Program-made: the position numbers and the translations under genes | Assembly (NCBI GenBank): GCA_012295275.1 | Contig: CM022671.1 | Span: forward strand, 16,926,001-16,990,000 | Length of the DNA: 64,000 bases | DNA from: Chrysomallon squamiferum | Taxonomy: Eukaryota > Animalia > Mollusca | Reading direction: 5' to 3' | The notes under the pieces: model-generated | The model's input: only the letters and a program-made list of their open reading frames with translations | What the model was told of the DNA's origin: nothing | Databases searched by the model: none | Shown here: one piece after another, positions 1-64,000 of the stretch | How the letters are laid out: each line of letters opens with the position of its first letter | Numbering within the stretch: position 1 is the stretch's first letter

Positions 1-222
1 CTAATCAACCCATTAACACTGCACTGAACTGAAAATCCGGGCTTCCGGACTGCTTAGCTAGGGCAGATGTTAATGTCAGATGAAAGTAAACGGATGATTG
101 TGTTTGTATTAATAATGAAATCGATGAATAGCACTGTTTAGTTTTTGGGTAATGTAACTTTACACAAAACTGCAAAACGCGAAGTAATTTATAAAATGTC
201 TGTTGTATCCAGACATTCCTTG

Positions 223-228
223 TTTATT
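223..228 (-). terminator. Candidate polyadenylation signal of polyprotein exon copy 1 (present in all five copies)
   Basis: AATAAA on the minus strand ~155 nt after the stop; another AATAAA overlaps the stop codon. The motif is common in AT-rich DNA, so it is weak evidence alone. Confidence 0.4.
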
Positions 229-381
229 TTGACATGTAACAATGTAACAATAAAATATTAAAATGTGCAAACACGTTGTTCTCCGACTCTAGCTGTCACT
301 TTGAACAACAACAACAAGAAAAATAATAAGCCTTTCTCGTAAAAACACGAAACGTTCGATTCAACCAGTTAGAAAGCGCAT

Positions 382-1287
382 TTATTTGGAACCTTTCTGC
401 CCTTCGTTTACCTTCGTTTCGTTGATCTTGTCTTCCAAATCTCGCGTTTTCTCGACAAACTGATCGTCGTTTGCGTGAGTTCGCTTCTCGTGCACTTTTC
501 TTTTGCTTTGACTGAAGAAGAACTTTTCCCTTGCGGATCTGTGCCACCATTTTATCTTCCTTTTCACGTGCGGTTTTCTCAGTTCGGAAATCTCGTCGAG
601 TTCTGGTTGACTGGATTTTTCAGTTAATTTCGGACTCTCAGAATGATTTGGTTGTGGGTCTTTCTTGTTACTGTTCTCGCTGTTACGTTTTGCGCCATTA
701 TTAGCAGTCGTTTGGAGATCGTCTTCCAGTCCTAACTCGGTCTCGGAATCTTCCTTACTTCTTTTTATATGTGTATGCTTATTATCATGTTTCCCATGTG
801 CTGGCTTCATATGTGGAAAACCATATCTTCTGGTCTTTTCATTTTCCCTCTTCGTACGTGATAATTCAGCTTCGTCCTTTCTTTTCACGCGCGATAATTC
901 AGCCTCGTCTCCTCTCTTCACGCGTGACAATTCAGCTTCGTCTCCTCTTTTCACGCGTGACAATTCAGCTTCGTCTACTCGTTTCACGCGTGACAGTTCA
1001 GCTTCGTCTCCTCTTTTAACGCGTGATAATTCAGCTTCGTCAGTTCAGCTTCTTTCTCCTCTTTTAATCGCGCGTGATAATTCAGCTTCTTTCCTTTCAA
1101 CGCGTGATGGGGCAATTTCGTCTCTTTTCACGCGCGATAATTCAGCTTCATTAATTCTCTTTACGCGTGATAATTCCTTTTCCTGGTCTCTCTTGACGCG
1201 AGTGAGTTCCAGAAAGGATTCATCTGATCGCTTCTCGCGCTGCAGTTCAGTCTCTAGATTAAGACTGGCTGGATGTAAAGGAATGGC
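382..1287 (-). pseudogene. Polyprotein terminal exon, copy 1 (frameshifted at ~1030-1070 in this sequence)
   Basis: Acceptor ttttattttatttttccag|GCC ATT CCT at 1287. The frame stops at 1045 (...RAIKRGERS*) and resumes in another frame to the stop at 382 (ORFs 1045..1314 and 382..987). The frameshift may be a consensus error. Confidence 0.75.
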
Positions 1288-2509
1288 CTGGAAAAATAAA
1301 ATAAAACACCCCACCTTTGATTAAAACAGAAACAGAAATAAAAACGAAATAATATTTATGATCCGCAGAATTCATTTACTGTATTGCAATTTCAATGTAA
1401 AGAGACAGAGAGAATAATAATAATTAAAAAAAAAACTAGAAAAAAAAAAAAAATAATAATAATAATAAATTTAAAAACAAAAATAATAATAAAAAAATAA
1501 CAATAAATAAAATAAGACTTTCAAAATATCGTACGTTACATAACACCCACAGATTGCTAGTCCAAGTATATTCCACAATAAATCAGCGTTTTTATTAAGA
1601 AAATCTATAACTGCAAAACTGAAATCTCTTTTGTTTTATTCAATTTACATCATCCACGGTGTAAATCCACAGCATTGCGATTGCACATTTTTTTTCTTTC
1701 TCTCAACTGGCTTCATCACTGATTGAATTTCTAAAGTAATATGAATAGTCTCTCTGCAAAATCTTATATAAATCACCGTGATCCATTCATTTTCTAATCT
1801 GAGTTGGCAGCCTCTCAGGAGAGGACTATTGACGCCTTAAATGAAAGTACGACCACACAAGGAAATGATGAATGACTGTTTCGTATTCATTATGCTAAAT
1901 TAAAATTCTTTGTAGAATCAGCTAAATAAGATATGTTGTGCTTGATATATATACCGATTATTCGAATAACTGTACGATAATGCAGGAATAGTTTGTAGGT
2001 GAAAAAAATGCGAAAATAAGGAAGAAATTTGTTGTTTTGTAAAATGCATCCTTTATCGGAATATATTATAGGTGAGGATGATGGAACAAAATACAATGTT
2101 TGTGATATACGTCCATAAAATAACGTAGCTGGAATACAGTGTGTATGAAAAGAATATTTTAATTTGTTTCGCTTTTTATTCGTGCAAAAACAACGGAAAA
2201 TATTACTGCAACATGAAAATGTTTCATTATTTCAATTACAAAAATGATTAAAATCAGGACTGAAATCAGGGGTCCATCTGTCTGTCTAGATTACAACATA
2301 AAACAATTAGATGTATTTCTAAATACTCTGAGTTTCAGTAACAGATTAATGAGAATTATTAGCATTAAAATAATGACAGATCAACAGTTAAATACTTTGT
2401 CTTTTGATAATTTCAGATAGCTTGAATTTACAATATTAGTAAAGAGAAGAAGACTGAAAGAAATATGTAGACAAAATGTAAGTTGTTTATATAGGAAATG
2501 ATATTTAAA

Positions 2510-2704
2510 AACGTATTTGTTATTGCTTTTGTTGTTGTTATTATTATTATTTTAAATTATTTAAATATTTATTATTATTTATTATTATTTGTAAATTTTA
2601 TTTGAATATTTATTATATTTTTATTCACCAATTACTGTATTTATTTTATTAATACTGCTGCTACTATTGCTGCTGCTGCTACTACTACTACTAACACCAC
2701 CACC

Positions 2705-2740
<36 letters not shown>

Positions 2741-2785
2741 GCTGCTGCTGCTATTGCTGCTGCTGCTACTACTACTACTACTTCT
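2510..2785. repeat. Compound (ATT)n and (ACC)n(ACT)n(GCT)n microsatellite inside each array unit
   Basis: Directly visible; length varies between units (~6905-7120, ~11205-11445, ~15585-15805, ~19930-20130). Confidence 0.9.
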
Positions 2786-3389
2786 ATCCTTTTATTTCTT
2801 ATTCGTTTCTTAGAATAATTATTAATCTATCACGCACGTGTTTGCGTTTTGAAACAATATCTGGATATCGTTTTAATTTTAAAATTTGTTTTTCTTATTA
2901 GTCAATACGTAGATAGATACCACGTTGTACTGAACTAGCACCTATAGCATCAGCTTTCCACAGCTTCTGAAAATTTTATTTGAATGCTGAATAAAATTTA
3001 CAGCATATTTTTGTGATACCCACTGGACAAAAATTTTGATATTTATCATTTTAATGTAACAGTATTTATTGATAGATGACAATAATTTTAATATCTTTTT
3101 AATAATAATTTTTATTTATTTTATTAACTTCAAAAGTTTTTCTCCAAGCCCACAATAATGTGTTTTCCCAGCCCTGGGAAGGTGAATATCAAATATCCTC
3201 TCATTGCTAATTAAAACAAAATAGAATGACACAAGTGGTTTATGTTTCTCATTGATTATGAGGACTTTAACCAAATGTGTTATATCATCATCAGTTATAA
3301 ATATGATATTAACTAAAATATATCTTTCTTTTATCTTGCAAATGAAATGTTATGTGATTTATTTTAACTATAATCTGTTTTAATTTCAG

Positions 3390-3490
3390 ACTTCCACTGG
3401 CCCAGTTCCTTATGTTGATACTGTTCTTATGACACAGACTGCAGCAAAATATAAATCTCGAAGAATGTCAAGAAGATGAATTTTAATAAA
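3390..3490 (+). other. Plus-strand terminal-exon-like segment repeated in each unit (also starting at 7729, 12054, 16416)
   Basis: Branch-like ttttaac and acceptor tgttttaatttcag|, then 29 codons (TSTGPVPYVDTVLMTQTAAKYKSRRMSRR*) in phase 0, then AATAAA at 3485-3490. Parent gene and true frame unknown. Confidence 0.45.
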
Positions 3491-4715
3491 AGGAATTTCT
3501 AATACTTGAAACTGAAGAAAAAAAAAAAAAAAAAAAACTGAAATAAATAAATAAAGTGAAATGAGTGAAATAAATAAAAATTTAAATTAAGAAAACAATT
3601 GTGTTTCTGTAGAAATTAAAGATTATTTTTTTAATATTTGATATATTGTCCATTTTGTTTTAAATTGTTGAGAAAGAATTCTAAACCTGCAAACAGTTTT
3701 AAGCATCTTGTCATTAAAATTTTGTATTTTATTGTTTATTTCTTCATTTTTATTTATTACATTTTATTTTTTTAAAGTTTCTTTTAAATTTAATTTTGAA
3801 GATTGTGTGTAAACGTTCTGGCCTGGTTCATCTTTATGTTTAGAGGATAAAAACTTCTTATTTCATTTTATTTAGAATTTCAAAAAGATTTACTTCAGGA
3901 TAAATTTGTGTTTCAAAAAAAACAAAAGTCTCAATTTTCAAAATTAAAGAGATGACTTTCTTTAGTTCCTTTCATTGGTAAACATCATCTTGCTACTGCT
4001 ATTCAGAGAGACTTGCCAGTATTTCCCGTTTCAAATAATTATTTGAAGAACTATGACTCGCATCTATTAATTGTTCATAACTGTATTTTGATACCATTAA
4101 ACAAATACTCATTATTTAATAACTTCACCAGGTCATTGCATTTAACAGACAGAACTACACTGACAAACTCTATCTTGTCCATCAGCACATAAACATTCAG
4201 CTGCAGTGACGCTCTGGTCATGCAGGTCACAGATATTACGGCTCGATGGCATTTCCCCAAATTTTCATCTCACTGCTGTTCCTATCAAGAGACAATTGCC
4301 TTGATAGGAGGAGAGCAGTAAACCCATTATTCTCACTAATCAACCCATTAACACTGCACTGAACAGAAAACCCGGGCTTCCGGACTTGTTAGCCAGGGCA
4401 GATGTTAATGTCAGATGAAAGTAAACGGATGATTGTGTTTGTATTAATAATGAAATCGATGAACAGCACTGTTTAGTTTTTGGGTAATGTAACTTTACAC
4501 AAAACTGGAAAACGCGAAGTAGTTTATAAAATGTCTGTTGTATCCAGACATTCCTTGTTTATTTTGACATGTAACAATGTAACAATAAAATATTAAAATG
4601 TGAAAATACGTTGTTCTCCGACTCTCGCTGTCACTTTGAACAACAACAACAACAAAAATAAGAAGTCTTTCTCGTAAAACACGAAACGTTCGATTCAACA
4701 AGTTAGAAAGCGCAT

Positions 4716-5669
4716 TTATTTGGAACTTTTCTGCCCTTCGTTTACCTTCGTTTCGTAGACCTTGTCTTCCAAATCGCGCGTTTTCTCGACAAACTGATCG
4801 CCGTTTGCGTGAGTTCGCTTCTCGTGCACATTTCTTTTGCTTTGACTGAGGAAGAACTTTTCCCTTGCGCGTTTCTCCCACCATCCCATCTTCCTTTTCA
4901 CGTGCGGTTTTCTCAGTTCGGAAATCTCGTCGAGTTCTGGTTGACTGGATTTTTTAGTTAATTTCGGACTCTCAGAATGATTTGGTTGTGGGTCTTTCTT
5001 GTTACTGTTCTCGCTGTTACGTTTTGCGCCATTATTAGCAGTCGTCTGGAGATCGTCTTCCAGTCCTAACTCGGTCTCGGAATCTTCCTTACTTCTTTTT
5101 ATATGTGTATGCTTATTATTATGTTTCCCATGTGCTGGATTCATATGTGGAAAAACATGTCTTCTGGTCTTTTCATTTTCCCTCTTCGTACGTGATAATT
5201 CAGCTTCGTTCTTTCTTTTCACGCGCGATAATTCAGCCTCGTCTCCTCTTTTGCGCGTGACAATTCAGCTTCGCCTCCTCTTCACACGCGTGACAATTCA
5301 GCTTCGTCTCCTCTTTTCACGCGTGACAATTCAGCTTCGTCTCCTTTTTCACGCGCGACAGTTCAGCTTCACGCGTGACAGTTCAGCTTCGTCTCCTCTT
5401 TTACGCGTGATAATTCAGCTTCTTTCCTTTCAAAGGGTTGTGGTGGAATTTCTCTTTTTACGCGTGATAATTCAGCTTCTTTCGCGTGAACGCGTGAATT
5501 CGTCTCTTTTCACGCGCGATAATTCAGCTTCATTAATTCTCTTTACGCGTGATAATTCCTTTTCCTGATCTCTCTTGACGCGAGTGAGTTCCAGAAAGGA
5601 TTCATCTGATCGCTTCTCGCGCTGCAGTTCAGTTTCTAGATTAAGACTGGCTGGATGTAAAGGAATGGC
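4716..5669 (-). pseudogene. Polyprotein terminal exon, copy 2 (several indels in the 33-bp repeat tract, ~5250-5500)
   Basis: Same acceptor at 5669, premature stop at 5472, C-terminal frame 4716..5222 intact. Repeat units are scrambled or 1 nt short. Confidence 0.75.
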
Positions 5670-5772
5670 CTGGAAAAAGAAAATAAAACACCCCACCTTT
5701 GATTAAAACAGAAACAGAAATAAAAACGAAATAATTATGATCCGCAGAATTTCAATGTAAAGAGACAGAGAG

Positions 5773-5806
<34 letters not shown>

Positions 5807-6911
5807 TTTAGAACAAAAAAACTTAAAAATACAAAAAATCATAAATTTAAAAACAAAATAATAATAAAAAATAACAATAAATAGAATAAGACTTTCAAAA
5901 TATCGTACGTTACATAACACCCACAGATTGCTAGTCCAAGTATATTCCACAATAAATCAGCGTTTTTATTAAGAAAATCTATAACTGCAAAACTGAAATC
6001 TCTTTTGTTTTATTCAGTTTACATCATCCACGGTGTAAATCCACAGCATTGCGATTGCACATTTTTTTCTTTCTCATAACTGGCTTCATCACTGACTGAA
6101 TTTCTAAAGTAATATGAATAGTCTCTCTGCAAAATCTTATATAAATCACCGTGATCCATTCATTTTCTAATCTGAGTTGGCAGCCTCTCAGGAGAGGACT
6201 ATTGACGCCTTAAATGAAAGTACGACCACACAAGGAAATGATGAACGACTGTTTCGTATTCATTATGCTAAATTAAAATTCTTTGTAGAATCAGCTAAAT
6301 AAGATATGTTGTGCTTGATATATATACCGATTATTCGAATAACTGTACGATAATGCAGGAATAGTTTGTAGGTGAAAAAAATGCGAAAATAAGGAAGAAA
6401 TTTGTTGTTTTGTAAAATGCATCCTTTATCGGAATATATTATAGGTGAGGATGATGGAACAAAATACAATGTTTGTGATATACGTCCATAAAATAACGTA
6501 GCTGGAACACAGTGTGTATGAAAAGAATATTTTTGTATTTCTTTCGCTTTTTATTCGTGCAAAAACAAACGGAAAAGATTACAGCAACATGAAAGTGTTT
6601 CATTATTTCAATTACAAAAACGATTAAAATCAGGACTGAAATCAGGGGTCCATCTGTCTGTCTAGATTACAACATAAAACAATTAGATGTATTTCTAAAT
6701 ACTTTGAGTTTCAGTAGCAGATTAATGAGAATTATTAGCATTAAAATAATGACAGATCAACAGTTAAATACTTTGTCTTTTGATAATTTCAGATAGCTTG
6801 AATTTACAATATTAGTAAAGAGAAGAAGACTGAAAGAAATATGTAGACAAAAATGTAAGTTGTTTATATAGGAAATGATATTTAAAAACGTATTTGTTAT
6901 TGCTTTTGTTG

Positions 6912-6952
<41 letters not shown>

Positions 6953-7037
6953 TTAAATTAATTTGAATATTTATTATATATTTATTCTTAATTACTGTAT
7001 TTATTTTATTAATACTACTACTACTAACACCACCACC

Positions 7038-7079
<42 letters not shown>

Positions 7080-9055
7080 GCTGCTGCTATTGCTGCTGCT
7101 GCTACTACTACTACTACTTCTATCGTTTTATTTCTTATTCGTTTCTTAGAATAATTATTAATCTATCACGCACGTGTTTGCGTTTTGAAACAGTATCTGG
7201 ATATCGTTTTAATTTTAAAATTTGTTTTTCTTATTAGTCAATACGTAGATAGATACCACGTTGTACTGAACTAGCACCTATAGCATCAGCTTTCCACAGC
7301 TTCTGGAAATTTTATTTGAATGCCGAATAAAATTTACAGCATATTTTTGTGATACCCACTGTACAAAAATTTAGATATTTATCATTTTAATGTAACAGTA
7401 TTTATTGATAGATGACAATAATTTTAATATCTTTTTAATAATAATTTTTATTTATTTTATTAACTTCAAAAGTTTTTTCTCCAAGCCCACAATAATGTGT
7501 TTTCTCCAGCCCCTGGGAAGGTGAATATCAAATATCCTCTCATTGCTAATTAAAACAAAATAGAATGACACAAGTGGTTTATGTTTCTCATTGATTATGA
7601 GGACTTTAACCAACTGTGTTATATCATCATCAGTTATAAATATGATATTAACTAAAATATATCTTTCTTTTATCTTGCAAATGAAATGTTATGTGATTTA
7701 TTTTAACTGTAATCTGTTTTAATTTCAGACTTCCACTGGCCCAGTTCCTTATGTTGATACTGTTCTTATGACACAGACTGCAGCAAAATATAAATCTCGA
7801 AGAATGTCAAGAAGATGAATTTTAATAAAAGAATTTCTAATACTTGAAACTGAAGAAAAAAATAAAAAATAAAACTGAAATAAATAAATAAAGTGAAATG
7901 AGTGAAATAAATAAAAATTTAAATTAAGAAAACAATTGTGTTTCTGTAAAAATTAAAGATTATTTTTTTAATATTTGATATATTGTCCATTTTGTTTTAA
8001 ATTGTTGAGAAAGAATTCTAAACCTGCAAACAGTTTTAAGCATCTTGTCATTAAAATTTTGTATTTTATTGTTTATTTCTTCATTTTTATTTATTACATT
8101 TTATTTTTTAAGTTTCTTTTAAATTTAATTTTGAAGATTGTGTGTAAACGTTCTGGCCTGGTTTATCTTTATGTTTAGAGGATAAAAACTTCTTATTTTC
8201 ATTTTATTTAGAATTTCAAAAAGATTTACTTCAGGATAAATTTGTGTTTCAAAAAGAACAAAAGTCTCAATTTTCAAAATTAAAGAGATGACTTTCTTTA
8301 GTTCCTTTCGTTGGTAAACATCATCTTGCTACTGCTACTCAGAGAGACTTGCCAGTATTTCCCGTTTCAAATAATTATTTCAAGAACTGTACGACTCGCA
8401 TCTATTAATTGTTCATAACTGTATTTTGATACCATTAAACAAATACTCATTATTTAATAACTTCACCAGGCCATTGCATTTAACAGACAGAACTACACTG
8501 ACAAACTCTATCTTGTCCATCAGCACATAAACATTCAGCTGCAGTGACGCTCTGGTCATGCAGGTCACAGATATTACGGCTCGATGGCATTTCCCCAAAT
8601 TTTCATCTCACTGCTGTTCCTATCAAGAGACAATTGCCTTGATAGGAGGAGAGCAGTAAACCCATTATTCTCACTAATCAACCCATTAACACTGCACTGA
8701 ACAGAAAACCCGGGCTTCCGGACTTGTTAGCCAGGGCAGATGTTAATGTCAGATGAAAGTAAACGGATGATTGTGTTTGTATTAATAATGAAATCGATGA
8801 ACAGCACTGTTTAGTTTTTGGGTAATGTAACTTTACACAAAACTGCAAAACGCGAAGTAGTTTATAAAATGTCTGTTGTATCCAGACATTCCTTGTTTAT
8901 TTTGACATGTAACAATGTAACAATAAAATATTAAAATGTGAAAATACGTTGTTCTCCGACTCTCGCTGTCACTTTGAACAACAACAACAACAAAAAATAA
9001 GAAGTCTTTCTCGTAAAAACACGAAACGTTCGATTCAACAAGTTAGAAAGCGCAT

Positions 9056-9970
9056 TTATTTGGAACTTTTCTGCCCTTCGTTTACCTTCGTTTCGTAGAC
9101 CTTGTCTTCCAAATCGCGCGTTTTCTCGACAAACTGATCGCCGTTTGCGTGAGTTCGCTTCTCGTGCACATTTCTTTTGCTTTGACTGAGGAAGAACTTT
9201 TCCCTTGCGCGTTTCTCCCACCATCCCATCTTCCTTTTCACGTGCGGTTTTCTCAGTTCGGAAATCTCGTCGAGTTCTGGTTGACTGGATTTTTTAGTTA
9301 ATTTCGGACTCTCAGAATGATTTGGTTGTGGGTCTTTCTTGTTACTGTTCTCGCTGTTTCGTTTTGCTCCATTATTAGCAGTCGTTTGGAGATCGTCTTC
9401 CAGTCCTAACTCGGTCTCGGAATCTTCCTTACTTCTTTTTATATGTGTATGCTTATTATCATGTTTCCCATGTGCTGGCTTCATATGTGGAAAACCATGT
9501 CTTCTGGTCTTTTCATTTTCCCTCTTCGTACGTGATAATTCAGCTTCGTCCTTTCTTTTCACGCGTGATACTTCAGCCTCGTCTCCTCTCTTCACGCGTG
9601 ACAATTCAGCTTCGTCTCCCCTTTTCACGCGTGACAATTCAGCTTCGTCTCCTCTTTTTACGCGCGATAATTCAGTTTCTTTCCTTTCAACGGGTGATGG
9701 TGCAATCTCGTCTCTTTTGACGCGTGACAATTCAGCTTCGTCTCCTCTTTTTACGCGTGATAATTCAGCTTCTTTCCTTTCAACGCGTGATGGTGCAATC
9801 TCGTCTCTTTTCACGCGTGACAATTCAGCTTCATTAATTCTCTTTACGCGTGATAATTCCTTTTCCTGATCTCTCTTGACGCGAGTGAGTTCCAGAAAGG
9901 ATTCATCTGATCGCTTCTCGCGCTGCAGTTCAGTCTCTAGATTAAGACTGGCTGGATGTAAAGGAATGGC
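9056..9970 (-). CDS. Polyprotein terminal exon, copy 3 (intact, 304 aa; 325 aa with leader exon): secreted multi-peptide precursor of unknown family
   Basis: Phase-0 acceptor ...ttccag|AIPLHPASLNLE at 9970 and an open frame to the stop at 9056. It has 11 R-x-K-R sites plus further KR/RR sites, with AATAAA in the downstream flank. Confidence 0.85.
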   Translation of the reverse strand, partial: AIPLHPASLNLETELQREKRSDESFLELTRVKRDQEKELSRVKRINEAELSRVKRDEIAPSRVERKEAELSRVKRGDEAELSRVKRDEIAPSPVERKETELSRVKRGDEAELSRVKRGDEAELSRVKRGDEAEVSRVKRKDEAELSRTKRENEKTRRHGFPHMKPAHGKHDNKHTHIKRSKEDSETELGLEDDLQTTANNGAKRNSENSNKKDPQPNHSESPKLTKKSSQPELDEISELRKPHVKRKMGWWEKRAREKFFLSQSKRNVHEKRTHANGDQFVEKTRDLEDKVYETKVNEGQKSSK

Positions 9971-11209
9971 CTGGAAAAATAAAATAAAACACCCCACCTT
10001 TGATTAAAACAGAAACAGAAATAAAAACGAAATAATATTTATGATCCGCAGAATTCATTTACTGTATTGCAATTTCAATGTAAAGAGACAGAGAGAATAA
10101 TAATAATTAAAAAAAAAACTAGAAAAAAAAAAAAATAATAATAATAATAATAAATTTAAAAACAAAAATAATAATAAAAAAATAACAATAAATAAAATAA
10201 GACTTTCAAAATATCGTACGTTACATAACACCCACAGATTGCTAGTCCAAGTATATTCCACAATAAATCAGCGTTTTTATTAAGAAAAAACTGAAATCTC
10301 TTTTGTTTTATTCAATTTACATCATGCACAGTGTAAATCCACAGCATTGCGATTGCAAATTTTTTTTCTTTCTCTCAACTGGCTTCATCACTGATTGAAT
10401 TTCTAAAGTAATATGAATAGTCTCTGTGCAAAATCTTATATAAATCACCGTGATCCATTCATTTTCTAATCTGAGTTGGCAGCCTCTCGGGAGAGGACTA
10501 TTGACGCCTTAAATGAAAGTACGACCACACGAGGAAATGATGAATGACTGTTTCGTATTCATTATGCTAAATTAAAATTCTTTGTAGAATCAGCTAAATA
10601 AGATATGTTGTGCTTGATATATATACCGATTATTCGAATAACTGTACGATAATGCAGGAATAGTTTGTAGGTGAAAAAAATGCGAAAATAAGGAAGAAAT
10701 TTGTTGTTTTGTAAAATGCATCCTTTATCGGAATATATTATAGGTGAGGATGATGGAACAAAATACAATGTTTGTGATATACGTCCATAAAATAACGTAG
10801 CTGGAATACAGTGTGTATGAAAAGAATATTTTTGTATTTCTTTCGCTTTTTATTCGTGCAAAAACAAACGGAAAAGATTACAGCAACATGAAAGTGTTTC
10901 ATTATTTCAATTACAAAAATGATTAAAATCAGGACTGAAATCAGGGGTCCATCTGTCTGTCTAGATTACAACATAAAACAATTAGATGTATTTCTAAATA
11001 CTTTGAGTTTCAGTAGCAGATTAATGAGAATTATTAGCATTAAAATAATGACAGATCAACAGTTAAATACTTTGTCTTTTGATAATTTCAGATAGCTTGA
11101 ATTTACAATATTAGTAAAGAGAAGAAGACTGAAAGAAATATGTAGACAAAATGTAAGTTGTTTATATAGGAAATGATATTTAAAAACGTATTTGTTATTG
11201 CTTTTGTTG

Positions 11210-11265
<56 letters not shown>

Positions 11266-11353
11266 TTAAATTAATTTGAATATTTATTATATATTTATTC
11301 TTAATTACTGTATTTATTTTATTAATACTACTACTACTAACACCACCACCACC

Positions 11354-11413
<60 letters not shown>

Positions 11414-13382
11414 TTGCTGCTGCTGCTACTACTACTACTACTTCTATCGTTTTATTTCTTATTCGTTTCTTAGAATAATTATTAATCTATCACGCACGTG
11501 TTTGCGTTTTGAAACAGTATCTGGATATCGTTTTAATTTTAAAATTTGTTTTTCTTATTAGTCAATACGTAGATAGATACCACGTTGTACTGAACTAGCA
11601 CCTATAGCATAAGCTTTCCACAGCTTCTGAAAATTTTATTTGAATGCCGAATAAAATTTACAGCATATTTTTGTGATACCCACTGTACAAAAATTTAGAT
11701 ATTTATCATTTTAATGTAACAGTATTTATTGATAGATGACAATAATTTTAATATCTTTTTAATAATAATTTTTATTTATTTTATTAACTTCAAAAGTTTT
11801 TTTCTCCAAGCCCACAATAATGTGTTTTCTCCAGCCCCTGGGAAGGTAAATATCAAATATCCTCTCACTGCTAATTAAAACAAAATAGAATGGCACAAGT
11901 GGTTTATGTTTCTCATTGATTATGAGGACTTTAACCAAATGTGTTATATCATCATCAGTTATAAATATGATATTAACTAAAATATATCTTTCTTTTATTT
12001 TGCAAATGAAATGTTATGTGATTTATTTTAACTATAATCTGTTTTAATTTCAGACTTCCACTGGCCCAGTTCCTTATGTTGATACTGTTCTTATGACACA
12101 GACTGCAGCAAAATATAAATCTCGAAGAATGTCAAGAAGATGAATTTTAATAAAGGAATTTCTAATACTTGAAACTGAAGAAAAAAAATAAAAAATAAAA
12201 CTGAAATAAATAAATAAAGTGAAATGAGTGAAATAAATAAAAATTTAAATTAAGAAAACAATTGTGTTTCTGTAGAAATTAAAGATTATTTTTTTAATAT
12301 TTGATATATTGTCCATTTTGTTTTAAATTGTTGAGAAAGAATTCTAAACCTGCAAACAGTTTTAAGCATCGTGTCATTAAAATTTTGTATTTTATTGTTT
12401 ATTTCTTCATTTTTATTTATTACATTTTATTTTTTAAGTTTCTTTTAAATTTAATTTTGAAGATTGTGTGTAAACGTTCTGGCCTGGTTCATCTTTATGT
12501 TTAGAGGATAAAAACTTCTTATTTCATTTTATTTAGAATTTCAAAAAGATTTACTTCAGGATAAATTTGTGTTTCAAAAAAAACACAAAAGTCTCAATTT
12601 TCAAAATTAAAGAGATGACTTTCTTTAGTTCCTTTCATTGGTAAACAACATCTTGCTACTGCTACTCAGAGAGACTTGCCAGTATTTCCCGTTTCAAATA
12701 ATTATTTCAAGAACTGTACGACTCGCATCTATTAATTGTTCATAACTGTATTTTGATACCATTAAACAAATACTCATTATTTAATAACTTCACCAGGCCA
12801 TTGCATTTAACAGACAGAACTACACTGACAAACTCTATCTTGTCCATCAGCACATAAACATTCAGCTGCAGTGACGCTCTGGTCATGCAGGTCACAGATA
12901 TTACGGCTCGATGGCATTTCCCCAAATTTTCATCTCACTGCTGTTCCTATCAAGAGACAATTGCCTTGATAGGAGGAGAGCAGTAAACCCATTATTCTCA
13001 CTAATCAACCCATTAACACTGCACTGAACAGAAAACCCGGGCTTCCGGACTTGTTAGCCAGGGCAGATGTTAATGTCAGATGAAAGTAAACGGATGATTG
13101 TGTTTGTATTAATAATGAAATCGATGAACAGCACTGTTTAGTTTTTGGGTAATGTAACTTTACACAAAACTGCAAAACGCGAAGTAGTTTATAAAATGTC
13201 TGTTGTATCCAGACATTCCTTGTTTATTTTGACATGTAACAATGTAACAATAAAATATTAAAATGTGAAAATACGTTGTTCTCCGACTCTCGCTGTCACT
13301 TTGAACAACAACAACAACAAAAAATAAGAAGTCTTTCTCGTAAAAACACGAAACGTTCGATTCAACAAGTTAGAAAGCGCAT

Positions 13383-14363
13383 TTATTTGGAACTTTTCTG
13401 CCCTTCGTTTACCTTCGTTTCGTAGACCTTGTCTTCCAAATCGCGCGTTTTCTCGACAAACTGATCGCCGTTTGCGTGAGTTCGCTTCTCGTGCACATTT
13501 CTTTTGCTTTGACTGAGGAAGAACTTTTCCCTTGCGCGTTTCTCCCACCATCCCATCTTCCTTTTCACGTGCGGTTTTCTCAGTTCGGAAATCTCGTCGA
13601 GTTCTGGTTGACTGGATTTTTTAGTTAATTTCGGACTCTCAGAATGATTTGGTTGTGGGTCTTTCTTGTTACTGTTCTCGCTGTTACGTTTTGCGCCATT
13701 ATTAGCAGTCGTCTGGAGATCGTCTTCCAGTCCTAACTCGGTCTCGGAATCTTCCTTACTTCTTTTTATATGTGTATGCTTATTATCATGTTTCCCATGT
13801 GCTGGATTCATATGTGGAAAAACATGTCTTCTGGTCTTTTCATTTTCCCTCTTCGTACGTGATAATTCAGCTTCGTTCTTTCTTTTCACGCGCGATAATT
13901 CAGCCTCGTCTCCTCTTTTCACGCGTGACAATTCAGCTTCGCCTCCTCTTTTCACGCGTGACAATTCAGCTTCGTCTCCTCTTTTCACGCGTGACAATTC
14001 AGCTTCGTCTCCTCTTTTCACGCGCGACAGTTCAGCTTCGTCTACTCTTTTCACGCGTGACAGTTCAGCTTCGTCTCCTCTTTTTACGCGTGATAATTCA
14101 GCTTCTTTCCTTACAAAGGGTTGTGGTGGAATCTCGTCTCTTTTTACGCGTGATAATTCAGCTTCTTTCCTTACAACGCGTGATGGGGCAATCTCGTCTC
14201 TTTTCACGCGCGATAATTCAGCTTCATTAATTCTCTTTACGCGTGATAATTCCTTTTCCTGATCTCTCTTGACGCGAGTGAGTTCCAGAAAGGATTCATC
14301 TGATCGCTTCTCGCGCTGCAGTTCAGTTTCTAGATTAAGACTGGCTGGATGTAAAGGAATGGC
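13383..14363 (-). CDS. Polyprotein terminal exon, copy 4 (intact, 326 aa; 347 aa with leader exon)
   Basis: Phase-0 acceptor at 14363, open frame to the stop at 13383 (ORF 13383..14390), 13 R-x-K-R sites. Confidence 0.85.
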   Translation of the reverse strand, partial: AIPLHPASLNLETELQREKRSDESFLELTRVKRDQEKELSRVKRINEAELSRVKRDEIAPSRVVRKEAELSRVKRDEIPPQPFVRKEAELSRVKRGDEAELSRVKRVDEAELSRVKRGDEAELSRVKRGDEAELSRVKRGGEAELSRVKRGDEAELSRVKRKNEAELSRTKRENEKTRRHVFPHMNPAHGKHDNKHTHIKRSKEDSETELGLEDDLQTTANNGAKRNSENSNKKDPQPNHSESPKLTKKSSQPELDEISELRKPHVKRKMGWWEKRAREKFFLSQSKRNVHEKRTHANGDQFVEKTRDLEDKVYETKVNEGQKSSK

Positions 14364-14466
14364 CTGGAAAAAGAAAATAAAACACCCCACCTTTGATTAA
14401 AACAGAAACAGAAATAAAAACGAAATAATTATGATCCGCAGAATTTCAATGTAAAGAGACAGAGAG

Positions 14467-14500
<34 letters not shown>

Positions 14501-15589
14501 TTTAGAACAAAAAAACTTAAAAATACAAAAAATCATAAATTTAAAAACAAAATAATAATAAAAAATAACAATAAATAGAATAAGACTTTCAAAATATCGT
14601 ACGTTACATAACACCCACAGATTGCTAGTCCAAGTATATTCCACAATAAATCAGCGTTTTTATTAAGAAAAAACTGAAATCTCTTTTGTTTTATTCAATT
14701 TACATCATGCACAGTGTAAATCCACAGCATTGCGATTGCAAATTTTTTTTCTTTCTCTCAACTGGCTTCATCACTGATTGAATTTCTAAAGTAATATGAA
14801 TAGTCTCTGTGCAAAATCTTATATAAATCACCGTGATCCATTCATTTTCTAATCTGAGTTGGCAGCCTCTCGGGAGAGGACTATTGACGCCTTAAATGAA
14901 AGTACGACCACACGAGGAAATGATGAATGACTGTTTCGTATTCATTATGCTAAATTAAAATTCTTTGTAGAATCAGCTAAATAAGATATGTTGTGCTTGA
15001 TATATATACCGATTATTCGAATAACTGTACGATAATGCAGGAATAGTTTGTAGGTGAAAAAAATGCGAAAATAAGGAAGAAATTTGTTGTTTTGTGAAAT
15101 GCATCCTTTATCGGAATATATTATAGGTGAGGATGATGGAACAAAATACACTGTTTGTGATATACGTCCATAAAATAACGTAGCTGGAATACAGTGTGTA
15201 TGAAAAGAATATTTTAATTTTTTCGCTTTTATTCGTGCAAAAACAAACGGAAAAAGATTACAGCAACATGAAAATGTTTCATTATTTCAATTACAAAAAT
15301 GATTAAAATCAGGACTGAAATCAGGGGTCCATCTGTCTGTCTAGATTACAACATAAAACAATTAGATGTATTTCTAAATACTCTGAGTTTCAGTAACAGA
15401 TTAATGAGAATTATTAGCATTAAAATAATGACAGATCAACAGTTAAATACTTTGTCTTTTGATAATTTCAGATAGCTTGAATTTACAATATTAGTAAAGA
15501 GAAGAAGACTGAAAGAAATATGTAGACAAAATGTAAGTTGTTTATATAGGAAATGATATTTAAAAACGTATTTGTTATTGCTTTTGTTG

Positions 15590-15639
<50 letters not shown>

Positions 15640-15727
15640 TTAAATTAATTTGAATATTTATTATATATTTATTCTTAATTACTGTATTTATTTTATTAAT
15701 ACTACTACTACTAACACCACCACCACC

Positions 15728-15766
<39 letters not shown>

Positions 15767-17743
15767 GCTGCTGCTATTGCTGCTGCTGCTACTACTACTA
15801 CTACTTCTATCGTTTTATTTCTTATTCGTTTCTTAGAATAATTATTAATCTATCACGCACGTGTTTGCGTTTTGAAACAGTATCTGGATATCGTTTTAAT
15901 TTTAAAATTTGTTTTTCTTATTAGTCAATACGTAGATAGATACCACGTTGTACTGAACTAGCACCTATAGCATAAGCTTTCCACAGCTTCTGAAAATTTT
16001 ATTTGAATGCCGAATAAAATTTACAGCATATTTTTGTGATACCCACTGTACAAAAATTTAGATATTTATCATTTTAATGTAACAGTATTTATTGATAGAT
16101 GACAATAATTTTAATATCTTTTTAATAATAATTTTTATTTATTTTATTAACTTCAAAAGTTTTTTCTCCAAGCCCACAATAATGTGTTTTCTCCAGCCCC
16201 TGGGAAGGTAAATATCAAATATCCTCTCACTGCTAATTAAAACAAAATAGAATGGCACAAGTGGTTTATGTTTCTCATTGATTATGAGGACTTTAACCAA
16301 ATGTGTTATATCATCATCAGTTATAAATATGATATTAACTAAAATATATCTTTCTTTTATTTTGCAAATGAAATGTTATGTGATTTATTTTAACTATAAT
16401 CTGTTTTAATTTCAGACTTCCACTGGCCCAGTTCCTTATGTTGATACTGTTCTTATGACACAGACTGCAGCAAAATATAAATCTCGAAGAATGTCAAGAA
16501 GATGAATTTTAATAAAGGAATTTCTAATACTTGAAACTGAAGAAAAAAAATAAAAAATAAAACTGAAATAAATAAATAAAGTGAAATGAGTGAAATAAAT
16601 AAAAATTTAAATTAAGAAAACAATTGTGTTTCTGTAGAAATTAAAGATTATTTTTTTAATATTTGATATATTGTCCATTTTGTTTTAAATTGTTGAGAAA
16701 GAATTCTAAACCTGCAAACAGTTTTAAGCATCGTGTCATTAAAATTTTGTATTTTATTGTTTATTTCTTCATTTTTATTTATTACATTTTATTTTTTAAG
16801 TTTCTTTTAAATTTAATTTTGAAGATTGTGTGTAAACGTTCTGGCCTGGTTCATCTTTATGTTTAGAGGATAAAAACTTCTTATTTCATTTTATTTAGAA
16901 TTTCAAAAAGATTTACTTCAGGATAAATTTGTGTTTCAAAAAAAACAAAAGTCTCAATTTTCAAAATTAAAGAGATGACTTTCTTTAGTTCCTTTCATTG
17001 GTAAACAACATCTTGCTACTGCTACTCAGAGAGACTTGCCAGTATTTCCCGTTTCAAATAATTATTTCAAGAACTGTACGACTCGCATCTATTAATTGTT
17101 CATAACTGTATTTTGATACCATTAAACAAATACTCATTATTTAATAACTTCCACCGGGTCATTGTATTTAACAGACAGAACTACACTGACAAACTCTATC
17201 TTGTCCATCAGCACATAAACATTCAGCTGCAGTGACGCTCTGGTCATGCAGGTCACAGATATTACGGCTCGATGGCATTTCCCCAAATTTTCATCTCACT
17301 GCTGTTCCTATCAAGAGACAATTGCCTTGATAGGAGGAGACCAGTAAACCCATTATTCTCACTAACCAACCTATTAACACCGCACTGAACAGAAAATCCG
17401 GGCTTCCGGACTGGTTAGCCAGGGCAGATGTTAATGTCAGATGAAAGTAAACGGATGATTGTGTTTGTATTAATAATGAAATCGATGAATAGCACTGTTT
17501 AGTTTTTGGGTAATGTAACTTTACACAAAACTGCAAAACGCGAAGTAATTTATAAAATGTCTGTTGTATCCAGACATTCCTTGTTTATTTTGACATGTAA
17601 CAATGTAACAATAAAATATTAAAATGTGCAAACACGTTGTTCTCCGACTCTCGCTGTCACTTTGAACAACAACAACAACAAAAAATAAGAAGTCTTTCTC
17701 GTAAAAACACGAAACGTTCGATTCAACCAGTTAGAAAGCGCAT

Positions 17744-18711
17744 TTATTTGGAACCTTTCTGCCCTTCGTTCACCTTCGTTTCGTTGATCTTGTCTTCCAA
17801 ATCGCGCGTTTTCTCGACAAACTGATCGCCGTTTGCGTGAGTTCGCTTCTCGTGCACATTTCTTTTGCTTTGACTGAGGAAGAACTTTTCCCTTGCGCGT
17901 TTCTCCCACCATCCCATCTTCCTTTTCACGTGCGGTTTTCTCAGTTCGGAAATCTCGTCGAGTTCTGGTTGACTGGATTTTTTAGTTAATTTCGGACTCT
18001 CAGAATGATTTGGTTGTGGGTCTTTCTTGTTACTGTTCTCGCTGTTACGTTTTGCGCCATTATTAGCAGTCGTTTGGAGATCGTCTTCCAGTTCTAACTC
18101 GGTCTCGGAAGCTTCCTTACTTCTTTTTATATGTGTATGCTTATTACCATGTTTCCCATGTGCTGGCTTCATATGTGGAAAACCATGTCTTCTGGTCTTT
18201 TCATTTTCCCTCTTCGTACGTGATAATTCAGCTTCGTTCTTTCTTTTCACGCGCGATAATTCAGCCTCGTCTCCTCTTTTCACGCGTGACAATTCAGCTT
18301 CGCCTCCTCTTTTCACGCGTGACAATTCAGCTTCGTCTCCTCTTTTCACGCGTGACAATTCAGCTTCGTCTCCTCTTTTCACGCGCGACAGTTCAGCTTC
18401 GTCTACTCTTTTCACGCGTGACAGTTCAGCTTCGTCTCCTCTTTTAACGCGTGATAATTCAGCTTCTTTCCTTACATAAATTCGTCTCTTTTTACGCGTG
18501 ATAATTCAGCTTCTTTCCTTTCAACGCGTGATGGGGCAATTTCGTCTCTTTTCACGCGTGACAATTCAGCTTCATTAATTCTCTTTACGCGTGATAATTC
18601 CTTTTCCTGATCTCTCTTGGCGCGAGTGAGTTCCAGAAAGGATTCATCTGATCGCTTCTCGCGCTGCAGTTCAGTTTCTAGATTAAGACTGGCTGGATGT
18701 AAAGGAATGGC
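17744..18711 (-). pseudogene. Polyprotein terminal exon, copy 5 (closest to the leader exon; frameshift/stop at ~18472)
   Basis: Acceptor at 18711. Copy 4 reads GAC GAG ATT CCA CCA CAA CCC TTT GTA AGG; this copy reads GAC GAA TTT AT GTA AGG (net -13 nt), giving ...RVKRDEFM*. The downstream frame 17744..18415 is intact. Confidence 0.75.
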
Positions 18712-18822
18712 CTGGAAAAATAAAATAAAACACCCCACCTTTGATTAAAACAGAAACAGAAATAAAAACGAAATAATAATTATGATCCGCAGAATTTCAA
18801 TTTAAAGAGACAGATTTCAATG

Positions 18823-18854
<32 letters not shown>

Positions 18855-19926
18855 TTTAGAACAAAAATACATAAAATAATAAATTTAAAAACAAAATAAT
18901 AATAAAAAAATAACAATAAATAGAATAAGACTTTCAAAATATCGTACGTTACATAACACCCACAGATTGCTAGTCCAAGTATATTCCACAATAAATCAGC
19001 GTTTTTATTAAGAAAAACTGAAATCTCTTTTGTTTTATTCAGTTTACATCATGCACAGTGTAAATCCACAGCATTGCGATTGCAAATTTTTTTTTCTCTC
19101 TCAACTGGCTTCATCACTGACTGAATTTCTAAAGTAATATGAATAGTCTCTGTGCAAAATCTTATATAAATCACCGTGATCCATTCATTTTCTAATCTGA
19201 GTTGGCAGCCTCTCAGGAGAGGACTATTGACGCCTTAAATGAAAGTACGACCACACAAGGAAATGATGAATGACTGTTTCGTATTCATTATGCTAAATTA
19301 AAATTCTTTGTAGAATCAGCTAAATTAGATATGTTGTGCTTGATATGTGTACCGATTATTCGAATAACTGTACGATAATGCAGGAATAGTTTGTAGGTGA
19401 AAAAATAAAAGCGAATATAATGAAATTTGTTGTTTTGTAAAATGCATCCTTTATCGGAATATATTATAGGTGAGGATGATGGAACAAAATACACTGTTTG
19501 TGATATACACCCATAAAATAACGTAGCCGGAATACAGTGTGTATGAAAAGAATATTTTAATTTTTTTCGCTTTTTATTCGTGCAAAAACAACGGAAAAGA
19601 TTACAGCAACATGAAAATGTTTCATTATTTCAATTACAAAAACGATTAAAATCAGGACTGAAATCAGGGGTCCATCTGTCTGTCTAGATTACAACATAAA
19701 ACAATTAGATGTATTTCTAAATACTCTGAGTTTCAGTAGCACATTAATGAGAATTATTAGCATTAAAATAATGACAGATCAACAGTTAGATACTTTGTCT
19801 TTTGATAATTTCAGATAGCTTGAATTTACAATATTAGTAAAGAGAAGAAGATTTAAAGAAATATGTAGACAAAAATGTAAGTTGTTTATATAGGAAATGA
19901 TATTTAAAAAGGTATTTGTTATTGCT

Positions 19927-19966
<40 letters not shown>

Positions 19967-20582
19967 TAAATTTATTTAAATATTTATTATATATTTATTC
20001 TTAATTACTGTATTTATTTTATTAATACCACTACTACTACCACCACCATCAGGACCACCACCACCACCACCACTACTACTACTGCTGCTGCTTGCTGCTG
20101 CTGCTACTACTACTACTACTACTACTACTTTTTATTTCTTATTCGTTTCGTAGAATAATTATTAATCTATCACGCACGTGTTTGCGTTTTGAAACAATAT
20201 CTGGATATCGTTTTAATTTTAAAATTTGTTTTTCTTATTACGTCAATACGTAGATAGATACCACGTTGTACTGAACTAGCACCTATAAACATCAGATTTC
20301 CACAACTTCTCTTTGTTGTCGTTATTCAACCACTGGTTTGGTTTCCTAGTAACATTAAACTCTGATTAGTTCTGCTGTCTGAGGTATTTCCTTACGTAGA
20401 TCGGCGCCATTTCAGAAAGTAGTCACCAAGTAACCATGTCAGAACTTGCCATTGTTCGATATTGATTTCGCTGGAGGACGTTTATTTGTATTGTGTAATT
20501 GCTAACGAACCAGATTTGTCCCAGGTGACCACTGGACGATTTATAATTATCTGCACACGAGTGAGATAATGATTTCACACAT

Positions 20583-20622
<40 letters not shown>

Positions 20623-21062
20623 CATACGTCTCTATGGAAGTGTTCATTATATAAAGACATGCGTATATATGTTTCTATGCACATACGTACACAAATAAAA
20701 TTGCACATACAAACATACTGTATATTCCAACAAATATATACGCATGCACTGATGAACGCACGCACGCGCACACACGCACATACACATAGCCATCATCTTC
20801 TGAAATGTAGGCTACTTCTAACTGGGGACTGGAAACCTAATAAATCGAATAAATCTAATATACCTGTCGTCTAATGGGTATAACTCGTCCTTCTAGACAG
20901 ATATTAACACCACTTAAATGTTAGGAAATTAATAATTTATTGTATAATCTGATTACTGTTACCTCTGTAGCTCGTGGATTTTAAGTGTATATGTAGACCC
21001 CATATAGTAATAGTGAGAATGTATGTATTATGTATAAAAAGCGTGTGTGTTTTCTCTCTGTG

Positions 21063-21068
<6 letters not shown>

Positions 21069-21158
<90 letters not shown>
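21069..21158. repeat. (GA)n microsatellite
   Basis: Perfect dinucleotide run of ~90 bp. Confidence 0.95.
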
Positions 21159-21161
<3 letters not shown>

Positions 21162-21571
21162 TAGCGTCTTAATATAACTTTAGAAATTATAGGAACTAAG
21201 AATTATTTTCTGAATTGTACTGTATTGTATTGTATTGTCGTTTATTGTTTTGTTTTCTATTGCTTTGCATTATATTTAACCTTCGATATTGGCAATGGCT
21301 ATCAGAAGCGTTTCATGCTCAAAAACTTTATTGATTTTTGTTGTTATGATCGTATTTTATGAAACAGTCATAAATTCATCGCTTAATCTTCATGCGAGAA
21401 AAATGACAAATTGCATTTTTAAGAATTGTAACTATAACAACATTTATAATAATAAAATAGAAATATTCTGATTATATTCTAAAATTATTCTTAAAGATTC
21501 TTGACATTTTTTATTATATGAAAGAGTCACGAGAAAATACATTTGGCTGGTTTAAGTAGGTTGGTAGATAC

Positions 21572-21603
<32 letters not shown>

Positions 21604-22307
21604 GTATATGTATATATATATATATATAAAAATTTAAATTTATATATATATTTTACATTTGTATATATAAATCATTATGTATAAATATATAAAAACAGAC
21701 AGGCTCCAACATACAATACACTTTTAGAATGTTTTTATGACATATACATACATATTTAATTTCTTTTATGATATATTTTCTATGTAGACAGGTGTAAATG
21801 ACATTGATATCATTGTTTTCCTTCTTTTCCTGAATTTATAATGAAGCGATGCTAAAAGATATATTGCACTGAAACATCATTTTAACATTTGGTTTCAACT
21901 GTAGCGTTATTTTATTTATTTATTTATTTTATTTTATTTTATTATTATTATTATTATTATTATTTTAATTTCAAGGACTTCTAAGTTCAAGTAATATCCT
22001 TTGTTTAAAATTTTCATTCAAACTAAAAAATCTATATAACTGTGATTAAGCGTTTGCTTAAATGTACACCTTCAGAGTAAGCCCATACTGCTTTCTGTTT
22101 AAACCAGTGGCTAAATACTGTAGTAAATTATGAATCTTTATCCATGGTTAATGAATGTAAAAGACACCTCGCTGCTAACATAAACTGTAGCGGATTTCTT
22201 TTAAAAACAGCTATAGTAAATCTGTATCAGTAACTACAAATGTAATCATGCAAGATTACTTAACTTCTGACAGAAAAAACTAATCAGTTAGGTTTTGTTA
22301 AATAATT

Positions 22308-22391
<84 letters not shown>

Positions 22392-24253
22392 TTTTAATTT
22401 TTTTTTTTTTTTTTTTTTTTTTGCTAGTAGATGGAAGGAAGAACAAATATTGTTTTTATCTTTCTTTCTTTTCTTCTATTAGCTTGTATTTTAGAGGGTT
22501 CTTTATTATTATTATTTTTTTAATTAATTAATTAATTTATTATTATTATTATTATTTTGAATAGCATGCAAACAAAGTCAGTAACAGTTGTAGCATTATA
22601 TTAAATAACTTGGAGTCACTTGGCACTGAGACATTTAAGGAAAAAAACCCACACAGGTCACAGCATCACGTCAGTTAGTGAATTAAGCCAGGAAGACAAA
22701 TCTGCTGTCTGAAATACATTTATTACAAAAAAACTTTCTATAATATAGCTGAAAAAAACAACCGAGAACCTCGGCTAAAAATTAAAGGACATAAAAACGT
22801 TACCTTTAAGAAAAAGGATTGTACTACTTTCAGGGAAGGACTGACAATGCTGCCAGTTTCGAATTATATGCATTTGTTTTCTTTTATCTTTTGTTATTTT
22901 CCTATTTCTGTCATTCTTTGTTTTGTTAGAATTAAAAAATAAAAAAGTAAAGACGGAAGAAAATAAATAAGTAAATAAATAAATAATAATAATAAATGAA
23001 AAAAAAAAACAATAATAAAAAAAAACAAAAAAAACAACTCAACAACAACAAATCACTTTGTTGAATTGCAAATTAACGACTTCGCACCAAAGGTTACCCT
23101 GTGGTTCTTTTGGTTTGTTTTGTTAAATTCTTCACTTTTTATTTTATTTTTAGTAAATATGCCAATAATTTAAGAGCTGTAGAACAAAGTGTTTCAGTAG
23201 GTGAACAGGTGTAGAGCGTGTGTCTAGTACTGAAACGCTTCCGTTCCTAAATGTCAATGACGTTAAATCACATTCTAATGGCCGGTTAACCGCGCCATTA
23301 TCTTGTCACACGGAAACGCTTTTCTGGCGGAAACCGTACAGCGACAGAAAGAATGCAGAAAGCAGAATTAAGTGAGACAAACTGACTGACCGACTGACAT
23401 ACACTCATTTGTGAAAACCACAACATCAACATGATCAACAACAATAATAATACTAATGCAACAACAATAATACTAATGCAACAACAACGACAATAATACT
23501 AATGCGTATATATCGTATGATCCGTCATTACTTAAGATATATATATATATTATAATGATGATAAACAATACTCATCATCATCATTATAATCTCACTGGAT
23601 AAAAATGTAGTAGAAAAATCATGGAATAAAAAAGAAAAAAATAAATGAAAAAAAGAACACGGTACTAACTTATTTCCATTGTTAAACCAGTAAATAAATC
23701 ATATTTCATTAATAATAATAATGATGATGATGATGATGATGATGATGATGTTGATAAATTAATAATACAAATTAACAATCAGTGATAACTGAAAACAGAA
23801 GCATTATATCTTTGATACTTTATCGAAGCTCTGAGTCTTTCTTACAGTTCTGAAAACCCAAGTTCTATATCGGAAACTCGTTTAGGACAGAAATAATGCA
23901 AATTTTATAAGTCTGTGTTATTAGCGGATTTCATCCTATAGCATCAGAGGCTCAGAACTACGTATACGGAAATAAGTCTAGCGAATTTAATTTTATCAGA
24001 TTCAGTTTCATGATCTTTTTGCACGTAACTGTTGAAAGCATTTCCCGTCTTAAAATGACAATATATATTTAATGATTTTCATTAAAGTGTATTTGTGTGA
24101 GAATAATAATAATAATAAAAAGATACAATATGTTGTTTATTTATAAACTATTGTAGCTGTTATTATTAATTTTTGGGGGCATATGTGTTTATAAGTGATG
24201 TGATATAGTCCATTAAAAAATCCCCCAAAAGTAAAAAAATACCCCCAAAATAT

Positions 24254-24292
<39 letters not shown>

Positions 24293-24642
24293 GAGTTTGT
24301 GTCTGTGTATATATGTATCGGAAAAACAACAAAATAAATAACATAAAACGTATTTAAAAGCATCTTCATTTCATATCAAGTTACGTAAGTGTAAGTGTCT
24401 GGTAACCTATACGACTGCTGTTTCAGCTCTCTCCTGTTTTACAGGCTCTCTGAAGTGACACCTGGGACATTATTAACGAGTCATTATTTTCTCTCTGTGA
24501 CCGGGTGTTATTAATCAACATGCCATTTAGTATCAGTTTTGATATATAGTTCATTTCGTCTGTTAAAAATCAGCAAATGAAATATTACAGTCATAAACTA
24601 GAGCATGCATATACCTGAAATGATTGAAATGGCTGCGAAGGT

Positions 24643-24780
24643 GTATGTATGTATGTATGTATGTATGTATGTATGTATGTATGTATGTATGTATGTATGT
24701 ATGTATGTTTGTACGTATGTATGCATGTATGCATAGGTGTATGTGTCTGTATGTTTGCATGTATGTATGAATGCATGTAT
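24643..24780. repeat. (TATG)n microsatellite with degenerate tail
   Basis: Directly visible tetranucleotide run. Confidence 0.9.
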
Positions 24781-26061
24781 CTGTGTCTATCTCTCTGACT
24801 GTATATCTGTGTATATGTATACCTTTTATTTTTATGAGTTTTTTTTTTTTTTTAAATTAAGGAGAATAATGAAAAAATGATGGTGAAATTAAGTCATAGA
24901 ACATTTGTCAGCTCAGTGTATTTCAAAATATCGTGAAATTCCACAACAAGCAAAAACAAACAACAAAAAAACACAAACAAACAAACACAACAAAAACCCA
25001 GTCAATTAAGTTTTCTCTCTAGACAAAACTTTTAACATGGATAATTTATTTCTACTTATTGTTTTAAACATTTTTTTTTTTTTTCCAAAAATGCGTTTGT
25101 TTTTAACACTCTTCGAAGCTAAAATTAAATATATTGTTTGGAAGATTAACAATAAACTATAATTTCCATATAATTTCCATGAGAAAATAATTTAAACATC
25201 TGTTACGTTTTTCTCCAGAAATGCAGAAAAAATGGTGTTGGGCTTTTAGTGTTTTGCAGAGAAAAGAATATCAATAACGTTTCATCATGCTGAAGCAAAC
25301 AGGGACTACGTGTAAATGTGCTTTCAAAGTACTGTTTGCATTTCAACAATTCTCGCAATTTTTATAACAATGATCTCTATCACCGAACTATGAGGTGACA
25401 AAGCTTTTTCAACACAAATACGAGAAAAGCGTTATGTTCTATCATAATCATATTCACGTCGCATAAAACATTTTAACAGAAAACCCATGTCATGGTTTCC
25501 ACTGCAAATTAGATTCTCTTGTCCAGTGTGAAACTAGTTACTAGAGCAAAAATCGTTTAACCTACTAATATTTCAACTCGTGCTGGGAGGACAGATTGAT
25601 TGACAAAGCTTGTAAGTGTGGTAGGAACGTGGATCTAATCCAAAAGCGGATTTTGTTTTTTCCCCTCTGAAGTTTGAACAAAGAGAGGGAAGAGGATGGA
25701 TGTTTTCAACTTTTTTTTATTAATTAATTTACCTGCGACATTAACATTTCAACCATAAATAGTATTGTTTATACCTTCTTTTTAAATTAAATTTTTTTTT
25801 TTTTTTTTTTTGTTTTTATGTTCTTTCTTTCCGGAATTTTATTTTATTTTTTATTTTTTTTTTTCTCTTTAATTTTAGAACTCCCACTTTAAACATTAAA
25901 CCGTAATCCATGGGTATAATTTATAAAATATAACTAATTATAAAAATGTTATATAAATGAATAGAGTATTTAGTTAATCTGTAATAAATATAAACAAGAT
26001 AGATACAAAAAAAATTAATGTTAAATATGTGTAAATGAGTGTATGTGTTTGTGTGTTGTCT

Positions 26062-26093
<32 letters not shown>

Positions 26094-26764
26094 TCAGTGA
26101 AGATTTTGTTCAGATTTTCTGTTATGAACTGGTTCTCAGCTTTCTGAGACTGCTGCGTAATTCATCGATGAATCCCATGATATTGCTATTCATATTATTG
26201 AAAATATTATATTTTATTTTTTAAACAAAAATGCTACCTTTGTATATATGTGTCTCTGTATGTATGTGGATGTTGACTGAATGTGTGTTCGTGTCTGTGT
26301 GTGTGTCTGTCTGTCTCTCAGAGCTGACTGTGCATTTGCCTGAGTGTAGAAACATGACCATTAAAGATCGTCAAAGACCTTTAACACAAGCTGCCCATGA
26401 TTTATTTACTACCAAGGGAAATAAGAAATGTCAAATGGTCTCAAGAAATATGTCGTCATATCCGCGAAGAACGGAATAACGTTTTCAGATTAGATATTTA
26501 GCACACGCTGCTGTCGTCAGTCGGCAATTCCGTTTGGAGTAAATCAACGTAAGTACCTGCATCGAGGGCTGGGACGTTCTCCCTCGGGTTAAGACAGATT
26601 TATATTTTCAGTTGTTTGTGATGAAGCGTGAAACAGAATTATTAGACGTTGGTATTACAATATGATCATTATTTTTTACAATCTATACCACTATTTTTAT
26701 TTTTATTTTTGTTTTTAATGTTGTGGTTTTTTTTTGGGGGGGGGGCTGGTTGGGGCGGTTTGTA

Positions 26765-26808
<44 letters not shown>

Positions 26809-27789
26809 TTTTTATTTGACTTTCATCAGTTCGGTATCGTTATATATGAAATAACATTTTATTAATTAATAATAAACAAACTAGCTTAAACATAACAAAC
26901 AAACAAACAAATAATTTTAAAATAAAAAAATCGTTCCTAAAAATGTTTCCAGTTGAAAAGATGTGTGTGTGTATATGTGTGTGTGGGTATGCGTGTGTTG
27001 TTGTGTGCGTGTATTCGTGTGTGCGCGCGTCTTTCTATCTCTTTATTTGTGTGTGTACATACTGGTTGATTACACACAGTGAAAATATAAACGAACACAA
27101 TGAAAAATCTGTATATAAATATCGCTGATACAAAAAGCTCATTTGATTACAGAGATAAAGGCGACCCAGCTGTTGTGATGATCAGAGTGAAAGTGTCCTT
27201 GATGAAATATATATATATATGTATATATATTAAGTAATGATGGATCATACGATATGTACGGATTAGTATTATAACAACAGAGATATACGTTACAGGAGTG
27301 ATTTTTGGTTTTTATTCTTCGCAGAAGTGATTTTTTTTGTTGTTTTTTCCAGAGTTACATTACACGTAAAAATCAATTATAATACATTTCATTTGTGAAA
27401 ATAAATATTATAATAAATGAAAAATGGATAAAGAATTTTGTTGGATAAATAAAACTTTTAGTAAAAATACTGAAACGACATTTGTAAAAATAATTTGTTT
27501 TCATTAGTTCATTCATGATTTTTCTCTCGCTTGATCTCTTCCATTTCGACACTTTCCATAATTCCGTTTTCGTTTTGTTTGGTCTGGGCAGCTGGTACAG
27601 AACTGGTACAGAACTGGTACAAACGACACGACTTATTATTCCTAACAATCTTTAGTCATTTACGATCAACCAAATAACAATAACCAAATGATAACCAAAT
27701 TGAAGAAATAACGTATTAAAAATCAGAAAAAAAAATAAAATAATAATAATGATCTGATAACGTAATCTAAAAAAATTAAAACAACTCAC

Positions 27790-27852
27790 CTGAACATTAA
27801 TCACTGCCCAGAGAAAAATGAACTGTAAAAAGATAGCGACGAGAAACTTCAT
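27790..27852 (-). CDS. Signal-peptide (leader) exon MKFLVAIFLQFIFLWAVINVQ, probable exon 1 of the polyprotein gene
   Basis: ATG at 27852 (aaagacATG), 21 codons with a basic n-region and hydrophobic h-region, and a consensus phase-0 donor CAG|gtgagt. Joining to AIPLHP completes a V-Q-A|IP signal peptidase site (-3/-1 rule). The link to the array exons is inferred. Confidence 0.8.
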
Positions 27853-28413
27853 GTCTTTTATGTAAGAGCGAAACAGATCGCTCCAATTTGCTCTAGAACG
27901 TTAGCCGTCTGCTTTGGCGCGCGCTTTATCTCTCTCTCTCTCTCTCTGTCTCTCTGTCTCTCCACACTGATGCTGGTTAATAATGCAGAAAGTCCACACG
28001 CAGTTAATCTGATGCCTTCTATCAAACGTCTGACTCTAGGCTTCCTGTTTCAATCACTAAATGAAATACCGCTGGCAAAAGGTGATTGTCGCCAATGATG
28101 TTTTCTGAAGTCTACTGCCGATTGGTGAAAATGAGACAAGAGAGAGAGAGAGAGAGACACAGTGAGTGAGAGAGTATGGGGGGGTTAAAGAAATCAATAT
28201 TTCCCGTCAGGCCCAGCTGGATGCAATCACGTGCCATGATTTAGAGATGATGATTAATAAGATGAAACTTCAGGATATTGTGACAGTATATATATATATA
28301 TATATATTACTAATAGTAATGTTCAAAAGCAAATCACCATAGTATTCTTCGCGTTTCTTTTAGTGATAACCGTATGTGAAAGAGCTGGAATGGAGACAAA
28401 TGTCATCAAAATA

Positions 28414-28451
<38 letters not shown>

Positions 28452-28565
28452 ACATTCATCTACGTACAAATAAACACACATACAAATAAATTAGATAGCC
28501 AAATAAATGCAAAACTTTCACAACAATTTTTATTTACAGCTGGACGGATATTTCTCAACACCAGC

Positions 28566-28611
<46 letters not shown>

Positions 28612-29102
28612 GCAACATATAATAATAATAAAAATATAAAAAATAGATCAGAATACTGGGCATATATAATCGTGTTTCGCATTTATGTTGTTGTTTTTAT
28701 TTTTTTTTTTTATTTATTTTTTTTTTAAATATTTTGGAAACAGCTGGCCTGGACACGATTACCACTTTCTGCCATTTTTCAAAAATAAATTTGCAATTAA
28801 ATGTACACACGCTTACGCACACGCGAACGAATATTAATGAAATATATGCTGTACGTGATATGTTTTCTTGGCATATTGTGCATATTATATAACCGTGCGT
28901 AAAATGAATAAATAAGATGACATTTGTATGTGCGTGTGCGTATGTTTTCATCAAATACATATGTTGTCAAAACAGTTAACTAAATTCCGTTCTGGAACCA
29001 AATAGATTCTGGAACATAAAAGAGAAATTAAAAAATATAATCTGTATTTCATGGATTTATTATTAGCACCTGTTACGCAACGACATATATTTTTGTATTA
29101 AA

Positions 29103-29672
29103 ATAATAATAATAAAAACAACAACAACAATAATAACAATAACAATAAACGACAACAATAACAACAACAATAACAATAATAACAACAATAACAACAACAA
29201 TAACAACAACAATAATAACAACAATAACAATAATAACAACAACAATAACAACAACAATAATAACAATAATAACAACAATAATAACAACAACAACAATAAC
29301 AACAATAACAACAATAACAACAATAACAACAATAACAACAATAATAACAATAATAATAACAACAACAACAGCAACAATAATAACAACAACAATAATAATA
29401 ATAATAATAACAACAACAGCAACAATAATAACAACAACAATAACAATAATAATAACAACATAAATAACAATAACAACAACAACAATAATAACAATAATAA
29501 TAACAACAACAATAATAACAACAATAATAACAATAACAATAATAACAACAATAATAACAACATAAATAACAATAACAACAATAATAACAACAATAACAAT
29601 AACAACAACAACAATAATAACAACATAAATAACAATAACAACAACAACAGTAATAATAATAATAAAAATAAT
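29103..29672. repeat. ~570-bp compound (AAC/AAT)n microsatellite
   Basis: Interleaved AAC/AAT triplets; source of the spurious poly-Leu ORF 29063..29647. Confidence 0.95.
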
Positions 29673-29998
29673 AAATCAGAATACGCTGCTTTAGTAAGAA
29701 AAATAACCCTGTATGAAGTTAATATAATTCACGTCTTACATAGAAGTGTAAAAATGAGAAAAACTTGACAGTGATGTGCATAAATTAAAGAAATAAAGAC
29801 ACAAAAACATTTCAAACTCAATCTGATTGTCAGTTATTTACATCAGTTTTGGCTGTTTAACAAACTGAAAATTGTAGTCTTTATTCATACAGTCAGTAAA
29901 ACTGAGAAAAATAGTTCCTGTCAGACGTCTTCTTCGGAATCAAATTTGTTTTCTTTCTGTCTTTATTTTTTCTCGAAGAAATATAGTTTATCATTCAA

Positions 29999-30054
<56 letters not shown>

Positions 30055-30439
30055 CACTGTTGTTGCTGTTGATATTATTATTGCTGTTATTTTTTTATTT
30101 ATTTAATTTGTCATTTAATTTAATTTATATGTTCAGTGCCCTTCACGGAACTGATGTGTTTTGTTCCCCAAGCTGTAAAATCTGTCCCCGATTACATTAG
30201 GAGACTAAAAAAAAAAAACATTTTAAAACATAAATAAATAATAACATTTTAAATTTTTGTGTTTCTTTTCCTATTTCTATAAACGTTTTATTTATTGTTA
30301 TTATCTTCTACTGCTTTTATATATATATATATTTTTTTTTTAGCTTTTTAAAAAAATGATATATTATGACTAATCCGTAAGGCTACAAACTATACCCATC
30401 TTTTGATGTTAACAGTTAATATTTATTTATATATCACAG

Positions 30440-30476
30440 GTCAGAGTTCAAACGAAAAGAAGTAGGACACAAGCAG
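30440..30476 (+). other. Candidate 5' non-coding exon of the dehydratase gene
   Basis: Donor CAG|gtaaat at 30476/30477, with a TATA-like tttatatat just upstream. The first coding exon has an acceptor (tctcgtttcag, 31301) 18 nt before the ATG, which implies an upstream UTR exon. Confidence 0.4.
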
Positions 30477-31165
30477 GTAAATAGTACATACATCAAACGT
30501 CGTTTATTTTGCGAGAAACACAAATACACCATGATTTAAGAATACAGTATGAAATGACATGAGCTATTGTTATAATGAATGTATTTATAACATAGAAATA
30601 AATACCACAAAAGACAAAGATGAAATCGGAGAGAAAATAAAGAACGAAACGTGCAGCAGTTTCGTGGAGGCTTTGTCTGGAGGCCTTAGTAGGGATAACA
30701 AGATTAACATTATTATATTGTGTAGGCGTTGTACTGCCGGTATTTTAAAATGCACTGTAGTTTTAAGAATATAAGTTTTATTATGTACATATGTACATAC
30801 TGCATCAGAAAATATTATTATTATTATTTTCTTTTACATTTCATGAATAATTTCTTCTATATAATAACAAGAATAACAATTAATAAAATACATATATGCA
30901 ATAATAATTAAAAAAACAAAACATTTAACCATAAATATTACTATTACTGCTACTACTACTGCTGCTGTTACTACTTCTGTTACTGCTGCTATTATGTCTG
31001 CCATTGCTACTTTACTAATTACAGCTATTGTTACTACTACTACACTGGCAACATCAACAGCTACTAGGCCTGTATTAATTATTTTAAAAAACCCCAATAA
31101 TAATAATAATAATGACAACTTTTGCAACATCAAGTAAATATATCTCATAATTTAATATTTACGTT

Positions 31166-31174
<9 letters not shown>

Positions 31175-31255
<81 letters not shown>
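31175..31255. repeat. (AG)n microsatellite
   Basis: Perfect run just upstream of the first dehydratase coding exon. Confidence 0.95.
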
Positions 31256-31258
<3 letters not shown>

Positions 31259-31319
31259 TCAATTAATTGTTTAATACTGGTTTTAGTATTTCTCGTTTCA
31301 GAATTTACCTCTTATTGCA

Positions 31320-36703
<5,384 letters not shown>

Positions 36704-38636
36704 AATCGTAATAGTAATAAAATTAATGTAATAATAATAATGATGATGATGATGATGAAATAAAAAATAACGAGAATATACAGCCGTTAAAAAGCAGTAG
36801 ATGTTAAAAATATGCGATGTATTTCTTTTCACCTAGATGTTAGAAATTAATAGTCTGGACATTCACAGTTTTCTTCAGCAATCCAGCAGTTTTTTTTACT
36901 GATAACGAACAAAGCAAAAGAACATTTACTGGATAACTAGAAATATTTGATTATTAGAATATAGTTTAGAAAATCAGTTGTATATGATTTTTCTTTTTTC
37001 TTTACTTTTTTTTTTTTTATTATTTTTTTTTTTTTTTTTTTCAGTTGCATTTTAAATATAGCGTTGTAGTTATGATACATAATATATTTTCTTTATTCAC
37101 TTTTTAATTATTATTTTTAAAAAACTTTTATATAAACCATTGTATTATTACTTTGAAAACTAAAATCAACAAATACAGGGACAGCTGTTGTATTTCTGCC
37201 AAATTAATCCTGCAGTTTGTTTATTTGTTATTGGATTTATTTATTGCAGTTATTTTATTATGTTATGATTTTGATTTTTAAGAAAGACTATTATATGTTT
37301 GTTCATATACTTCGGTCCTAAACAATATCAGTTGAGGTAATCTGTATTTATTTGGTTTTCGTGAATGGTATAAAAGTTGTTAATTCCAGAACAGCAATCA
37401 ACAGTAAAATGGCTTGCATGTCTAACAGCTGTTTTAATTAACAGAACAAACAGCAATCACTAACCAGAGAACTTTAAATCATTAATGTCTAACAAAGTTA
37501 TCAATCTCTATTTCCCTGGAGTGTTAGATCATGACAACATAACCAATATATGGTATTGGAGTAAAGTGCCATATGGCATCATTGAGTTTCATTTCTCTGT
37601 GTATGTGGAGGAAATAAAAAAAATACCAAAAAATGCAGTAAAATTTTAATGTAGTGGTGTCAGTTTTTATCCATTGTTATTTATAATTCTGTTTAGATTA
37701 TTGATCTTTGTTTGTCATTTCATAAAACAATCACAAAATATAAGTTCATCCATTCATTTGTTAAAAAAAAAACTAAAAAAAAAACTCAGTATGGTTGCAA
37801 CAAATAACAAATAAAATATTACATTAAACTTTTGTTCATATTTCATAATGTAAGAAAAAACAACTAAAACCAATATATTGCAACATGCACAGAAAACCAG
37901 AACAAAGTGTTGTAGAAAACATTTTTTTGTATTTCACAAGTTACACACAATTCAAATCCTGGATTAAGAAATTAAATAGATTTGTATTACAGTTGACTGA
38001 CTGCCAATAGAGATACTACATGCAATAGCACTATAGTTAAAACTGATACCTGTTCTATTTTCAGTTATTTGGTAACTAGAGATGACGTGTTTTGCGGCAT
38101 TTTCCACTTTTGTGGATTTGATAATCTACTTAGAATATAAAATAAACAATGAGAAGTAGTAAATAATTCAGAGATAAAAATAAATACATTTCCAAAGCCA
38201 GGTTTCTACCAGTTTGTGCAAATCTGGAAAACTATGGAGAAGTTGATTTCACATAAGCAGATGTGAATGTTAAATGTATTGAAAATGTCAAATATTTTTT
38301 AAACACATCTTTTTACACATCAGGAAACAATTTACTACTTGTGTGTTCAGTGACTGTACATTTTCCCAATCTTTTCTTTCTTCCATGCTTTTCAGAGCCT
38401 TGAAACAAACAGAGTGTGGTCCATTCTTTATAAACTTCATTAATAAGGAGAAGTTTTAGTACAAATGTGGATAATTTTACCCCTTTGCAGCATGTACTGT
38501 GAACCAGAACAAGAAAAAAAGGAAAGACATTTTACTAGGTCAAACAAAATTTAATTTTAAATATATAACATTATTTTAATATTAAAGGTGATAAAAATTC
38601 TGTTCTGATGTTGGAAACGTTTTCATGAGTAACATA

Positions 38637-39377
38637 CCGTATATACTTGTGTACAAGGCGACCTTATGTATAAGTCAATGTGTATTTTAAGACCAAAAAT
38701 TGCGTCATTTTAGGTATTACTTGTGTATAAGTCGACTGTAGATTCCAGGCACCGTCACTATTTTTAGACCAGTGCCATGAAGGCCTACATTGTACGCCTA
38801 CTGTAACATAACTTGCACGAACATACCATAATAACGTAAATGCATGTATTACACGAGCTATAGCCTAAATGTATCATAAATAGTATCTCTTTAATGTAAT
38901 AGGTCTAACATGGAGACCTAACTTACTGTTATATTTAGCTGTTCTATGACTTACAAAATTTGTCGGTAGTGGATATTAATGACAATTGCAATATTATTTC
39001 ACCAAATTCTTTACAATTAAACAAGTGAGTTTTGTTTATGAAATTAGGACTGATATTTAGTGCAATTTGGCAGAAGTCTGCATTCCTAGATCATTGCAAG
39101 ACACTGTAAGGCATAACGCCGTACTGACGGTTTTCTCGCTTTAAAATGTATTTTTATGTCATTAAACAGAAGAATATCATGTTTTACCTTCATATTTGGT
39201 TTTGTTATTTAATTTTTCAAAATTTTTTATACGATAAAATTATATTTTTGAAAAAATAGTCAAAATGGCGACTCTTCGGCAACAGCTACAAAAGCATTAC
39301 CTATGTATAAGTCGACCCCCAAAATATTACCTTAATATAGTCTCCCAAAAATTCGACTTATACACAAGTATATACGG
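38637..39377. mobile_element. Non-autonomous DNA transposon (MITE), Tc1/mariner superfamily, Tc2/pogo-like termini
   Basis: TA|CCGTATATACTTGTGTACAAGGCGA...TCGACTTATACACAAGTATATACGG|TA: 25-bp TIRs (23/25 match, first 17 perfect) and a TA target duplication. Internal TGTATAAGTC repeats at ~38665, ~38723 and ~39304; no transposase ORF. Confidence 0.88.
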
Positions 39378-42300
39378 TAGTTGTTTCATTATTTTCATAT
39401 TTATATTACTTAACCCATGGCAGTTACAACATATTTTATATATATATATATCTATAAAACATTTATTGCAAAATTATAATTTTATGAATTTTGTATTATT
39501 ACACCAAAGAACAAACTGAAACTGAAATTTTCTTTACAAGTGTGATTTCAGCTTTATTGATTCAGCTAGAGCTAAAATAGGAATCGCCATAAGCATGTTG
39601 GCTGCAAAAAAAAAAAAAATGCAGATTCAGATATTTGAATGTTGTATGTGTGAAATGATTATGGAAGCTTCATTTTGAGATTTACCTGATGTTTTTTTGT
39701 TTTTTTTTCACTTTTTACCTTCACTGAACTGGATCAGTATAACAACCTTTTGTAACTTTCAGTTTGAACTAAATTAGTTTTCACAACCATGTAAACAGGG
39801 TTGCATTTTTGTCTCTTGAGCCAGAGTTGTGTCTCTTTGACTGGTTTTCATACTGAGTTTAAGTGGCTTTATTTCTGACTTTCCTGAAATACAACAACTC
39901 CAGTGTATGATGACACATTTTCAATGATCCTAGTTACAGTCTTCTGCCAGTTTTCAAATTTCTGCTATTAAATGGCAGTACCCACTGTGTTAATGATGAC
40001 ATACTCTTTTTTTTCAATAAATTTCAACAATATTCATAGTAAATGTAATGACAAACTCATCTTTTGTTATTTGCATAGCCTTTGGAACCAACGAAAGACA
40101 GATACTTTAAGTCAAACAGTGCATGTTGATAAATAAATTCATTTTAATTTTATATCATTAAAATATTTTAGTGTTAAATATTAAAAAGGTTCTTTTCAAA
40201 AGATGTTGGGAATGTCATAAAAACACTGATGAGTTTCAGTGATAATTATGTTTATGTGAAATAGGTATAGATCTGCAGTTTATTTTAAAAAAATAATACA
40301 GTGTGTTAAGTGTGATTCAGCCTGATGGCATTTTTTGTTTCTGTTTCAAGTATTATACAGATACTGAACCATTTTTCACTTTTGTTGATGCCATTTCAGG
40401 TGAGAGTGTTGTGTGTATAGGTGATTCTCTCTCAGTGTTATTATTTATTCCACTTTTATTTTCACTTGTTATAATGTCTAAAAGACTAGCAGGAACACAA
40501 CTTCGTAGTGAAAAGCTTTTTCAGTAAAGGTATTTAAAGAATTTTAAGTGAATTAATAAAGATCAAATATTTTAATTTCTACCTATTAAATACAGCTTCA
40601 TTTGTTATTTTCCATTGTTTCCTGAATATATGGTTTGTTACCTTCACAAATAAATGATGTGTGGAACATGCATTCGTTCTCAAAACGATATACATTTTTA
40701 ATTAGTGATCATGCAGACTTATCATTAAACAATAAAAATAAACAAACAATAAACAAAATAATCAGATATTCAAACATATTCTCTATATTTCATTCTTGTG
40801 GAATTGTTTATTAAACTTTTTAAAAGTTAAAGAATCAAATTTCATTATTTGAAAAAGGTTTAAATATGATTTCTAGTTGATTGATGAGTTTACAAATATA
40901 AAAAACCCCATAATAAATGAATAAATTTATGATAAATGAAAAGATAATTATCATAAAATAACCCATTTATATTGCAAACATTTATATAATTGGTTAAAAT
41001 CTATTGACGTTTGTTAGTCAGTTTCAACTTAAAATTTTTATATATTTTTTAAAGAATTATATAATTTCTGCTTTTTATTTACACTTTTGTAAATTGATAA
41101 TATTGTGAAAGATGAAATTAATGTAAACCTTCAATAACATTTTCTGTTTATTTTGTTAATCGGCAAAGTAGTATTGATTTTATTAGAGTATTTATGTAAT
41201 TTTAAATTGACAACAAGAACCTATAATTGTGATAATCAAATTTAGAACAGAAGAGATGATGAGCCAGGAATATTTGCAAGCCTCTGTTCACTGATCTGGT
41301 CTTCTGCAATATTGTTAGTAATATAATAACAGAAAATGCAAAAACAATAGCATATATAATATCTTTATTTAATTCCACAATAATAATAATAATAATAATA
41401 ATAATAATCATAATAATAACAACAACAAATTACAAATAAGCACCTCACTTTTAATGTATAATAAATAAAACTATCATTGCAAGTATGTGTTGAATATTTT
41501 AAATTTATTATCATGAAACTAGTTTATTTGAATAAAATATTACTCTAGAATACATCATATAATATCACAGTTTGAATTTGATTTCAGATACAAATATAAT
41601 GAGCTTTTCTATAAAAATATGTTTACAATGAGACAAAACATTTATTTTGAAAATGTACATAATTATATTCATTACAAAATAATTCAAAAAGGTATAAGGC
41701 ATTTTCTTTTCAAATTAATTTTTTTTTCTATAACTGAAATATTATTTTTAACATTGTTTTAAGACAAATCTTGTTCCATAAACAATCAGTGAGACTTTTA
41801 AATGCATCATTAAGGAAAGGCCACACCCTAATAAAAATAAAAGGAAAAAACAAAAAAAAAACAGTAACAAAACAAAATCTTAAATAAAGAAAAAAAAAAG
41901 AAAAACACTGAATACAGAATTTGCATTTTTTTTCTATCATTTTTAAATGAATATTTAGTTTAATTTGTATATATTTCAAGCTTTCTTAAATGTAAGCTGT
42001 TTTATGATCCACCTCCAATGATATAATATTAAATGTAAACTATTTATGATTTGTCCCTAGCGAATTAATATATTAATATAGCTTTGTCACTGTAATGAAA
42101 TACAGAGATGTTTTTGTTATGTACTTGTGTCAGATAACAATGAGAGCCGATAGTACCAGTATCAGTAAATAATAATACAGACATTTTCAAGTGTTTTGTT
42201 AAATTTTACCTTACAGATAGTCGTGGTATGTTGTTGTAATTAGCAAGCTCAGTTTACACAGAGCCAATACAGATGTTTACAGAAAACTGTATTTGCTAGT

Positions 42301-42789
42301 GAATTGACTTAAACTGCAGGGATAGTTAATAAAGTAGAAAAATAATTTTAAATTAAAATGAATGAAAAATAAAGACTTTAGTATTATAATTAGGAGCTGA
42401 AGTTACAAATGACTGATAACTTTTCAGAAAGGATAAAACTAGAGGTAATTAACATTTTCATTTCTTTCACCACTGTAAGCTAACATATTCCATATTTCAT
42501 GTAAACACACAAAAAATTAGATTTAGAATATGGTTTGTACTTAAAATTTATAGATGAACAATTTCCAAATGAAAGATTTAATACACCTTCAATGTATGGT
42601 TTTATTAAATGTTTTTTTTTCTATAAATAGGATAAGAGATACAGACGTTTAATTTTCAAATTTGAAATACGATCATCTGTTTACAAGTTAACGTATAAAT
42701 GAAATACACATTATAATAAATCTATATGAATAACATAATCTGTAAATGATGCTTGTATGGTGTCATACATGTCATTAAGGACCACATGG

Positions 42790-42833
<44 letters not shown>

Positions 42834-43862
42834 GAACATTTTGTCTCATTTCTTTAGCAGTATATGATTTGTTTTATATGTACCTTCCCAATAACTGGAA
42901 AAATATCCAGACTTGGAGAATCTATGAACATGAAACAGCTCTGTAGTACACTATAATTAATTGTTGACAAGTTGATGACCTAAGTCAGATACAGGATATC
43001 AGAAAAATGCACTAGCCATCAAGGTGATGAATGTTAATTCTTAAATAAAAGGAATTATAAAGGTAAAAAAAAAAAAAAATAATAATAATTATATATATAT
43101 ATATATAAAAAAAAAAAGGAAAAAGGAAGAAAAAAAAACAAAGAGTTAAAAATAGGGGAGATAATGCACTAAGTGGTCCTGTCTTAGTCATAACTTAACG
43201 TGCATACTTCAATGCAATTTTAATGGAATTATGTAAATATTATCTGAATCTATTTAAAGATATTCTGATCTTTTGATCTCTATATTATTTTGTATTCAAT
43301 TTTGTATTTTTATTTTTTTTACATAAATTATGTGAATAATGCAAGCAAGCCATCTTTTCCCTATACTCACCCATTCACACATATAAAAATAAAATAAAAA
43401 TGAGACATCATGGGAACATTCATAACTATTAATGCTCTTTTTATATTACCTTAACTTACAATTACATACATCTTTTTAACAAATATAAATATTTAACTAG
43501 CTTTTATATCGCTGGATATATAATATTTAATTTCTTTTTAAATTTTTTTCCATTGCATGTCTTTCAGTATTACTGAGTGAGAATTAAACATTTTATTTTA
43601 TTATGATGTAAAATACAAATATTCTTTTTCTGTTTTTATTTTATATTTTCAAAACGTTTTCTCAGAAAATTATGCTTTTTGGTGCTTAATAATTTAAATT
43701 ATTGAAATAAACTATTTATTTGTTTAAAGTATAAACAAATCATGCATTATGCATTAACCAAAAAAAAAAAAAAAGCTCTGTAAATTTTAAATATCAAATC
43801 GATGTAAAATTGTTTCAAAATATCTTCTGCTTTTGATAAAAAAAAAAAAAAAAAAAAATGTT

Positions 43863-46800
43863 TTATATTTTCCAGTCATCATCGTCAATATCAGGTATCT
43901 GATACATCGACAACCTCAACGCCCTTTGTCTCTTCTCCATGCCGCAGTTAACGGCATGTAAAACCACCCTGTCTTCAGCCGTCATGTTATTCTGAGATTT
44001 CAGCCTCGACAAAGCGTTAGGGGACTGAGACCTGCTCCTCTCCTTTTCCCGTCTCCACTTTTTGTAATGTGTAGCTGACCTCGACCTTTCATTGAAGGAA
44101 GCGCGTCCGTCTGCTGGCATCTTGGCGTGATACACCATCGCCATTTTCGCCGAGTGTCCCAGCTGCCTTGCGCTGCGAAACTGAGAAGTGTTTCTGTGAA
44201 ATCCTCTCCCTTGCTCCAAGTCTCGATCCAGTTGCTCGCTGCGAAAACGGCGTGGCTTGTAAAGTCTGGCAGACGGGGTTATCTCCCCGTTGCGATTAAG
44301 CGTGCCGCCATTTTTGCTGAATATTTCTAACGGATCGAAATCGTCATTCATCCACTTCATTCTGTGCGATGAATTTCTGTTGGCTAGATTTGAAGAAACA
44401 GTTTTGATCGGTTCCTTGTTGTCGAGTGACAGGATGTTTGCTCTGGGTGTCGATGCAGCAAAGAAGAAACTGTCGTCGTTAACGTTCGGGCTGGATTTTT
44501 CTAGTGGTGAAAATACTTCATCACTGACACTGAAATTAATAGCAATACAAATGAAATTCAAAATACTAAGAAATAAAAGATAATAAATTAATAAAAGAAC
44601 AATATCTGTATCAATCACCATTATCATCATCATCAACATCAACACAAGAATCATTATCATCATCATTACCACCACACTAATGATAATAATCATATAAACA
44701 GTAATAACAAAACACATAACAATAACAACAACAAAAGAAAAATAATAAAGTGATTCATAATAAAAAAACAAATCTAACATATAGTTAATTTTATAGTGAA
44801 TTAGATATAAAAATTCTGTATTTACAGTGATTACACGACAGTATTTGACTTTTAGTAAATATAAAACAAAGAAAGAACATTTAATGATATTGTGAAAAAC
44901 ATTTAATTATTTTCATTTAATTTCAGTTTTACCTGGAGATTGTTTCAGTTCTGCTGTTCTTTTTGGAAACGGTTTCTGAAAATAAATAAATAAATAAAAT
45001 AAAATAAAAATAAATATAAATAAACAAATCAAGTATATAAAAGATGTCAGTAAGTAAAAGATTTTTGCACACTTAAAACATAAAAAAGGACCATCTGTTG
45101 AAGCATATGAACTTGTATACTTGTCTACTCTGATGAATAAATAAAACAGCCTTCAATTTCCATAATATATGAAAACAGATTTAGTGAAAGCTAATTAAAC
45201 AAATATTTTTATTATACCTTATTTAGATTCAGTCAAATCTTTTAGTTCTTAAACTGCTTTGCAAAATATTATGGTTATTTCAGAAATGAATAAATCTTCT
45301 GAAGTCTTACTGATGGTAATTATTTTATTTATTTATTTATTTACTTATTTATTTATTCACTTACCCATTTTCTTGTTTATTTATTTAAAGTGATCATATT
45401 CATTCATTCTTTTATTTATTCTTTTATTCATTCATTCATTCATTTTTTACCTTTGTCAGTTCGTCTAATCTGAATGCGAACCCTCTTTGAGTTGGTCAGA
45501 GTTGATATCTGTTTCTCTGTCATTGTGTGCACTGGGATTCCATCAATCTGAAAGAAAATTATTTTCAAAATACAGTAAATTAATTCAGTTAAATTGTCTA
45601 GATTTTTCCTGCTTAAAAAAGAAATGATACAATTTTGTAATATGGAAATGCATATCTACACATGATGGCTGAAATATTACAGAATAAAACAGATAAAATT
45701 TAAAAACAAAAACAACTGCAGTTTATATACATTATTTCACTGGCAGTAACAAGATAATTATATATGTTAAAGAAAACAAAGTGATGAATAGCTGATTTCT
45801 TATCAAACGTGTGTTCAAAAAGGTCTCAACTTTGATAATTTTGTTAGCCTGCATGATGACATGTTCTGAAATATTTACCTAAAAGTTTGTTATATTTTTT
45901 TTAAAGAGTGTATTTTACTTCATTAGTTCTGTAATTACAGAGATTATATTTGTAAAACTCAAATGATTACTTCATTCAATTGTGTAATCCTAATAATAAA
46001 CTCAGAACACTAATTTTCTACATTAAAAAAAAAAAAAGAGTGGTATATAAAACAGATGTATATACACCAAAAAATGATGGGTCTGAATTTTATACTTTTT
46101 AAAAAATTGGCTACAAAATAAAACATAGAGATAAACACACCCACAACCACACACACACAATATACACACAGAGACACACAGACACAGAGAGATGGACTGA
46201 AAGACATACACACAGACCTGTATGATGGAATCTCCTTGAAGCATTCCTGCTTTTGCTGCTGCTGACTGCTCTTCAACACTTTTCACCATGATGTCACCAG
46301 TCTCTGTGTCTCTGTAACAGTAACAGTTAAACTGAGAAACAAATTCACAACATACTCAACCATCAGCTTTTTTTGGTTTACATTTAGAGGAAGGATATAT
46401 ATATCTACATTGCTAATAAGACATCTTGGAACATAAATTAATTGATACATTAAAGAGGAATATTCCTGTAACCTAATATACATCAGACCATTTTGAACCA
46501 CTATTTGCCTTTCCTTGGGAGGGTGTGTACATTATAAATGATTCTTGCTATTATCTTATAGCAGTCAGTATCCCACGGATGATGTCTTTGATGTGCTTCC
46601 TTGTATCATCAATATTCAATAAAACTTATTGCTGTCACCAGCACACATTCTTATAATTCTATTTATTGTTATTTATTTTTAATTTGCTTTCTGTTTTGTC
46701 TGAAAATATTGTAAAATGTTACCTAGACACAGCACAGCCAAGTCTTCCAGATGAAGGAATCACATGAATATCAAACTGTTTTACATTTGATTCAACAGCA

Positions 46801-46975
46801 GCTGAAAATATAATCATGTTAAAACACAAGTAATATTTAATTTATTTACATTTTCATCAATAAAATTGCAGATAATAATTGTTATTAAATAAAATCAACA
46901 GTAACAACAATAACAGTAATTATATTGAATATTGGAAAATAATAAGAATAAGAGCAATAAAAAAAAAAACAATTA

Positions 46976-47012
<37 letters not shown>

Positions 47013-47446
47013 TAACAATAACAACTATAGTAATAGTACTAAATTAATTACAGTGCAAACAGTAGTTATTATTATTATTAATAATACTTTTTTGAAGTGT
47101 TTTGATTTCTTCCTTTTTACTAATGTTTCAGAGCAGGTCTGTAATCTTTAATAAAGAAAACACCCCCCACACACCCATGTATGTATGTATGTATGCGTGT
47201 GTATGTGTGTATATATGGGTCAGATGGATATACAAAACAAATATATAATATTGAAAAAACAGACAACTCATGACTAAATAAAAGAGAACAAAAATGTTTT
47301 ATGTTTGCCTCTACAGTATGGTTCATTGAAACTGCACATTCATTTTAGGTATGTGTCAATAATGACTACAAAGTACATTTCAAAGTAAACCAGAAAATTA
47401 AATATTTGCGTGAAAACATAAGAACAATTATGGGGATGAAAAAAAA

Positions 47447-47482
<36 letters not shown>

Positions 47483-50400
47483 TTGTAAAATATTTCTGTA
47501 CACTGTTGGTAATATAATTATTTTGAGTTAGGAATCCAGTAGGGTGTGGATCAAGCTAGTTCAATCTTTTGTTTACTGATTTATTTAAACAACTTGAACT
47601 GGAAGATGTTGGTTATTTCATGGCTTGAACTTGAGGTTTTAACTCATACAATTGTAAACAGCTTCCATAATGGCTGATACTTCTAAGAAGCTGTGTAATC
47701 CTTGTCTTCCTATTCAGAGGAATTAGACTGGAAACACATAAAAGGGTATCATCCATCATGTATTATCTATAATACAGACTTGCATCAAGACTGTCTGATA
47801 TAAAAAAAAGTATCCATATAAAAGACTTTGTCAAGACTGTTTATAAAAAAATATCAAAAATTTGTATTATTAATAGCAAATGGACATTTAAATTTTTACT
47901 ATGCCATTGACAGCTATATACTATGTCAAGACTAATCAAATATTAACATATGTGTTACCTGCAATTCACTGAAGGAAAGAAGAAAAAACTATGAGAGAGA
48001 GAGAAAGACCATTCAAATTACTACACACAAATCTGTCAGACATTATTCAAATAACTATGTACAAATGTATCAGACATTATTCAAATTACTATGTACAAAT
48101 TTATCAGATATGTCTTTTTTCTTATTTAGTTCACTAAAATAAAAATCTGTTAGACTTGTTATTCAGTTTACTATGGACAAATTTATTATACATTATATTC
48201 AGAGACATTCAGTATACATTCAGACACAATGTATAATAAACATTTTACTTTCTGATGCAATAATAATATTTCGACTTGTATCCATTTTTTTCTCCTCTAT
48301 GTTAAGAAAATCTGGTATTCAACCCACTGTATTGTATAGATGACAGCATGATTTACTGAAGTGTGTCTGGCTAAAGGAACATTCAAAAGAATGATATAAG
48401 CACCATAGTATTATAATAATTCAATACAGGAATGAATTCTTTGCTCAACAGTACTTCAATCCCCCTTCTTTTTTTTTTTTTTTGTAATTCTGTTGTAAGA
48501 CATTTTGTAAACTGAACATAACAAATAATTTGAGAAAGGAAATACATAATACTTTCAATGCAAGGAATAATTTTATCATTTAGAAATGTCAAGTTCAATA
48601 TATATGCTGTTTTCCATATACAGTAAAATGCCTCTCACAACATTTGATAAACCAGTTGTGGAGAAGTCATTGGAAAGTTAAGCACACATCAAATAACATC
48701 TCACAGTATTTAAAAAAACTGTTTTTCTGGGTATGTAATAGGAAAGTGAAATAACACAGTTAACACATTGCAGAGAACTGATCCCATGACCTAACACAAC
48801 ATTTTATTAATCAGTTACATTGATGTGTGAATTTAAAGTGAAATAACTCAGTAAGCTGTAACACTCATGTAATTACCTAACACAACATTTTATTAAACAG
48901 TAATGTTGATGTGTGAATGTAAAATGAAACAACTCAATACGCTGTAAAGGATTGATCCGACAACCTTAACGCACCTCAGTCCCATTTTCTAACCTCTTGA
49001 TTGTGGCATGCTGTTGGTGAATCACAGCCCATTCCAAATTTTACTTGTTTCCTTGTTTTCAGTGAGTGATGTCAGAGCAGATTTTCTGCTTCACACTTCT
49101 CCTGGAAGGTGGTGATGATAATAGTAACAATAAACATATTGAGAACCGTGGGTGTGGCATCTAACCAAGCATGTCTGTATTCACGTCTGTTACAAATATT
49201 TTACATCACCACTCACCTTCATTCTCCTGCTGACTTTTCAGTTCTCAGTAATGACATAATTGCATATAAATTTCTATAAATACATTCCAAGCTTGAAAAT
49301 GATGTATTTAATTTCTTTTTTTTCCGTTTTTTTTTTTTTTTTTTTTTTTTTGGTTTTTTAAAAATCCAAATTTAATAGGAAAAGAGAAACATTTAAATGG
49401 GTGGAATATTGTATATCAGTTGTGATGAGAATTACAAATGAGGTAAACTTTAATTTCATATTTTTCAATTTTTTCAAATAGAAAAATAGTTATTATTGAA
49501 CCATAGAAAGTACTTCAAGGTGCTAATTAAGCTACATATTTTATTTTGTTAATTTTTTTTTAAAAATTTTTTTGGAAATATTATATTCTTTTTCCAAACT
49601 TTTATTTCATTGACATTACTTATAAAAATATCTTAAAAGATATGCAATAATAACCAAATAATTTTTAATCGAAATAAATTAAAATCTGTTTAATGAAATC
49701 TCAAAACACAATGGTATTAAGTTATGGAGTATCAAAAATATAGTGTTGCATAATGAAAAACTAGAGAGGAAACCATGCAACCGTATCTATAAGCTACTTT
49801 TATCAAACTGCAACAAGGAATATTTTCTGTATTTTCTAGATAAGATGTAATATACCACACCCTTTGTTAAATTAATTGTAGGATATACTCAAAATATGTC
49901 CACAATTCAAATAATACTTAAAAGGAGTGACCAAGTTGCAACTCACATGCAGTCATTATAAGCAATTACAAAAATAATGTTAATGTTTTTATTGCTTTTA
50001 TGAAAATAAACTAAATTTATTCTTTACTATGTGGGTTTAAATTGGTGTTAAAAAAGGCATGAAATAATATGTGATGATTGTTTGCATGTATTTGGCAGCA
50101 TGGGGTCCAAAATAAATATTTTTATTTTCCCATTAATTATTTATTTTTATAAATCACGTATTTTCTGAAATTGGTTTTGAAATCAGCTACAGGTAGCATG
50201 TAATAATAATTTTTTTAGTTTTGTACAGCCTGCTGTTCAGGAGAGTAATTGTATTTTAAGTTATTATAAAATCAATGGTAATTAATTTTTACACATAATG
50301 TGTAATTGGTTTTATGATAATATGTAATAAAAGCCTTTGATTTGGAAATCCATATAAATTTTTTTTAAAATTAAGAAAAAGAAGTCAGTGCCTTTTTTCA

Positions 50401-50879
50401 CTGATTAATGTTGTATTGCACCTAAGTATATATTCTTCCATGATGATAATAACAAGAAATAAATGTAAAAAAATAAAAACATTTTCACATTCACACACAC
50501 ACTAACTTCAAACACACACACAAACACACACACTAACTTCAAACACACACACAAACACACACACTAACTTCAAACACACACACAAACACACACACATACA
50601 TACACAAACTCATTCACAACACTCACATATAGAAACTACACACACACACACACACATACAGACAGACAGACAGACAGACACAGACATATACAGAGACAGA
50701 TATACATATCCATAATCCACTGACACACATGCATTGTCTATGATGTGTTTTTTTAAAATAAGAATAAGGCAATGTCTGTCAGAACTGTGAACCAGGAAAA
50801 GCCATCAAGTTTAAAAACATTAAAAAGCTCAGTTTAAATCATCTCTTCAGACATAGGTAAAACGAGCATGCATGCATGC

Positions 50880-50931
<52 letters not shown>

Positions 50932-53362
50932 TAATATGCATATATAGATACATAACATGCATGCATACATACATATACATAATTGGTTTAAAATGAGAGT
51001 GAAATAAAGTGTAATTAATGCCTGCATGCATGTAATGACACGAAGTTATGAAAGTCATTAAGTATAAAGTCGTTAACAAACCTGGATCTTGCTGACTTGC
51101 AGCTTCTATGCTGATGATGACATTCCAGGCTTTCCTCATCAGCAAAACAGCGTCAGTGTGTGTGAGGTTAGTGAAATCTGTGCCGTTCACCTCCAGAATC
51201 CTGTCACCCGATCTAAGACCCTGCATTAATTAAAAATTTAAATTAGTCATTAATTTTTTTTAAACCTATATTTTTATGTACGATTTTTCTGTCATGTTCT
51301 TTATAGGATAGCTCATATCAATGCTCCTATTTCATAAAACTGTTATAGTGGTTTACCTCAAGAATCCAAAAATCCTGCATTAAGTAAAAATCTAAATAGT
51401 GATTAATCTTTTGACATCCAGATATGTAAAATATATTTTTGTGTATGATTTTTCTGTCATGTTCTTTATAGGGCAGATAATGTTAATGTTAATATTTCAT
51501 AAAATCATTATGATGGTTGTATTTCCAAACTTTGAAATGAATACAAGATTTGAAAAGTTTTGATATAGTTTAATAGTTTAAATGATAATTATATAAATTT
51601 CTGATGTTATTTGATTTTAATTATTTTAGTGGTTTTTTTTTAAGTGTTTTTTTAAAATCTAATATTTTATTAACTATATATATATATATACTTGGATGTT
51701 GGATTTTAATTGTTCCAGTAATGTTTGTGTTCCTAAATCTCACATTTTCATTACCACATATTTCAAATAAATAACTTCTTGCATATTTCTAAAATTTAAT
51801 ATCTCTGTTTCATATTTTAATTGCTGAAATAAAAATTACATTTAAACAACCACAATAACAGAAAATACTATATAAAACAATTTAATAATTTGATTTTATA
51901 TTTTAATTGTTGAAATCATAATAACATTTAAATAAGTAATACCAGATAACACTAATATTTCTAAAATTAAATATCAAACTTTGATCAATATTTTTAATTG
52001 TTCAAATAATAATTACATTTTATTAGATTATAAATTAGAAAATACATGAATATTACAATTTAATAATTTGAAGTTCATATTTTAATTGCTAAAATCATAA
52101 TAACACTGAAATAACTACACTAATAATGTATATCTGAAAAACAGAATATGAAAATTTAATTATTGTTTTAATCATAATTACATTTAAATAATTTTATTAC
52201 CACATAATACTGTATATTTCTGAAATTTAACATACAGCAATTTAATAATTTGATGTTTGCATTTTAATTGTTTAAATCGTAATTACAATTAAATAACTAC
52301 AATATGAGCTAAAAAAAAAAAAAAAAAAAAAAAATTTTCATTAAAAACATCTGGTTATAAATGGGGTAATACCTCTTTCTGTGCCTGGCTGTCTTTCTCC
52401 ACTATGAACACTGTGATGGGTGTGCCGTACTCCTTCCCGCCCTTAATGCCGAGCCCCAGGCTCCCGTCGTCACGACGACGCAGCAGAACAGTTCTTCGAA
52501 TCCTGTGATGAGCGGGCGATTCCACGTTGAGCGCGATGTGGTGATCGGAGGAAAAGTGAGCTTTTAATCCGTTGCTCAGAGTGTGTCCGCTGAACGATCG
52601 ACTCAGCGAAGAAACCGGAGGCTGTCTGTGAACTACATTTTTGCTAACCGACTCTTTTTCAATTATGTCGTTTTGAGAAAACATTTCTGTTTGACTTTTC
52701 TGATTCTCACAATTCCTTCTTTCCGTCCCGTCTGTGAACTGGAAGAAGTGCTGCAGTGTGGAGAACAGTTTGAAGACACGTCTTGGTTTACACAGTTGGC
52801 ATCGTTGTTGTTGTTGTTGTTGTTGCTGACTTGTTGCGAGCTGGTAAATCTTTGAGTGTCTTGTTTTTTCACCGTCCCGTTCACTGACGTGTCGTCTATC
52901 TCGCTGTACACCCCGCTCGTCATGCTGGTTCCTGGAAGCGAATTCTCGTCAGCACCGTCCAAACACATCCTGAGGTCCGAAAACGAAAACCGCTTCTCGA
53001 ATCCCGTCGAAATCACTTGAAACTGCCCCGTCTCATCCCTCGCGATCACTTTAGGGATCGCTCCTGAAGGAGCACTGGTCTGTGAAGTACTTCAGAAACG
53101 ACTCGTACATGGGGAACTGGATGGTGCACAGCTTCTGGAAGTCCTGGTGGTACTGTCTGGGCAGTCTGCTGCTGATTTCCAGCAGAAGCATCAGCTTGTC
53201 TGTCGAAGTGATCACCTCTTGCAGCTGAGTGCACAGGGAGGGCACCGACCGCGATATTCTGAAGTGCTGGAGAGTCTGCTTGAACTTCAGACACTCTTCA
53301 GCTGACAGCAGTTCCTGCGCCAGGTGCTTCAGAATGATCTCCCTTTTCCTGTGCTCTGTCAT
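43863..53362 (-). CDS. Whirlin/harmonin (Usher scaffold) family-like protein: harmonin-homology domain + 2 PDZ + disordered tail, ~702 aa, 7 coding exons
   Basis: Exons 53437(ATG 53362)-52373, 51220-51082, 46801-46723, 46311-46218, 45547-45451, 44975-44933, 44529-43863; GT-AG with consistent phases (0,1,2,0,1,2). HHD-like LLSAEECLKFKQTLQHFRISRSVPSLCTQLQEVITSTDKLMLL; PDZ1 SLGLGIKGGKEYG...GLRSGDRILEVNG...LTHTDAV; PDZ2 GRLGCAVSR...AGMLQGDSIIQIDG. Two frameshifts in the first coding exon; start codon uncertain. Confidence 0.88.
48769..48947. repeat. Two-copy ~87-bp tandem duplication, intronic
   Basis: acctaacacaacattttattaa...ttgatgtgtgaat..aaa.tgaaa.aactca.ta.gctgtaa appears twice. Confidence 0.75.
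50492..50595. repeat. 31-bp minisatellite, 3+ copies
   Basis: ctaacttc recurs at 50502, 50533 and 50564 within CA-rich units. Confidence 0.85.
51221..51510. repeat. ~154-bp tandem duplication of the intron 3' end (acceptor region) of the PDZ1 exon
   Basis: ctgcattaa.taaaaat.taaat...gatttttctgtcatgttctttatagg...tatttcataaaa is present at 51221 and 51375. Confidence 0.8.
51740..52300. repeat. Degenerate ~85-bp AT-rich tandem repeat, intronic
   Basis: Recurring atattttaattg.tgaaat.ataat.acatttaaa core. Confidence 0.6.
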
Positions 53363-53534
53363 GTTGAGGTGACGAAGACGTTTCTTCAGAGCACCCTGCA
53401 GTGGCTTCCACGTGTGGCTTGACTCAGGCAAAAACACCTGTCAAATCACACAGACATTGTTTACATACATACTTATATACATTATATATATATACACACA
53501 CATATACTTATATACATTATATATATATATATAT

Positions 53535-53579
<45 letters not shown>

Positions 53580-54788
53580 TACATACACACATATATATGT
53601 ATATAAGTATGTATGTGTTAATATTTTAACACAAATATGCATTACATATATGTCTGCCTATATATCTATTTATTTCATTGTTATGGTTTTAAAAAATAAT
53701 TAGAAAATTAATAAAATGTGTATCAGAAATACTTACTCATTAATTTATTATCTAACTCATTTATTTTTATACAACCATTTTCATTCTAAATTTTTTTTTT
53801 TTTTTTTTTATTTACTTATTTATTTATATTTTATGAAATGTGAAACTGAAAATTTAAAATTAAATACATCATTTCACAGTTCCAAGAAATAATGTTACCA
53901 TAGTAACATTACCTGCAACAAAACACACACCCACCCACACAAAAACATTAAAAACATTAAAAATAAAAATCTATTTTTAAATACTTTTTCTGGCAATTAA
54001 AAAAAAAAAAAAAAAAAAAGTGTTAATATTTTAACACAAACACACATATAAATGCATAGAAATAAAGAATAACCATTTTTAAATATGTTTGCTGGCAGAT
54101 AATAGTGTGTTAATATTTTAACACACACACAAACACAAATGCACTAATGAGTAACAGTTTTTAAGTATGTTTGTTGACACTTAACATAATGCCACAAATA
54201 CACACACACTAAAGAGTAACTATTTTAAAACATTTTTGACACTTTACACAATGTGTTAATATTTTAACACAAATATGCCTGAAGACATACACACTAAAGA
54301 GTAACTATTTTAAAACATTTTTGACAGTTGACACAATGTGTTAATATTTAACTTGCTAAAAACATTAAACATACAATGTTCATCACTTTTAAAACATTTT
54401 TTGACAGTTGACAAGTATAGTTTTAACTGACCATAAAAAATTAAAATAAGACATTTATAGGAGAAGTCTTTCAGTGGCCATAAAAAAAGAAAAGAAATAA
54501 GAAAAAGTCATTAAAATAATCACAACAATATGAGTTTATATTCAAAGTTATTTCATGAAAACAAAAAGAAGAAGAAAAAAGATAATATCCTTTACTACAT
54601 AAGTGACACATTAATTTTATTATGCAATAAAATCATATTTTATGATAATACCTTGAATAAGCTCAGGTAATCTCACAAAGTCCTGATTAATACAAAACCT
54701 CAGTGTATTTATAAAGTTACTTCTTAACAAAACTTCCTTCACTTCATGCTTGGCATTATTTTAAAATAATATCCATTACTATTACTAC

Positions 54789-54825
<37 letters not shown>

Positions 54826-55411
54826 ATTCTTTTTGTTTTCTCTTTTTTGGATAAAATCTACTAGTATTAACAATATTTATTAATAACAAAATTTATTAGT
54901 AATTTTACTATATTTTAATGTATTTTGTTACAGAATTTATTACTGCTAATAATATCAGTACTATTAAGGTCATTTTTTTGAAGAAGAAAAAAAAAAAAAA
55001 ACCCACACATTATTACCACTATTAAAGTTATTTTGTAAAAAAATCTATTTCAGATCTTAATTATATTCTCAAAAGATAATAAAAAATGATAGATGATAAA
55101 TATGATTATGCAACAGCCGTGTATTATGTGTTTTAGTTATGCTGAATCACATCCTGTTACTTGACAATACTATAAATACATCTTAATCAATCTTGTATTT
55201 ATCAGTCTGATGTCTGGATAAATGTAGGTGAAAACAGATATTTTTTAATAGCTTACACCTAATGTGCAAAATAAAAATTAAGTGAACACATCAATAATAA
55301 GAATAAAATTGACTGAATAAATGGATAATACGTGTATAACATTGTCTAAACATGCAATATCTATTAAATAAACTGAACATATGTTGAGTTGACTGTACAT
55401 AAATGTGTGTA

Positions 55412-55444
<33 letters not shown>

Positions 55445-58400
55445 ATGTGCATATGTGTATATTCATGTGTATATATGTATGCATTTGTGTGTCTATATAT
55501 GTGTTAGTGTGTGTATGAATGTGTGTTCTGTGTTTGAGTGTCTGTGTGTTGTATAAAGGGTTTCAGTCTTAAGCTCTGTAAAGCATATAACCAAGTTCTG
55601 TCTAATACCTATTCAGTTCAATAACAATTTTTTCCTTAAAACAGAATATGTTCCTCTTACAACATATAACATATTCTGCATGAGGACAAAACATAAAAAT
55701 CAAGATTGTTCTTAAATATTTGAAATGGATATAAAGTATTTTTTGTACTGTAACTTTGTGTATATGTCTGTATATGAGCATAAGAGCATTTGTGTATATA
55801 TGTTTTTGTCATTCTGTGTGTGTGTGTGTGTGTGTGTTTCAGTGTCACTTATAGTCTGTGATGTGAGGGTGGATACAGAGCAGGGTGTATCTGTCTATAA
55901 GTTATCAAACCTCTGTGTAAAAAAACAGACAAGGTTACACTGACATGCTGCCTGTATGTGTTTCACAGCATGAACAAAGAACACATGCCCATTTAAAACT
56001 ACATCAATATTACTAACAACAACACATTACTTCATCGATTTTCTAAATACCTTTTAAAAAAAAAAAAACTATCAATATTTCAAATATTCTTTTCTAAGTT
56101 TGCTTCTACTCATTTTACATAATATACATTTCAGAGACAATAAGACCGAGGCATACAAAAAACAATCCTCCAAGCTTTTTAATTTTTAATAAAAAACAAA
56201 TAATGTTTTTACTTACTGCTAACTCCAGCAACATTGTTTTTTTTTTTGTATAACTCCAGAAATAAAAATAAAGATTATATTACATACCATTGGACTGGTT
56301 GGAGTGTGAATGAAACACATGAGAAGCTATGAAACCTGATCCCCAGTCAGAATGTACCACTAATATGGTTGGCTGGCCAACAATGTCATATATAGAGATG
56401 TGAGGAAATTATTATTCAAAGCATCCACCCCATGTCGCTGATTTGCCTTCGTTGCGTAGGGTACAGTTTTATGCATAACAGACAAGATGATTTTATGCTG
56501 TCAGCATAATTTTTCTTACTCGTTCACTCACTGGTCATGAAGGCCAAGACAAATTAAATAATTGTTTTTTTCCCCCCATTCCTAATTATTCCCATCAAAA
56601 TGCCCAAATATATTTTGTATTTTTTTCAAGCTATCCTACTAAAAAAAAAAAAAAAAAAAAAATGAAAAATCAGAAACAAAAACAACAACAACAATAATAA
56701 TAAAATAAATAGGATCAATTAAAAAAAGTGTTATGTCACAATATTATGCTAAGCACTTGATTAATATTTCTGTTATGTTGCAGTTACGAAACAGAATTTT
56801 TAATATTCAGCATCATTCTATTTTGAAAAGAAATTGGGTGAAAATCAGGTATGTAATTTACAATGGCCTACTCCACTCAGCCAAGTACATTGAGTGCTTC
56901 TAAATATTTGAAAGTAAAATTTAAATCATTCCAAATTGTAATTAATATTCATTTATTTAGCCACTGCATTTGACGTATATATCATAATTATATAAAATAT
57001 ATATATTTTTTTTTAAAGTCATATAATTTTATCTGCAATTTCATTGTAATTATTTTCTTATATGTTATATTCATACATATGCATGCTGTCTTTATGTATG
57101 GTGCCTAGATTGGGAAATAGTGCTATATGCTAATTACACCAAGTTTGAAGATGACTAATTCAAATGAAGAGCAGAAAAAAAAAAAAAACAGTGGAAAATT
57201 TTTCTTTGGTGAAAAACTCTCCATTTATAAATAAAATATTAGAGGTTTTATTTTTTGTTGTAAATTAAATTTCACAAAAAACATTTAAAAAAAAGTATAA
57301 AATGTCAGCAGATATTTTAAATCTGGTATCTAATGCATACTTTTGATAAAAATGATGTTTTTGTGAATATCTGTTCCTTCATTAAAACGTTTTTATTTTT
57401 TTATGTGTAGGGCCTTGGTTGTCTGCTGTTTAAACACTGAATTAATTACGACAAATACAACACAGAAATGGCGGTCGATATTTTAAATCCTATATCTAAT
57501 CTATGCTTTTAATCAAAGGTCATTTTGGATATATATTTTTACTGTTTAAATTATTCTGTTGCGAGTATCCTCTTCCTTTTTAATAAAATATTAAAACAGT
57601 TTTTAAATTCTACATTTTGCAGTTTAAACATTGAATTCATGTTGGATGATATTTGAGTACATCTAATACTTTTAATGAAAGGATCTTTTGAACAGATATT
57701 GTTATACTCTAAATTATTATGGGTGAATATCTATTTCTTCATTAATACAACATTAAAACATTATATAAATTTTAGAGTTTGCTGTTTTAACACTGCATTA
57801 ATAATGACAAAAACAACAATCTAAAATAGCAGATGACCAAGTTAAATAATCAAATAATCAAAAAATAAGTTTAAGATGGCATTTTAAATATGATATCTAA
57901 TACTTTTAACTGAAATGACATTTTGTATGGGCTCTTTTGTAGTTACTATCACAATGTGCAATACAAGCAACATGCAAATATCTTCCTGAATTGTATTAAC
58001 ACTGGTCTTAAAATTACTGGCTAAAATTTACTTCACTGTTAATTTTAAATTCATTATCTTTCTTATTTCATATACTTGTCTCCTAGAAACATTTCAGTTA
58101 TCTCTCTTTCTATTATAGATAAAAGACAGTTTCCAATACAAAGTTGATGATAATTGGAAAGAACAGTACAGATTTGTTAAAATCTGTTTTTGTTATAACA
58201 GAAAATGGTTGCCTATTTTTTATCACAATGGTCAATGTGCTCTTTTAGGTATTGGAGTAGAACCTGTATAAAGATAACAAACACTCTAGTACTATTTTGT
58301 ATCACAGACACTTTGTCCATTTGGTACACACAGCCCTATTTTTCTTTTAATTTACAAATACTCTTACAGTATTTTGTACAATTCATTATATACAATTTTT

Positions 58401-60298
58401 TTATTTTTATTTTTCAAATACTGTTACAATATTTTGAACCATTCAATACATACATTTTTTTTTTTTGGCTTTTAACTTACAAATACTGTTAAAAACTATT
58501 TTTTATATCTTTCAGTAGGCACATTCTTATTTTTAAATTTTATAAATACTGTTATTTTTCTATTAATCTATTCACGTGCAACCTGTTTATGTGAAAGTGA
58601 ATACGCAGTTTAGCCGACATTCAAATAATTAGAGATTTCTTTTTCATCGCTTTTGTGTTCTGGTGTCTGGGTACACCACAGTGAATGTTTCCTTTTGAAA
58701 GAACAGCTTTCAATTATCCTTAACAACTCAGTCCAACAACACCGTAACCAACAGAGCTACAAATCACAGGAAATACTTATATATTATTGATAATAAAAAA
58801 ACAACAACATTAGAACACACACAAGTCATTTTTCTGCAATAAAAAGCCAATGAAACGGTTGTCATAGCAAACAGATATACAAACACGGCTCTGTTGTTTT
58901 ATACTTGTCTATAAATATCGTAAAAATCAATCTAATGTATGCGTAGATATAATAAAATTTGTATATACAAATACTGTTGGGTATTTTAAGCTTTTTTTTT
59001 TTTGTTTTTTTTTTTGCTCTGGCTGTGCAGGTGTTTGGTTAAAAGGTCTAGTCAAGTTTCTTTTGATGTTTTCTTTCTTTTCTTAATTATTATTTTATTA
59101 TGTTTACTATAAAACCACAAGCATTTCAGTTTTGATTCTGTTTCAGTTTTGCTTAAATAGGCACAAAATGTCTGCTTCCATAACAGAAAATGTTATTGTT
59201 TATTTATTATACATAAAAAACTATATTATATTATGTTACACTATCCTGCAAGCATTACACTACACTATACTAAACTATATAGTAAGCACTAAATGTACTA
59301 CATTATATTAAATGCACCATATGCATTATACTATACTGTACTACCCTGCACTATAGTACATTACACAAAACTAAACTAGCCTAGACTATACTGCATACAC
59401 TACACTGAACTACACTACACAATACCATATTGTACACATTATACTACTGTATAATCTAAAATGACCCTTTCACTTTTTAAATGACTTCTGTGTTTTTTTG
59501 CTGCACCTTACACCCATCTTTATAACACACACACAACTTATACATATGTAGTTCCAGCATTACTGGTAGAAAAAAAAAATATCATTTTTGTAACACTCGT
59601 CACACTTAGCAGTTTCAGAAAATAAAAATAAATAAAAAATGTCACAGCCAGACAGGACATGACATTTCAAAGTGTTAAATGCATTTATACCGTCTGACCC
59701 TTGACTCTATGAATATTTATGAAAAAAATAATCAGGTAATATCACAGTGTGATGTCACCACGACTGATTACATAACAGTAAAAACCATGTGGGGTAAGGA
59801 AATCTTATTAACAAAAAAAAAAAAAAAAAGCTACATATAAGTTGTTTGTAATATAATCACTAACTTATCACCCTCCTCTCGTCTTTTTTCCCTTTCCTTT
59901 CTTTTTCCCCTCCATCCCTCCCTCCTCTCTCTCATTCTCTCTCTCTGTGAATCAATGAGAAAGATAAAGATATTAATATGCATGTGTGTGTGTGTGTGTG
60001 TGAAATTTTGAAAGTATCTCTGTACGTTTTTATGACAACTGTTATTAGATTGCATGGGTAGGAAATATTGCTAACACTATTCCATGGACTAGTGATACTG
60101 ATTAACAGCAAGAAATTGTTTTTAATTTACCTTCCCATTAACCAGAAAATAAAATATATACTTTGGCCTTTGTTTAACTTAACAGTGAGCAATGGCTCAA
60201 TGACTACAAGTAAACAACTAAACAGAAGTATAAAGGCAAATGTATTCAAGTGTTTACCAGTTGCATGTCAAAAACAAAACACTCAAACACAAATACAG

Positions 60299-60335
<37 letters not shown>

Positions 60336-60419
60336 ATTTAGCTTGATATGTATTGAAATCCTTTACATAAATATTTGGTATATAAAATGTTAGAATCCAA
60401 AAGACCAATAGTCCACAGT

Positions 60420-60459
<40 letters not shown>

Positions 60460-61424
60460 CATACACATGCCTGTATGAAATGTTTTATTTCAAATATATC
60501 AATATTCTTTACAGAAATATTTGTTATATGAATAACATAATCTCATATGAATATAATGCACAGAATAAACACATACACTTAGACATAAGAAGAATCAATA
60601 TGATATATATATATATCAATAACATGCTGGAGATAATTTGCCTTTATAAATTGCTATAATCCATTCACTCGATCTTCAGTTAGATGCTAACATATGACAC
60701 AAAATATCCAAAAAAACCCAACAAATCACAAAAATCATAAATTACTTACTTACAATACAATGGCCAAATAATCAATCACAAAATCTCAGCAAACTAAATA
60801 CAATCCCAAGTGAAAATCGGTGAAGCCTACTCCAGAAAACCATTAATAATAGACAACATATACATTAATTTTTTCTTTTCTTTTCAAAAACACTGGCTAT
60901 CAATATTTTTCATGTGTCAGAGAACATCAATAATCTGTCTGTCAAGACGACATTTTCACACACACACACACATTTACGCATGCGGTTCTTTCAAACAGTC
61001 AATAAGACATATCCGTGACATTAATGATTACCACTCGACAAAGAAATATTTTCATTCACGCCTGCACTGATAGGTCTGTAAGCTCTTGTTCTTGCTACAA
61101 CGCGGATTTAGCCTGGAGGTTCTTCCGTGCAACATTTTTGCCTGCGTTGCAGGATGTTACCTGGTGACTTGCTTAACAATGAAAAAATCACTGAACCACG
61201 TCATTCCTGTGAAAACACTGTCATTTGTAAGGAGAGAAATTAGCTTGATTGCTGGTACTGCCCTTGAGTACCAGAGTCGGCTGAAACGCTTTCATGCTTG
61301 CCAGAAATTACCATCCCGTGAAAGAGTTTGTTATGTGTAATGAATCATCAATGGGTATTGTTTTAAAGTCACTCGATTTTTTATTAATATTTTCTGTATT
61401 TTTTTTTTTTTTTTTTTTTTTTAT

Positions 61425-61950
61425 TTTTAATGACTCCCTATATTTTGATATTTAATATATTTAATTGCTTTTTCTCTTTTAATGAATGTGATTTTAATAA
61501 TACTCCATTTTTTAAATGTTTGTTATACTTATGTTATTTGCTGATTTAATTAACATTGCTTTTATTTTTAATGACTCCCTATATTTTGATATTTAATATA
61601 TTTAACTGCTTTTTTCTCTTTTAATGAATGTGATTTTAATAATACTCCATTTTTTTAATGTTTGTTATACTTATGTTATTTGCTGATTTAATTAACATTG
61701 CTTTAACATGACTCTGTATTTTGGTGTTTTACTATATTTACTTTCATCTTCTTTTAATGAATATTATTTTAACACCCCATATTCTTTATATTTACTCTGT
61801 TTTTATCATTTACTATTTTAATTAATACTGCTTTAATGACTTCCTGTATTTTTGATATTTACTATATATATTATCATTTACTTTTAATGAATATTTTAAC
61901 ACCCCATATTTTTAACAATCACTATATTTACTGTCATTTAACCTACATTT
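61425..61950. repeat. ~141-bp tandem repeat (2 near-identical + degenerate copies)
   Basis: ttttaatgactccctatattttgatatttaatatatttaa...ttaattaacattgcttt at 61425 and 61566, followed by diverged copies. Confidence 0.85.
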
Positions 61951-63739
61951 ACTGTCCTACATTTGATTCATTTTTTTTTAAAAAGAACAATTATGATATG
62001 AGAGGAACCCCCACCAATACAATCCACTACACCTTTATGAACCATTGTATGCATTACTAAATAAATATAAAAACTGACAAACCATCCACAAAGCACTGGT
62101 TTGAATAACAGTGAAAATGTGTACTAAAGAGATCTGATCTTGCAACATAGCAAATCAAATATCCTAAACATTTAACTACAACAACCTCTTTGAAAGGAAG
62201 ATTTGAAAAGAAAAGACTAACAACTGTCATTAGTTTTTCTGAATTTGCTTCATAGCATATTTAAAAAAGGTTTCTGCTAAAAAATTCAAATAATCATGAA
62301 AAGTATTTTATAAAAACTGCTCAGTAAAATTTTATATATGTATATGAGCAAAACACTAATATACAAGCAAACATAATGTCAACAACACTGCTACCAGCAG
62401 CAATATTACCATCATCTTTATTATTATTATCATCTTTACTGGTAGTGGTAGTAATAGTAGTAGTAGTAGTAGTAGAGTTATTGTTCTTGTGTTATTATTA
62501 TTATTAATATTATAATTGTTATTAATTATCATTATTATTAGTAGTAGTAGTAATAATAGTATGATTATTATTAGCAGTAGCACTAGTAGTAGTACTTGTA
62601 GTAGTAGAATTATTGTTTTTGTTGTTATTATTATTATATATATATCATGAATATGCAATCTGACTTAAAATCAATAACAACAATATTAAAATGATAATTT
62701 TAAAACAAAGAGCAACAACTCCTATACACAAGCAATCCACACTCTCAAACAGAATATTTTATCCACTTTGATAAATATCAACATTCTGACATCTATCCCT
62801 TTACATTTATATACATGACTTTGTAGTAAACCTAAAGCAGTTACCTGTTATAGAAATATTTTGTAGCACCTCTTTGTGTCTGAAGAATGAACTATTATCA
62901 TCAGTGGAGAAACTGTATATGTCTCTGTCGTTGTAACACAAGTCAAACAGTCAACAAACCTCTCTCGCCAGTGACAATTTAAAACATTTTATACACTAAT
63001 AACAACATTAAAATAATATTCTAACCAAATCCTTGAAAAAAAGGAGTAAATCTTATAAAAGGAATCCATATTCACAAACAGGATATTTTGTCATCAACTT
63101 TGATAAATATTCACATGTATGCTGTTTGGGAAACTCTGGCTTTACTGAAGATGCTGTTTCAAATAAACACTCTTTTTCTCCATCAATAACAATGTGATTC
63201 TCGTATCTACAATAACATGCCATTCGGAACCATGAACTAGAATAGCTTAATCACTTGCTATGGTGTCTGCCAACAGCATTTCATATTTTAAGTAGATCAT
63301 ATCTATCTCCACACAATAACAATTACCATACAAATACTAATCTCACACTATCTCAAAAAACAGGCAGTGTAAGCCACAAATATTTTAAATGGTGTTGGAA
63401 GCAGTTAAAATTTCTAAAATATTTCAGGTATACCCCTACCAGTCACCTAACAGTTAATTTCAAGGTAACGTAAAGCATACAATTTGGACCAAAACAAGAA
63501 TGATCTTTTTTCACTTTCTTTTGTTGGTAATGTTCAGATTATAGTAAATGCTCTATTTTAAAGCCTATCACATTTACTGTGAAGTTTATACACAGTTTGA
63601 TGAATAGATAAACATCCACTGTTTGGGTCACTGCAGATATGATGGTTATTAGTTGTAACTTAGATGTGATATTTTTCTCATTCAGATAAAGGATAACATA
63701 CAGAGTTACATTTTCCATAAATTATCTGTTGAAACTCCT

Positions 63740-63925
63740 ACTCCTCCTACTCCTTCTACTACTACTAATATTACTATCATTTTACTACTACTACTACTAC
63801 TACTACTACTATTATTACTGCTACTACTCCAGTTATTACAATTACTAATACTGCCACTACTACTACTACTACTACTACTACTAGTACTACTACTGTAGCT
63901 ACTACTACTATCATTATTACTGCAA
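63740..63925. repeat. Degenerate (ACT)n microsatellite
   Basis: Directly visible. Confidence 0.85.
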
Positions 63926-64000
63926 TTAACATAATTTATGATGATAATTTAATAACACAACAACAACAAAGAACAACTACTAATAATAAAAATAATAACA

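What the first reader, a model, noticed from the sequence alone, without database searches (positions are those of the whole stretch)
382..27852. One signal-peptide exon upstream of a bank of at least five variable polyprotein last exons: a candidate cassette-switching secreted-peptide system
Seen: the 4.3-kb duplication covers only the 3' part of the gene (intron tail, acceptor, coding exon, stop, AATAAA). I found no ATG-initiated signal exon in any unit. The single leader exon (27852-27790, MKFLVAIFLQFIFLWAVINVQ|gtgagt) lies outside the array, and its phase matches all five acceptors (18711, 14363, 9970, 5669, 1287), giving ...INVQ-A|IPLHP. Known: constant 5' exons with mutually exclusive variable 3' exons occur in Drosophila lola and mod(mdg4), the mirror image of UGT1A and clustered protocadherins. 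Inference: one promoter and leader could produce several precursors by alternative last-exon choice. The nearest copy is frameshifted, so a full-length product would require skipping to copy 4 or 3.
Basis: partly seen in the sequence, partly recalled or inferred. Interest (0 to 1): 0.88.

Follow-up and report, generated by a model that had tools for sequence, protein, structure and literature searches.

The report
Snail neuropeptide gene with copied tail
A snail gene, likely for a known kind of nerve-peptide precursor (LXRX), has its last coding exon copied at least five times in a row; assembled transcripts join the single first exon to a sequence closest to the nearest copy, so the other copies are likely mostly silent spares and not a switching system.

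Summary
The anatomy is real. Five head-to-tail 4.35-kb units each hold an intron tail, acceptor, coding exon and AATAAA, and one signal-peptide exon lies outside them. Contigs of two runs (one sample) join that leader directly to the acceptor.

The protein is a likely LXRX proneuropeptide. A profile built without the window's, P0001's or P0002's sequences scores copy 4 at 85 bits, against at most -1.8 for 500 shuffles. One profile member holds 5 of 7 published oyster LXRX peptides.

The switching argument fails at its key step. The main spliced path is closest to the nearest copy (2 of 31 variable sites differ, against 9-20 for the others). Spliced contigs also skip the 47 bases that frameshift that copy, so skipping to copy 4 or 3 is not required. 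The copies barely vary, are mosaics, and 3 of 5 are broken as assembled.

Best reading: a recent partial tandem duplication whose distal exons lie behind the first poly(A) signal and are likely mostly silent. Distal use is not excluded: one run shows a second, copy-4-like tract at about 1:1, either an allele or a distal copy.

The parts
27790..27852 (-). Coding part of the leader exon: 21 codons of a predicted signal peptide, phase-0 donor
   Evidence: loose ends of spliced contigs map uniquely to 27793 onward
20311..27789 (-). Single-copy part of the intron; absent from the spliced contigs
15992..20310 (-). Unit U5 (nearest copy): intron tail, last exon, poly(A) signal, 3' flank
17744..18711 (-). 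U5 coding exon; early stop at 18474-18472 as assembled; closest match to the main spliced path
18447..18493 (-). 47 bases that shift U5's frame; resemble a shortened form of U4's 60-base repeat unit; skipped in contigs of X1 and X3
17584..17589 (-). First AATAAA, followed by a T/GT-rich stretch; predicted poly(A) signal, same in all five units
11629..15991 (-). Unit U4
13383..14363 (-). U4 coding exon, open, 326 codons, 13 LxRx-KR units
7305..11628 (-). Unit U3
9056..9970 (-). U3 coding exon, open, 304 codons, 10 LxRx-KR units
2969..7304 (-). Unit U2
4716..5669 (-). U2 coding exon, several frameshifts in the repeat tract, first stop after 65 codons; unit has 4 private single-base deletions
1..2968 (-). 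Unit U1, cut by the window edge; the array may continue
382..1287 (-). U1 coding exon, stop at 1047-1045 in the repeat tract
536..553 (-). Cluster of 8 U1-private substitutions in 18 bases that alters the MGWWEKR motif shared with G. aegis

Best explanation
This is a gene with two coding exons, likely an LXRX-family neuropeptide precursor, whose last exon has been copied in tandem at least five times without its first exon, and the distal copies are likely mostly silent. Shown: the leader splices to the acceptor; the main spliced path is closest to the nearest copy; spliced contigs skip the 47 bases that frameshift it. Inferred steps: (1) One duplication copied intron tail, last exon and 3' flank, and unequal crossing-over or gene conversion then multiplied and mixed the units. 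(2) The transcript meets the first acceptor and the first poly(A) signal and is usually cut there, so the later units are rarely reached. (3) The precursor enters the secretory path and is cut at KR into about a dozen acidic 9-18 residue peptides ending in L-x-R-x, plus basic tail peptides. (4) The frameshift in the assembled nearest copy is likely a consensus error between repeat-length variants, or an allele of the assembled animal. The distal units would act as a pool of sequence for exchange, not as selectable cassettes.
For: Splice: 2 of 4 runs have a contig ending at 18714 whose loose end maps once in the window, at 27793. Copy: the X3 main path differs from U5 at 2 of 31 variable sites, against U4 9, U3 9, U2 11 and U1 20; it has the U5 letter at 4 of 4 covered U5-private sites, while the laid paths of the unspliced runs X5 and X7 carry distal letters at 18111 and 18093. 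Frame: the 47-base skip makes the exon 921 bases, a multiple of 3. Every unit has the same acceptor and AATAAA, so no sequence feature found would favour a distal one. Exact complementary matches between the unique intron and the unit intron were no longer than in 100 shuffles (longest 11 bases; shuffles 10-17). Mosaic units: 303 of 561 informative site pairs conflict, and 17 of 33 neighbouring sites share a split against 4.8 in shuffles. U5 and U1 against the other copies show pN close to pS (small counts). Family.
Against: X3 holds a second sequence type at 18495-18592 with three listed copy-4 letters (4 other letters in all), at depth 26.6 against 25.5, and its long contig ends at 17789 beside a site that separates U5/U1 from U4/U3/U2. 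This could be copy 4 in use with single-letter differences collapsed by the assembler. X1, coded as the same sample, shows only the first type. The X1 path has a U1-like letter at 18409 and U3/U1 letters at 18676, so position in the array cannot be read from letters with certainty. Contigs drop rare variants, the two spliced runs are one sample, the tool guessed them as DNA (I infer RNA from the splice), and tissue is unknown. U4 and U3 are still open, and U4/U3/U2 pairs show pN below pS on 0-4 synonymous changes.
Confidence: 0.62

Rival explanations
1. Alternative last-exon choice: the leader is spliced to distal copies at a meaningful rate, possibly by cell type, giving precursors with different repeat numbers and tail peptides.
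For: Second, copy-4-like tract in X3 at about 1:1 and absent from X1. U4 and U3 open, with intact acceptors and AATAAA. A shared signal exon with alternative peptide exons is known for the FMRFamide gene of Lymnaea, Helix and Haliotis (PMC4208409, passages).
Against: A 1:1 ratio is what two alleles give. The shared X3 contigs have the non-U4 letter at all 9 covered sites where the path and U4 differ, although the copy-4-like type is not the rarer one. No pairing element above chance. The products would hardly differ: 1-12 amino-acid changes in 202 non-repeat codons among U5-U2. The U1 motif was listed in none of the 4 runs laid.
Confidence: 0.2
2. The array is wholly or largely an assembly artefact: haplotypes or noisy long reads laid end to end.
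For: 3 of 5 repeat tracts are garbled, U2 has 4 private single-base deletions, and copies differ by only 0-5%. The unit junction was not tested with reads. X7 contigs could fit one locus with two alleles.
Against: The same junction occurs 4 times at the same base, with the same three substitutions against U5 just inside it in U4 and U3 and two of them in all four. Five distinct haplotypes share 14- and 19-base indels in different pairings. X5 has two types at 17700-17834 at depth 7.3 and 25.5, unlike 1:1 (rough binomial p 0.001; the tool warns that depth is no copy number). A wrong number of units remains possible.
Confidence: 0.12
3. Each unit is expressed on its own, from an unseen first exon or by trans-splicing to the leader as in mod(mdg4).
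For: Trans-splicing to variable terminal exons is reported for mod(mdg4) and lola (PMC3228551 passages; listing).
Against: No leader-like exon with a strong donor in any unit. The only loose ends listed at the acceptor were the known leader. All units are on one strand in order, so cis-splicing suffices.
Confidence: 0.04

Closest known systems
LXRX proneuropeptide (Platynereis, oyster Cragi-LXRX, mussels, phoronids; PMC3890597, PMC8398477, PMC6425005)
   Same: Signal peptide, repeated acidic peptides ending L-x-R-x before KR, basic tail; 85 bits against a profile of 14 database hits that include oyster and mussel proteins.
   Different: More regular 11-residue repeats, a less basic tail (net +9 against +21 to +34), and an MGWWEKR motif seen only here and in P0001, P0002, P0004 and P0005. 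The 9 adjacent LXRX-like sequences I read in the PMC6425005 supplement include no gastropod.
FMRFamide gene of Lymnaea, Helix and Haliotis (PMC4208409)
   Same: Gastropod neuropeptide gene with one shared signal-peptide exon upstream of peptide-coding exons.
   Different: There the alternative transcripts are shown, encode different peptide sets, and in Lymnaea are mutually exclusive by cell. Here the copies are 95-100% alike and only nearest-copy-like use is supported.
3' tandem cassette clusters such as Drosophila PGRP-LC and CG42235 (PMC6191721)
   Same: [quoted passage not shown]
   Different: Those cassettes are diverged, conserved across species and shown to be used, some through docking-selector pairing. 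None of that is shown here.
lola and mod(mdg4)
   Same: Constant 5' exon(s) with many 3' exons.
   Different: Reported as trans-spliced, with many expressed isoforms; no sign of that here.

Membership tests
LXRX proneuropeptide | N-terminal signal peptide | tested here: met
   Hydrophobic 21-codon leader, aligned to the G. aegis N-terminus and spliced to the exon. SignalP itself was not run.
LXRX proneuropeptide | Repeated peptides ending L-x-R-x followed by KR | tested here: met
   13 units in U4 and 10 in U3, against 5-9 in P0064, P0022 and P0059
LXRX proneuropeptide | Sequence similarity to published members | tested here: met
   U4 85.1 bits, best of 500 shuffles -1.8, reversed -24.4; HMMER bias term high (61.9) because of the repeats. 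P0064 holds 5 of 7 oyster LXRX peptides, read by eye. P0059 closely resembles the Bathymodiolus sequence listed next to Platynereis LXRX, by eye.
LXRX proneuropeptide | Basic, His/Lys/Arg-rich C-terminal region | tested here: inconclusive
   Net +9 in the last third, against +21 to +34 in four relatives
LXRX proneuropeptide | Expression in nerve tissue and release of the peptides | not testable with these tools
   Tissue of the runs is not on record. Oyster LXRX is reported almost strictly in visceral ganglia.
Alternative 3' terminal-exon cluster | Duplicated last exons, each with acceptor, matching phase and poly(A) signal | tested here: met
Alternative 3' terminal-exon cluster | Two or more cassettes used in transcripts | tested here: inconclusive
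   Main path nearest-copy-like; a second type in 1 of 2 spliced runs is an allele or a distal copy
Alternative 3' terminal-exon cluster | Cassettes diverged and kept intact by selection | tested here: not met
   3 of 5 broken as assembled (may be assembly error); pN close to pS for U5 and U1; mosaic sharing
Alternative 3' terminal-exon cluster | Docking-selector RNA pairing (some members only) | tested here: not met
   Exact matches only, no G-U pairs: longest 11 bases, shuffles 10-17
Alternative 3' terminal-exon cluster | Array conserved in related species | not testable with these tools
   No animal genomes could be searched; one G. aegis protein was found, locus not seen

The most novel reading that the evidence does not exclude
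A gastropod LXRX neuropeptide gene is turning into a cassette gene: a very young tandem array of last exons is already used alternatively (the copy-4-like tract seen in one run and not another being tissue-specific choice), exon exchange between units reshuffles peptide number, and the farthest copy has gained a new Trp-rich cationic tail peptide.
Probability: 0.15. Interest if true: 0.6.

Novelty: new member of a known kind. Interest (0 to 1): 0.3.

Why it matters
As it stands, it places an unannotated snail protein (its relative is labelled 'trichohyalin-like') in the LXRX neuropeptide family, for which physiological reports are scarce (PMC8398477). It also shows how a partial tandem duplication plus a repeat-tract frameshift can mimic a cassette system. 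If distal copies prove to be used, the locus would be a very young example of how shared-leader neuropeptide genes such as FMRFamide arise, with copies still 95-100% alike, and it could be tested directly by long-read cDNA.

Tried and rejected
Pfam gave 0 families for 2 of 2 open exons. The ESM Atlas top hit, apidaecin-type at 0.77, is under the 0.9 bar and was dropped; a second Atlas query did not complete. The JGI metagenome scan found 188 pattern matches and 0 confirmed loci. A shell-protein idea got no support from passages of PMC11871041. Oyster GWE peptides have a different layout, with N-terminal G/AWE peptides and a cysteine-rich end, so that was rejected. PMC5996578 main text has no LXRX. 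Shares of sampled words (0.65-0.70 for X1-X4) cannot separate copy types: the predicted ceilings were 0.78, 0.67 and 0.57, and U4 alone gives 0.62. X1 and X3 have no cover at the exon's 3' end; a hole proves nothing. No template for the U1 substitution cluster was found in the window within 3 mismatches. An acceptor pattern count was not validated on the true acceptor and is not used. RGD motifs in the repeats are absent from P0002 and are treated as chance. Three look-ups of earlier findings returned nothing. No fold was run; the Atlas model of the relative has pTM 0.17.
Full report
1. Observation. Self-alignment shows five head-to-tail units of about 4.35 kb on the minus strand, from 20310 to the window edge. 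Each holds about 1.6 kb of intron tail, an identical acceptor, a 0.9-1.0 kb coding exon, AATAAA and flank. The four junctions fall at the same base. Pairwise differences are 1.7-5.4% in the intron tail, 0.2-4.4% in the exon's C-terminal part and 0.3-1.5% in the far flank. Only U4 and U3 are open. U5, U2 and U1 stop early within the 33-base repeat tract. Of 160 ATG-to-GT candidates on the minus strand, only 27852-27790 has a perfect donor and a hydrophobic core. No whole genome is held, so the far end of the array is unseen.

2. The leader is the real first coding exon. The best homologue is Gigantopelta aegis XP_041348496.1 (44% identity over 89% of the query). Its N-terminus aligns with the leader (12 of 23 identical, E 2e-4 for the pair). 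The organism is therefore likely a snail close to G. aegis; the species was not determined. Four runs were laid as contigs on 17700-18740. In X1 and X3, coded as one sample, a contig stops at 18714. Its loose end (146 and 167 letters, 30 shown) maps once in the window, at 27793. X5 and X7 run on into the intron. I infer that X1 and X3 are RNA, although the tool guessed DNA.

3. Which copy is spliced. At 31 covered variable sites the X3 main path differs from U5 at 2, U4 at 9, U3 at 9, U2 at 11 and U1 at 20. It has the U5 letter at all 4 covered U5-private sites (18620, 18147, 18111, 18093). The laid paths of X5 and X7 have distal letters at 18111 and 18093. Contigs of X1 and X3 skip 47 bases (listed as 18446 to 18494), which brings the exon to 921 bases, a multiple of three. 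The skipped piece looks like a shortened form of U4's 60-base repeat unit. The assembled frameshift is likely a consensus error between repeat-length variants, or an allele of the assembled animal (inference).

4. Evidence against my reading. X3 has a second type at 18495-18592 with copy-4 letters at 18562, 18559 and 18541, at depth 26.6 against 25.5. Its long contig ends beside 17788, a site that splits U5/U1 from U4/U3/U2. X1 shows only the first type. Two alleles of the nearest unit fit the 1:1 ratio and the non-U4 letters in the shared contigs. Use of copy 4, with single-letter differences collapsed by the assembler, also fits. The spliced paths carry letters of U3 and U1 (18676, 18238, 18409) and one found in no copy (18553), and X7 shows the RAKR letter as its only laid path. 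Letters from this assembly therefore cannot fix array position in other samples. Contigs drop rare variants, so low-level distal use would be missed.

5. Is the array real? For: four identical junctions, five haplotypes sharing long indels in different pairings, and two types in X5 at 7.3 against 25.5 (rough p 0.001 against 1:1, with the tool's warning that depth is no copy number). Against: garbled repeat tracts, 4 private single-base deletions in U2, and X7 contigs that one heterozygous locus could explain. The junction was not tested with reads. I put the array, whatever its exact number, at about 0.85. The units are mosaics: 303 of 561 informative pairs conflict, and 17 of 33 neighbours share a split against 4.8 in 20,000 shuffles (three simple-repeat or repeat-tract stretches and the flank beyond 17362 were left out). 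Exchange between units or polishing error could both cause this.

6. What the protein is. Pfam has no family for it. Profile searches returned signal-peptide proteins with L-x-R-x-KR repeats from Mytilus, Solemya, Saccostrea and unnamed sources. P0064 contains 5 of the 7 peptides assigned by mass spectrometry to oyster LXRX (by eye). P0059 closely resembles the Bathymodiolus sequence listed next to Platynereis LXRX (by eye). A profile of 14 such hits, leaving out the window, P0001 and P0002, scores U4 at 85.1 bits and U3 at 71.9; the best of 500 shuffles is -1.8 (bias term high). Cutting at KR would release about a dozen acidic peptides ending in ELSRV or similar (inference), like the Platynereis peptide ending ELSRT found by mass spectrometry. 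LXRX is described as a lophotrochozoan family, almost confined to visceral ganglia in oyster and with few physiological reports.

7. How variable is the bank? Among U5-U2 the 202 non-repeat codons differ by 1-10 non-synonymous changes, and the MGWWEKR motif is the same. pN is close to pS for most pairs involving U5 or U1, and below pS among U4/U3/U2 on very few changes. U1 has 8 of its 15 private changes within 18 bases (0 of 200,000 shuffles reach this), altering the motif shared with G. aegis. A single complex mutation, exchange with an unseen copy, selection or error could each explain it. It was listed in none of the 4 runs.

8. Mechanism. Shown: leader-to-acceptor splice, nearest-copy-like main path, skip of the frameshifting bases. 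Inferred: cleavage at the first poly(A) signal keeps the distal units mostly silent. All units share the same acceptor and signal, and no pairing element beat chance, so nothing found would steer splicing past the first. PMC6191721 notes that early termination may favour the first 3' cassette.

9. Comparison and novelty. The protein is a new member of LXRX. [quoted passage not shown] I found no paper on this locus. 'LXRX' with 'neuropeptide' gave 5 papers. A motif search gave 20 papers, and the 15 listed had no ELSRVKR or MGWWE. Architecture searches gave nothing on it. The library lacks most subscription papers.

10. Papers seen. Passages only: PMC4208409, PMC6191721, PMC3228551, PMC8557429, PMC5996578, PMC11871041. 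Passages plus supplement rows or parts: PMC8398477, PMC6425005 (files cut when stored; one part of 400 read), PMC3890597 (5 files not searched). Unread supplement parts may list gastropod LXRX. All others were seen as search listings only.

11. Verdict. Real anatomy, known peptide family, switching not shown and its main argument refuted. Interest 0.3; the cassette reading has probability about 0.15-0.2.

Noticed in passing
window 31287-36703 (+): Exons of a pyridoxal-phosphate enzyme (Pfam PALP, E 3.9e-9 for 36413-36700), running away from the leader; 31287-31601 may be an earlier exon.
   Followed up: no
window 43863-53440 (-): Exons with PDZ matches and a weak harmonin-homology match (CCM2_C, E 0.005). 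A whirlin/PDZD7-like gene is my recalled guess, from no call.
   Followed up: no
P0013 (XP_021358062.1, Mizuhopecten yessoensis): A 776-residue peroxidase-like protein begins with a signal peptide and ELSRDKR-type repeats like those here: either a portable pro-piece or a fused gene model.
   Followed up: partly
P0022 and P0053: Mytilus trossulus has two near-identical LXRX-like loci, both listed with a contig of the same length, so duplication of this gene may recur.
   Followed up: no
P0002, P0004, P0005: Three near-identical unnamed relatives on different contigs lack a signal peptide and start at an internal Met, as a call of the last exon alone would.
   Followed up: no
window 29063-29768: About 600 bases of degenerate AAT/AAC trinucleotide repeat upstream of the leader.
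   Followed up: no
window 15992-17361 against U4: U5 and U4 far flanks differ at only 4 of 1369 sites, while their intron tails differ at 72 of 1585: a recent exchange or a polishing effect.
   Followed up: partly

What the first reader, a model, noticed from the sequence alone, without database searches (positions are those of the whole stretch)
13383..14363. Unrecognised secreted polyprotein made of an 11-aa repeat ending in the furin consensus RVKR
Seen: 13 R-x-K-R sites in copy 4 and 11 in copy 3. They separate short acidic units (GDEAELS, VDEAELS, INEAELS, DQEKELS, SDESFLELT), followed by KR/RR-flanked unique segments. There is no Cys and no Gly before the repeated KR sites, so products would be linear and non-amidated. 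Known: R-x-K/R-R is the furin site and KR the PC1/3-PC2 site; repeated acidic spacers typify multi-peptide precursors (apidaecin, magainin, yeast alpha-factor). Inference: a pheromone, neuropeptide or defence-peptide precursor that I cannot assign to a named family. An uncleaved 11-residue-periodicity helical protein is the alternative.
Basis: partly seen in the sequence, partly recalled or inferred. Interest (0 to 1): 0.75.

Follow-up and report, generated by a model that had tools for sequence, protein, structure and literature searches.

The report
LXRX neuropeptide precursor gene array
This is one of five tandem copies of a mollusc gene from the already named LXRX neuropeptide-precursor family; its protein is likely cut at its repeated RVKR sites into many short acidic peptides of unknown function, so it is a known kind of gene.

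Summary
13383-14363 (minus strand) is one open exon with 13 R-x-K-R sites (11 in copy 3), no Cys and no Gly before a dibasic site. It is built on a 33-bp / 11-residue repeat, x-D-E-A-E-L-S-R-V-K-R. None of 5000 shuffles reached that site count.

The gene is not unrecognised. Profile searches link it to secreted proteins of gastropods, mussels, oysters and unionids. The oyster members match Cragi-LXRX, a member of the lophotrochozoan LXRX proneuropeptide family named in Platynereis in 2013. Published mass spectrometry found LXRX peptides in oyster ganglia and in Platynereis, including one ending in ELSRT. They show cleavage at L-x-R-x-K-R.

The claim of novelty is not.

Particular to this window:
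- There are five tandem 4.3-kb gene copies.
- The repeat is unusually regular at 11 residues.
- Only two of the five copies have an intact large exon.
- The first exon gives no convincing signal peptide as assembled.
- Transcription in this species is not shown.

The function of LXRX peptides is unknown in any species. Interest is low to moderate.

The parts
13383..14363 (-). Large (second, last) exon of gene copy 4: 326 codons plus stop codon (13383-13385). This is the finding itself.
   Evidence: Open frame. Acceptor ttttccag|GCC at 14364/14363. Homology to LXRX-family proteins over 89% of its length.
13848..14315 (-). Repeat region holding all 13 R-x-K-R sites (residues 17-172). Units are of 11, 13 or 20 residues, each ending (E)-L-[ST]-R-x-K-R.
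13858..14105 (-). Core 33-bp tandem repeat (7.5 copies, 91% matches) encoding G/V-D-E-A-E-L-S-R-V-K-R.
   Evidence: Unit DNA is listed.
13386..13847 (-). Non-repetitive C-terminal part. It holds a His-rich basic segment and 7 further dibasic sites.
   Evidence: Aligned with gastropod relatives.
13515..13565 (-). KR-KMGWWE-KR-AREKFF motif, conserved in the three gastropod proteins. It is the only confidently modelled helix (block 271-280, pLDDT 86).
13382..13387 (-). AATAAA polyadenylation-signal-like hexamer overlapping the stop codon.
   Evidence: Read from the sequence. Its use is not tested.
14364..14703 (-). Predicted intron (GTAAAT ... TTTTCCAG), 340 bases.
   Evidence: Sequence. No RNA joint was seen, so this is inferred.
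14704..14771 (-). Candidate first exon. The upstream ATG (14771-14769) is out of frame. An A8 run lies at 14750-14743. The in-frame ATG at 14730 gives MLWIYTVHD, ending at 14704 in phase 0.
   Evidence: Conserved in all five copies. The signal peptide is not convincing as assembled.
14818..14825 (-). TATATAAG, a TATA-box-like element 47-54 bases upstream of the first ATG.
   Evidence: identical in all five copies. Function is inferred.
382..1287 (-). Copy 1, large exon. It is disrupted: +4 and -19 base indels produce an in-frame stop.
4716..5669 (-). Copy 2, large exon. It is disrupted by five frame-breaking deletions of 8, 1, 13, 1 and 1 bases.
9056..9970 (-). Copy 3, large exon. It is intact: 304 codons and 11 R-x-K-R sites.
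17744..18711 (-). Copy 5, large exon. It is disrupted by one 13-base deletion.
1..20310 (-). Tandem array of five 4.3-kb units. Copy 1 lies at the window's left edge, so the array may continue beyond it.

Best explanation
The stretch 13383-14363 (minus strand) is the large exon of a member of the lophotrochozoan LXRX proneuropeptide family, and its product is predicted to be cut by furin/PC-type convertases after each L-S-R-V-K-R into about a dozen nine-residue acidic peptides ending in L-S-R-V.

Shown here:
- The open exon, its 13 R-x-K-R sites and the 33-bp repeat.
- Five tandem gene copies, two of them with an intact large exon.
- Sequence homology to proteins of gastropods and bivalves that carry hydrophobic N-termini.
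- The match of the oyster members to the published Cragi-LXRX.

Taken from papers: LXRX peptides were detected by mass spectrometry in oyster visceral ganglia and in Platynereis, and the oyster gene is expressed almost only in the ganglia.

Inferred for this window:
- Entry into the secretory pathway.
- Cleavage C-terminal to R-x-K-R and the other KR/RR sites, followed by removal of the basic residues by a carboxypeptidase. This would release about 12 short acidic peptides. Four are copies of GDEAELSRV (974.47 Da). The others include VDEAELSRV, INEAELSRV, DQEKELSRV, GGEAELSRV and KNEAELSRT, two 18-residue forms, and unique C-terminal peptides such as KMGWWE.
- Release from neurons as signalling peptides.

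The receptor and the physiological role are unknown in every species.
For: Homology:
- A search with the exon's protein found Gigantopelta aegis XP_041348496 (auto-named 'trichohyalin-like'): E 2.9e-45, 44% identity, 89% coverage. Three proteins reached E<=0.01 among 7998 scored candidates.
- A profile search over 1.84 billion representatives gave 116 hits at E<=0.001. The two gastropod proteins matched the profile through to its C-terminal end (P0002 nearly whole). P0060, P0075 (Mytilus trossulus) and P0116 matched over most of their length. Most of the remaining listed matches lie in profile positions of about 20-220, which is the repeat region.
- A second profile search gave 21 hits at E<=0.001 among 7998 candidates. 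They include Mytilus edulis, Saccostrea echinata, Potamilus and Sinanodonta proteins and many contigs of about 1 to 2.3 kb.

Link to the named family:
- P0131 starts with the same 40 residues as the C. gigas row of the alignment in Supplementary Figure S1, page 24, of PMC8398477.
- Five of the seven MS peptides that paper labels Cragi-LXRX occur exactly in P0131.
- BLASTP of the window protein against P0131 gives 47% identity over 76 residues, E 2e-8.
- hhalign of the gastropod profile against the oyster profile gives probability 96.7%, E 3.8e-10.

Processing in relatives:
- The oyster MS peptides LEKEIALHRM and GEVSHASKHASNKLSNSENT flank an L-H-R-M-K-R site.
- The Platynereis MS peptide DRDLEEPELSRT ends as the window's last unit, KNEAELSRT, does.

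Constraint on the motif:
- Among 16 eleven-residue units of copies 3 and 4, positions 5-11 (E-L-S-R-V-K-R) differ in 264 synonymous against 43 non-synonymous pairwise codon comparisons. Positions 1-4 differ in 30 against 180.
- Across the family the spacing between sites varies while [LVIM]-x-R-x-K-R is kept.

The AlphaFold2 model is mostly disordered, which would leave the sites accessible.
Against: - No signal peptide is established for the window's own copies. The only in-frame start gives MLWIYTVHD, whose best 8-residue hydropathy is 1.04 against 2.65-3.88 in four relatives. The first ATG is out of frame in all five copies. No better first exon was found between 14364 and 17743.
- Three of the five copies have frame-breaking indels or a stop in the large exon.
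- Transcription in this species is not shown. Two RNA libraries hold only small low-depth contigs on the exon (13636-13849, 13948-14010, 13336-13536). They also hold one on intergenic DNA (15334-15552), and no splice joint was seen.
- None of the seven oyster MS peptides is one of the short x-ELSR-x units.
- No receptor or function is known for any LXRX peptide.
Confidence: 0.8

Rival explanations
1. The window's array is partly or wholly a decaying set of pseudogenes, and the working LXRX gene of this animal lies elsewhere. On this reading even copies 3 and 4 would not yield a secreted protein.
For: - The large exon is broken in 3 of 5 copies, by deletions of 8, 13 and 19 bases that do not look like homopolymer miscalls.
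- In all five copies the first ATG is out of frame with the hydrophobic stretch, and the in-frame start is weakly hydrophobic.
- DNA contigs of two other runs leave the window sequence at 14742/14743. They continue into a different version that would read M-F-I-A-I-V-F-I-A-I, a normal signal-peptide core. A copy or allele with a proper first exon therefore exists.
Against: - Copies 3 and 4 keep 304 and 326 open codons.
- Variation among their units is mostly synonymous in E-L-S-R-V-K-R.
- TATA element, donor and acceptor are identical in all copies.
- RNA-library contigs identical to copy 4 lie on the exon.
- Some indels may be assembly errors in a repeat.
Confidence: 0.25
2. LXRX proteins, this one included, act mainly through the motif itself. 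On this reading they are multivalent binders or slow substrates of prohormone convertases, a functional analogue of vertebrate proSAAS. They would not be precursors of receptor ligands.
For: - The only element kept across gastropod and bivalve members, and visible in the printed Platynereis sequence, is [L]-x-R-x-K-R.
- In this window it is L-S-R-V-K-R. That matches 5 of the 6 positions of L-L-R-V-K-R, the proSAAS-derived hexapeptide used as a PC1/3 inhibitor (passages of PMC3467282).
- Variants at the fifth position (LM, LK, LY) still inhibit PC2 at sub-micromolar Ki (table in PMC3579927).
- The oyster gene is ganglion-specific, which fits a neuroendocrine accessory protein.
Against: - There is no sequence similarity to proSAAS or 7B2. 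Pfam returned nothing above threshold for the window protein or for 11 relatives.
- MS shows that the sites are cleaved in the oyster and in Platynereis.
- proSAAS has one such site, not a dozen.
- No enzyme assay exists.
Confidence: 0.1
3. It is an uncleaved protein whose 11-residue periodicity forms a long amphipathic or charged helix. The database names 'trichohyalin-like' and 'RNA-binding protein 25-like' point to the same kind of reading.
For: The exact 11-residue period occurs in this window and in two gastropod relatives. The composition is rich in charged residues. AlphaFold2 draws helices at residues 36-50 and 152-181.
Against: - The period is not a family property. Spacings in bivalve members run from 3 to 78 residues.
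- Five of the eleven-residue units in copy 4 begin with Gly.
- The repeat region is modelled at pLDDT below 50 for most of its length, and pTM is 0.18.
- Relatives have N-terminal hydrophobic leaders and cleaved products were found by MS.
- No Pfam domain of trichohyalin or RBM25 type was found.
Confidence: 0.03

Closest known systems
LXRX proneuropeptide family: Platynereis dumerilii LXRX (Conzelmann et al. 2013, PMC3890597) and Crassostrea gigas Cragi-LXRX, XP_011417984.2 (Realis-Doyelle et al. 2021, PMC8398477)
   Same: - An N-terminal block, x-L-x-L-E-x-E-L-x-R-V-K-R, follows the leader.
- Several units each end in L-x-R-x-K-R.
- There is no Gly for amidation and no Cys in the peptides.
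- The tail is long, basic and His-rich.
- Direct similarity to the oyster protein is E 2e-8, and the profile-profile probability is 96.7%.
- The Platynereis MS peptide ends in ELSRT, as does the window's last unit.
   Different: - Here the units are regularised into a near-perfect 33-bp / 11-residue tandem repeat with up to 13 sites. Oysters have about 6 sites at uneven spacing.
- The bivalve 'RVKR-x-KR' double sites are absent.
- A KMGWWEKRAR motif is shared only with two other gastropod proteins.
- The gene stands in a five-copy tandem array.
- The signal peptide is not established in the window copies.
Gigantopelta aegis XP_041348496.1, auto-named 'trichohyalin-like', and an unnamed ENA protein (P0003)
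   Same: These are the closest full-length relatives (44% and 40% identity). They share the 11-residue x-D/E-E-x-E-L-S-R-V-K-R repeat and the KR-[KQ]-MGWWE-KR-AR-x-x-FF motif.
   Different: The Gigantopelta protein has a clear hydrophobic leader and a longer basic tail ending in KRLTE. Its name comes from automatic annotation and does not fit. No S100/EF-hand or other domain was found (the domain make-up of trichohyalin is recalled).
proSAAS inhibitory hexapeptide L-L-R-V-K-R (vertebrate PC1/3 inhibitor)
   Same: L-S-R-V-K-R shares P6 Leu, P4 Arg, P3 Val, P2 Lys and P1 Arg with the inhibitor. Both proteins are neuroendocrine secretory proteins.
   Different: There is no detectable homology. 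P5 is Ser, not Leu. There are many copies instead of one. Inhibition is untested.
Classical multi-copy peptide precursors (yeast alpha-factor, honeybee apidaecin, molluscan FMRFamide and pedal-peptide precursors). These come from recall, not from a call.
   Same: They have the same logic: one secreted polyprotein with tandem copies of a short peptide separated by dibasic convertase sites.
   Different: They are unrelated in sequence. Here the conserved part is the C-terminal L-x-R-x of each peptide plus the site itself. The peptides are acidic and non-amidated.

Membership tests
LXRX proneuropeptide family | Significant sequence similarity to named members | tested here: met
   BLASTP against P0131 (an oyster protein matching Cragi-LXRX) gives E 2e-8, 47% identity over 76 residues. 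hhalign of the gastropod profile against the oyster profile gives 96.7%, E 3.8e-10. Profile searches retrieve oyster, mussel and unionid members. The link from P0131 to the name rests.
LXRX proneuropeptide family | Several peptides ending in L-x-R-x, each followed by a dibasic site (my reading of the family's name; the papers' passages do not spell it out) | tested here: met
   The window protein has 13 [LVIM]-x-R-x-K-R sites, and 12 of them are L-[ST]-R-x-K-R.
LXRX proneuropeptide family | N-terminal signal peptide | tested here: inconclusive
   Relatives have hydrophobic leaders, with best 8-residue hydropathy 2.65-3.88. The window's only in-frame start scores 1.04. The first ATG is out of frame in all five copies. 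No signal-peptide predictor was available.
LXRX proneuropeptide family | Expression in the nervous system | not testable with these tools
   Only two RNA libraries of unstated tissue held small pieces of the exon, and no splice joint was seen. For the oyster this is stated in PMC8398477.
LXRX proneuropeptide family | Processing into peptides shown by mass spectrometry | not testable with these tools
   It is shown in the papers for the oyster (7 peptides) and for Platynereis (2 peptides). It has not been shown for this species.
Trichohyalin (the name given to the closest relative) | Intracellular protein with an N-terminal S100/EF-hand domain (recalled) | tested here: not met
   The window protein has no Pfam family above threshold; the two weak rows are E 0.25 and 4.6. 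The 11 relatives have none either. Relatives carry secretory leaders.
proSAAS | Homology to proSAAS, and a single C-terminal LLRVKR inhibitory site | tested here: not met
   No Pfam match of any kind was returned. The motif L-S-R-V-K-R is present but in 11-13 copies. This lowers 'is a proSAAS'. It does not lower 'could bind convertases as proSAAS does'.

The most novel reading that the evidence does not exclude
LXRX proteins are not ligand precursors but multivalent convertase-directed proteins. Their one element conserved across the mollusc members, L-x-R-x-K-R, is the proSAAS-type PC1/3-binding hexapeptide. This gastropod version, with 13 tandem L-S-R-V-K-R heads, would be an invertebrate functional counterpart of proSAAS that buffers or regulates prohormone convertase activity in neurons.
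Probability: 0.1. Interest if true: 0.6.

Novelty: new member of a known kind. Interest (0 to 1): 0.25.

Why it matters
The finding puts a name on a gene that public annotation mislabels. Sources call relatives 'trichohyalin-like', 'RNA-binding protein 25-like' or 'uncharacterized'. These belong to the LXRX proneuropeptide family.

The family is conserved across molluscs, annelids and phoronids. The oyster paper notes a paucity of reports on the function of LXRX peptides, and my two searches containing the term 'LXRX' (in the scan's own notes) turned up no report of a receptor. My literature searches by peptide string found nothing relevant to the repeat.

The gastropod form is the most regular example. 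About a dozen near-identical nine-residue peptides come from one exon, and the gene is amplified fivefold. That makes the predicted peptide GDEAELSRV an easy target for peptidomics and for receptor de-orphanisation. The resemblance of L-S-R-V-K-R to the proSAAS inhibitor offers a second, cheap test.

Tried and rejected
- Pfam on the window protein and on 11 relatives returned nothing above threshold.
- The ESM Atlas gave no usable hit.
- No whole genome is held for the window, so other copies could not be sought.
- Earlier-findings look-ups by place, by sequence and by 'RVKR furin...' words were empty.
- Literature string searches: 'ELSRVKR' and 'LSRVKR' gave 0 papers. 'ELSRV' gave 20 papers, none relevant by title or abstract. 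Six further motif strings gave 1 paper, an unrelated Conus con-ikot-ikot propeptide site.
- The supplements of the 2014 oyster survey (PMC4200219; 6 files searched, 2 picture-only files not readable) and of the 2018 scallop survey (PMC5996578; 6 files) do not hold the family under the strings SRVKR, KRVKR, SRMKR or HHVQHHR. The one hit is an unrelated precursor.
- Read laying: four runs were laid on 13000-16500. RNA contigs cover only parts of the exon at depth 2.6-11.6 and show no joints. Parts without RNA cover, and the small word shares of X8 and X9 (0.19, 0.07), are no evidence either way.
- A scan of 14364-17743 for an ATG-started, hydrophobic, phase-0 first exon found none with support. 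The top candidate, at 15420-15382, is crossed unspliced by an RNA-library contig.
- The AlphaFold2 model (pLDDT 50.5) was too poor for a fold search, so none was run.
- The plus-strand and alternative-frame ORFs through the repeat (for example 13648-14262 +) were rejected as coding. They exist only because a repeat without stops stays open, and they end with the repeat. The minus frame continues into a unique part that is conserved between species.

Full report
**What is there.** The window is AT-rich animal DNA, with GC mostly 0.25-0.38 per 2 kb. On the minus strand, 13386-14363 is an open frame of 326 codons ending in a stop at 13383-13385. Its 5' end is a splice acceptor (ttttccag|GCC), so the finding's coordinates are exactly one exon.

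The protein has 13 R-x-K-R sites, 11 of them RVKR, and 20 dibasic sites in all. It has no Cys and no Gly before a dibasic site. Zero of 5000 shuffles reach 13 sites (mean 0.58). The sites sit in a 33-bp tandem repeat (13858-14105, 7.5 copies, 91% matches) and its more diverged flanks. The units are 11, 13 or 20 residues long and all end in (E)-L-[ST]-R-x-K-R.

The exon is one of five. BLAST of the unit against the window shows five tandem 4.3-kb units, 93-97% identical including intergenic DNA, from the window's left edge to about 20310.

**State of the copies.**
- Only copies 3 and 4 have an intact large exon.
- Copy 1 has +4 and -19 base indels that create an in-frame stop.
- Copy 2 has five frame-breaking deletions of 8, 1, 13, 1 and 1 bases.
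- Copy 5 has one 13-base deletion.

**Upstream of the exon.** All five copies share the same layout: a TATATAAG element, an ATG 47-54 bases further on, an A7/A8 run, a hydrophobic stretch (F-A-I-A-M-L-W-I-Y-T-V) and a GTAAAT/GTAAAC donor in phase 0. The first ATG is out of frame with that stretch in every copy. The only in-frame start gives MLWIYTVHD joined to AIPLHPA..., whose best 8-residue hydropathy is 1.04, against 2.65-3.88 for four relatives. A scan of the whole upstream interval found no better first exon.

DNA contigs from two other runs diverge at 14742/14743 into a version that would read M-F-I-A-I-V-F-I-A-I. Another copy or allele with a normal leader therefore exists. The signal peptide of the window copies remains unproven.

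**Transcription.** Nine of the 11 listed public runs hold part of the stretch, and two of those nine are RNA libraries with small word shares. Laid on 13000-16500, those two give contigs on the exon: 13636-13849 with no differences, 13948-14010, and 13336-13536 from a copy-1-like gene. Depths are 2.6-11.6. They also give one contig on intergenic DNA (15334-15552), and no joint was seen. This does not show transcription.

**Relatives.** The protein alone finds Gigantopelta aegis XP_041348496, auto-named 'trichohyalin-like' (E 2.9e-45, 44% identity, 89% coverage), and an unnamed ENA protein. The three share the 11-residue repeat and a KR-[KQ]-MGWWE-KR-AR-x-x-FF motif.

A profile of the three, searched against 1.84 billion representatives, gave 116 hits at E<=0.001. 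Most of them match only the repeat region. P0060, P0075 (Mytilus trossulus, 'uncharacterized') and P0116 share the whole plan. A wider profile found 21 proteins among 7998 scored candidates. They come from Mytilus edulis, Saccostrea echinata ('RNA-binding protein 25-like'), Potamilus, Sinanodonta and many contigs of about 1 to 2.3 kb.

The common plan is:
- a hydrophobic leader;
- a KR site followed by x-E-V-A-x-x-L-x-L-E-x-E-L-K-R-V-K-R;
- units of variable length, each ending [LVIM]-x-R-x-K-R and in bivalves often followed by x-KR;
- a long basic, His-rich tail.

No Pfam family fits any of them.

**The name.** String searches of paper supplements for SRVKR found this family in two places:
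- The sequence files of De Oliveira et al. 2019 (PMC6425005) hold Bathymodiolus, Patinopecten, Ennucula, Nucula and two Phoronis sequences.
- Supplementary Figure S1, page 24, of Realis-Doyelle et al. 2021 (PMC8398477) holds an alignment of C. gigas, M. californianus, H. asinina and P. dumerilii.

The C. gigas row begins as P0131 does. Supplementary Table 2 of the same paper labels seven MS peptides 'Cragi-LXRX', and all seven can be read in that row (the first only as the table prints it, which its listed mass shows is cut short). Five occur exactly in P0131. The family is therefore LXRX. It is listed among the lophotrochozoan proneuropeptide families of Platynereis in Conzelmann et al. 2013 (passage and supplements of PMC3890597). 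De Oliveira et al. extend it to other lophotrochozoan phyla (passage), and Thiel et al. 2021 find it in phoronids (passage of PMC8557429).

Direct tests agree. BLASTP of the window protein against P0131 gives E 2e-8. hhalign of the gastropod profile against the oyster profile gives 96.7%, E 3.8e-10. After I had reached this, a look-up in the scan's own notes showed that another agent had filed a scallop gene under LXRX as well.

**How it likely works.** The published peptidomics bears on the mechanism.
- In the oyster, LEKEIALHRM and GEVSHASKHASNKLSNSENT lie on either side of an L-H-R-M-K-R site. That site is therefore cut and the KR removed.
- In Platynereis, DRDLEEPELSRT was detected. It ends as the window's last unit, KNEAELSRT, does.

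In the window, selection acts on the motif. Among 16 units, E-L-S-R-V-K-R differs in 264 synonymous against 43 non-synonymous pairwise codon comparisons. Positions 1-4 show the reverse, 30 against 180 (pairwise counts, not independent events). The AlphaFold2 model is mostly disordered, with mean pLDDT 50.5 and pTM 0.18. Only the KMGWWEKRAREKFF helix is confident.

By inference, convertases in the secretory pathway cut after each R-x-K-R and KR. A carboxypeptidase then trims the basic residues. About a dozen acidic peptides of 9 residues are released, together with two of 18 residues and several unique C-terminal peptides. Four of the 9-residue peptides are GDEAELSRV (974.47 Da, net charge about -2).

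**Rivals.**
- The helical-repeat alternative fails at family level. Site spacings range from 3 to 78 residues outside the three gastropods.
- The pseudogene reading cannot be dismissed for this array, given the disruptions listed above.
- The most novel reading concerns the motif itself. L-S-R-V-K-R matches 5 of 6 positions of L-L-R-V-K-R, the proSAAS-derived PC1/3 inhibitor (passages of PMC3467282 and PMC3579927). It is the only element kept across the mollusc members. LXRX proteins could therefore act on convertases. The MS evidence of cleavage and the lack of any homology to proSAAS speak against it, and no assay exists.

**Verdict.** This is a new gastropod member, amplified and unusually regular, of a named family whose function is unknown.

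**What I saw of the papers.**
- PMC8398477: outline, abstract, passages, figure legends, supplement part 5 and table rows.
- PMC6425005, PMC3890597: one passage each, plus supplement passages. Files 2 and 3 of the former were cut when stored. Files 2 and 4-7 of the latter were not searched.
- PMC8557429, PMC3467282, PMC3579927, PMC8541002: passages only.
- PMC4200219, PMC5996578: supplement search only.

Noticed in passing
window 43863-53440, minus strand: Exons of an unrelated neighbouring gene. One has a PDZ domain (50837-51229; Pfam PDZ E 2.3e-8). Another shows a weak harmonin-homology match (53054-53440; CCM2_C E 0.005, below cut-off). Together they look like a whirlin/harmonin-type scaffold gene (the gene name is my guess).
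   Followed up: partly
window 14742-14743: DNA contigs of two other runs (X5, X7) leave the window sequence here. They continue into a different first-exon version that would encode M-F-I-A-I-V-F-I-A-I. This is a further copy or allele with a normal-looking signal-peptide core.
   Followed up: partly
window 16413-16500 (also short pieces at 16131-16148 and 16356-16376): Contigs of 475-1306 bases from both RNA libraries match here and then run on into unlike sequence. The plus strand has tttaatttcag|ACTTCC at 16415/16416. This could be an exon of another, plus-strand transcript, or a repeat, inside each 4.3-kb unit.
   Followed up: no
proteins P0005 and P0025: Two unnamed database proteins carry look-alike 11-residue repeats. 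P0005 (ENA, 1.29-Mb contig) has ten copies of an 11-residue SRVKPGDEANV unit, identical apart from short insertions in two of them. P0025 (JGI, 1-kb contig) has a signal-peptide-like start followed by about twelve Q-G-N-N-Q-A-V-R-V-K-R units. It is not known whether these are diverged LXRX genes, decayed copies or convergent.
   Followed up: no
window 29063-29768: A roughly 700-base trinucleotide (AAT/ATT-type) microsatellite is open in several frames, reading as poly-Asn or poly-Leu. Each 4.3-kb unit also carries TAC, TTA and AAT microsatellites.
   Followed up: no
window 13648-14262 (+) and 13258-13620 (-): Long ORFs in other frames and on the other strand run through the repeat and the 3' part of the exon. 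They recur in every copy because the repeat has no stops in those frames. They have no support as genes.
   Followed up: partly
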